Below are positions 1 to 64,000 of a stretch of DNA of 64,000 nt, one piece after another. Within the stretch, counting starts at the first letter, position 1; the number at the start of each line of letters is the position of its first letter. Location of the stretch: positions 197,842,001 through 197,906,000 of the forward strand of contig OZ038378.1 in NCBI GenBank assembly GCA_964036045.1. The letters run 5' to 3'. The DNA comes from Eutreptiella sp. 'Long Island Sound 2002' (Eukaryota; Protista; Euglenida). The notes beneath the pieces were generated by a model. The model was not told the DNA's origin. It made no database searches and saw nothing but the letters and a program-made list of their open reading frames with translations. Position numbers and translations under genes: made by a program.

Positions 1-1
1 G

Positions 2-3000
2 AAAGAGAAGGGAAAATGGCGCCTCGTGGTGGACTACCGCCAACTTAATGAGGCTACCTTGCCCGACGCACACCCCCTCCCCCTCATAGAAAACATGTTG
101 GAAAATCAATCCAAACACAAGATTTTCACTATTGTGGACTTGAGTAAAGGGTTTCATCAAATTCCCCTTCACCCTGAATCCCGGGCTAAGACCGCCATGA
201 ATTTGGCGGGTAAGCGATACCAATGGCGTGTTATGCCTATGGGTATCAAGAATGGGCCCGCTATTTTTCAACGGGTCATGGACCATGTTTTGCAGGGTTT
301 GGATTGTGCGGACGTATATATTGATGATATTATTATTGGTTCCTCCGGTGCGACGGAGGAGGAGCTATTGGCTAACCACGACCGCGACGTGCGTGCCGTG
401 TTGGATAGGCTACGAAAAGAGGAGTTGGTTGCTTCGGTTAGCAAAACCGATTTCTTTGTTCGTTCGGTTGAGTTTTGTGGCCATGTGTTGGAAAATGGCA
501 CACGTCGGCCGGCGCCAGGGAAAATGTTGGCGCTTGAGCGTTGGGACAAACCGGATAATGTTCGGGAGCTCCGGGGGTTCTTGGGGCTCGCCAACTATTA
601 TTCGGGCTATGTCCAACACTACGCCTCCATAGCTACCCCTTTGATTAATATGTTGAAGGATTTGCCTAAGCATAAGAATGGCAAAAAGATAGGCCTAACA
701 TGGAATGCTTCGGCTAACGAGGCCTTTTTGAAGCTCAAGCGTGCTATTACGGATATTGTTCCCCTCCAACTAGCCGATTGGGATAAGGACTTTGTCCTCA
801 CCCCGGACGCTAGTAATTGGGCGGTGGGGGCGGCCCTACAGCAGGAAGGTCCCGATGGTGCCCTACGCCCCCTTGCCTTTTTCTCCCGCAAATTGTCAGG
901 CAGCCAGTTGAATTGGAGCCCTCGGGAGAAAGAATGCTACGCCATAGTGGCGGCGCTTTTAAAATGGCATGGTTGGGTGGGGAACAAGCGCGTGGAGGTC
1001 CGTACGGACCACCGTAGCCTTGAAAATTGGGCTACGGAGGACCTCAAAACCGTGGGGGGTCCCTCTCCGCGCCAAGCACGTTGGCATGAATTGTTCTCTA
1101 AATTCGACCTCCATGTGGTTTACACTCCGGGGCCAGTGAACCCCGTGGGTGATTTCTTGTCCCGTTGGGCTTACCCTGCTAACCCGGCGTTGGGTGATGT
1201 GTCCATACATGGGACGGCCCAAGCGGCCGGGGATGTGCGGGACATGATGGCGGCCGAGAAGGAGGAACTTCTCGCCCGCCCCCTTGTATTTAGGGCGGTT
1301 GTGGCGCCCGTTGTTACTAGGTCTAAAGCGGCGCCTCGGGCTCAAGGGGCGCCCGCTTGTGATCCACCCCCTCTGGCTTCGCCTCCAGTGGGGGGGGGGA
1401 CGAAGCAAAAGAGAAAGCTTCGGAGACTGGAGCGAATTGTCAAGATAAAAAAATCTTGGAAGTCCCACAAGAAAGCAACTCCTATACATGGGGAGGATGC
1501 TCCCAATGTTTTTGAGATAAGTTGGGCTAAACACTACCCAAATTGTCAACGCTACAAACAAATGTGGCAAGATGCCTTGAATGGGAGCTTCCAAGATGGA
1601 GTGAGGTTGGTGGATAACAAGCTCGTCCGTAATGGACGGTGGTGTGTTCCTACGCCGCTAGTGCATCGTTTGGTAGCCGAATACCATGATGCATTTCACT
1701 TAACTACCTCCAGTGTGGAAAAACACTGGAAGGAAATTAACCATGGCGTGGAAGGTGAGGGGTTGTACAAAGCAGTGGAACTGCAATGTCAAACGTGTCC
1801 CTCATGCGCCATTCACACGCATGACACCAAGCGCAAGCAAGGGTACATGACCCCTATGCCTATACCTATGGAGCCCATGGACTCCATAGCGCTTGATGTG
1901 TTTCACTACCCTTCCACCTCCCACGATGGAGAGGTGTATGACCGAATGCTCCTATGTGTATGCCGGCTTTCCGGCTACCTCATCGCGATCCCTATTCCTA
2001 AACCCCGTCATGGAGACAAGGATGAAGGGCTAACGGGGAGAAGAGCGGCCCATTTGGTAATGGAGCGCTGGGTGGATAGGTTCGGAGCCCCTCGTGAAAT
2101 ATGCTCCGACCGTGGGCCACAATTTGTGAGCCAATATTTCCAAACCCTTTGTTCTAAGATTGGTGCCCGCTCGACTATGTGTCTCGCGGGTAGGCACCAA
2201 GGTAATGACAAGGCCGAAAATACTGGCAAGCAGCTAAGGCGTGCCGTTGCTAAAGCCATTACCTTGAAGAAAAAGAGAACTAATTGGGTAGAGGTTTTGC
2301 CCGCCGTTGTACGAGCGTGGCATGAGACTACAGGTCCTTCAGGTTATACACCTAACGAGATTGTGTTTGGTAAACACAACCGTACTAAGGGGCCTCCTCT
2401 TGCTGAGCCTAAGGGGGTGGCCCAAGACGCCGCTCACTACTTCCAGCGGCGTGAGGAGCTTATTGCTCTTGCACGGAGGGCTATGATTCAAGTGCAAGAG
2501 ACAATGGCTCGTAAGTATAATAAGAGTAGGAGGATGTCCCCCAATTTCTCAAAAGGGGACCGCGTATGGGTCCGTCGCCAACGCAAAAATCTTGGCGATA
2601 AGACTTGTCCCTATTGGGATGGGCCCTATGAGGTTGTGGCCAAGAAGGCGCACGACCTCTATGTTATTCAAGTGGACCAACGGAGGTTAGTTGACGTCCA
2701 CGTTGATTGTTTAATGAAAACGGTCAACTCCCCTCGCTCCCCCGTGCCTCTAAATTACACGGAGGAGGTTGCTAGGGTGCCCTCCCAGTTTGAGGAGGAC
2801 ACCTATAATGTCAAGAAAATATTAAGTCACCGTACTTACCGCAAGAGACTTCTCTTCAAGGTGCGGTGGGAGGGTTATACCAAAGATTGGGATACCGAGG
2901 AACCCGTCGAAACCTTCTTACCGTCCTACAACAAAGTTTGGAGAGATTACTTGCAGAAACAGAATCTCACCCAAACCGTTGACATCCTTGCCCACCTTGG

Positions 3001-3016
3001 TGGACCGCTCTCATGA
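2..3016 (+). mobile_element. pol: Ty3/Gypsy LTR retrotransposon pol ORF of chromovirus type (RT, RNase H, integrase, chromodomain); 5' end lies outside the window
   Basis: The frame is open from position 2 (KEKGKWRLVVDYRQLN) to TGA at 3014-3016. RT motifs DLSKGFHQ, MPMGIKNGP and YIDD; RNase H TPDASNWAVGAAL; integrase HHCC (YHDAFH...CQTCPSC); DDE core (ALDVF, SDRGPQF, AEN); GPY motif (YWDGPYEV); C-terminal chromodomain (YNVKKILSHR...FKVRWEGY...DTEEPVETF). The RT-RH-IN order is Gypsy. Confidence 0.97.
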
Positions 3017-3751
3017 GCGTGCCACGAAAAGAAAACCCTAACCAATATGGATATATTATTGTTTGGGGAAGGGAGGAGAGAGCGAGAAGCGGTGGGAGAC
3101 AGGAAAGAAGATGTGCATGCACGGCGCGCTCCTCGGTTACAAAAATCCCCACCGGAGCAGGGCGGTGGGTACCGCAGGTTTACCCCACCGTCTACCTCTC
3201 TCACCGCTAAAAGGCTTGAGAGTCCTTGGGGTGGGGTGGCGTGGCATATAGCCTGGGGCGGAAGTGGGACGTGTTCTTTCGGGGGTCTTAATGCCATTCA
3301 AACCCCTATCCTTGGGTCTTACTGGAGCACTCCTACCACCACCAGGACTACTGCCGTCAGTCCTGCCCACGATGACGCCCCCTGTCAAGGGTGCTAACAA
3401 CGTGGCAAGCACTTCCCGAAGACTCTGCCGGGTTGTGCGCATGGTGGTGTTTGCAAGGTTTCGGAGTGCCGCCCCGTACCGAAACCACGACCCCACGACC
3501 GTCCCTGACCCGTGACCCAAGCCAACGAGCTAAATCATTTGCTCAAAATGGCGAAGGCTTGAAAACTTCGTTGGGTTGGCGGGTACAACCCATTTTCCCT
3601 TTTTGTGTTGGGCGTGATGGTTTTCCACCGATTTGCCCTTGTCCACACGAGGGTAGGTATACAAGGTACGAAGTACTCGTGTGGCGCACATTACGTGGAA
3701 AAAATTTCGTGGCGTGCAAAATTGCCACTACATACGGCGAGGACTTAAGCC

Positions 3752-3762
3752 TAGAGGGAGGG
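3752..3762 (+). other. Candidate polypurine tract of the Gypsy element
   Basis: agagggagggg follows cgaggacttaagcct, which resembles Gypsy 3' ends. No clear TG-starting LTR follows, and the 5' LTR is not in the window for comparison. Confidence 0.25.
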
Positions 3763-4125
3763 GTCGTCCTCTACAATACAAGTATTCTAATATGAATTGC
3801 AATGGGTGCCTTTGCCCCGTCACTCTATGAGTGGGTGGGGTCTTCAAAGGCAAGGAGTGGCGTTGCGGATTTGGGCCGTCTCCGCCGCCTGGGTATTCGT
3901 CCCCGGTCGCTATGCGTGCCCGGGTTGGGAGTGGGTACCCTCCGTTGCCATTGCATGGGGCCGCATGCTGGCTGGGTGTGCTCTTCATGTCCTTGATGAA
4001 TTTCGCGGGGGAATTCCTGCCTGCAACGAGAGGGAACAAACAGTATGATGAAAAGGGCGAGTGTGCACATGCATATGTTTAGGAGAGAATATGTATATTA
4101 ATGTTTTCTCTAGAGTTCCCCACGA

Positions 4126-4250
4126 GTGGACTTGGATTTCCACAACACCCGAGGGGTCCTCTATCCCAACACCCAACCAAACGGGTTGGGATATGGGCGT
4201 GGCATTTTTCTTTATAGAGACCCGTGCGTGGACTTGGATTTCCACAACAC
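4126..4250. repeat. 23-bp direct repeat pair in the non-coding region downstream of pol
   Basis: gtggacttggatttccacaacac at 4126-4148 and 4228-4250. Confidence 0.85.
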
Positions 4251-6680
4251 ACACGAGTCTCTCTGTCCGAGACACACCAAAACCGGGTGTGCCCGTGGCC
4301 AATGGTAGCGTGTGTGTGCGCATGCCATTAATTTAGTTACGGGATTATATGGTTGCCTATTACGTTGGTTATCACCCGCCCCCCGAACAAGCAAGACCTA
4401 GGTTGTCACCTACCTTTGGGGTTTTGTAGCCGTGTACACCGGCCCAAGTTTACACACGGAGGTGTAAACATGAATCCGTCATACACGGTGTAGAGGGGTT
4501 GGGGGAGTAAAACTCCTTTGGGGCGTGTCATCGTGCCCCCGGGGAGCAGGGTGGGCTGATACACCAGCGGGACCGTACGGGCGACCTCCCCAATTTGCAA
4601 CCTGGAGGTGACCCCCTGCGCTACGGCCCGCCGGTGGCACACCCACCGACAAAGGTAACACGCAAGCTAACCTAAGTGTTTATACGCACGCCCCCAAGAC
4701 ACACACGAACACCAAGCAACAAGGTGGCGTATCTATACACGTGTTCTATTGTGGATATGCTTACTGTTTGTTGTGTGTACGTGAGTAGTTTGTGGAAGCT
4801 CTTGCACGTGCCGTATGTGTGGAGTGCCCCCATCACGTGCCCCAAGGCCGCCACCGCGAGACCCACACTCTGTGATACCCTCCGGGCGAGTGTGTGCCCC
4901 CGGGCCCTGCCAATGGGTGTGCGCGCACAAGTGTGTCTTGTGTTTGTCGGTGTGCATCGCTCTATTATGTGTATATATGATATATATACGTAGTATGGCT
5001 CCTAGGTGAGGGGTTAGCAGTGAGGTCAGGTTATTATTACATGGTTATGAGGTTTGTCTATTTAAGTGTGTCTACTCACACCCTCATCCCATCTCCGTAC
5101 CTCCTCCTTTACCCTCTACGTGGTGCATCACGTGTGACACACATGCTAAATTAAGCATCCACACGGACACGGCCCTTGGCTGAGCCGTGCCCGTAGCATT
5201 TAGCCACAGCCGTGGCTGGTTTCCGGCAATCCACACACAAGGCACACCGGCCTTCGTTTCATTTTTGTTGTGTGTCGGGTCAGTTTGACGAGTGGGCCTT
5301 TGGCTAGGCCTTGTCTGGACGTTTACAAGCAAGTGAGCAAGCAAGTTTACATCTTACAAGCAAGAGCTCACTCATTACTACAAGCGTTACGGGCAAGCAC
5401 ATCAAGAACATCAAGCACATCAAGCCCTCATAAACGATCTAAAGCATGTGGGTGCAAGGTGTGGGCATCGTACCCCTGTTTTGGTTTGTGCCTAAATGAT
5501 CGTCGATCATTTACCCTGAGGCCATCGTGACCTCTTCCCTCTAGTTAGTGAGCTACCGCGCGCACGGTGGGCCATCGTGGCCGTGTTTGTTAAGTGACCT
5601 AGGCATGCACAAGGCAGTGGCGAGCACAAGTCAGACATGCATCCCTGCCCTCTATCGTTGTTTCCCCACGTGCTCCCTTGTGCAGGCACAGTCCTACGTT
5701 ACTGTTGGACATTCCCGTCAATACTCCTGGCAGTTTTTCTTTTTCAACATGTGAAATTTTTGCACTTTCGCGTCGCACCGCTTCGCATGTACCATTACCT
5801 TCAGTTTTGTTTAAAAGTGTGATTTCACTTTGCCTTTAGTTTCAATTCTTTGAAAAACTACCTGCCCTTACCTGCTGGACCCCACATGCCTCATGCGACA
5901 CGCAGGGACCAGACTCTACGCGCAACAGCTCGCGATTTCGCCTACTACTTATTGCGGGACCTGCGGGATCCCGTTTGTCAATTTCTGAATATCGGCGGTG
6001 GTTCGATTCCCACCGATCGGAGCTACCTCAGCGGCCGTGCGGCCGGCTCCGAGATTGCTTGCGTAGGTTCAATTCCCGGTTGGAGGGAATCTGCTAACCT
6101 GTGATTTGCTGCTGTTTGTGACTGCTACGTTCCTCTTGGGCATGTACTTCCTGCCCGTGGCAGTCGTTTTAAGTGGGGGGGTGAAGCAGGTCACAACCCT
6201 ACCCTGGCATTTTACCCCTAAGGGAGCATTATATGGCCCTATATATGGGATATATGTGGGATAGGGTATATCATATTCCATTTCCTTGTTAGGAACATAG
6301 GATGTGGGATGGATAAGGCATTCTTGGATGTTTAGTAGTTATATCAATTACTGGATGATAGGGTGGATTTCTCATATGTGCATATCAGGTATTTCATTGG
6401 CTATGTGTACCATATCTGTTTGCAGGATACTATTCAGTCAACACTATCGTTATGTCTTCGGTGCCAAGCAATGTTGCTGCCCATGCCACTGCGACCTCTG
6501 CTCCTGACCACCCGGTCTGGTTTCAGCGGGACCTCAAACACCCTTGGAAGCCCTCAGTGTGGATTATTTGGATTTGAGTTATTGTACTTGGGAGTTGGTT
6601 ATTGCAAGGGATCAGGATTTGTGTGAAGGAGCCATATTTTACTATTTTTTGTGGGAAATTGTGCAGGATAGGGCAAGATC

Positions 6681-7940
6681 ATGCAGAACCTGGTGAGAAG
6701 CAAGACCATAGGAGTGACAGGAAATGGTGGAAGGGGTACAGCAGGGGCTGGTCCTGGTAGGGACCTTCTTTACAATGTGTACGGCGTGGTCATTGCTGTC
6801 CACACCAGAGGCCAGGTGTACATTACGGAACCACAAGAGGGACAGGTGCTAATTCCGGAACCAATAGAATTGGAGTTAGACCATCACCATTATGCCGCCC
6901 GGGTGGGGCCTGCCCAAGAACCTTCCCCCCCTGTTGTGCCAAGCCCTGACCCTGAACCCGAAGTGGTTGACCTGAGCCTGGAGGATGATGCCCTCCTTGA
7001 TACCCCTTGCTGACCCCTGAGGAGGTTGAAGAGATTGTTATGGAGGATGTAGTCACAGTCACCAACAGTCATCCCAGACCCCATGGTCCCCGATGCACCG
7101 TCAGTTGACAGTGCGGTTTCCAGTTACCCATCACGTGACGGGCAACCAGCACGACCCCAATCCTTGGTAGACCGTGCTAGGAAATCCCCTTTTGCCGACA
7201 TCTTCAGGAAGTTGCAAAAGACAAAGCAAAGCCAAAGTGTGTCACAAGGGGCACGGTTGGTTGACAACCAAAAGGATTTTTTGCGTGCGGTTGGTAGTAG
7301 GCCCAAACCTGGCGAGTTTACCAAGGCAGAGGGTGAGTTGTGGGTACATTTGTATAATAGGTTCTTGAAGTGGCAACAGCCTTTTGTTGCAATGCATACC
7401 AAGTGGCAAAAGCATGTGGATGAGGACCAAATCCTCGATAGGACCAATGCACAGTTACATAAATTTAAGGAAACCGCCAAGCGAAGGAACTGGATTCCTC
7501 AGGATGAGGAACCGGAGGGAGAACCGCCTAACCGCAACCCTAGCCCCGACCAGGAGGTGGAGGCTCCAGTTGACGAGGCAGCTGAGGAGAGGGCATCATC
7601 CTCTACAGCATCACAAGGTCCTACACAACCACAAGCACCACCACAAGCACCACCACAATCAGCACAACCACAAGCACCACCACAAGCACCACCACAAGCA
7701 CCACTACCTGTACCACAAGCACAAGCAGACGCATACATACAACATGCACAAGCACAGCTGAATGCACGTGCGCTTATCCGTGACCGAACCCAAAGGGCAC
7801 TCAACACTGCTAACCTACAGCTTGCCCACTACCACGCCCTTGGTCACGAAAGGGCGTGGACACCGCAGGAGTTTCATACCATCACAGTGCTAATGCAAAG
7901 GGCCGAGCAGCTTGGCAGGATGCTGAACCAATACCAGTAG
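6681..7940 (+). pseudogene. Frameshifted ORF of unknown protein, probably transposon-derived, with a possible helical Myb/SANT-like segment and a QAPP repeat tract
   Basis: ORFs 6681-7013 and 7083-7940 can be bridged through a third frame (LLTPEEVEEIVMEDVVTV). The 285-aa part looks protein-like (FTKAEGELWVHLY...KWQKHV...RTNAQLHKFK). 12-bp cacaagcaccac tandem units at about 7628-7710 encode QAPP. Confidence 0.45.
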
Positions 7941-8633
7941 TGGTGCCCAGGTGAACTGTATGTTGTATGTTCCGACAATGATGTACTTCATCACATGGAT
8001 GCAATTGACCTACTTTACCCGTTTTGCAATTGTCTTTGTTTGTCATTGTGTATGTCTTCCTTCCCATGCACCGAAGGCGTGAAAGAAAATTTTTGTGAGA
8101 GGCTTAAGGTTAAGGTTGGTTAAGGTTATGCTCCCTCCTTAGGGTTTGACTCACTAAGACCTTTCCCCAAAAAGCCGAAGGTGGGCTTTGGTGACCTTCC
8201 CCAGAAAAACCGAAGGTGGTCTTTTGCCGAAAAGGGCCGAAGATGGTGTAGGCCATGCCTTTCAAGCCCCCTCTACTGTGTGGAGGTTATGGAAATTCCG
8301 AAATTTGCACTGCATCATGCGACTTGACATGCAGTGCATGCGACTTGACAACTTTTTTTCGTTTTTGAACCTATGGATCCATCAAATCCCAAAAGTCGTA
8401 CATTCCAATCGTCTTTCAAAGACCTGGATTACTAGTCGATGGTGAATAGCAGCGAGAATTTTTCCTATAGACTCCAGTGATACTACCATGCCCGTGGTGC
8501 CAGCCGTGCAGCATGGTTGACTGTTTGAGGAAATATCTGAGGGACATCCCTGCCTGAAGCATCAAGTTGCAACTCGTTACCTTTCTGCACCCAGAACTCC
8601 GACTCATTGTACCTCTGAGCTTCATTGAGACCC

Positions 8634-8711
8634 ATGAGTCACAAGGGGAAGTCCAATTCGGATTCTCATGTCCGGATTGGACACTACCGTTTCGGACAGA
8701 CGCTCGGACAA
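8634..8711 (+). CDS. SNF1: SNF1/AMPK alpha catalytic subunit, exon 1
   Basis: MSHKGKSNSDSHVRIGHYRFGQTLGQ followed by donor gtatgt at 8712. Joins in phase 0 to GSFGKVK and completes the kinase glycine-rich loop. Confidence 0.9.
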
Positions 8712-9063
8712 GTATGTCGCCTTGCCTGTTGGTGGAAAAAGTTCAAACTATCGTGGCCAATTTGCTGCCTCAGAATGCGGTTCAGGTTTTGGTCTGTGGG
8801 TGATTTTTACAGGGTGCTTCCTAGTGGGTTTCCCAAAGAGGGAAGGGGACTACACAAAAGAAAGAAGGAAGAAAACAGAAAAGAAAGAAGGGGGCGGGGG
8901 GTTACCTCTTTTTGAAAGTGGGTCATTGCTATTTGAACCGACAACACTCGCATCAAGGGTAACCGCAGCACCGTGGAAAACGACCTCCCTGCCGAATGGT
9001 TCGTCCCTGTTGACAAATGAATTCACCAACGAATCGCGTGCCGCGTACTTTTTTCGCTTGTAA

Positions 9064-9348
<285 letters not shown>

Positions 9349-10076
9349 TAGTCCTTCAACGCGGTTATTGGACGCTTCCTACTGTGTTGGGGGCTTGTTG
9401 CCACCAGGGCACGTGTGACAACGAATGTCTGCCCGCCCCAATTTCATCCAAAAAACAAATTTGCGTTGCCACCTTGACCTTTGGGTTTCCCTTTAGCTGA
9501 GCGCATGCCCCAACATGGAGGCTCCGATCTCCACAAACTTGGCAAAATCTGTATCTGTCCGGGTACTAAGTCCCAACATTTCTTCGTGATGCCACCGTGC
9601 AAAGAGGATGCGTTTTCCGGGCGGTCGCACGTAATGCACGTATTTGAAGCCATGCGTTGGGACTTTGGACTCAATAAACTGTTTCAAACTGGTCTTGCGG
9701 GAACACAATATGTGTTGTGTTGTGGCACCACAGTTTGGGGATTGCTTGGTGCAACTCGGGCGCGCTGGTTTTGTTAACGGAGCACATTCCTGACGTTGTT
9801 GGGTGGTTGATATTGTCCGCTTCACTGGCACATGTGTATGCCCTTGGGTAGCGGGTCGTTGTGGGGCCTTGTTGTTATTGTTGTCAGGCTTCACCCACAA
9901 CCTTGAGCTGTTTTTTTTTTGCTCTGTGCCTCCCAGCTATCCGGGTGGGGGCTCCCGGAACCTTGAGCTGTTTGTTCCTTTTTGGAATTTTTCTTTCAAA
10001 AACAGGTGAGGCCAGTTCACGTAGGGCTGGGGGAAACATGACATTACGATTTTGCTGCATATGTGCGTATGTGCAG

Positions 10077-10173
10077 GAATACGTTTGTGGAGGCGAACTC
10101 TTTGACCACATCGTATCAAGTGGACGTCTACAAGAGGCAGATGCGAGACGCTGTCTCCAGCAAATAATTTGCG
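10077..10173 (+). CDS. SNF1: SNF1/AMPK alpha, exon 3
   Basis: Acceptor gtgcag; EYVCGGELFDHIVSSGRLQEADARRCLQQIIC plus G; donor gtgatc at 10174 (phase 1). Confidence 0.95.
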
Positions 10174-11540
10174 GTGATCTCCCTTGCCGCTGTGTGCACC
10201 CCGTATTTGTAACTTGTGGTGAGTTGGGGGAAGGGGGGGCGGATGGCAATGGCGGGGAGGGGTTACACCCTCTGTTTTGGCACAACATGTTTGCGAGGCC
10301 TTTTTCACAGACGTTCGTCTGCTTTTCGATGAACTCCCGTTTTGCCCCCGCCCCCACCCGCGCGCCCTGGGGCTGCAGGGGCTGCAGGATCCATGGACCT
10401 CCAGCCCGACTACGGGACCGCCTAGCAGCAGCGTGAAACTCGGAGAGCGCTCTCCCCCGCTCATGTGGAGATCGCAACACATGGCCAAGGGGTTTCGGAT
10501 TACCTGTGGCCCAGGCAGTGGGAATGATTGCAGGTGAAGCCTGCCAGCGCTCAGGTGAATGGACGCCACTGGGGCAGCATGCCATTGCACCGGGACAAAT
10601 ATTTTAATCTCACCCACAAAACTGCAAACACCCGATGGGCGAAAGACCTTCCGCACGTATCGCGGCCTGGAATCAGGCCTCAGGAAGGCAACAAAGGCAG
10701 GCCCAGCCAATCCTGCCAAGGATGCTAAGGTACCGGCAATTTTGAACGCATTGCGAACAATCAAGGAAGTACAGCCTTTTGGAGAGGAGAGCGGGAAGGA
10801 AATGCTCCCCCGGTGGAGTGTTGCTGGGAAACGGTGATGACTTGGGGTTGCCTCAGGGTGGGATTCACAGCGGGCCTACGGTCAGCATGTGGAGGCCAGT
10901 GACAGGCCGCACGTTCTGACACGCGTTGACCCGAAATTTGGCTGAGGAAAAATCAAATTTGAATAAGCGGCCCTTTGTGGGACCCACCCCGACCACCCCC
11001 CACGCTTTGTATTAATTCCTTAAAAACAAAGTCTGGTGCATACCTCGGTGTACAGTGCACCAGAGATGCACTCGCCCCACAGCACTTCATGCTTTCGAAC
11101 ATCCTCTGGCAACCGCCGGTCCGCATACACATCACTGAAATAGCGCCTCACAGGGACGGTGAAAAGACGTTAGGTATGTCTGGAACAGCCGAATGTTCGA
11201 CGAGGGCGGGGTACCACCCGAGACGTGAAATTTGCAATGGCAAGGCCCGCAGTCCTCGACCCAAGCCAGACATACTCCAAATCAGCTCCAAGCGCCCACA
11301 TTATGCCGGTGAAATTGCAACTCCAGACGAAACCCTCAATCAGCTCCAATCGCGTCCGGTGAGATTTGCAACTCCTGATGAAACTGTCGGCGCCGATCGG
11401 GGTATTCATAACTTCGTCCTCTGGCCCCTGGAAAGGGCATTGCCTTCGGTATCATTTTGCTGCTGCAAGGATACGATAAAGGGCAAACTGAGGGCCAGGT
11501 TTTGGGCTGGGTATAGCCGCGGCGCATACTGGGGGTATGA

Positions 11541-12425
<885 letters not shown>

Positions 12426-14023
12426 TAGACTGCCTTTGGATTGGACGTTGAGCACAGCCGGCCCGGCAGCTTTCTGAGCTATCCTGCATGTGTCGATGCC
12501 CCCCACCAGTTTGCAGAACCTCTTGTATGCATCCAGCTGCTTTTCTCAAAGGTGATTTCCGGTTGCTCTCCGAAGTGCCCGGGGTATTCGGGACGAGTAA
12601 TGCTAGCCGAAGGAGGGGCGGCTCTTTGCAAGCCCTCCCCCGGTATCGAGAACAAAGATCCCAGGGCCATTGGCATGGGACGTATACAGACCAAAAGGCG
12701 TTTTGAATGTTGAGCGGTGTCAGCCACAGGCGGTTGTGACCCCAGGATGTGCCCCCAAAAACAGTCTCGGAGTGTTGAGGCCCGACAGCCGGAAGCAACA
12801 TGGCCAGCACAGGTTGCTGTCATGTTTTCCAGTCTCTTTGGGCCGAGTTACACCCGTAGGGGATGTGGACTTGTTCCAGAAGCCCCTGAAGGGGCCTGTT
12901 TCTTTTTTCCCATGCCCCCTTTTTGTCCCCATTCGTGTACCATGGCCGAAGGGCTTAATTGGAGGATAATTGTTGTTTCCAAAAAACATCTATTCCAATG
13001 AGTTTTGTGTTTAGGACACCCAAAGACCCCCCCCCCCCCCAACGGACACACATAGAAAACGCTGGGGGGTTTGCCATAAAGGCTCAATGAGTGTGCCAGT
13101 TAGTACTTCCGGGTGTACGCACTGGTTTGAGTTCTGAGTTCTGAGATTTGTTTACGTTGCTTGCTCCAAGCCAGTGGGAAAGAGTAGAGGAGAGAGTAGA
13201 GGGACAGTTGCCCCTCTACTCACAAATGCTGCCTCTGCCCCTTGGTGTCGCCGCCATGGTTCACATAAAGTCTTTCCCAAGACACTGAGTTTTGGAGGGT
13301 GCTCACCACCACAAAGAATGTTGGAAATTTAACACAGGGCCAGGCGGTTCCGATCACCAGGTGTTACCCATTCCAGGCATTTTGCCGTTGTGTCCTTTTT
13401 TGTTGCACCCACACCCAGGGTGACACCACAGCCCTACAACGGCCGATACCTGGGTGTGGGTACGCCCAGGGGGTGTTTGTTTGTTCCACCGTGGTGGGTG
13501 GCTTGCTAGCATGCAGACCCAAGGTAACACCTCAGCCCCGTGGCAAATCAATACCTGGTTGTGGGTGCTGTCTGGGGGGGGGGGGGGGGGCATTGCGTTT
13601 AAGCGGGCTCAGAGGTGGGGGATGCCCCCCCCCTTTTGGGGGATGGGGTTGGACAAGGTTTGTTGCAGCTCTACGTATGTAGTTGTCACTGCAAGGTGTT
13701 GCCCCTAAGGAACCAAGAGTGTCTGGGGGCTGAAGCTATGTTGTGGTCTGATGGGCCAGTACCAGCATTTTACCAGCTGGACATGGACGGTGCGAGGAGC
13801 ACAGCCACCGCAACTGGAGTGGAGCGCAGAGGCATCCATTTATCGATCAGTATTTCAGAGACCACTTTGACCTACCCTTTGACAACGGCTTCCACCCCGC
13901 TCATGTTTCTGGCAAGGCCACACCCAAAAAACCGAGTGCTTGCAACGCATGCCAATTGTTTTGCTACCGAGCCTTCAAGTTCTGCTTTCATGTTGTCGCT
14001 TTCAAAGTGCCGCGGTGTCACAG

Positions 14024-14143
14024 ATTCGTCGCCACGAATGGTTTCAAACCAAACTTCCGGCTTACCTTGCACTGTCCCCTGAAGAACAGCAGCAAGCAGA
14101 GGAAACAGTGAACGGGGAATTATTGCAGTACGTGGCAGCGAAG
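14024..14143 (+). CDS. SNF1: SNF1/AMPK alpha, exon 6 (end of kinase domain, start of UBA-like domain)
   Basis: Acceptor cacag; IRRHEWFQTKLPAYLALSP...VNGELLQYVAAK (40 codons); donor gtgcct at 14144. Confidence 0.9.
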
Positions 14144-17100
14144 GTGCCTCTTGTGCTCCCCCTTTCTTTTTAAGATCGGATCGATACCCGCAGGGCAGGG
14201 GGTCGGGCGGATGGGTGAAAACAGTCCGTGTACCCACAATCGGCCGGGTTCCATCCCCTTCCCACACCCAACCACCATCCGCCCCCGTTGCTCAGCAGTG
14301 GTTTGAGTGCAATGTGTTGAGGAGTGCAAAATTGGACCACAAATTTAAGGAAAAACATGTTGTTCCGAAATTGAAACACAAGAAACTGCTCGTACATAGC
14401 GATAGGAAGGTTTATCAATGCAGATACAAAGGATGTGGAATAGCTTGGTCAATTCTTGTACATGTATATATTTTTGCGTGCGACATTCAGTAGTGCTTGG
14501 GGACTGATGTCTCAATGTCTGTTATAACGCGGTGGCCCTTCCATGTTTGTAATCCGATACCTTCGTTACCACGTGCAAGGATGGTGATTCGTCTGATGTT
14601 GCTGAGCATCCCAGGAGAGACTGAGCCAGATCTGGGGTAAAGAGGAATTCCCAGAGGGTGTCCAAAGGGGTGTGCTTGATATGCAATGCCACCTCTTGCT
14701 GTTCTTGGTGACCTGGTGCTTTTGATGACCCCTAGAGAGAAACTGACATGTTGGACAATGCTGCAACTGTTCTATCTGTATGTGCAAGGAAGGTGATCGA
14801 TCCTTTGTCTGACATCTGATGTCATGTTACTTCTTTGCTGAGCAACCAAGGAGAGACTCCGTTAGATGTTGGTACATGAAAGAGGGGTTCCATTATGGTG
14901 TCCAAATGCAATGCCGCCTGTTGTGAACCGCAGACCATGGGTGGTGGCTGTGCATTATTGATGACCCACAACACTTGCGTTTCTTTTACACGTGGTGTTT
15001 CCTACACATTGATGCTGATTGTGATGTGGCATTTCTTTGCAGGAGTTGAAAAGTTGTTCAGTATTCTACTCTGCTGTATTTGACTTTTTTGCATTCACCA
15101 GCTCATGCTCAGTAGATTGGAGTGTGGTTCACGCTTGATTTGCAGCTGGTTTGCACTCTGCATGGTAGATGAGATATGTTTATGCTGTGTGCTTTGTGGC
15201 CTGGTGCTTTTGATGACCCCTGTAGAGAAACTAACATATTGGGCAATGCTGCAACTGTTCTATCTGTATGTGCAAGGAAGGTGATCGATCCTTTGTCTGA
15301 CATCTGATGTCATGTTACTTCTTTGCTGAGCAACCAAGGAGAGACTCCGTTAGATTTTGGCACATCAAAGAGGAGTTCTCTTATGGTGTCCAAATGCAGT
15401 GCCGCCTCTTATGAATCACAGACCATGGGTGGTGGCTGTGCATTATTGATGACCCACAACACTTGCATTTCTGTTACACGTGGTGTTTCCTACACATTGA
15501 TGCTGATTGTGATGTGGCATTTCTTTGCAGGAGTTGAAAAGTTGTTCAGTATTCTACTCTGCTTTATTTGACTTTTTTGCATTCACCAGCTAAAGATTGG
15601 AGTGTGGTTCACGCTTGATTTGTAGCTGATTTGCGCTCTGCATGGTAGATGAGATATGTTTATGCTGTGTGCTTTGTGGCCTGGTGCTTTTGATGACCAT
15701 TGGAGCGAAACTGACATGTTGGGCAATGCTGCAACTGTTCTATCTGTATGTGCAAGGAAGGTGATCGATCCTTTGTCTGACATCTGATGTCACATCACTA
15801 CTTGCTGAGCAACCAAGGAGAGACTATATTAGATTGTGGCACCTCAAAGGCGGGTTCCATTATGGTGTCCAAATGCAGTGCCGCCTCTCATGAATCACAG
15901 ACCATGGGTGGTGGCTGTGCATTATTGATGACCCACAACACTTGCATTTCTGTTGCACGTGGTGTTTCCTACACATTGATGCTGATTGTGATGTGGCATT
16001 TCTTTGCAAAAGTTGAATGTTTATTGTGTAGTATTTTACTCTGCTGTATTTGACTTTTTTGCATTCACCAGCTCATGCTCAGTAGATTGCAGTGTGGTTC
16101 ACGCTTGATTTGCAGCTGGTTTGCGCTCTGCATGGTAGATGAGATATGTTTATGCTGTGTGCTTTGTGGCCTGGTGCTTTTGATGACCATTGGAGCGAAA
16201 CTGACATGTTGGGCAATGCTGCAACTGTTCTATCTGTATGTGCAAGGAAGGTGATCGATCCTTTGTCTGACATCTGATGTCACATCACTACTTGCTGAGC
16301 AACCAAGGAGAGACTATATTAGATTGTGGCACCTCAAAGGCGGGTTCCATTATGGTGTCCAAATGCAGTGCCGCCTCTCATGAATCACAGACCATGGGTG
16401 GTGGCTGTGCATTATTGATGACCCACAACACTTGCATTTCTGTTGCACGTGGTGTTTCCTACACATTGATGCTGATTGTGATGTGGCATTTCTTTGCAAA
16501 AGTTGAATGTTTATTGTGTAGTATTTTACTCTGCTGTATTTGACTTTTTTGCATTCACCAGCTCATGCTCAGTAGATTGCAGTGTGGTTCACGCTTGATT
16601 TGCAGCTGGTTTGCGCTCTGCATGGTAGATGAGATATGTTTATGCTGTGTGCTTTGTGGCCTGGTGCTTTTGATGACCATTGGAGCGAAACTGACATGTT
16701 GGGCAATGCTGCAACTGTTCTATCTGTATGTGCAAGGAAGGTGATCGATCCTTTGTCTGACATCTGATGTCACATCACTACTTGCTGAGCAACCAAGGAG
16801 AGACTATATTAGATTGTGGCACCTCAAAGGCGGGTTCCATTATGGTGTCCAAATGCAGTGCCGCCTCTCATGAATCACAGACCATGGGTGGTGGCTGTGC
16901 ATTATTGATGACCCACAACACTTGCATTTCTGTTGCACGTGGTGTTTCCTACACATTGATGCTGATTGTGATGTGGCATTTCTTTGCAAAAGTTGAATGT
17001 TTATTGTGTAGTATTTTACTCTGCTGTATTTGACTTTTTTGCATTCACCAGCTCATGCTCAGTAGATTGGAGTGTGGTTCACGCTTGATTTGCAGCTGGT

Positions 17101-20100
17101 TTGCGCTCTGCATGGTAGATGAGATATGTTTATGCTGTGTGCTTTGTGGCCTGGTGCTTTTGATGACCATTGGAGCGAAACTGACATGTTGGGCAATGCT
17201 GCAACTGTTCTATTTGTATGTGCAAGGAAGGTGATCGATCCTTTGTCTGACATCTGATGTCACATCACTACTTGCTGAGCAACCAAGGAGAGACTATATT
17301 AGATTGTGGCACCTCAAAGGCGGGTTCCATTATGGTGTCCAAATGCAGTGCCGCCTCTCATGAATCACAGACCATGGGTGGTGGCTGTGCATTATTGATG
17401 ACCCACAACACTTGCATTTCTGTTGCACGTGGTGTTTCCTACACATTGATGCTGATTGTGATGTGGCATTTCTTTGCAAAAGTTGAATGTTTATTGTGTA
17501 GTATTTTACTCTGCTGTATTTGACTTTTTTGCATTCACCAGCTCATGCTCAGTAGATTGGAGTGTGGTTCACGCTTGATTTGCAGCTGGTTTGCGCTCTG
17601 CATGGTAGATGAGATATGTTTATGCTGTGTGCTTTGTGGCCTGGTGCTTTTGATGACCATTGGAGCGAAACTGACATGTTGGGCAATGCTGCAACTGTTC
17701 TATCTGTATGTGCAAGGAAGGTGATCGATCCTTTGTCTGACATCTGATGTCACATCACTACTTGCTGAGCAACCAAGGAGAGACTATATTAGATTGTGGC
17801 ACCTCAAAGGCGGGTTCCATTATGGTGTCCAAATGCAGTGCCGCCTCTCATGAATCACAGACCATGGGTGGTGGCTGTGCATTATTGATGACCCACAACA
17901 CTTGCATTTCTGTTGCACGTGGTGTTTCCTACACATTGATGCTGATTGTGATGTGGCATTTCTTTGCAAAAGTTGAATGTTTATTGTGTAGTATTTTACT
18001 CTGCTGTATTTGACTTTTTTGCATTCACCAGCTCATGCTCAGTAGATTGGAGTGTGGTTCACGCTTGATTTGCAGCTGGTTTGCGCTCTGCATGGTAGAT
18101 GAGATATGTTTATGCTGTGTGCTTTGTGGCCTGGTGCTTTTGATGACCCCTGGAGAGAAACTGACATGTTGGGCAATGCTGCAACTGTTCTATCTGTATG
18201 TGCAAGGAAGGTGATCGATCCTTTGTCTGACATCTGATGTCACATCACTGCTTGCTGAGCAACCAAGGAAAGACTATATTAGATTTTCGTATATGAAAGA
18301 CGGGTTCCATTGTGGTGTCCAAATGCAGTGCTGCCTCTTATGAATCACAGACCATGGGTGGTGGCTGTGCATTATTGATGACCCACAACACTTGCATTTC
18401 TGTTACACGTGGTGTTTCCTACACATTGATGCTGATTGTGATGTGGCATTTCTTTGCAAAAGTTGAATGTTTATTGTGTAGTATTTTACTCTGCTGTATT
18501 TGACTTTTTTGCATTCACCAGCTCATGCTCAGTAGATTGGAGTGTGGTTCACGCTTGATTTGCAGCTGGTTTGCGCTCTGCATGGTAGATGAGATATGTT
18601 TATGCTGTGTGCTTTGTGGCCTGGTGCTTTTGATGACCATTGGAGCGAAACTGACATGTAGGGCAATGCTGCAACTGTTCTATTTGTATGTGCAAGGAAG
18701 GTGATCGATCCTTTGTCTGACATCTGATGTCACATCACTACTTGCTGAGCAACCAAGGAGAGACTATATTAGATTGTGGCACCTCAAAGGCGGGTTCCAT
18801 TATGGTGTCCAAATGCAGTGCCGCCTCTCATGAATCACAGACCATGGGTGGTGGCTGTGCATTATTGATGACCCACAACACTTGCATTTCTGTTGCACGT
18901 GGTGTTTCCTACACATTGATGCTGATTGTGATGTGGCATTTCTTTGCAAAAGTTGAATGTTTATTGTGTAGTATTTTACTCTGCTGTATTTGACTTTTTT
19001 GCATTCACCAGCTCATGCTCAGTAGATTGGAGTGTGGTTCACGCTTGATTTGCAGCTGGTTTGCGCTCTGCATGGTAGATGAGATATGTTTATGCTGTGT
19101 GCTTTGTGGCCTGGTGCTTTTGATGACCCCTGGAGAGAAACTGACATGTTGGGCAATGCTGCAACTGTTCTATCTGTATGTGCAAGGAAGGTGATCGATC
19201 CTTTGTCTGACATCTGATGTCACATCACTGCTTGCTGAGCAACCAAGGAAAGACTATATTAGATTTTCGTATATGAAAGACGGGTTCCATTGTGGTGTCC
19301 AAATGCAGTGCTGCCTCTTATGAATCACAGACCATGGGTGGTGGCTGTGCATTATTGATGACCCACAACACTTGCATTTCTGTTACACGTGGTGTTTCCT
19401 ACACATTGATGCTGATTGTGATGTGGCATTTCTTTGCAAAAGTTGAATGTTTATTGTGTAGTATTTTACTCTGCTGTATTTGACTTTTTTGCATTCACCA
19501 GCTCATGCTCAGTAGATTGGAGTGTGGTTCACGCTTGATTTGCAGCTGGTTTGCGCTCTGCATGGTAGATGAGATATGTTTATGCTGTGTGCTTTGTGGC
19601 CTGGTGCTTTTGATGACCATTGGAGCGAAACTGACATGTAGGGCAATGCTGCAACTGTTCTATTTGTATGTGCAAGGAAGGTGATCGATCCTTTGTCTGA
19701 CATCTGATGTCACATCACTACTTGCTGAGCAACCAAGGAGAGACTATATTAGATTGTGGCACCTCAAAGGCGGGTTCCATTATGGTGTCCAAATGCAGTG
19801 CCGCCTCTTATGAGTCACAGACCATGGGTGGTGGCTGTGCATTATTGATGACCCACAACACTTGCATTTCTGTTGCACGTGGTGTTTCCTACACATTGAT
19901 GCTGATTGTGATGTGGCATTTCTTTGCAAAAGTTGAATGTTTATTGTGTAGTATTTTACTCTGCTGTATTTGACTTTTTTGCATTCACCAGCTCATGCTC
20001 AGTAGATTGCAGTGTGGTTCACGCTTGATTTGCAGCTGGTTTGCGCTCTGCATGGTAGATGAGATATGTTTATGCTGTGTGCTTTGTGGCCTGGTGCTTT

Positions 20101-23100
20101 TGATGACCATTGGAGCGAAACTGACATGTTGGGCAATGCTGCAACTGTTCTATCTGTATGTGCAAGGAAGGTGATCGATCCTTTGTCTGACATCTGATGT
20201 CACATCACTACTTGCTGAGCAACCAAGGAGAGACTATATTAGATTGTGGCACCTCAAAGGCGGGTTCCATTATGGTGTCCAAATGCAGTGCCGCCTCTCA
20301 TGAATCACAGACCATGGGTGGTGGCTGTGCATTATTGATGACCCACAACACTTGCGTTTCTGTTACACGTGGTGTTTCCTACACATTGATGCTGATTGTG
20401 ATGTGGCATTTCTTTGCAAAAGTTGAATGTTTATTGTGTAGTATTTTACTCTGCTGTATTTGACTTTTTTGCATTCACCAGCTCATGCTCAGTAGATTGG
20501 AGTGTGGTTCACGCTTGATTTGCAGCTGGTTTGCGCTCTGCATGGTAGATGAGATATGTTTATGCTGTGTGCTTTGTGGCCTGGTGCTTTTGATGACCAT
20601 TGGAGCGAAACTGACATGTAGGGCAATGCTGCAACTGTTCTATTTGTATGTGCAAGGAAGGTGATCGATCCTTTGTCTGACATCTGATGTCACATCACTA
20701 CTTGCTGAGCAACCAAGGAGAGACTATATTAGATTGTGGCACCTCAAAGGCGGGTTCCATTATGGTGTCCAAATGCAGTGCCGCCTCTCATGAATCACAG
20801 ACCATGGGTGGTGGCTGTGCATTATTGATGACCCACAACACTTGCATTTCTGTTGCACGTGGTGTTTCCTACACATTGATGCTGATTGTGATGTGGCATT
20901 TCTTTGCAAAAGTTGAATGTTTATTGTGTAGTATTTTACTCTGCTGTATTTGACTTTTTTGCATTCACCAGCTCATGCTCAGTAGATTGCAGTGTGGTTC
21001 ACGCTTGATTTGCAGCTGGTTTGCGCTCTGCATGGTAGATGAGATATGTTTATGCTGTGTGCTTTGTGGCCTGGTGCTTTTGATGACCATTGGAGCGAAA
21101 CTGACATGTTGGGCAATGCTGCAACTGTTCTATCTGTATGTGCAAGGAAGGTGATCGATCCTTTGTCTGACATCTGATGTCACATCACTACTTGCTGAGC
21201 AACCAAGGAGAGACTATATTAGATTGTGGCACCTCAAAGGCGGGTTCCATTATGGTGTCCAAATGCAGTGCCGCCTCTCATGAATCACAGACCATGGGTG
21301 GTGGCTGTGCATTATTGATGACCCACAACACTTGCATTTCTGTTACACGTGGTGTTTCCTACACATTGATGCTGATTGTGATGTGGCATTTCTTTGCAAA
21401 AGTTGAATGTTTATTGTGTAGTATTTTACTCTGCTGTATTTGACTTTTTTGCATTCACCAGCTCATGCTCAGTAGATTGGAGTGTGGTTCACGCTTGATT
21501 TGCAGCTGGTTTGCGCTCTGCATGGTAGATGAGATATGTTTATGCTGTGTGCTTTGTGGCCTGGTGCTTTTGATGACCCCTGGAGAGAAACTGACATGTT
21601 GGGCAATGCTGCAACTGTTCTATCTGTATGTGCAAGGAAGGTGATCGATCCTTTGTCTGACATCTGATGTCACATCACTGCTTGCTGAGCAACCAAGGAA
21701 AGACTATATTAGAAGACGTATATGAAAGAGGAGTTCCATTGTGGTGTCCAAATGCAGTGCTGCCTCTTATGAATCACAGACCATGGGTGGTGGCTGTGCA
21801 TTATTGATGACCCACAACACTTGCATTTCTGTTACACGTGGTGTTTCCTACACATTGATGCTGATTGTGATGTGGCATTTCTTTGCAAAAGTTGAATGTT
21901 TATTGTGTAGTATTTTACTCTGCTGTATTTGACTTTTTTGCATTCACCAGCTCATGCTCAGTAGATTGCAGTGTGGTTCACGCTTGATTTGCAGCTGGTT
22001 TGCGCTCTGCATGGTAGATGAGATATGTTTATGCTGTGTGCTTTGTGGCCTGGTGCTTTTGATGACCATTGGAGCGAAACTGACATGTAGGGCAATGCTG
22101 CAACTGTTCTATCTGTATGTGCAAGGAAGGTGATCGATCCTTTGTCTGACATCTGATGTCACATCACTACTTGCTGAGCAACCAAGGAGAGACTATATTA
22201 GATTGTGGCACCTCAAAGACGGGTTGCATTATGGTGTCCAAATGCAGTGCCGCCTCTTATGAATCACAGACCATGGGTGGTGGCTGTGCATTATTGATGA
22301 CCCACAACACTTGCATTTCTGTTACACGTGGTGTTTCCTACACATTGATGCTGATTGTGATGTGGCATTTCTTTGCAAAAGTTGAATGTTTATTGTGTAG
22401 TATTTTACTCTGCTGTATTTGACTTTTTTGCATTCACCAGCTCATGCTCAGTAGATTGGAGTGTGGTTCACGCTTGATTTGCAGCTGGTTTGCGCTCTGC
22501 ATGGTAGATGAGATATGTTTATGCTGTGTGCTTTGTGGCCTGGTGCTTTTGATGACCCCTGGAGAGAAACTGACATGTTGGGCAATGCTGCAACTGTTCT
22601 ATCTGTATGTGCAAGGAAGGTGATCGATCCTTTGTCTGACATCTGATGTCACATCACTGCTTGCTGAGCAACCAAGGAAAGACTATATTAGAAGACGTAT
22701 ATGAAAGAGGAGTTCTATTATGGTGTCCAAATGCAGTGCTGCCTCTTATGAATCACAGACCATGGGTGGTGGCTGTGCATTATTGATGACCCACAACACT
22801 TGCATTTCTGTTACACGTGGTGTTTCCTACACATTGATGCTGATTGTGATGTGGCATTTCTTTGCAAAAGTTGAATGTTTATTGTGTAGTATTGTACTCT
22901 GCTGTATTTGACTTTTTTGCATTCACCAGCTCATGCTCAGTAGATTGGAGTGTGGTTCACGCTTGATTTGCAGCTGGTTTGCGCTCTGCATGGTAGATGA
23001 GATATGTTTATGCTGTGTGCTTTGTGGCCTGGTGCTTTTGATGACCATTGGAGCGAAACTGACATGTAGGGAATGCTGCAACTGTTCTATCTGTATGTGC

Positions 23101-26100
23101 AAGGAAGGTGATCGATCCTTTGTCTGACATCTGATGTCACATCACTACTTGCTGAGCAACCAAGGAAAGACTATATTAGATTTTGGTATATCAAAGAGGG
23201 GTTCCATTATGGTGTCCAAATGCAGTGCCGCCTCTTATGAACCGGAGACCATGGGTGGTGGCTGTGCATTATTGATGACCCACAACACTTGCATTTCTGT
23301 TACACGTGGTGTTTCCTACACATTGATGCTGATTGTGATGTGGCATTTCTTTGCAAAAGTTGAATGTTTATTGTGTAGTATTTTACTCTGCTGTATTTGA
23401 CTTTTTTGCATTCACCAGCTCATGCTCAGTAGATTGGAGTGTGGTTCACGCTTGATTTGCAGCTGGTTTGCGCTCTGCATGGTAGATGAGATATGTTTAT
23501 GCTGTGTGCTTTGTGGCCTGGTGCTTTTGATGACCATTGGAGCGAAACTGACATGTAGGGCAATGCTGCAACTGTTCTATCTGTATGTGCAAGGAAGGTG
23601 ATCGATCCTTTGTCTGACATCTGATGTCACATCACTACTTGCTGAGCAACCAAGGAGAGACTATATTAGATTGTGGCACCTCAAAGACGGGTTCCATTAT
23701 GGTGTCCAAATGCAGTGCCGCCTCTTATGAATCACAGACCATGGGTGGTGGCTGTGCATTATTGATGACCCACAACACTTGCATTTCTGTTACACGTGGT
23801 GTTTCCTACACATTGATGCTGATTGTGATGTGGCATTTCTTTGCAAAAGTTGAATGTTTATTGTGTAGTATTTTACTCTGCTGTATTTGACTTTTTTGCA
23901 TTCACCAGCTCATGCTCAGTAGATTGGAGTGTGGTTCACGCTTGATTTGCAGCTGGTTTGCGCTCTGCATGGTAGATGAGATATGTTTATGCTGTGTGCT
24001 TTGTGGCCTGGTGCTTTTGATGACCATTGGAGCGAAACTGACATGTAGGGCAATGCTGCAACTGTTCTATCTGTATGTGCAAGGAAGGTGATCGATCCTT
24101 TGTCTGACATCTGATGTCACATCACTACTTGCTGAGCAACCAAGGAGAGACTATATTAGATTGTGGCACCTCAAAGACGGGTTCCATTATGGTGTCCAAA
24201 TGCAGTGCCGCCTCTTATGAATCACAGACCATGGGTGGTGGCTGTGCATTATTGATGACCCACAACACTTGCATTTCTGTTACACGTGGTGTTTCCTACA
24301 CATTGATGCTGATTGTGATGTGGCATTTCTTTGCAAAAGTTGAATGTTTATTGTGTAGTATTTGACTCTGCTGTATTTGACTTTTTTGCATTCACCAGCT
24401 CATGCTCAGTAGATTGGAGTGTGGTTCACGCTTGATTTGCAGCTGGTTTGCGCTCTGCATGGTAGATGAGATATGTTTATGCTGTGTGCTTTGTGGCCTG
24501 GTGCTTTTGATGACCCCTGGAGAGAAACTGACATGTTGGGCAATGCTGCAACTGTTCTATCTGTATGTGCAAGGAAGGTGATCGATCCTTTGTCTGACAT
24601 CTGATGTCACATCACTGCTTGCTGAGCAACCAAGGAAAGACTATATTAGAAGACGTATATGAAAGAGGAGTTCTATTATGGTGTCCAAATGCAGTGCTGC
24701 CTCTTATGAATCACAGACCATGGGTGGTGGCTGTGCATTATTGATGACCCACAACACTTGCATTTCTGTTACACGTGGTGTTTCCTACACATTGATGCTG
24801 ATTGTGATGTGGCATTTCTTTGCAAAAGTTGAATGTTTATTGTGTAGTATTTTACTCTGCTGTATTTGACTTTTTTGCATTCACCAGCTCATGCTCAGTA
24901 GATTGGAGTGTGGTTCACGCTTGATTTGCAGCTGGTTTGCGCTCTGCATGGTAGATGAGATATGTTTATGCTGTGTGCTTTGTGGCCTGGTGCTTTTGAT
25001 GACCCCTGGAGAGAAACTGACATGTTGGGCAATGCTGCAACTGTTCTATCTGTATGTGCAAGGAAGGTGATCGATCCTTTGTCTGACATCTGATGTCACA
25101 TCACTGCTTGCTGAGCAACCAAGGAAAGACTATATTAGAAGACGTATATGAAAGAGGAGTTCTATTATGGTGTCCAAATGCAGTGCTGCCTCTTATGAAT
25201 CACAGACCATGGGTGGTGGCTGTGCATTATTGATGACCCACAACACTTGCATTTCTGTTACACGTGGTGTTTCCTACACATTGATGCTGATTGTGATGTG
25301 GCATTTCTTTGCAAAAGTTGAATGTTTATTGTGTAGTATTTTACTCTGCTGTATTTGACTTTTTTGCATTCACCAGCTCATGCTCAGTAGATTGGAGTGT
25401 GGTTCACGCTTGATTTGCAGCTGGTTTGCGCTCTGCATGGTAGATGAGATATGTTTATGCTGTGTGCTTTGTGGCCTGGTGCTTTTGATGACCATTGGAG
25501 CGAAACTGACATGTAGGGCAATGCTGCAACTGTTCTATCTGTATGTGCAAGGAAGGTGATCGATCCTTTGTCTGACATCTGATGTCACATCACTACTTGC
25601 TGAGCAACCAAGGAAAGACTATATTAGATTTTGGTATATGAAAGAGGGGTTTCATTATGGTATCCAAATGCAGTGCCGCCTCTTATGAACCGCAGACCAT
25701 GGGTGGTGGCTGTGCATTATTGATGACCCACAACACCTGCATTTCTGTTACACGTGGTGTTTCCTACACATTGATGCTGATTGTGATGTGGCATTTCTTT
25801 GCAAAAGTTGAATGTTTATTGTGTAGTATTTTACTCTGCTGTATTTGACTTTTTTGCATTCACCAGCTCATGCTCAGTAGATTGGAGTGTGGTTCACGCT
25901 TGATTTGCAGCTGGTTTGCGCTCTGCATGGTAGATGAGATATGTTTATGCTGTGTGCTTTGTGGCCTGGTGCTTTTGATGACCATTGGAGCGAAACTGAC
26001 ATGTTGGGCAATGCTGCAACTGTTCTATCTGTATGTGCAAGGAAGGTGATCGATCCTTTGTCTGACATCTGATGTCACATCACTGCTTGCTGAGCAACCA

Positions 26101-29100
26101 AGGAACGACTATATTAGATTTTCGTATATGAAAGACGGGTTCCATTGTGGTGTCCAAATGCAGTGCTGCCTCTTATGAATCACAGACCATGGGTGGTGGC
26201 TGTGCATTATTGATGACCCACAACACTTGCATTTCTGTTACACGTGGTGTTTCCTACACATTGATGCTGATTGTGATGTGGCATTTCTTTGCAAAAGTTG
26301 AATGTTTATTGTGTAGTATTTTACTCTGCTGTATTTGACTTTTTTGCATTCACCAGCTCATGCTCAGTAGATTGGAGTGTGGTTCACGCTTGATTTGCAG
26401 CTGGTTTGCGCTCTGCATGGTAGATGAGATATGTTTATGCTGTGTGCTTTGTGGCCTGGTGCTTTTGATGACCATTGGAGCGAAACTGACATGTAGGGAA
26501 TGCTGCAACTGTTCTATCTGTATGTGCAAGGAAGGTGATCGATCCTTTGTCTGACATCTGATGTCACATCACTGCTTGCTGAGCAACCAAGGAAAGACTA
26601 TATTAGAAGACGTATATGAAAGAGGAGTTCTATTATGGTGTCCAAATGCAGTGCTGCCTCTTATGAATCACAGACCATGGGTGGTGGCTGTGCATTATTG
26701 ATGACCCACAACACTTGCATTTCTGTTACACGTGGTGTTTCCTACACATTGATGCTGATTGTGATGTGGCATTTCTTTGCAAAAGTTGAATGTTTATTGT
26801 GTAGTATTTTACTCTGCTGTATTTGACTTTTTTGCATTCACCAGCTCATGCTCAGTAGATTGGAGTGTGGTTCACGCTTGATTTGCAGCTGGTTTGCGCT
26901 CTGCATGGTAGATGAGATATGTTTATGCTGTGTGCTTTGTGGCCTGGTGCTTTTGATGACCCCTGGAGAGAAACTGACATGTTGGGCAATGCTGCAACTG
27001 TTCTATCTGTATGTGCAAGGAAGGTGATCGATCCTTTGTCTGACATCTGATGTCACATCACTGCTTGCTGAGCAACCAAGGAAAGACTATATTAGAAGAC
27101 GTATATGAAAGAGGAGTTCTATTATGGTGTCCAAATGCAGTGCTGCCTCTTATGAATCACAGACCATGGGTGGTGGCTGTGCATTATTGATGACCCACAA
27201 CACTTGCATTTCTGTTACACGTGGTGTTTCCTACACATTGATGCTGATTGTGATGTGGCATTTCTTTGCAAAAGTTGAATGTTTATTGTGTAGTATTTTA
27301 CTCTGCTGTATTTGACTTTTTTGCATTCACCAGCTCATGCTCAGTAGATTGGAGTGTGGTTCACGCTTGATTTGCAGCTGGTTTGCGCTCTGCATGGTAG
27401 ATGAGATATGTTTATGCTGTGTGCTTTGTGGCCTGGTGCTTTTGATGACCATTGGAGCGAAACTGACATGTAGGGCAATGCTGCAACTGTTCTATCTGTA
27501 TGTGCAAGGAAGGTGATCGATCCTTTGTCTGACATCTGATGTCACATCACTGCTTGCTGAGCAACCAAGGAGAGATTTTGTTAGATTTTGGTGTATGAAA
27601 GACGGGTTCCATTATGGTGTCCAAATGCAGTGCCGCCTCTTATGAATCACAGACCATGGGTGGTGGCTGTGCATTATTGATGACCCACAACACTTGCATT
27701 TCTGTTACACGTGGTGTTTCCTACACATTGATGCTGATTGTGATGTGGCATTTCTTTGCAAAAGTTGAATGTTTATTGTGTAGTATTTTACTCTGCTGTA
27801 TTTGACTTTTTTGCATTCACCAGCTCATGCTCAGTAGATTGGAGTGTGGTTCACGCTTGATTTGCAGCTGGTTTGCGCTCTGCATGGTAGATGAGATATG
27901 TTTATGCTGTGTGCTTTGTGGCCTGGTGCTTTTGATGACCCCTGGAGAGAAACTGACATGTTGGGCAATGCTGCAACTGTTCTATCTGTATGTGCAAGGA
28001 AGGTGATCGATCCTTTGTCTGACATCTGATGTCACATCACTGCTTGCTGAGCAACCAAGGAAAGACTATATTAGAAGACGTATATGAAAGAGGAGTTCTA
28101 TTATGGTGTCCAAATGCAGTGCTGCCTCTTATGAATCACAGACCATGGGTGGTGGCTGTGCATTATTGATGACCCACAACACTTGCATTTCTGTTACACG
28201 TGGTGTTTCCTACACATTGATGCTGATTGTGATGTGGCATTTCTTTGCAAAAGTTGAATGTTTATTGTGTAGTATTTTACTCTGCTGTATTTGACTTTTT
28301 TGCATTCACCAGCTCATGCTCAGTAGATTGGAGTGTGGTTCACGCTTGATTTGCAGCTGGTTTGCGCTCTGCATGGTAGATGAGATATGTTTATGCTGTG
28401 TGCTTTGTGGCCTGGTGCTTTTGATGACCATTGGAGCGAAACTGACATGTAGGGAATGCTGCAACTGTTCTATCTGTATGTGCAAGGAAGGTGATCGATC
28501 CTTTGTCTGACATCTGATGTCACATCACTACTTGCTGAGCAACCAAGGAAAGACTATATTAGATTTTGGTATATGAAAGAGGGGTTCCATTATGGTGTCC
28601 AAATGCAGTGCCGCCTCTTATGAACCGCAGACCATGGGTGGTGGCTGTGCATTATTGATGACCCACAACACTTGCATTTCTGTTACACGTGGTGTTTCCT
28701 ACACATTGATGCTGATTGTGATGTGGCATTTCTTTGCAAAAGTTGAATGTTTATTGTGTAGTATTTTACTCTGCTGTATTTGACTTTTTTGCATTCACCA
28801 GCTCATGCTCAGTAGATTGGAGTGTGGTTCACGCTTGATTTGCAGCTGGTTTGCGCTCTGCATGGTAGATGAGATATGTTTATGCTGTGTGCTTTGTGGC
28901 CTGGTGCTTTTGATGACCCCTGGAGAGAAACTGACATGTTGGGCAATGCTGCAACTGTTCTATCTGTATGTGCAAGGAAGGTGATCGATCCTTTGTCTGA
29001 CATCTGATGTCACATCACTGCTTGCTGAGCAACCAAGGAACGACTATATTAGATTTTCGTATATGAAAGACGGGTTCCATTGTGGTGTCCAAATGCAGTG

Positions 29101-32100
29101 CTGCCTCTTATGAATCACAGACCATGGGTGGTGGCTGTGCATTATTGATGACCCACAACACTTGCATTTCTGTTACACGTGGTGTTTCCTACACATTGAT
29201 GCTGATTGTGATGTGGCATTTCTTTGCAAAAGTTGAATGTTTATTGTGTAGTATTTTACTCTGCTGTATTTGACTTTTTTGCATTCACCAGCTCATGCTC
29301 AGTAGATTGGAGTGTGGTTCACGCTTGATTTGCAGCTGGTTTGCGCTCTGCATGGTAGATGAGATATGTTTATGCTGTGTGCTTTGTGGCCTGGTGCTTT
29401 TGATGACCATTGGAGCGAAACTGACATGTAGGGAATGCTGCAACTGTTCTATCTGTATGTGCAAGGAAGGTGATCGATCCTTTGTCTGACATCTGATGTC
29501 ACATCACTACTTGCTGAGCAACCAAGGAAAGACTATATTAGATTTTGGTATATGAAAGAGGGGTTCCATTATGGTGTCCAAATGCAGTGCCGCCTCTTAT
29601 GAACCGCAGACCATGGGTGGTGGCTGTGCATTATTGATGACCCACAACACCTGCATTTCTGTTACACGTGGTGTTTCCTACACATTGATGCTGATTGTGA
29701 TGTGGCATTTCTTTGCAAAAGTTGAATGTTTATTGTGTAGTATTTTACTCTGCTGTATTTGACTTTTTTGCATTCACCAGCTCATGCTCAGTAGATTGGA
29801 GTGTGGTTCACGCTTGATTTGCAGCTGGTTTGCGCTCTGCATGGTAGATGAGATATGTTTATGCTGTGTGCTTTGTGGCCTGGTGCTTTTGATGACCCCT
29901 GGAGAGAAACTGACATGTTGGGCAATGCTGCAACTGTTCTATCTGTATGTGCAAGGAAGGTGATCGATCCTTTGTCTGACATCTGATGTCACATCACTGC
30001 TTGCTGAGCAACCAAGGAACGACTATATTAGATTTTCGTATATGAAAGACGGGTTCCATTGTGGTGTCCAAATGCAGTGCTGCCTCTTATGAATCACAGA
30101 CCATGGGTGGTGGCTGTGCATTATTGATGACCCACAACACTTGCATTTCTGTTACACGTGGTGTTTCCTACACATTGATGCTGATTGTGATGTGGCATTT
30201 CTTTGCAAAAGTTGAATGTTTATTGTGTAGTATTTTACTCTACTGTATTTGACTTTTTTGCATTCACCAGCTCATGCTCAGTAGATTGGAGTGTGGTTCA
30301 CGCTTGATTTGCAGCTGGTTTGCGCTCTGCATGGTAGATGAGATATGTTTATGCTGTGTGCTTTGTGGCCTGGTGCTTTTGATGACCATTGGAGCGAAAC
30401 TGACATGTTGGGCAATGCTGCAACTGTTCTATCTGTATGTGCAAGGAAGGTGATCGATCCTTTGTCTGACATCTGATGTCACATCACTACTTGCTGAGCA
30501 ACCAAGGAAAGACTATATTAGATTTTGGTATATGAAAGAGGGGTTCCATTATGGTGTCCAAATGCAGTGCCGCCTCTTATGAATCACAGACCATGGGTGG
30601 TGGCTGTGCATTATTGATGACCCACAACACTTGCATTTCTGTTACACGTGGTGTTTCCTACACATTGATGCTGATTGTGATGTGGCATTTCTTTGCAAAA
30701 GTTGAATGTTTATTGTGTAGTATTTTACTCTGCTGTATTTGACTTTTTTGCATTCACCAGCTCATGCTCAGTAGATTGGAGTGTGGTTCACGCTTGATTT
30801 GCAGCTGGTTTGCGCTCTGCATGGTAGATGAGATATGTTTATGCTGTGTGCTTTGTGGCCTGGTGCTTTTGATGACCATTGGAGCGAAACTGACATGTAG
30901 GGCAATGCTGCAACTGTTCTATCTGTATGTGCAAGGAAGGTGATCGATCCTTTGTCTGACATCTGATGTCACATCACTACTTGCTGAGCAACCAAGGAGA
31001 GACTATATTAGATTTTGGCACATCAAAGAGGAGTTCCATTATGGTGTCCAAATGCAGTGCCGCCTCTTATGAGTCACAGACCATGGGTGGTGGCTGTGCA
31101 TTATTGATGACCCACAACACTTGCGTTTCTGTTACACGTGGTGTTTCCTACACATTGATGCTGATTGTGATGTGGCATTTCTTTGCAAAAGTTGAATGTT
31201 TATTGTGTAGTATTTTACTCTGCTGTATTTGACTTTTTTGCATTCACCAGCTCATGCTCAGTAGATTGGAGTGTGGTTCACGCTTGATTTGCAGCTGGTT
31301 TGCGCTCTGCATGGTAGATGAGATATGTTTATGCTGTGTGCTTTGTGGCCTGGTGCTTTTGATGACCATTGGAGCGAAACTGACATGTAGGGCAATGCTG
31401 CAACTGTTCTATCTGTATGTGCAAGGAAGGTGATCGATCCTTTGTCTGACATCTGATGTCACATCACTACTTGCTGAGCAACCAAGGAGAGACTATGTTA
31501 GATTGTGGCACCTCAAAGAGGGGTTCCATTATGGTGTCCAAATGCAGTGCCGCCTCTCATGAATCACAGACCATGGGTGGTGGCTGTGCATTATTGATGA
31601 CCCACAACACTTGCATTTCTGTTACACGTGGTGTTTCCTACACATTGATGCTGATTGTGATGTGGCATTTCTTTGCAAAAGTTGAATGTTTATTGTGTAG
31701 TATTTTACTCTGCTGTATTTGAACTTTTTTGCATTCACCAGCTCATGCTCAGTAGATTGGAGTGTGGTTCACGCTTGATTTGCAGCTGGTTTGCGCTCTG
31801 CATGGTAGATGAGATATGTTTATGCTGTGTGCTTTGTGGCCTGGTGCTTTTGATGACCATTGGAGCGAAACTGACATGTTGGGCAATGCTGCAACTGTTC
31901 TATCTGTATGTGCAAGGAAGGTGATCGATCCTTTGTCTGACATCTGATGTCACATCACTACTTGCTGAGCAACCAAGGAGAGACTATATTAGATTGTGGC
32001 ACATCAAAGAGGAGTTCCATTATGGTGTCCAAATGCAGTGCCGCCTCTTATGAATCACAGACCATGGGTGGTGGCTGTGCATTATTGATGACCCACAACA

Positions 32101-35100
32101 CTTGCATTTCTGTTACACGTGGTGTTTCCTACACATTGATGCTGATTGTGATGTGGCATTTCTTTGCAAAAGTTGAATGTTTATTGTGTAGTATTTTACT
32201 CTGCTGTATTTGACTTTTTTGCATTCACCAGCTCATGCTCAGTAGATTGGAGTGTGGTTCACGCTTGATTTGCAGCTGGTTTGCGCTCTGCATGGTAGAT
32301 GAGATATGTTTATGCTGTGTGCTTTGTGGCCTGGTGCTTTTGATGACCATTGGAGCGAAACTGACATGTAGGGCAATGCCGCAACTGTTCTATCTGTATG
32401 TGCAAGGAAGGTGATCGATCCTTTGTCTGACATCTGATGTCACATCACTACTTGCTGAGCAACCAAAGAGAGAGTTTGTTAGATTTTGGTGTATGAAAGA
32501 GGAGTTCCATTATGGTGTCCAAATGCAGTGCCGCCTCTTATGAACCGCAGACCATGGGTGGTGGCTGTGCATTATTGATGACCCACAACACTTGCATTTC
32601 TGTTACACGTGGTGTTTCCTACACATTGATGCTGATTGTGATGTGGCATTTCTTTGCAAAAGTTGAATGTTTATTGTGTAGTATTTTACTCTGCTGTATT
32701 TGACTTTTTTGCATTCACCAGCTCATGCTCAGTAGATTGGAGTGTGGTTCACGCTTGATTTGCAGCTGGTTTGCGCTCTGCATGGTAGATGAGATATGTT
32801 TATGCTGTGTGCTTTGTGGCCTGGTGCTTTTGATGATCCCTGGAGCGAAACTGACATGTAGGGCAATGCTGCAACTGTTCTATCTGTATGTGCAAGGAAG
32901 GTGATCGATCCTTTGTCTGACATCTGATGTCACATCACTGCTTGCTGAGCAACCAAGGAGAGACTATATTAGATTGTGGCACATCAAAGAGGAGTTCTAT
33001 TATGGTGTCCAAATGCAGTGCCGCCTCTTATGAATCACAGACCATGGGTGGTGGCTGTGCATTATTGATGACCCACAACACTTGCATTTCTGTTACACGT
33101 GGTGCTTCCTACACATTGATGCTGATTGTGATGTGGCATTTCTTTGCAAAAGTTGAATGTTTATTGTGTAGTATTTTACTCTGCTGTATTTGACTTTTTT
33201 GCATTCACCAGCTCATGCTCAGTAGATTGGAGTGTGGTTCACGCTTGATTTGCAGCTGGTTTGCGCTCTGCATGGTAGATGAGATATGCTGTGTGCTTTG
33301 TGGCCTGGTGCTTTTGATGACCATTGGAGCGAAACTGACATGTTGGGCAATGCTGCAACTGTTCTATCTGTATGTGCAAGGAAGGTGATCGATCCTTTGT
33401 CTGACATCTGATGTCACATCACTACTTGCTGAGCAACCAAGCAGAGACTATATTAGATTTTGGTATATGAAAGAGGGGTTCCATTATGGTGTCCAAATGC
33501 AGTGCCGCCTCTTATGAATCACAGACCATGGGTGGTGGCTGTGCATTATTGATGACCCACAACACTTGCATTTCTGTTACACGTGGTGTTTCCTACACAT
33601 TGATGCTGATTGTGATGTGGCAGTTCTTTGCAAAAGTTGAATGTTTATTGTGTAGTATTTTACTCTGCTGTATTTGACTTTTTTGCATTCACCAGCTCAT
33701 GCTCAGTAGATTGGAGTGTGGTTCACGCTTGATTTGCAGCTGGTTTGCGCTCTGCATGGTAGATGAGATATGCTGATGCTGTGTGCTTTGTGGCCTGGTG
33801 CTTTTGATGACCATTGGAGCGAAACTGACATGTAGGGCAATGCTGCAACTGTTCTATCTGTATGTGCAAGGATGGTGATCGATCCTTTGTCTGACATCTG
33901 ATGTCACATCACTGCTTGCTGAGCAACCAAGGAGAGACTATATTAGATTGTGGCACATCAAAGAGGAGTTCTATTATGGTGTCCAAATGCAGTGCCGCCT
34001 CTTATGAATCACAGACCATGGGTGGTGGCTGTGCATTATTGATGACCCACAACACTTGCATTTCTGTTACACGTGGTGTTTCCTACACATTGATGCTGAT
34101 TGTGATGTGGCAGTTCTTTGCAAAAGTTGAATGTTTATTGTGTAGTATTTTACTCTGCTGTATTTGACTTTTTTGCATTCACCAGCTCATGCTCAGTAGA
34201 TTGGAGTGTGGTTCACGCTTGATTTGCAGCTGGTTTGCGCTCTGCATGGTAGATGAGATATGTTTATGCTGTGTGCTTTGTGGCCTGGTGCTTTTGATGA
34301 CCATTGGAGCGAAACTGACATGTAGGGCAATGCTGCAACTGTTCTATCTGTATGTGCAAGGATGGTGATCGATCCTTTGTCTGACATCTGATGTCACATC
34401 ACTGCTTGCTGAGCAACCAAGGAGAGACTATATTAGATTGTGGCACATCAAAGAGGAGTTCTATTATGGTGTCCAAATGCAGTGCCGCCTCTTATGAATC
34501 ACAGACCATGGGTGGTGGCTGTGCATTATTGATGACCCACAACACTTGCATTTCTGTTACACGTGGTGTTTCCTACACATTGATGCTGATTGTGATGTGG
34601 CATTTCTTTGCAAAAGTTGAATGTTTATTGTGTAGTATTTTACTCTGCTGTATTTGACTTTTTTGCATTCACCAGCTCATGCTCAGTAGATTGGAGTGTG
34701 GTTCACGCTTGATTTGCAGCTGGTTTGCGCTCTGCATGGTAGATGAGATATGTTTATGCTGTGTGCTTTGTGGCCTGGTGCTTTTGATGACCATTGGAGC
34801 GAAACTGACATGTTGGGCAATGCTGCAACTGTTCTATCTGTATGTGCAAGGAAGGTGATCGATCCTTTGTCTGACATCTGATGTCACATCACTGCTTGCT
34901 GAGCAACCAAGGAAAGACTATATTAGATTTTCGTATATGAATGACGGGTTCCATTGTGGTGTCCAAATGCAGTGCCGCCTCTTGTGAACCGCAGACCATG
35001 GGTGGTGGCTGTGCATTATTGATGACCCACAACACTTGCATTTCTGTTACACGTGGTGTTTCCTACACATTGATGCTGATTGTGATGTGGCATTTCTTTG

Positions 35101-38100
35101 CAAAAGTTGAATGTTTATTGTGTAGTATTTTACTCTGCTGTATTTGACTTTTTTGCATTCACCAGCTCATGCTCAGTAGATTGGAGTGTGGTTCACGCTT
35201 GATTTGCAGCTGGTTTGCGCTCTGCATGGTAGATGAGATATGTTTATGCTGTGTGCTTTGTGGCCTGGTGCTTTTGATGACCATTGGAGCGAAACTGACA
35301 TGTTGGGCAATGCTGCAACTGTTCTATCTGTATGTGCAAGGAAGGTGATCGATCCTTTGTCTGACATCTGATGTCACATCACTACTTGCTGAGCAACCAA
35401 GGAGAGACTATATTAGATTGTGGCACATCAAAGAGGGGTTCCATTATGGTGTCCAAATGCAGTGCCGCCTCTTATGAATCACAGACCATGGGTGGTGGCT
35501 GTGCATTATTGATGACCCACAACACTTGCATTTCTGTTACACGTGGTGTTTCCTACACATTGATGCTGATTGTGATGTGGCAGTTCTTTGCAAAAGTTGA
35601 ATGTTTATTGTGTAGTATTTTACTCTGCTGTATTTGACTTTTTTGCATTCACCAGCTCATGCTCAGTAGATTGGAGTGTGGTTCACGCTTGATTTGCAGC
35701 TGGTTTGCACTCTGCATGGTAGATGAGATATGTTTATGCTGTGTGCTTTGTGGCCTGGTGCTTTTGATGACCATTGGAGCGAAACTGACATGTTGGGCAA
35801 TGCTGCAACTGTTCTATCTGTATGTGCAAGGAAGGTGATCGATCCTTTGTCTGACATCTGATGTCACATCACTGCTTGCTGAGCAACCAAGGAAAGACTA
35901 TATTAGATTTTCGTATATGAATGAAGGGTTCCATTGTGGTGTCCAAATGCAGTGCCGCCTCTTGTGAACCGCAGACCATGGGTGGTGGCTGTGCATTATT
36001 GATGACCCACAACACTTGCATTTCTTTCACACGTGGTGTTTCCTACACATTGATGCTGATTGTGATGTGGCATTTCTTTGCAAAAGTTGAATGTTTATTG
36101 TGTAGTATTTTACTCTGCTGTATTTGACTTTTTTGCATTCACCAGCTCATGCTCAGTAGATTGGAGTGTGGTTCACGCTTGATTTGCAGCTGGTTTGCGC
36201 TCTGCATGGTAGATGAGATATGTTTATGCTGTGTGCTTTGTGGCCTGGTGCTTTTGATGACCATTGGAGCGAAACTGACATGTAGGGCAATGCTGCAACT
36301 GTTCTATCTGTATGTGCAAGGAAGGTGATCGATCCTTTGTCTGACATCTGATGTCACATCACTGCTTGCTGAGCAACCAAGGAGAGACTCCGTTAGATTT
36401 TGGTACATCAAAGAGGGGTTCCATTATGGTGTCCAAATGCAGTGCCGCCTCTTATGAATCACAGACCATGGGTGGTGGCTGTGCATTATTGATGACCCAC
36501 AACACTTGCATTTCTGTTACACGTGGTGTTTCCTACACATTGATGCTGATTGTGATGTGGCATTTCTTTGCAAAAGTTGAATGTTTATTGTGTAGTATTT
36601 TACTCTGCTGTATTTGACTTTTTTGCATTCACCAGCTCATGCTCAGTAGATTGGAGTGTGGTTCACGCTTGATTTGCAGCTGGTTTGCGCTCTGCATGGT
36701 AGATGAGATATGTTTATGCTGTGTGCTTTGTGGCCTGGTGCTTTTGATGACCATTGGAGCGAAACTGACATGTAGGGCAATGCTGCAACTGTTCTATCTG
36801 TATGTGCAAGGAAGGTGATCGATCCTTTGTCTGACATCTGATGTCACATCACTGCTTGCTGAGCAACCAAGGAGAGACTCCGTTAGATTGTGGCACATCA
36901 AAGAGGAGTTCTATTATGGTGTCCAAATGCAGTGCCGCCTCTTATGAATCACAGACCATGGGTGGTGGCTGTGCATTATTGATGACCCACAACACTTGCA
37001 TTTCTGTTACACGTGGTGTTTCCTACACATTGATGCTGATTGTGATGTGGCATTTCTTTGCAAAAGTTGAATGTTTATTGTGTAGTATTTTACTCTGCTG
37101 TATTTGACTTTTTTGCATTCACCAGCTCATGCTCAGTAGATTGGAGTGTGGTTCACGCTTGATTTGCAGCTGGTTTGCGCTCTGCATGGTAGATGAGATA
37201 TGTTTATGCTGTGTGCTTTGTGGCCTGGTGCTTTTGATGACCATTGGAGCGAAACTGACATGTTGGGCAATGCTGCAACTGTTCTATCTGTATGTGCAAG
37301 GAAGGTGATCGATCCTTTGTCTGACATCTGATGTCACATCACTGCTTGCTGAGCAACCAAGGAAAGACTATATTAGATTTTCGTATATGAATGACGGGTT
37401 CCATTGTGGTGTCCAAATGCAGTGCCGCCTCTTGTGAACCGCAGACCATGGGTGGTGGCTGTGCATTATTGATGACCCACAACACTTGCATTTCTGTTAC
37501 ACGTGGTGTTTCCTACACATTGATGCTGATTGTGATGTGGCATTTCTTTGCAAAAGTTGAATGTTTATTGTGTAGTATTTTACTCTGCTGTATTTGACTT
37601 TTTTGCATTCACCAGCTCATGCTCAGTAGATTGGAGTGTGGTTCACGCTTGATTTGCAGCTGGTTTGCGCTCTGCATGGTAGATGAGATATGTTTATGCT
37701 GTGTGCTTTGTGGCCTGGTGCTTTTGATGACCATTGGAGCGAAACTGACATGTAGGGCAATGCTGCAACTGTTCTATCTGTATGTGCAAGGAAGGTGATC
37801 GATCCTTTGTCTGACATCTGATGTCACATCACTGCTTGCTGAGCAACCAAGGAAAGACTATATTAGATTTTCGTATATGAATGACGGGTTCCATTGTGGT
37901 GTCCAAATGCAGTGCCGCCTCTTGTGAACCGCAGACCATGGGTGGTGGCTGTGCATTATTGATGACCCACAACACTTGCATTTCTGTTACACGTGGTGTT
38001 TCCTACACATTGATGCTGATTGTGATGTGGCATTTCTTTGCAAAAGTTGAATGTTTATTGTGTAGTATTTTACTCTGCTGTATTTGACTTTTTTGCATTC

Positions 38101-39160
38101 ACCAGCTCATGCTCAGTAGATTGGAGTGTGGTTCACGCTTGATTTGCAGCTGGTTTGCGCTCTGCATGGTAGATGAGATATGTTTATGCTGTGTGCTTTG
38201 TGGCCTGGTGCTTTTGATGACCATTGGAGCGAAACTGACATGTTGGGCAGTGCTGCAACTGTTCTATCTGTATGTGCAAGGAAGGTGATGGATCCTTTGT
38301 CTGACATCTGATGTCACATCACTGCTTGCTGAGCAACCAAGGAAAGACTATATTAGATTTTCGTATATGAATGACGGGTTCCATTGTGGTGTCCAAATGC
38401 AGTGCCGCCTCTTGTGAACCGCAGACCATGGGTGGTGGCTGTGCATTATTGATGACCCACAACACTTGCATTTCTGTTACACGTGGTGTTTCCTACACAT
38501 TGATGCTGATTGTGATGTGGCATTTCTTTGCAAAAGTTGAACGTTTATTGTGTAGTATTCTACTCTGCTTTATTTGACTTTTTTGCATTCACCAGCTCAT
38601 GCTCAGTAGATTGGAGTGTGGTTCACGCTTGATTTGCAGCTGGTTTGCGCTCTGCATGGTAGATGAGATATGTTTATGCTGTGTGCTTTGTGGCCTGGTG
38701 CTTTTGATGACCATTGGAGCGAAACTGACATGTAGGGCAATGCTGCAACTGTTCTATCTGTATGTGCAAGGAAGGTGATCGATCCTTTGTCTGACATCTG
38801 ATGTCACATCACTGCTTGCTGAGCAACCAAGGAGAGACCCCGTTAGATTGTGGCACATCAAAGAGGAGTTCTATTATGGTGTCCAAATGCAGTGCCGCCT
38901 CTTATGAATCACAGACCATGGGTGGTGGCTGTGCATTATTGATGACCCACAACACTTGCATTTCTGTTACACGTGGTGTTTCCTACACATTGATGCTGAT
39001 TGTGATGTGGCATTTCTTTGCAAAAGTTGAATGTTTATTGTGTAGTATTTTACTCTGCTGTATTTGACTTTTTTGCATTCACCAGCTCATGCTCAGTAGA
39101 TTGGAGTGTGGTTCACGCTTGATTTGCAGCTGGTTTGCGCTCTGCATGGTAGATGAGATA

Positions 39161-40067
39161 TCTCTCGGGGACATCCGGTTTCATGCCAACACGGAGCGTT
39201 TTCAGGGGTTGGTGCCTTTGTGGCCTCATTTGTGCCCGCTGAGTGTCCGGTTTGGGGGGGTATGTGGGTCATATTCGGAAAGCCCTTGAAAAGGGCTATT
39301 CGGAACACCCCAGGTTTGCATGCTGTGCTAACGACATGTTTGAGATTTTTGTCCGCTTTGGACGGTGCCTGTGTTGCCCGCTGCCTATTTTTGTTAACAG
39401 GCAGCCACCATGTCGTCATACAAATTCACACAACGTGCTGTGTTGATTCGGGACCACAAAATCAAGTGGTTGGATTTTGGCACCACCCCTGATGAGGGCA
39501 GCCTTTCCCATCACCCTGGTTTTACCTGGATGAAAGCAGGGTACAGCGAGTCCATTGAGTGGCGCAAGGTGAGGCTGACCAAGCAACGGAATGTTGACCT
39601 CACAACAGATGGTCTCTGGGCAATGCCTCTGAATTCAGGGTGGGTACCGGTAAAGAGCCGCAGGTTGCAGGATTGGCAAAAGCTGAAAAAATATGTTCCT
39701 AACAATAAGCATGGTGATGTCTGCCCAAATGGGGTCCCAGCCCTGCCTGAAAAAGACAGCGCAAATGACGATTCGGAATAAGCAAGTGTGAAACATTCAG
39801 TGCATGTTTGCGTGCCGACTTTGCAGCAACCTGGGGTCGAAAATCGTGCAAACAACGAAAAGTTTGGCCTCGATGCTCAAAAATATCGTCAGCTACCCCC
39901 CCCTAACCCATGCATTTCTGAAATGGCCTTTTCTCACAGATTTCAAAAAGTACACACATACGCCCCCCTACGGAATGAAATTTTGGTGCTCTGGACGAAA
40001 AATGGTGAAAACCCTGAAAATACACGAATTTGCTCCGCGTTGGCATATTATGAATGTCCCCGAGAGA
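39161..40067 (+). mobile_element. Non-autonomous TIR DNA transposon (907 bp) inserted into one array unit; Sola1-like or Tc1/mariner-like
   Basis: Perfect 14-bp TIR tctctcggggacat (39161-39174) / atgtccccgagaga (40054-40067). The empty site gatgagatatgctg is seen in sister units, so the TSD is TA, or ATAT with the element at 39162-40066. Internal ORF remnant 39410-39781 (IKWLDF...WRKV...PVKSRRLQDWQKLKKYVP) looks like a transposase C-terminus. Confidence 0.9.
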
Positions 40068-43000
40068 TATGCTGTGTGCTTTGTGGCCTGGTGCTTTTGA
40101 TGACCATTGGAGCGAAACTGACATGTAGGGCAATGCTGCAACTGTTCTATCTGTATGTGCAAGGAAGGTGATCGATCCTTTGTCTGACATCTGATGTCAC
40201 ATCACTACTTGCTGAGCAACCAAGGAGAGACTATATTAGATTGTGGCACATCAAAGAGGAGTTCTATTATGGTGTCCAAATGCAGTGCCGCCTCTTATGA
40301 ATCACAGACCATGGGTGGTGGCTGTGCATTATTGATGACCCACAACACTTGCATTTCTGTTACACGTGGTGTTTCCTACACATTGATGCTGATTGTGATG
40401 TGGCATTTCTTTGCAAAAGTTGAATGTTTATTGTGTAGTATTTTACTCTGCTGTATTTGACTTTTTTGCATTCACCAGCTCATGCTCAGTAGATTGGAGT
40501 GTGGTTCACGCTTGATTTGCAGCTGGTTTGCGCTCTGCATGGTAGATGAGATATGTTTATGCTGTGTGCTTTGTGGCCTGGTGCTTTTGATGACCATTGG
40601 AGCGAAACTGACATGTAGGGCAATGCTGCAACTGTTCTATCTGTATGTGCAAGGAAGGTGATCGATCCTTTGTCTGACATCTGATGTCACATCACTACTT
40701 GCTGAGCAACCAAGGAAAGACTATATTAGATTTTGGTACATCAAAGAGGGGTTCCATTATGGTGTCCAAATGCAGTGCCGCCTCTTATGAATCACAGACC
40801 ATGGGTGGTGGCTGTGCATTATTGATGACCCACAACACTTGCATTTCTGTTACACGTGGTGTTTCCTACACATTGATGCTGATTGTGATGTGGCATTTCT
40901 TTGCAAAAGTTGAATGTTTATTGTGTAGTATTTTGCTCTGCTGTATTTGACTTTTTTGCATTCACCAGCTCATGCTCAGTAGATTGGAGTGTGGTTCACG
41001 CTTGATTTGCAGCTGGTTTGCGCTCTGCATGGTAGATGAGATATGTTTATGCTGTGTGCTTTGTGGCCTGGTGCTTTTGATGACCATTGGAGCGAAACTG
41101 ACATGTAGGGCAATGCTGCAACTGTTCTATCTGTATGTGCAAGGAAGGTGATCGATCCTTTGTCTGACATCTGATGTCACATCACTACTTGCTGAGCAAC
41201 CAAGGAGAGACTCCGTTAGATTTTGGTGTATGAAAGACGGGTTCCATTATGGTGTCCAAATGCAGTGCCGCCTCTTATGAATCACAGACCATGGGTGGTG
41301 GCTGTGCATTATTGATGACCCACAACACTTGCATTTCTGTTACACGTGGTGTTTCCTACACATTGATGCTGATTGTGATGTGGCATTTCTTTGCAAAAGT
41401 TGAACGTTTATTGTGTAGTATTTTACTCTGCTTTATTTGACTTTTTTGCATTCACCAGCTCATGCTCAGTAGATTGGAGTGTGGTTCACGCTTGATTTGC
41501 AGCTGGTTTGCGCTCTGCATGGTAGATGAGATATGTTTATGCTGTGTGCTTTGTGGCCTGGTGCTTTTGATGACCATTGGAGCGAAACTGACATGTAGGG
41601 CAATGCTGCAACTGTTCTATCTGTATGTGCAAGGAAGGTGATCGATCCTTTGTCTGACATCTGATGTCACATCACTGCTTGCTGAGCAACCAAGGAGAGA
41701 CCCCGTTAGATTGTGGCACATCAAAGAGGGGTTCTATTATGGTGTCCAAATGCAGTGCCGCCTCTTATGAATCACAGACCATGGGTGGTGGCTGTGCATT
41801 ATTGATGACCCACAACACTTGCATTTCTGTTACACGTGGTGTTTCCTACACATTGATGCTGATTGTGATGTGGCATTTCTTTGCAAAAGTTGAATGTTTA
41901 TTGTGTAGTATTTTACTCTGCTGTATTTGACTTTTTTGCATTCACCAGCTCATGCTCAGTAGATTGGAGTGTGGTTCACGCTTGATTTGCAGCTGGTTTG
42001 CGCTCTGCATGGCAGATGATTTATGCTGTGTGCTTTGTGGCCTGGTGCTTTTGATGACCATTGGAGCGAAACTGACATGTAGGGCAATGCTGCAACTGTT
42101 CTATCTGTATGTGCAAGGAAGGTGATCGATCCTTTGTCTGACATCTGATGTCACATCACTACTTGCTGAGCAACCAAGGAGAGACTATATTAGATTGTGG
42201 CACATCAAAGAGGAGTTCTATTATGGTGTCCAAATGCAGTGCCGCCTCTTATGAATCACAGACCATGGGTGGTGGCTGTGCATTATTGATGACCCACAAC
42301 ACTTGCATTTCTGTTACACGTGGTGTTTCCTACACATTGATGCTGATTGTGATGTGGCATTTCTTTGCAAAAGTTGAATGTTTATTGTGTAGTATTTTAC
42401 TCTGCTGTATTTGACTTTTTTGCATTCACCAGCTCATGCTCAGTAGATTGGAGTGTGGTTCACGCTTGATTTGCAGCTGGTTTGCACTCTGCATGGTAGA
42501 TGAGATATGTTTATGCTGTGTGCTTTGTGGCCTGGTGCTTTTGATGACCATTGGAGCGAAACTGACATGTAGGGCAATGCTGCAACTGTTCTATCTGTAT
42601 GTGCAAGGAAGGTGATCGATCCTTTGTCTGACATCTGATGTCACATCACTACTTGCTGAGCAACCAAGGAAAGACTATATTAGATTTTGGTATATGAAAG
42701 ATGGGTTCCATTATGGTGTCCAAATGCAGTGCCGCCTCTTATGAATCACAGACCATGGGTGGTGGCTGTGCATTATTGATGACCCACAACACTTGCATTT
42801 CTGTTACACGTGGTGTTTCCTACACATTGATGCTGATTGTGATGTGGCATTTCTTTGCAAAAGTTGAATGTTTATTGTGTAGTATTTTACTCTGCTGTAT
42901 TTGACTTTTTTGCATTCACCAGCCCATGCTCAGTAGATTGGAGTGTGGTTCACACTTGATTTGCAGCTGGTTTGCGCTCTGCATGGTAGATGAGATATGT

Positions 43001-46000
43001 TTATGCTGTGTGCTTTGTGGCCTGGTGCTTTTGATGACCATTGGAGCGAAACTGACATGTAGGGCAATGCTGCAACTGTTCTATCTGTATGTGCAAGGAA
43101 GGTGATCGATCCTTTGTCTGACATCTGATGTCACATCACTACTTGCTGAGCAACCAAGGAGAGACTCCGTTAGATTTTGGTGTATGAAAGACGGGTTCCA
43201 TTATGGTGTCCAAATGCAGTGCCGCCTCTTATGAATCACAGACCATGGGTGGTGGCTGTGCATTATTGATGACCCACAACACTTGCATTTCTGTTACACG
43301 TGGTGTTTCCTACACATTGATGCTGATTGTGATGTGGCATTTCTTTGCAAAAGTTGAACGTTTATTGTGTAGTATTCTACTCTGCTTTATTTGACTTTTT
43401 TGCATTCACCAGCTCATGCTCAGTAGATTGGAGTGTGGTTCACGCTTGATTTGCAGCTGGTTTGCGCTCTGCATGGTAGATGAGATATGTTTATGCTGTG
43501 TGCTTTGTGGCCTGGTGCTTTTGATGACCATTGGAGCGAAACTGACATGTAGGGCAATGCTGCAACTGTTCTATCTGTATGTGCAAGGAAGGTGATCGAT
43601 CCTTTGTCTGACATCTGATGTCACATCACTACTTGCTGAGCAACCAAGGAGAGACTGTGTTAGATTTTGGTATATGAAAGACGGGTTCCATTGTGGTGTC
43701 CAAATGCAGTGCCGCCTCTTATGAATCACAGACCATGGGTGGTGGCTGTGCATTATTGATGACCCACAACACTTGCATTTCTGTTACACGTGGTGTTTCC
43801 TACACATTGATGCTGATTGTGATGTGGCATTTCTTTGCAAAAGTTGAATGTTTATTGTGTAGTATTTTACTCTGCTGTATTTGACTTTTTTGCATTCACC
43901 AGCTCATGCTCAGTAGATTGGAGTGTGGTTCACGCTTGATTTGCAGCTGGTTTGCGCTCTGCATGGTAGATGAGATATGTTTATGCTGTGTGCTTTGTGG
44001 CCTGGTGCTTTTGATGACCATTGGAGCGAAACTGACATGTAGGGCAATGCTGCAACTGTTCTATCTGTATGTGCAAGGAAGGTGATCGATCCTTTGTCTG
44101 ACATCTGATGTCACATCACTACTTGCTGAGCAACCAAGGAGAGACTGTGTTAGATTTTGGTATATGAAAGACGGGTTCCATTGTGGTGTCCAAATGCAGT
44201 GCCGCCTCTTATGAATCACAGACCATGGGTGGTGGCTGTGCATTATTGATGACCCACAACACTTGCATTTCTGTTACACGTGGTGTTTCCTACACATTGA
44301 TGCTGATTGTGATGTGGCATTTCTTTGCAAAAGTTGAATGTTTATTGTGTAGTATTTTACTCTGCTGTATTTGACTTTTTTGCATTCACCAGCTCATGCT
44401 CAGTAGATTGGAGTGTGGTTCACGCTTGATTTGCAGCTGGTTTGCGCTCTGCATGGTAGATGAGATATGCTGTGTGCTTTGTGGCCTGGTGCTTTTGATG
44501 ACCATTGGAGCGAAACTGACATGTAGGGCAATGCTGCAACTGTTCTATCTGTATGTGCAAGGAAGGTGATCGATCCTTTGTCTGACATCTGATGTCACAT
44601 CACTGCTTGCTGAGCAACCAAGGAGAGACTCCGTTAGATTTTGGCACATGAAAGACGGGTTCCATTATGGTGTCCAAATGCAGTGCCGCCTCTTATGAAT
44701 CACAGACCATGGGTGGTGGCTGTGCATTATTGATGACCCACAACACTTGCATTTCTGTTACACGTGGTGTTTCCTACACATTGATGCTGATTGTGATGTG
44801 GCATTTCTTTGCAAAAGTTGAACGTTTATTGTGTAGTATTTTACTCTGCTTTAGTTGACTTTTTTGCATTCACCAGCTCATGCTCAGTAGATTGCAGTGT
44901 GGTTCACGCTTGATTTGCAGCTGGTTTGCGCTCTGCATGGTAGATGAGATATGTTTATGCTGTGTGCTTTGTGGCCTGGTGCTTTTGATGACCCCTGGAG
45001 CGAAACTGACATGTAGGGCAATGCTGCAACTGTTCTATCTGTATGTGCAAGGAAGGTGATCGATCCTTTGTCTGACATCTGATGTCACATCACTGCTTGC
45101 TGAGCAACCAAGGAGAGACCCCGTTAGATTTTGGCACATCAAAGAGGAGTTCTATTATGGTGTCCAAATGCAGTGCCGCCTCTTATGAATCACAGACCAT
45201 GGGTGGTGGCTGTGCATTATTGATGACCCACAACACTTGCATTTCTGTTACACGTGGTGTTTCCTACACATTGATGCTGATTGTGATGTGGCATTTCTTT
45301 GCAAAAGTTGAACGTTTATTGTGTAGTATTTTACTCTGCTTTATTTGACTTTTTTGCATTCACCAGCTCATGCTCAGTAGATTGCAGTGTGGTTCACGCT
45401 TGATTTGCAGCTGGTTTGCGCTCTGCATGGTAGATGAGATATGTTTATGCTGTGTGCTTTGTGGCCTGGTGCTTTTGATGACCATTGGAGCGAAACTGAC
45501 ATGTAGGGCAATGCTGCAACTGTTCTATCTGTATGTGCAAGGAAGGTGATCGATCCTTTGTCTGACATCTGATGTCACATCACTGCTTGCTGAGCAACCA
45601 AGGAGAGACTCCGTTAGATTTTGGCACATCAAAGAGGAGTTCTATTATGGTGTCCAAATGCACTGCCGCCTCTTATGAGTCACAGACCATGGGTGGTGGC
45701 TGTGCATTATTGATGACCCACAACACTTGCATTTCTGTTACACGTGGTGTTTCCTACACATTGATGCTGATTGTGATGTGGCATTTCTTTGCAAAAGTTG
45801 AACGTTTATTGTGTAGTATTTTACTCTGCTTTATTTGACTTTTTTGCATTCACCAGCTCATGCTCAGTAGATTGCAGTGTGGTTCACGCTTGATTTGCAG
45901 CTGGTTTGCGCTCTGCATGGTAGATGAGATATGCTGTGTGCTTTGTGGCCTGGTGCTTTTGATGACCATTGGAGCGAAACTGACATGTAGGGCAATGCTG

Positions 46001-49000
46001 CAACTGTTCTATCTGTATGTGCAAGGAAGGTGATCGATCCTTTGTCTGACATCTGATGTCACATCACTGCTTGCTGAGCAACCAAGGAGAGACTCCGTTA
46101 GATTTTGGCACATCAAAGAGGAGTTCTATTATGGTGTCCAAATGCAGTGCCGCCTCTTATGAATCACAGACCATGGGTGGTGGCTGTGCATTATTGATGA
46201 CCCACAACACTTGCATTTCTGTTACACGTGGTGTTTCCTACACATTGATGCTGATTGTGATGTGGCATTTCTTTGCAAAAGTTGAATGTTTATTGTGTAG
46301 TATTTTACTCTGCTTTATTTGAATTTTTTGCATTCACCAGCTCATGCTCAGTAGATTGGAGTGTGGTTCACGCTTGATTTGCAGCTGGTTTGCGCTCTGC
46401 ATGGTAGATGAGATATGTTTATGCTGTGTGCTTTGTGGCCTGGTGCTTTTGATGACCCCTGGAGCGAAACTGACATGTAGGGCAATGCTGCAACTGTTCT
46501 ATCTGTATGTGCAAGGAAGGTGATCGATCCTTTGTCTGACATCTGATGTCACATCACTGCTTGCTGAGCAACCAAGGAGAGACTCCGTTAGATTTTGGCA
46601 CATCAAAGAGGAGTTCTATTATGGTGTCCAAATGCAGTGCCGCCTCTTATGAATCACAGACCATGGGTGGTGGCTGTGCATTATTGATGACCCACAACAC
46701 TTGCATTTCTGTTACACGTGGTGTTTCCTACACATTGATGCTGATTGTGATGTGGCATTTCTTTGCAAAAGTTGAATGTTTATTGTGTAGTATTTTACTC
46801 TGCTTTATTTGAATTTTTTGCATTCACCAGCTCATGCTCAGTAGATTGGAGTGTGGTTCACGCTTGATTTGCAGCTGGTTTGCGCTCTGCATGGTAGATG
46901 AGATATGTTTATGCTGTGTGCTTTGTGGCCTGGTGCTTTTGATGACCCCTGGAGCGAAACTGACATGTAGGGCAATGCTGCAACTGTTCTATCTGTATGT
47001 GCAAGGAAGGTGATCGATCCTTTGTCTGACATCTGATGTCACATCACTGCTTGCTGAGCAACCAAGGAGAGACTCCGTTAGATTTTGGCACATCAAAGAG
47101 GAGTTCCATTATGGTGTCCAAATGCAGTGCCGCCTCTTATGAATCACAGACCATGGGTGGTGGCTGTGCATTATTGATGACCCACAACACTTGCATTTCT
47201 GTTACACGTGGTGTTTCCTACACATTGATGCTGATTGTGATGTGGCATTTCTTTGCAAAAGTTGAACGTTTATTGTGTAGTATTTTACTCTGCTTTATTT
47301 GACTTTTTTGCATTCACCAGCTCATGCTCAGTAGATTGGAGTGTGGTTCACGCTTGATTTGCAGCTGGTTTGCGCTCTGCATGGTAGATGAGATATGTTT
47401 ATGCTGTGTGCTTTGTGGCCTGGTGCTTTTGATGACCCCTGGAGCGAAACTGACATGTAGGGCAATGCTGCAACTGTTCTATCTGTATGTGCAAGGAAGG
47501 TGATCGATCCTTTGTCTGACATCTGATGTCACATCACTACTTGCTGAGCAACCAAGGAGAGACTCCGTTAGATTTTGGTATATGAAAGACGGGTTCCATT
47601 GTGGTGTCCAAATGCAGTGCCGCCTCTTGTGAATCGCAGACCATGGGTGGTGGCTGTGCATTATTGATGACCCACAACACTTGCATTTCTGTTACACGTG
47701 GTGTTTCCTACACATTGATGCTGATTGTGATGTGGCATTTCTTTGCAAAAGTTGAATGTTTATTGTGTAGTATTTTACTCTGCTGTATTTGACTTTTTTG
47801 CATTCACCAGCTCATGCTCAGTAGATTGGAGTGTGGTTCACACTTGATTTGCAGCTGGTTTGCGCTCTGCATGGTAGATGAGATATGCTGTGTGCTTTGT
47901 GGCCTGGTGCTTTTGATGACCATTGGAGCGAAACTGACATGTAGGGCAATGCTGCAACTGTTCTATCTGTATGTGCAAGGAAGGTGATCGATCCTTTGTC
48001 TGACATCTGATGTCACATCACTGCTTGCTGAGCAACCAAGGAGAGACTCCGTTAGATTTTGGCACATCAAAGAGGAGTTCCATTATGGTGTCCAAATGCA
48101 GTGCCGCCTCTTATGAATCACAGACCATGGGTGGTGGCTGTGCATTATTGATGACCCACAACACTTGCATTTCTGTTGCACGTGGTGTTTCCTACACATT
48201 GATGCTGATTGTGATGTGGCATTTCTTTGCAAAAGTTGAATGTTTATTGTGTAGTATTTTACTCTGCTGTATTTGACTTTTTTGCATTCACCAGCTCATG
48301 CTCAGTAGATTGGAGTGTGGTTCACGCTTGATTTGCAGCTGGTTTGCGCTCTGCATGGTAGATGAGATATGCTGTGTGCTTTGTGGCCTGGTGCTTTTGA
48401 TGACCATTGGAGCGAAACTGACATGTTGGGCAATGCTGCAACTGTTCTATCTGTATGTGCAAGGAAGGTGATCGATCCTTTGTCTGACATCTGATGTCAC
48501 ATCACTGCTTGCTGAGCAACCAAGGAGAGACTCCGTTAGATTTTGGCACATCAAAGAGGGGTTCCATTATGGTGTCCAAATGCAGTGCCGCCTCTTATGA
48601 ATCACAGACCATGGGTGGTGGCTGTGCATTATTGATGACCCACAACACTTGCATTTCTGTTACACGTGGTGTTTCCTACACATTGATGCTGATTGTGATG
48701 TGGCATTTCTTTGCAAAAGTTGAATGTTTATTGTGTAGTATTTTACTCTGCTTTATTTGACTTTTTTGCATTCACCAGCTCATGCTCAGTAGATTGGAGT
48801 GTGGTTCACGCTTGATTTGCAGCTGGTTTGCACTCTGCATGGTAGATGAGATATGTTTATGCTGTGTGCTTTGTGGCCTGGTGCTTTTGATGACCATTGG
48901 AGCGAAACTGACATGTAGGGCAATGCTGCAACTGTTCTATCTGTATGTGCAAGGAAGGTGATCGATCCTTTGTCTGACATCTGATGTCACATCACTGCTT

Positions 49001-49860
49001 GCTGAGCAACCAAGGAGAGACTCCGTTAGATTTTGGTATATGAAAGATGGGTTCCATTATGGTGTCCAAATGCAGTGCCGCATCTTGTGAATCGCAGACC
49101 ATGGGTGGTGGCTGTGCATTATTGATGACCCACAACACTTGCATTTCTGTTACACGTGGTGTTTCCTACACATTGATGCTGATTGTGATGTGGCATTTCT
49201 TTGCAAAAGTTGAATGTTTATTGTGTAGTATTTTACTCTGCTGTATTTGACTTTTTTGCATTCACCAGCTCATGCTCAGTAGATTGGAGTGTGGTTCACG
49301 CTTGATTTGCAGCTGGTTTGCGCTCTGCATGGTAGATGAGATATGCTGTGTGCTTTGTGGCCTGGTGCTTTTGATGACCATTGGAGCGAAACTGACATGT
49401 TGGGCAATGCTGCAACTGTTCTATCTGTATGTGCAAGGAAGGTGATCGATCCTTTGTCTGACATCTGATGTCACATCACTGCTTGCTGAGCAACCAAGGA
49501 GAGACTCCGTTAGATTTTGGTATATGAAAGATGGGTTCCATTATGGTGTCCAAATGCAGTGCCGCCTCTTGTGAATCGCAGACCATGGGTGGTGGCTGTG
49601 CATTATTGATGACCCACAACACTTGCATTTCTGTTACACGTGGTGTTTCCTACACATTGATGCTGATTGTGATGTGGCATTTCTTTGCAAAAGTTGAATG
49701 TTTATTGTGTAGTATTTTACTCTGCTGTATTTGACTTTTTTGCATTCACCAGCTCATGCTCAGTAGATTGGAGTGTGGTTCACACTTGATTTGCAGCTGG
49801 TTTGCGCTCTGCATGGTAGATTAGATATGCTGTGTGCTTTGTGGCCTGGTGCTTTTGATG

Positions 49861-50053
49861 CCCCCTTAGCATGTGCGTGGTGCACCACTCCTTGGTGCCA
49901 ATGGGGAATTGAAGGGTGTTGGCGGTGTGGAAATGACCTACAATTACTCCCATTCATCACTATTCATCACCACAAGTGTGCCCAAGGCAACACACGGCAG
50001 TCAAAAAAAAAAAGAAGGAGGGAACTTGAAAAGGTTAGAATAAAAAATTGGTG
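49861..50053. mobile_element. ~193-bp foreign insertion in one array unit
   Basis: The unit sequence ttttgatg|accattgg is split by cccccttagc...aaaaaattggtg. A 2-bp TG duplication is possible; the 3' half is A-rich; there are no TIRs. Confidence 0.75.
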
Positions 50054-53000
50054 ACCATTGGAGCGAAACTGACATGTAGGGCAATGCTGCAACTGTTCTA
50101 TCTGTATGTGCAAGGAAGGTGATCGATCCTTTGTCTGACATCTGATGTCACATCACTGCTTGCTGAGCAACCAAGGAGAGACTCCGTTAGATTTTGGCAC
50201 ATCAAAGAGGAGTTCTATTATGGTGTCCAAATGCAGTGCCGCCTCTTATGAATCACAGACCATGGGTGGTGGCTGTGCATTATTGATGACCCACAACACT
50301 TGCATTTCTGTTACACGTGGTGTTTCCTACACATTGATGCTGATTGTGATGTGGCATTTCTTTGCAAAAGTTGAATGTTTATTGTGTAGTATTTTACTCT
50401 GCTGTATTTGACTTTTTTGCATTCACCAGCTCATGCTCAGTAGATTGGAGTGTGGTTCACGCTTGATTTGCAGCTGGTTTGCGCTCTGCATGGTAGATGA
50501 GATATGTTTATGCTGTGTGCTTTGTGGCCTGGTGCTTTTGATGACCATTGGAGCGAAACTGACATGTAGGGCAATGCTGCAACTGTTCTATCTGTATGTG
50601 CAAGGAAGGTGATCGATCCTTTGTCTGACATCTGATGTCACATCACTGCTTGCTGAGCAACCAAGGAGAGACTCCGTTAGATTTTGGCACATCAAAGAGG
50701 GGTTCCATTATGGTGTCCAAATGCAGTGCCGCCTCTTATGAATCACAGACCATGGGTGGTGGCTGTGCATTATTGATGACCCACAACACTTGCATTTCTG
50801 TTACACGTGGTGTTTCCTACACATTGATGCTGATTGTGATGTGGCATTTCTTTGCAAAAGTTGAATGTTTATTGTGTAGTATTTTACTCTGCTTTATTTG
50901 ACTTTTTTGCATTCACCAGCCCATGCTCAGTAGATTGCAGTGTGGTTCACGCTTGATTTGCAGCTGGTTTGCGCTCTGCATGGTAGATGAGATATGTTTA
51001 TGCTGTGTGCTTTGTGGCCTGGTGCTTTTGATGACCATTGGAGCGAAACTGACATGTAGGGCAATGCTGCAACTGTTCTATCTGTATGTGCAAGGAAGGT
51101 GATCGATCCTTTGTCTGACATCTGATGTCACATCACTGCTTGCTGAGCAACCAAGGAGAGACTCCGTTAGATTTTGGCACATCAAAGAGGGGTTCCATTA
51201 TGGTGTCCAAATGCAGTGCCGCCTCTTATGAATCACAGACCATGGGTGGTGGCTGTGCATTATTGATGACCCACAACACTTGCATTTCTGTTACACGTGG
51301 TGTTTCCTACACATTGATGCTGATTGTGATGTGGCATTTCTTTGCAAAAGTTGAATGTTTATTGTGTAGTATTTTACTCTGCTTTATTTGACTTTTTTGC
51401 ATTCACCAGCCCATGCTCAGTAGATTGCAGTGTGGTTCACGCTTGATTTGCAGCTGGTTTGCGCTCTGCATGGTAGATGAGATATGTTTATGCTGTGTGC
51501 TTTGTGGCCTGGTGCTTTTGATGACCCCTGGAGCGAAACTGACATGTAGGGCAATGCTGCAACTGTTCTATCTGTATGTGCAAGGAAGGTGATCGATCCT
51601 TTGTCTGACATCTGATGTCACATCACTGCTTGCTGAGCAACCAAGGAGAGACCCCGTTAGATTGTGGCACATCAAAGTGGGGTTCCATTATGGTGTCCAA
51701 ATGCAGTGCCGCCTCTTATGAATCACAGACCATGGGTGGTGGCTGTGCATTATTGATGACCCACAACACTTGCATTTCTGTTACACGTGGTGTTTCCTAC
51801 ACATTGATGCTAATTGTGATGTGGCATTTCTTTGCAAAAGTTGAATGTTTATTGTGTAGTATTTTACTCTGCTGTATTTGACTTTTTTGCATTCACCAGC
51901 TCATGCTCAGTAGATTGGAGTGTGGTTCACGCTTGATTTGCAGCTGGTTTGCGCTCTGCATGGTAGATGAGATATGTTTATGCTGTGTGCTTTGTGGCCT
52001 GGTGCTTTTGATGAGCCCTCAAGCGAAACTGACATGTAGGGCAATGCTGCAACTGTTCTATCTGTATGTGCAAGGAAGGTGATCGATCCTTTGTCTGACA
52101 TCTGATGTCACATCACTGCTTGCTGAGCAACCAAGGAAAGACTACATTAGATTTTCGTATATGAAAGATGGGTTCCATTATGGTGTCCAAATGCAGTGCC
52201 GCATCTTGTGAATCGCAGACCATGGGTGGTGGCTGTGCATTATTGATGACCCACAACACTTGCATTTCTGTTACACGTGGTGTTTCCTACACATTGATGC
52301 TGATTGTGATGTGGCATTTCTTTGCAAAAGTTGAATGTTTATTGTGTAGTATTTTACTCTGCTTTATTTGACTTTTTTGCATTCACCAGCTCATGCTCAG
52401 TAGATTGGAGTGTGGTTCACGCTTGATTTGCAGCTGGTTTGCGCTCTGCATGGTAGATGAGATATGTTTATGCTGTGTGCTTTGTGGCCTGGTGCTTTTG
52501 ATGACCATTGGAGCGAAACTGACATGTAGGGCAATGCTGCAACTGTTCTATCTGTATGTGCAAGGAAGGTGATCGATCCTTTGTCTGACATCTGATGTCA
52601 CATCACTGCTTGCTGAGCAACCAAGGAGAGACTCCGTTAGATTGTGGCACATCAGAGAGGGGTTCCATTATGGTGTCCAAATGCAGTGCCGCCTCTTATG
52701 AATCACAGACCATGGGTGGTGGCTGTGCATTATTGATGACCCACAACACTTGCATTTCTGTTACACGTGGTGTTTCCTACACATTGATGCTGATTGTGAT
52801 GTGGCATTTCTTTGCAAAAGTTGAATGTTTATTGTGTAGTATTTTACTCTGCTGTATTTGACTTTTTTGCATTCACCAGCTCATGCTCAGTAGATTGGAG
52901 TGTGGTTCACGCTTGATTTGCAGCTGATTTGCGCTCTGCATGGTAGATGAGATATGCTGTGTGCTTTGTGGCCTGGTGCTTTTGATGACCATTGGAGCGA

Positions 53001-55437
53001 AACTGACATGTAGGGCAATGCTGCAACTGTTCTATCTGTATGTGCAAGGAAGGTGATCGATCCTTTGTCTGACATCTGATGTCACATCACTGCTTGCTGA
53101 GCACCCAAGGAGAGACTATATTAGATTGTGGCACATCAAAGAGGAGTTCTATTATGGTGTCCAAATGCAGTGCCGCCTCTTATGAACCGCAGACCATGGG
53201 TGGTGGCTGTGCATTATTGATGACCCACAACACTTGCATTTCTGTTACACGTGGTGTTTCCTACACATTGATGCTGATTGTGATGTGGCATTTCTTTGCA
53301 AAAGTTGAATGTTTATTTTGTAGTATTTTACTCTGCTGTATTTGACTTTTTTGCATTCACCAGCTCATGCTCAGTAGATTGGAGTGTGGTTCACGCTTGA
53401 TTTGCAGCTGGTTTGCGCTCTGCATGGCAGATGATTTATGCTGTGTGCTTTGTGGCCTGGTGCTTTTGATGACCATTGGAGCGAAACTGACATGTAGGGC
53501 AATGCTGCAACTGTTCTATCTGTATGTGCAAGGAAGGTGATCGATCCTTTGTCTGACATCTGATGTCACATCACTGCTTGCTGAGCAACCAAGGAGAGAT
53601 TTTGTTAGATTGTGGCACATCAAAGAGGGGTTCCATTATGGTGTCCAAATGCAGTGCCGCCTCTTATGAATCACAGACCATGGGTGGTGGCTGTGCATTA
53701 TTGATGACCCACAACACTTGCGTTTTTTTTACAGGTGGTGTTTCCTACACATTGATGCTGATTGTGATGTGGCATTTCTTTGCAAAAGTTGAATGTTTAT
53801 TGTGTAGTATTTTACTCTGCTTTATTTGACTTTTTTGCATTCACCAGCTAATGCTCAGTAGATTGGAGTGTGGTTCACGCTTGATTTGCAGCTGGTTTGC
53901 GCTCTGCATGGTAGATGAGATATGTTTCAGCCCTCTACTTATCTTTTTCTGCGTGTCACACTTTTTCTTTTCTTTTCTTTCTTTTCTTTTCATTTGGCGT
54001 TTTTTTTCGGATCGGGGGGATGTTGCTCAACCTCTTGCAGACGAGGGGTTTTTTTTTGGTGGATGTTGCGGCCTACGCCAAATCAAGACTGAGCATTGGC
54101 TCCAATCCGGTTGGCAACATTATGCACAATAGTCACAGCAGCTCGATAAAGATCTTTGTCAAAGGACCCATCAGGGCCCAAGATGTTTCTAGAAAACCCC
54201 GCTACGAGATTCTCCAAATGAACCTCCAAACGAAGCGTCAAGGACCACCCAGAAAGGACCGCGATGATGGAATCACTTTGAAGGGTCTTGCAAAGGACCT
54301 CAAATGGAGCCCTGTAAAGGACACCCTTGAGGGACACCCTGAAGGGGGGGGTCAGTGGGGGTCACATGCTCATTCAAAGTGCCACCTTGCAAAGGCCTGC
54401 TGCTGGGCAGCAAATAGGGGTCACAGATGGTCCTGAGTACCTGGAGTGTAGGGGGTGTCTCATTTTTGCATTAATATGTGTTCAAATTTGATTTTCCTTT
54501 CATTGACTGAGTTTTCAGGGCCTGTAGTGTTGAGCGACGGACCCGAAGGGGACGCAGTCTGGGTTTTCCTATGCGGAAAATCAGTAGATGTTTTTCGCAT
54601 TGCTTATGTGTGCTATGAAGCTGACCTTTCATGCTTGCTGAATGGGCTCTTTCATGTTGAAATACAGCTGGTTCGTTTGTGACATATCATTCAGATTAAT
54701 GTTCGTTTTGTGTTTGGGCTAGCCTGAGTTACACGCACCCACCCGCCCGCCCACCGGACTGTCCCTTTGGCATGCAATGGCTGTTCATCACATCCTCATG
54801 CTTTCAGGCAGTCTGGATGTTGCTATGCAGAGGACCAGTAGATGCTTTTTGCTCTGCGTGTGCTATGAAACACAAAAGGACAGCTGCCACTGCAGTTACC
54901 CATGGGGGGTTTGCCAGGGTTTATGGTCACTGCTCAAATGAACCCCCCCCCCCCTTGTCTTGAAGGCAATTGACAGTCTGACCAACCTTAGCAACACAAA
55001 TTCCGCAAAATCCAGTGTACCACTGATGTGTAATTTGTGGTGGTCTGGAAAGGGCAGTGTGTTACAACTCCCACATTGGTGGCGGAGAGCACCCTCCAGA
55101 CTGGGAGGGCATGCATGAGAAGCAGGCCAGCCTGTTGAGGAAGTGGCAACAGGGGCAGAAGTCGAGAGCAGTGGGACAAACATTTCATTCTTGCCACCCC
55201 CCACCCCCCAAACCATCAACCAGTTTCCTTGGCACCATGCAAAACTTTTAAGTGACCCGGTCCCATGAGTGCCGGGTGGACGCACTGTGCAACATCAGAA
55301 CTGTTCTGGAAGCTCTGTCTGCTTCCCTTACTGCTGCTGAACACTGCTCAACACTATTGTCATACATTCAGAAACGTTCAGTTCAGTTTGCTACCACTGA
55401 ACTGCATGTGACATGCAACTTCACTCTCTTGCAACAG

Positions 55438-55584
55438 ATGGACATCCCCTTTGATCTCGCCATGCGTTCCATGAGGTCAGGGCAGAAAACCGATCTCTCT
55501 GTGGCATATTATATTTTGCTGCACTACAAGAATCAGCACAAAATGCAGGAGCAGACACGGCAGACGAAGCCGCTCGAGTCGCCA
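55438..55584 (+). CDS. SNF1: SNF1/AMPK alpha, exon 7 (rest of UBA-like domain)
   Basis: Acceptor ctctcttgcaacag; MDIPFDLAMRSMRSGQKTDLSVAYYILLHYK continues the SNF1/SnRK1 UBA-like pattern (xVAYYxLL) in phase 0 with exon 6. The 3' end is set at the probable donor gtatgg at 55585. Confidence 0.82.
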
Positions 55585-56354
55585 GTATGGAACCTGCAGC
55601 CCAATGCTATGACCGTGACGATGCGTGCGACACCAGCTGTCCATGAACCAGGATTCTGCAATGTGTCAGTTTGCCTGACCTGTGCAAACTGTGCTCTGTC
55701 AAAATCGATGCCTGGCCATAACCACAGCATGATCATTGCATGCAAAGCATGATTGTGCACACTCCAATCCAGCGTAGTCATTTGTAGACAAGCACCAGGA
55801 ATGTGGTGAATGAGGGTTTTACAGAGTTGCAGAGGGTGCAATGCAGGCTGTTCAGGGATTTGGGGTGGTTTTAGCGGGTTGTTGACAGAGGGTTGATAAG
55901 GCTGAGGGGCAATGAGGGCCAGCAGTGGTTGGGCATTCAGTGTTGCTGGGCCGGTGAAAATGCGAAAGTGGGTAAGGGTTGTAAGGGTAAGTAAGGGGTG
56001 CGAAAGGTCAAAGAGGATTGTTGGAGTAGTGGCAGGTTGTGTATTGTCAGGGGCACTCTGATTGAGGTGTGTAGGGGCAACGACCTCCCAGAACCATTGT
56101 GAAGTCTCCACGACCCGTAACAAAACCCCAGACTCAACGAGTTGCTTTGGAGGCTCAGGCTTCATACTCAACTCAGTTCCATAGATCCTACCGTCAGCAA
56201 CCTCATGAATCCTCATGCACCCTCATTTTGTCCCTCTCATTCCTGAATGTCCCTCCACATCCCTTATTGGACTTATGTCACGGCACAACCCTGTCTGCAA
56301 GGCCTCCGGTTGATGCTCAGACTTGCTGCTGTTGACCCCTTTCTTTGTGATCAG

Positions 56355-56545
56355 GAATCCAAAGCATCCCCAACAGGGACCCAAAGTGGCCTGGGCTCAC
56401 AGAAAACAGGCTGTGATCTGCAACCGTCTCCTGTCATGTCTGCTCTGCTCACCAACAACAAAAGAGCTGACAAGACATCGGAAGGGCTTGCACGGCAGGT
56501 CAAGATCAAGGGCTTAGGTCCAGGTTGGAAGGTTGGGACATCTGA
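56355..56545 (+). CDS. SNF1: Probable further SNF1/AMPK alpha exon (linker and start of the C-terminal domain)
   Basis: Acceptor tttgtgatcag; ESKASP...SPVMSALLTNN...GPGWKVGTS resembles the W-x-(L/V/I)-G start of the AMPK C-terminal domain; donor gtgcct at 56546 is the same hexamer as the intron 6 donor. The boundaries are inferred, and a small exon near 56105 is possible. Confidence 0.5.
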
Positions 56546-57040
56546 GTGCCTATCTGTTTTGTCTGCGTTCCAGACATCAGTGTCTAGAAACGCAAACCCC
56601 ATAACTCGAGCAAAGCTCTTGCCAGCAACGCTGCCGTGTTGAAGACAGCTGGGGAAGGCCGCTGCACTTTGGAGAGCTGTGTGTGGGTGTGTGTGTGGGG
56701 ATGACACATACACCTGCGCATGCACATGCACATACACTACTGGCCAGGGGGAGGGTGGGCACCAGCTGTGAGGGGTGGGGGTGGGAGGCTGGCAAACCCA
56801 AGGGTGGGTGGGCGCTGGGGCTCGTTGGGGCTGGGGCTGGGGGGGAGTCAGGCGGTAGGAAGAGGAGATGGATTGGGAGGGGGGCAGGCTGCTTGAAAGA
56901 GGGAGGGGGTTCCCAATCCAGGGCTAAGCACCCCTTCACCCTGCACAATTTTTGTAATTGGTTAGGTTGGATGAGCAGGTGTGACCAGTAAGGTTTTATG
57001 ACCCTCTTTAAGGTCTATGGTTGAGCTACCCTTTAATTGA

Positions 57041-57103
57041 CAGCAGCAAGCAGCAAGCAACAGTGGCAATAGCAACAACAGCAGCAAGCAGCAGCAACAA
57101 GCA
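57041..57103. repeat. Imperfect CAG/CAA/CAAG microsatellite
   Basis: cagcagcaagcagcaagcaacag...gcagcaacaagc. Confidence 0.7.
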
Positions 57104-57649
57104 CCTGTGAAATGGGAAAAAATCAGATCTCCGTCGTGATGCTTCAGATTGAGTCGAAATTTTGGTGGATGATCCTTATGGGTATGAAGCTCAAAGTTTG
57201 AGCAAGAAAAAGCCAGGCAGCCAGGGCCGGGTACTGTAAGTGTAGGTGGAGAGCTCCAACAACAGTCAAAAATGATTGAACAAGTGCCGTTACTTGCAGT
57301 TAATGGACATTTGATGCATGTGGCGAGGGCATTTGCATTGCAACCAACTTAGATGGTGATTGGGGCACTGGTTGGGAGCTTTAGTACCGGCCTCAGCAAA
57401 CCTTTCAGGGGTCCAAAATGGCTATAATCAGTGACCTTTTTATGCCTACTTTTTCAAGTATCACCTTTTAGCTGATTGAATGCCATCTATTGGTCACCTT
57501 TGTGGTGATAAATCATGATGAATGGGAACCTTTGCAGGTTGTTTCTTGGGAGATGTGCGGTTTCGCTGTTGTCATGAAAAAGCTGAAAGACGCAGAAAAT
57601 GGGGCAACCTCAAAAGTTTCCATTTTTGTCATTGGTTAGATTTTTTAGA

Positions 57650-59600
57650 CTGTCGTTAACTGTTTCCATTTCTCCATTGCAATGGTGAAAGTAGGAGTTC
57701 AACAGCGTTTACAAAAGAGGAGTTGCAGACCACCACCAAGCATGGTATGTGCTGTGGGAACGTGAACATGTGTGGTAGCATGTGCACGGTCAAGTTGATA
57801 ATGACAGGGAAGTGACAGAATGTTCTACAATTGACAACAGAACCAATCGGTCGAGGAACTGCTCCTGTTGCGGTGCGAGAAAGATGAACAAGATCAACAA
57901 TGGGACAAGTGTGTGCAGTGTGATCTGATTGGAATACTACGGGAGCCGCCAAGATTTTTTTCCTGCAAACAGCTTCAACTATCTGCTGTACTGTACAGTT
58001 GTCAACGCCAGAGTGTAACAGCCAGAGCCCTCTGTAACTATTGTCTTGGGTGTAGGGAGTGGGAATTGTTCTGTTGCCAACAATGAAACTCAGTACAGCA
58101 CACCACACAAGGTTCACTAGTCACTCATGTCAACCAGGGGAGTAGGCCATGGCAGACACTGTCCCTCTAGTGCTGACAATATGGTGAACTGTGATTGTGC
58201 AGACAAGGCGTACACTCCGCCGGGGCAACGGCACACTCCCTATTGTACACCATCTTTGCAACCCTCCATAAAGTACCCATGCCACACAACAATATTTTCT
58301 TGTTAGATTTTGGTTTCCAAGACTATCCCATGACAATCAAATCAACAAGTCACCCAGCCCAACTGTTTTTGTCGCGTTGATGGGCTACAAGCCGCCAAGC
58401 AACAGTCCTCCAATTACCTTGGCAAATATCCATGGTGCAATTTACCAAGCCATAAGGTGAGGAGTTGGTGGCAGGAGTGTTTGCGGCCACCAAGATTTTA
58501 GTGGCAGTGTGCCGTATACCCAAGGTGGCATCCTTCACGCAACTCATTGATATCTCAGCCCAAAGCCATCCATTGTGGTAAAAACGGCTAAAAGATATGT
58601 CCCTGGGTCCATTGCAGTTCTTGTAGTTCTTGTTGTATCTACTGTTGCAAAATTGGTTCTTCCATATTACTATGTGTCACCGGCTCATCGCAACCCATCT
58701 TTGTTCTTGCACATTTGCAACAAAACATGTGGGCACTATTGGTTACTTGTGCAAAACCACCTTTAATCCATGCCTTTTAGTTCTTTTTTTTTTGTTGGTT
58801 AATGTTGTCATGGCACCCTATAATGTTATTGTTCAGGATACTTGCATTAGTTTTACTAAGAACCAACATGCATCTAAACAACATGTGCAGTACTAGGACC
58901 AAGCGTATGGACCATTGTTTGCCACGTTGACTGTACCGTTTTGTTTTCAAGTTGTCTAATACCCGTCATGTCCGGGGGTTTGCCGCAAGCATCCGGCCAT
59001 TTAAACAAAAGTTATGGCCCTTCCACCCCGTAATGCACACATTGTCTTAGTGCATCACCATGTGGGTACTTCTCTACATAGTTCACGCTCCATTTTGCCC
59101 ATGGAGAAGGCCTTGAATAGGTGAATTTGGTACGTCACGGGCCATTCACCATCGGTGCACGGGTGGCTTTCTCCCCTAGCGATACATGTCAAGGGGAATC
59201 ACCAGTCAATCATCTAGCAGCTTGGTTGGCTGGCATAGTAGCACAGCCACGATTGCCAAGGCCAACTAATACCCTTGGCTTTTGGTTGTGCCATGCACTG
59301 TGCCACCGCACAGTGCATGGCACAGGGCAAACAGGGTGCAAAGGGCTGCCCCATGGCCTTGGTGTACTTCAATCTCCGCAAAGTGTACACCTTTGATAGT
59401 GTGTGCCAAGTGCATTTGGGTGCTTGAAGTTTGAGGATGAGTTGGCACTGCCAATCCGGGGGAAGAACGTGGGAGGCTGTTGCACCTTCCGCAGCTAGCT
59501 TGGCTGCCCCTCGGCAAGCCGCCAATGGGCACGTGGTGATGAGACTACCCAATCCCCAAGGAGGTGACGAATGTTAATACCACCTGACACTGTTTGGGCA
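57650..59600 (-). pseudogene. Heavily decayed coding remnant, possibly a non-LTR retrotransposon
   Basis: A minus-strand frame reads protein-like through many TAG/TGA stops (e.g. QLLTLWLGKLHHGYLP, weakly similar to a zf-RVT region). No intact RT motif was recognised. Confidence 0.25.
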
Positions 59601-60214
59601 CCCACTCAGTAGATGAGGTACTTCATCAATTGTTGCATCGAGCTGCCGTTTTTAGACGTGTAGCAGCTAGTGAACAAGGAAGCAACAGGCAACCCCCCCC
59701 CCCCCGGCCTTGCCTTCAAATGTGGGCATTTGCGCTGCGTGTTTCTATGATTTCCAAGAGCATAAACACAACAAGAAAAAAGCAAACGCGACGAAGTGGC
59801 ACTTTGCAATGGTAACCATGGACCAATTTGGGGAAATTGTGTGACACAATTGTTCTTGTCTCCGGCAGTGTTCAAATTAACTCAAATAGAGGCTATTAGA
59901 TGAGGCATAGGCGCGGGCGCCATCTACCACCCTATTTTGGGGTCATTCACGTAGCATGCCCTAAGGTATGATATCGGATGTCCAACCCTTTGTAAAATCA
60001 TCATTCCGGGAGCCAGAATGACCCCAAAAATTTTCGGTTTTGACCCCCCCCCCCCGCCTAGGTACCATTTTTTTGGGAGGTGTATGTGTGTGGGGTGGTG
60101 TTAGAAGTTTTATGTGCATTGTGGCTAATGTGTTAATTCAGGTACTCGACAATTTTTTTCTTGCACATGGACCCCCCAACCAATGGCGGGAATTTTGGGG
60201 CCGAACTGCAAGCA

Positions 60215-61911
60215 CCCCCCATTTTTGGCATGTGTCGGTAGAACATTTTTCGAAATTTGACTTGCTCTGAAACCCTTGTGTCGCCCCTAGGATGGGTTTG
60301 GGTGGTTATTTGGTGACAATATGAGCACTTGAGCACCTATGGGGTCCCACATGGTGGCCGCTAGACCTATGTAGTCTGGGCCACGGCCCCCTGGAAAGCC
60401 CCGAAATTGCCGTTGTTTTGGCAGCTTATTGGCACTTGAAAATTTGTGAAAATTAGACCTTTTCCGGAATCCTTTTGTAGCCTCTAGGATGGGTTTGGGT
60501 GTCATTTAATGCGGGCTTGAGCGCCCATGGGGACCCATGTAGTGGCCGCTAGGCCCATGTAGCCTGGGCCATGGGCTCTCTGAAAGCCCCAAAATTGCAG
60601 CTTTTTAGGCCTTCTGTTGCACGCTTGCACATGGCGAGGCTGCCCTACCCAAGCCGCAACCACCATGTCTTTGGCATGGGGGGCCTCCCACGCTGATGGG
60701 GGGGGGGGGCTCCCCGGATGCTATCCGAGAGGCATCTACCCTCTCTTCCTTCGCCTATGGGGCCTCACATGACGGTTCCGCTTCTGCACCGGGGCCGGCG
60801 GGCACGCCAAAGGGGTCGGATAGAGCCGCCCGAGGAGCCTCGTGGGGTCGCACATGGCCCCCATATGGCGGTGATCACTGCCACGGCGGCGGCGGCGACT
60901 CGAGCAGCTTTGGCCGTTGTGGCTAATATGCGCGACAACTTGTGCCCCTTCTAGTGGGGGCTGCTAGAATGCACGGAGGTATGCTACCTGTGCAGGCTAA
61001 GCGGGGCGGACATTGGGGGCGTTGGTGAGAACAACGTCTGCAGCACGCCGTGCCACTTGTGCCACTGCTCACCATGCAGTAGTGCTTAGCATAGTAGTGC
61101 TGAGCAGTGCCCTGACTGTGGGGTTACAGGGTGCGCCTGCAATGTCCCGTGCACGGTGTGCTGGGGGTTGCAAGAGGAGTGTTGTTGCCCAGGGATTCGA
61201 CCACCCTGTGTGAGCTGTGGGTCGTTGGGTGACTGTTGGTGTGCCGCCTATGAGATCTACATTGAGGACCTCGATGCGGCCGCAGAGCATGCAACTGCTG
61301 ATACCTACCATGGAGGGACGAGGTGCACACCCTCTGGGACTGCCTGGAGTGGGATGCGGCACGCGCCATTTGGCTACCGTGGGTGCACGATGCGGTGGGT
61401 GAGATGCCGCAGCTGGGCCCCAAGTGCAGTGGCCGGTGTGCTTGCGCTGCGTAGGTCTCATGCTCCTCGAGTTGTCGCCGGGCATGGACCGGGCGCTCCG
61501 GGACTAGTTCCTTTACCGCCCGTATAGTATGTACCTGGCGGTACTGGCGGCTCGCATGACCGCGGGTTAGGGGAACCAATGGGCCAGGGAGACTCCCTCT
61601 TCCCATAGCAGTTATGGCCCCGGCCTGGCCGCGTGTACGGGTGGCAGGCCGTGTGTGGGCTCTTGCCCCACGACGTGCTGGGACGTGCCGTGGGTGCGGC
61701 CCCGTCTCAGGCCGGGGGCTTATGAGTTTGCGTGCCCAGAATTATTGTTTTTTCGGCGCTTCAGTGTCACTTGAAACTTTTTGGAAATTCCACTTTTTTG
61801 AAACCCATGTGTGGCCGTTAGGATGGGCTCGGGTGGTCGTTTGGTGACAATACGGGTGCTCAAGCACCCATGGGGACCCATGCAGTGGTCGCTTGGGCCA
61901 TATAGCCAAGG
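60215..61911. repeat. ~200-bp repeat family: two adjacent copies and a third truncated copy
   Basis: taggatggg(t/c)t(t/c)gggt...atgggg(t/a)ccca... at 60288, 60486 and 61818, each preceded by a similar cacttgaaa/aaaccc segment. The third copy ends at about 61911. Confidence 0.75.
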
Positions 61912-64000
61912 GATTCGCCTTTAGGCGAATTACAGGATTCACCCCATAATGCCACTCACATGCTCTTTCACTATAGAATCTTTTAAAGATTTTTGGGTTC
62001 TGAGGCCCGTCAGGCCACGTACGGAGATCCATACAAAATGTCCGCTATCAGCATGGAGTCCCTCACCTTCAAAGACTTCGTCTCTAAGGGCCAGTTCGAG
62101 GTCTACAAGAGCATCCTCCCCGCGGACCACTTGGCGAGAGCGGCGGTGGAAATCATGCAGCGCATCGGAGACGCGGGGGTGGACCATGACAAATGGCTGC
62201 GACCTCAAGGCGGCCTCTGGCTGGGAAGAAGAACCGGTCAAACTCCTCCACGCCATTGCTGGTTATGAGAGCTGCTGCCGATGCACAATTGAAGTCCACA
62301 CAGGAGAATTCAAAGCGAAAAAGGAGAGGAGCTGGCAGTTAGCGAAGAGATCAGGGCGCGCATCAAGTCGTTTTTGGAATCGCAATGGACCACTTTTGAA
62401 AAACTCTGCTCCAGCGCCGAAATCGCGAAGGCAGGCATGGCAGTGGCACAGCGGGCAGCAAAGCACCGCCTGGCCATCCGAGAGCTTGCTGAGGGCATCC
62501 CAGATACCCGGAAGGCGGAAGACCCCGAATTCGTGCTCAGGGCAATGGGGGCGCTGGCCCTCTTTGACAATTTCAAGTGGATCATCATTGGAGAAGGCCA
62601 CAAGCTGAACCTGGTGACGGCCGATGCATCAGATGTGTGGACCTGTGGACCCAGAGGAGCAGGAGATCTCAAAACAGATGGAGGCACTCACAGTGAGACT
62701 GGAGCACAAGCGGAGGGCAAAAATCGTGCGCCCCCTGACCCCTGCAACGCTGGACGAGTTTGTTTAGGCCCCGGGAAATGCCAAATGGATGCGTGAAGTG
62801 ACTGCTTCTTTGAAGAAGTTCCTGGAGTCCAACGAGGGGGACAAAGGGGAAACGCTGGCAAAGGAACTGTGGGAGGTGATGCTGGTCTCCAAGGACAGCT
62901 ACAAGGAGAAATACCCCAGCGGGGGCCACAGTGTGACTGGTGGCTCACACAAGGGCACCGGGAAAAAACCCCAATCCCGAGTTACGGCAAGATCTGTCAA
63001 GGAGTTGGAAAGATTGGGAGCCCGAACGTGGATTGAAGCAACCCGAAAAGGGAGATTCAGGTTCGCGGAATGGGAGCCCATCACCTACTACTGCACTGCG
63101 AGAGGCGACAACGCGTATGACGTGGCAAAGGGCCCCCCAGGACCCTGTGGAGAATGTGGCGACAACCACTGGATATGGGACTGCGAAAGCTGACTCCCCC
63201 CGGAAGGGGGGGGAGGGGGGGGCATGGCAGAGGGCACCCCAAGCCGGTTCGTTGGGGATGACGGAGAAGTGGAGGTGGAAAGCGAAGAGGACGAGATTCC
63301 CAGGGAGTGGCCTGCATACAAGCGGGCGCATGCTGCATTGTGTCGAGCCAAGGCGGACAACAAGGACGGGATCCTGGGAAACAACTGGCAAATCCTGGCA
63401 AGCTCCTGTAGCACAACATCGCTGGTTACGTACAAGACGGGCATGCGAAAACTCCGACAGACGCACATGGCCCGGCCGGAGTGGGGACCATATAAGATCG
63501 TGGAACGAGTCGTGCGTGATGCCATTCAAGAGGGAAAAGGCAGCAGCTCAGTCAAGACAATCCTCAATGCAGCTGCCATGGCATACACAATGGGGATGGT
63601 TGGCGAACCGGTTCCAAAAAGACTGTGGAGGGCGTTCAAGGCGGCACAATGACTGGAAGAGAAGTCCACACAGGAGTGGGCAGTTTTGAGGCACTGCAGA
63701 TCATGGCACACCGGGCGGATTCAGAGCTGGAGTGGTGTGTGGTGGGACTCGTACTTTCAACGCTGTTGGGCCTCAGAGTCGGCGAGGCGGCCAGCATCAG
63801 CTTCCACAGGTTGGGGGTTCTGGCAGGAACGGCGGAATTCTATGACAGCAAAGTCCACGGGGCTTGGATTACCCATACGGTTTCAGGAGTGGCCCTCAAA
63901 TGGATGCAGTTCTGCGCCTGGATTGCGCAAAGACGCTGGAACCTCGACAAGTTCCAGCGGCTGGTCTCTGAGGACAAACTGCAAAACGTCATGGAAAACC
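61912..64000 (+). mobile_element. Degenerate tyrosine-recombinase element with gag-then-YR layout (VIPER/TATE-like YR retrotransposon), continuing beyond the window
   Basis: Frameshifted gag-like ORFs from 62037 to 63193 end in CGECGDNHWIWDC (CX2CX3HX4C knuckle, 63146-63184). The next ORF starts at 63224, has a premature TGA at 63650-63652 and a frameshift near 63684, and then reads LSTLLGLRVGEAASI (GLRxxE tyrosine-recombinase motif, 63769-63786). The 5' boundary is inferred. Confidence 0.72.

Follow-up and report, generated by a model that had tools for sequence, protein, structure and literature searches.

Gene organization and identity

The window (the whole 64,000-nucleotide stretch of DNA that was analyzed, without a single N) carries on its forward strand eight exons of a protein kinase gene, interrupted between exons 6 and 7 by an intron filled with a tandem satellite. 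Exons were mapped using a list of open reading frames (ORFs), tblastn with the orthologues P0002 (Euglena longa) and P0006 (JGI), RNA contigs of run X2, and a gene model constrained by reading frame, GT..AG ends, and orthologues. Features outside intron 6 are as follows.

8634..8711, + strand: exon 1, coding part from the likely ATG, MSHKGK...GQTLGQ (tblastn with P0002 and P0006; donor CAA/GTATGT; ORF list)
9139..9345, + strand: exon 2, kinase N-lobe, 94-96% identity to orthologues (tblastn with P0002/P0006, gene model)
10077..10173, + strand: exon 3 (tblastn with P0002/P0006, gene model)
11593..11848, + strand: exon 4, catalytic loop and activation-loop motifs (ORF list, tblastn, gene model)
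12191..12341, + strand: exon 5, kinase C-lobe (tblastn with P0002/P0006, gene model)
14024..14143, + strand: exon 6, IRRHEWF...VNGELLQYVAAK, last part of the kinase domain plus beginning of the UBA-like segment (last 30+2 bases in X2 contig record 12)
55438..55584, + strand: exon 7, MDIPFDLAMRSMRSGQKTDLSVAYYILLHYKNQ..., remainder of the UBA-like segment (tblastn, gene model, X2 RNA contig records 12 and 13)
55585..56354, + strand: intron 7, 770 bp, GT..AG (X2 RNA joint 55584 to 56355, gene model agrees)
56355..56498, + strand: exon 8, ...LQPSPVMSALL...GLARQ (X2 RNA contig record 14, tblastn)
56499..64000, + strand: beginning of intron 8, which spans 9.7 kb or more and is transposon-rich (loose end behind 56499 in RNA contig)

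Exon 9 (AYNQPTGST...) was found neither in the window nor in L123 up to window position 66216, and is placed past that position.

Identity of exons 1-6 to the euglenid orthologues, which score the Pkinase model at 1e-80, is 62-96%, the activation-loop threonine (T172 equivalent) and the catalytic loop motif can be read directly in exon 4, and the best named homologues are AMPK alpha and SnRK1 KIN10. By homology, the gene is identified as encoding the SNF1/AMPK alpha catalytic subunit, a CAMKL/AMPK-type kinase. Searches for a full-length, transcript-derived protein of the species itself returned orthologues of two other euglenids only. The exons for the C-terminal regulatory domain, which binds the beta and gamma subunits, are located outside the window. 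The orthologues carry a ...IQLYRMADQHDRGYLVDL... motif, which we take to be typical of the alpha C-terminal domain; Pfam AdenylateSensor and KA1 gave no score on P0002. Residues 255-338 of P0002 align with plant SnRK1 (42% identity, E 1e-17) over a region that covers the Pfam UBA domain of the plant protein (residues 293-329). Because of this alignment, "UBA-like" is a fair label for the segment by homology and position, even though the Pfam UBA model itself gave no score on the euglenid proteins.

Intron 6

The intron that splits the UBA-like segment consists of two unique flanks, a satellite array, and two insertions within the array.

14144..55437, + strand: intron 6, 41,294 bp, GT..AG, phase 0 (sequence, RNA junction, orthologous 653-bp intron in contig L001)
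14144..14699, + strand: left unique part of intron 6 (sequence)
14700..53927, + strand: satellite array, 78 units of 490 bp (Tandem Repeats Finder, anchor 20-mer)
39162..40068, unstranded: transposon-like insertion, 907 bp, in unit 50, 13-bp terminal inverted repeats CTCTCGGGGACAT / ATGTCCCCGAGAG
49862..50048, + strand: retroposon-like insertion, ~181-187 bp, A-rich tail, within the TGATGA motif of unit 70
53928..55437, + strand: unique right flank of intron 6, with the acceptor CTCTCTTGCAACAG at its end

The donor follows the end of exon 6 (...GCGAAG/GTGCCT at 14143/14144) and the acceptor precedes the start of exon 7 (CAACAG/ATGGAC at 55437/55438); with its GT and AG ends, the reading frame kept, and removal at the RNA level, intron 6 has the properties of a conventional spliceosomal intron. 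The remaining six mapped introns measure 427, 731, 1419, 342, 1682, and 770 bp, a range of 342-1,682 bp that covers introns 1-5 and 7, intron 8 being only partly in the window. No genome-wide intron length statistics for Euglena were found in the literature searched. A splice-site score matrix was derived from the seven introns and is descriptive only. The original prediction, made from the sequence, had described a 41,294-bp gap at 14144-55437 after which a UBA-like domain resumes in phase, in a gene whose other introns are 0.3-1.7 kb; the GT..AG boundaries, phase 0, the six mapped introns, and the alignment with the plant SnRK1 UBA domain confirm this description.

Little else was recognized in the flanks. 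Positions 14520-14699 resemble a degenerate partial repeat unit by eye, for which blastn returned a 24-nt match (14599-14622) only. The right tail gave an RNA contig in run X1, and no known RNA or structure was found in it; Pfam searches on ORFs of both flanks gave no match.

The 490-bp satellite

Tandem Repeats Finder reports one array with a 490-bp period and 97% matches in three blocks, at 14700-39161 (50 copies), 40068-49860 (20.1 copies), and 50048-53927 (7.9 copies). Counting an invariant 20-mer as an anchor gives exactly 78 occurrences, spaced most often by 490. Identity to the consensus is 97-99% for all units but the two leftmost (90-92%), and the units hold only short ORFs (88 aa or less), such that the locus presents a long, head-to-tail, non-coding array of high identity with diverged edges, as is typical of satellite DNA. 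The ~39-kb homogeneous array of ~78 units put forward originally therefore stands. The sense strand of the array is T- and G-rich (GC 0.44, GC skew +0.14, AT skew -0.22), and a donor-like motif recurs in 75 copies across it.

Variation among units is uneven, with consensus positions 71-140 and 246-350 nearly invariant and positions 141-245 variable, which could reflect constraint instead of history. The units fall into many haplotypes that cluster in space; those at the edges are diverged and there is an interleaved zone, a pattern that a locally grown and truly resolved satellite would be expected to show.

The two breaks in the array are later insertions, not different repeats. The 907-bp element contains an ORF of 123 aa that Pfam does not match, and the retroposon-like element is flanked by TTGATG/TTGGTG.

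Outside the array, no similarity that would reveal a progenitor of the unit was found elsewhere in the window, and an exact, invariant 22-mer of the unit gave zero matches in JGI metagenome contigs. Unit depth in DNA run X4 was 952-1129 against 13.7 for single-copy sequence, corresponding to 70-82 copies genome-wide compared to the 78 assembled; because the genome-wide count is accounted for by this one array, the satellite is essentially locus-specific and apparently limited to intron 6.

Splicing and transcription

Of the runs used, X1 and X2 are RNA libraries and X4 and X7 are DNA runs. The exon 6-7 junction (14143 to 55438) is present in an RNA-library contig of an estuary metatranscriptome. 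This contig (X2 record 12) maps to 55436-55486 and is preceded by 143 loose letters, the last 30 of which match uniquely, with 0 mismatches, at 14112-14141; the observation comprises one contig of depth 3.3 in one metatranscriptome. The next joint, 55584 to 56355, is likewise present in X2 and absent from both X4 and X7.

The satellite itself is also found as RNA. Relative to the satellite, the 57.1-kb repeat is 14-16 times as deep in X4 and 23 times in X7, compared to 3.1 times in X1 and 1.4-2.0 times in X2. Because the RNA and DNA ratios differ in this manner, carry-over of DNA can account for no more than roughly a tenth to a quarter of the RNA signal from the satellite. Per copy, satellite RNA amounts to ~6-9% of exon depth in X2, a level as expected of pre-mRNA or excised intron. 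The array is transcribed and intron 6 is removed precisely, and the mRNA and protein are therefore unchanged. Given that contigs reveal neither strand nor RNA ends nor local depth, the satellite may also be transcribed independently or in antisense, or give rise to small RNAs.

The orthologous intron in a related euglenid

Euglena longa P0002 and JGI P0006 both read uninterrupted (...VA(A/T)K-MDIPF...) across the exon 6-7 junction. In a genomic contig from the species of P0006 (L001), exons 6 and 7 are separated by a GT..AG intron of 653 bp; this intron has the same position and phase as intron 6, and shows no similarity to the repeat. Because a relative has a short, repeat-free intron at the same place and in the same phase, we consider the intron to be ancestral and its swelling lineage-specific. 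Judged by this comparison, intron 6 is inflated approximately 63-fold, from ~0.65 kb to 41.3 kb. Since the 653-bp intron represents the "before" state, the expansion would be datable to one lineage and attributable to one repeat.

The original prediction had treated transcription of the array as conditional, and had proposed junction reads joining 14143 to 55438, read depth for copy number, a search for the unit elsewhere in the genome, and comparison of the orthologous intron as means of verification. Its core reading is supported in three ways: the exons are joined directly in the X2 contig, the two euglenid orthologues run through the joint unbroken, and the relative has a short intron at the same site and in the same phase. 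The repeat exceeds DNA carry-over in X1 and X2, and X4 depth agrees with the assembled copy number and places the unit essentially at this locus alone.

Origin and possible roles of the array

The explanation that we consider probable is that an ancestral intron was inflated in place by a locus-specific 490-bp satellite, which is transcribed and precisely spliced out as a passenger repeat. The starting point would have been a conventional GT..AG, phase 0 intron of a euglenid SNF1/AMPK alpha gene, located within its UBA-like segment. There the array would have grown by local duplication or unequal exchange, with the two transposons inserting after this growth. The array would be transcribed as part of the pre-mRNA and the repeat would have no function of its own. 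Its main effects would be to lengthen the transcription needed for each mRNA by ~41 kb and to burden the splicing machinery with decoy donor-like sites, which it tolerates. At typical RNA polymerase II speeds, 41 kb would take from minutes to some tens of minutes to transcribe.

Euglena is known to have snoRNA genes in tandem clusters, and the array could instead consist of tandem small-RNA genes (box C/D or snoRNA-like) released from the excised intron or the pre-mRNA. Several observations lean in this direction. The sense strand of the unit has 2 perfect TGATGA and 5 CTGA motifs against 0 and 1 on the antisense strand, with CTGA motifs at consensus positions 55, 128, 149, and 326 among them and one 60-nt TGATGA...CTGA candidate at consensus positions 270-329; candidate regions are among the least variable in the unit; all 11 of 11 weak Rfam matches are to snoRNA families on the + strand; and the unit is found as RNA. 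However, as many TGATGA motifs arise in 17% of dinucleotide-preserving shuffles, as many CTGA motifs in 28%, and a correctly spaced pair in 10%, and the Rfam matches (E 0.6-9, bit scores 12-18 vs cut-offs of 43-52) include 0 at gathering score, the best having an E value of 0.58. Folding of 120-nt windows is nowhere better than that of shuffles (z >= -1), and on inspection the terminal stems pair poorly. With conserved k-mers from 120 eukaryotic rDNA contigs of other species as the reference, complementarity to rRNA falls below the shuffle mean (1 match vs 2.0 at 10 nt, 0 at 11 nt or more), the lone 10-nt match is not adjacent to a box, and segments upstream of each CTGA are within the null; when G.U pairs were permitted, the null was too permissive to discriminate. 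The putative D' guide differs among copies (positions 43, 44, and 50), and RNA per copy is low relative to the exons, with the caveat that standard libraries capture small RNAs poorly. These findings make a snoRNA-type array unlikely.

The reading of the array as snoRNA genes received no support from the motif scan, shuffles, folding, Rfam, or complementarity to conserved rRNA of other eukaryotes.

It is rather unlikely, in our estimate, that the array is something other than a passenger, in that the 78 units on the sense strand yield a small or long non-coding RNA specific to the lineage, or that when or how strongly AMPK alpha is expressed depends on array length, which would differ between strains. 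If units were processed from the excised intron, an energy-sensor gene would also host an RNA factory.

We regard as very unlikely the proposal, which goes back to the original prediction, that the array has taken on a regulatory role for the host gene or the chromosome, whether as an intron-delay timer or brake on AMPK alpha, a copy-number tuner, or a heterochromatin- or centromere-like domain. While a stress-response kinase gene with 41 kb of obligatory extra transcription would offer scope for such a role, the relative does with a 653-bp intron and two transposon insertions are tolerated within the array. The low CpG observed/expected ratio of the array (0.31 vs 0.34-0.92 in other introns of the gene) is compatible with a regulatory domain, but counts as a single observation because one 490-bp composition is sampled 78 times. 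The ratio of unit to single-copy depth is lower in the low-coverage DNA run X7 than in X4, a possible copy-number difference, but it may be a depth artefact because the drop is common to another high-copy repeat. For a centromere, 39 kb at one locus would be very small.

Lastly, while 39 kb of 97-99% identical units is difficult to assemble and the sole other record of the locus, a 441-kb ENA contig letter-identical to the window, belongs to the same assembly, it is highly improbable that array length or continuity is an artefact (e.g. two arrays joined or a repeat over-expanded), given that both array edges adjoin unique intron sequence beside exons 6 and 7, which are joined in RNA, that X4 depth matches the assembled copy number, that this one contig, labelled 43x, holds the locus without a gap, and that abundant position-specific variants and the two unique insertions anchor reads. 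Because both edges are anchored and the two exons are joined in RNA, the existence of an intron with the satellite does not depend on the exact length.

Comparison with known systems and significance

Systems of this kind are already known, and the present case is a satellite-filled giant intron outside Drosophila. The Y-linked fertility genes kl-3 and kl-5 of Drosophila have gigantic, satellite-filled introns (Fingerhut et al. 2019, PMC6508621; PMC11207136). As in these genes, the intron of a coding gene is here almost all tandem satellite, is transcribed, and is removed to give a normal mRNA. Scale and sequence differ: the Drosophila introns span megabases of 5-10-bp simple repeats, whereas intron 6 measures 41.3 kb, short of the megabase scale, and has a complex 490-bp unit. 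The host also differs, being a ubiquitous energy-sensor kinase, with no known sex linkage or heterochromatic state, as opposed to a testis-specific dynein. The Drosophila type of intron gigantism further involves a dedicated expression programme with protein factors.

Tandem snoRNA gene clusters have reportedly been described in Euglena gracilis and trypanosomatids by the Russell, Moore, and Gray laboratories, whose work is listed among the references of PMC2784804 and PMC6366073. The array shares with the Euglena gracilis clusters a head-to-tail repeat of a few hundred bp, a euglenid host, C/D-like box motifs, and the presence of RNA; it is intronic, on the sense strand of its host gene. Unlike those clusters, its box motifs are at chance level and come without an Rfam match, terminal stems, or rRNA complementarity (in a test against other eukaryotes), and the putative guide varies between copies. 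In animals and plants, intronic minisatellite, macrosatellite, and satellite arrays expand within introns and are co-transcribed, usually neutral, and polymorphic in copy number. Compared to these, the array described here is in a protist, the 63-fold inflation of an orthologous intron is documented against a related species, and the satellite is apparently found in one intron.

The finding alone changes nothing that is known about AMPK or satellites. It does provide a clean, RNA-verified, non-animal case of a housekeeping or stress-signalling gene with a satellite-filled giant intron. The euglenid splicing machinery is evidently able to pair sites 41 kb apart across 75 donor-like motifs; this is relevant to the recognition of conventional introns in a genome where nonconventional introns occur as well (PMC12501133). 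Cas9 editing of Euglena has been reported (PMC13142649), and if the species studied here is amenable to culture and editing, it may be possible to test directly whether the intron is costly or beneficial.

Host gene model

ORFs, together with tblastn matches of two orthologous euglenid proteins, place the exons of the SNF1/AMPK alpha kinase gene between 8.6 and 14.1 kb and from 55.4 kb onwards. The two proteins are P0002 (602 aa, Euglena longa transcriptome GGOE01) and P0006 (617 aa, from a 2.7-kb JGI contig). The gene model was based on GT..AG boundaries, an open frame, and best match to P0002. It reproduces the coordinates, peptide ends, and intron sizes of the original prediction, in which a 41-kb intron splits the UBA-like domain.

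Introns and exons in the gene model
Intron 1, 427 bp
Intron 2, 731 bp
Intron 3, 1,419 bp
Intron 4, 342 bp
Intron 5, 1,682 bp
14024-14143, exon 6
14144-55437, intron 6, 41,294 bp
55438-55584, exon 7
Intron 7, 770 bp
56355-56498, exon 8

Exon 9 is absent from the window and from a further 2.2 kb downstream (continuing sequence L123, to 66216), so intron 8, which starts at 56499, measures at least 9.7 kb; it contains transposon sequence (56499-64000 and beyond). At least two introns of the gene, 6 and 8, are therefore inflated.

Two further ORFs lie upstream of the gene.

26-3016 (+), 996-aa ORF, Ty3/gypsy chromovirus pol, extending beyond the window start
7083-7940 (+), 285-aa ORF without Pfam match

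The former lies about 5.6 kb before the start of the kinase gene and carries reverse transcriptase, RNase H, integrase, and C-terminal chromodomain (Pfam). The latter includes a 12-nt CACCACCACAAG-like codon repeat (7624-7727) encoding a Gln/Ala/Pro-rich run, and may be part of a transposon gag-like gene adjoining the gypsy pol.

Splicing across intron 6

Public runs were aligned, as contigs, to 53450-59400 (5,951 letters). In X2, an estuary metatranscriptome, record 12 (194 nt, 0 mismatches) lies on 55436-55486 and is preceded by 143 more letters, the last 30 of which have a unique perfect match at 14112-14141. Given that exon 6 and intron 6 both end in AG, this record reads 14143 directly into 55438, which is the RNA junction expected if the intron is real. 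X2 also joins 55584 to 56355 (GT..AG), a joint that neither DNA run (X4, X7) shows; within those runs, the spliced form is thus no DNA retrocopy. Both orthologues are uninterrupted at the junction, reading ...VA(A/T)K before it and MDIPF... after it. The segment split by the intron aligns to the Pfam UBA domain (293-329) of a plant SnRK1 (42% identity, 84 residues, E 1e-17); with the Pfam UBA model itself, the euglenid proteins give no score.

At 54008-54197, in the single-copy tail of intron 6, RNA library X1 has a contig of 190 nt with no mismatch (depth 4), despite no X1 depth on exons 7 and 8. This stretch has no Rfam match and no excess structure, and an overlapping minus-strand ORF has no Pfam match; the contig could derive from a stable piece of the intron or from a transcript of its own.

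Ancestry of the intron

L001, a genomic contig of 960 bp (JGI 3300050355) from the P0006 species, was reached through P0003 (89 aa), a gene-caller product.

Features of L001
41-161, exon 6, ending ...GTCGCCACAAAG, followed by GTCCGG
653-bp intron between exons 6 and 7
From 815, exon 7, beginning ATGGAC after CTCCAG

Alignment between L001 and the window is confined to exons, and no satellite similarity was detected in L001. The presence of a 653-bp intron at the matching site indicates that the position and phase of intron 6 are ancestral, while its lack of satellite indicates that the 41-kb size was gained in the lineage of the window species. Exon 7 of L001 is apparently shorter, ending after ...YYILLHN, versus 55584 in the window species, and the downstream intron position may differ between the two euglenids.

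Anatomy of the satellite array

Tandem Repeats Finder resolved a single repeat of period 490 (97% matches) in three blocks.

14700-39161, block 1, 50 copies
40068-49860, block 2, 20.1 copies
50048-53927, block 3, 7.9 copies

The array contains exactly 78 instances of an invariant 20-mer, separated by exactly 490 in 54 of 77 cases. Aligned units show 96-99% identity to the consensus in the interior of the array, and 90-92% for the two leftmost. G+C is 0.44 in the array versus about 0.5 in the flanks, and its + strand is strongly asymmetric (GC skew +0.14, AT skew -0.22). Variation between units is uneven along the consensus, with pi of about 0.001-0.005 at positions 71-140 and 0-0.014 at 246-350, versus 0.07-0.16 at 141-210. 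Variant haplotypes are many and spatially clustered (units 3-7 are similar, two types interleave in units 8-32, and the 3' third is of another type), a pattern that local duplication produces and one that provides anchors for the assembler.

Both breaks in the array are insertions of later date.

39162-40068, 907-bp element with 13-bp terminal inverted repeats, inserted in unit 50
49862-50048, retroposon-like insert of about 181-187 bp in unit 70, with an A-rich tail and TTGATG/TTGGTG at its flanks

The 907-bp element, single-copy within the window, has a probable 4-bp ATAT target duplication and a 123-aa ORF (39410-39778) without Pfam match. Because each insertion is found in one unit, both are younger than the spread of their host units. 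The unit-70 insert resembles 57490-57545 in intron 8 (77% similarity, reverse orientation). In X1, RNA contigs as long as 1,328 nt overlap that stretch, and the family may thus be expressed.

Copy number and assembly

Over 3.2 and 2.3 kb, X4 contigs are identical to the window. In this run, depth is 13.7 on single-copy sequence and 952-1129 on the satellite unit, corresponding to 70-82 copies versus 78 assembled; read depth therefore agrees with the assembly, and the repeat is essentially limited to intron 6. The original prediction had also raised the concern of an assembly join across two separate arrays. ENA record ERZ25074135, reached through ORFs of the unit, contains contig ctg9616_43x_l (441,182 bp), on which the distance between the intron 6 flanks is exactly that in the window; the 38.7 kb compared are letter-identical, and the window contains no N. 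A scaffold join is thereby ruled out, whereas array length is not independently proven, ctg9616_43x_l being the same assembly as the window.

Relative to single-copy sequence, unit depth is about 80-fold in X4 versus about 10-25-fold in low-coverage X7, whose source, organism B, has unique regions identical to the window. The lower value could reflect isolates differing in copy number, or may be a depth artefact, given that another high-copy repeat is also about 2.4-fold down in X7.

Transcription of the satellite

A whole-unit contig is present in both RNA libraries (depth 19.5 in X1, 16-23 in X2). As DNA carry-over is possible in RNA libraries, a very high-copy repeat at 57032-57230 served as internal control. 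Its X4 depth is 15,690 versus 13.7 for single-copy sequence (about 1,100 copies); it varies by indels at 57086, and its contigs show many alternative joints.

Depth ratio of the 57.1-kb repeat to the satellite
X4, DNA: 14-16
X7, DNA, low coverage: 23
X1, RNA library: 3.1
X2, RNA library: 1.4-2.0

Since RNA from the control repeat can only raise the ratio, no more than about a tenth to a quarter of the depth on the satellite can stem from carry-over. Per-copy satellite depth in X2 is about 0.2-0.3 versus 3.3-3.8 for exon contigs (6-9%), which is in the range expected of pre-mRNA and excised intron; run contigs carry no strand, end, or local-profile information.

Among euglenids, the closest parallel is the tandem snoRNA clusters of Euglena, but the features that define them were not detected in the intron 6 array, and we consider it unlikely that the unit is a box C/D snoRNA gene and the array a snoRNA array. 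While the sense strand of the unit holds two perfect TGATGA and five CTGA (antisense, none and one), dinucleotide-preserving shuffles match these counts in 17% and 28% of cases, and a correctly spaced pair in 10%. One 60-nt candidate lies at consensus positions 270-329. The putative D' guide of the unit varies between copies, and folding of 120-nt windows on both strands gave none better than shuffles. Weak Rfam matches are all to snoRNA families and all on the + strand, yet no match in the unit reaches the gathering score. Complementarity to k-mers conserved among 120 eukaryotic rDNA contigs with a universal SSU motif, a set in which lineage-specific targets may be missed, does not exceed the shuffle mean (1 match versus 2.0 at 10 nt; 0 at 11-13 nt). 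The sole 10-nt match does not adjoin a box, and G.U-tolerant complementarity of segments upstream of each CTGA falls inside the null, which is permissive.

Comparison with known systems

Array anatomy, the X2 junction, the orthologues, and L001 together confirm a satellite-filled 41-kb intron 6 in SNF1/AMPK alpha, and this core interpretation is supported. Regulatory, chromatin, and centromere roles of the array, raised in the original prediction, are hypothetical. A limited literature search found no published description of satellite-filled introns in euglenids. The nearest described system is found in Y-linked fertility genes of Drosophila, whose gigantic satellite-filled introns are megabase-sized, consist of simple repeats, and are testis-specific with dedicated factors (PMC6508621, PMC11207136), whereas intron 6 is 41 kb, has a complex unit, and lies in a ubiquitous gene.

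A splice-site score matrix built from seven introns of the gene, and descriptive only, places three donor-like sites in each unit. In one of these, AAG is followed by GTGATC, a core common to it and the intron 3 donor; 75 units carry the extended form of this site, AAGGTGATCG. On the same descriptive matrix, no acceptor-like site in the unit equals the weakest real acceptor. If this holds, cryptic exons within the array would be impossible, and their lack may be the reason that the array is tolerated.
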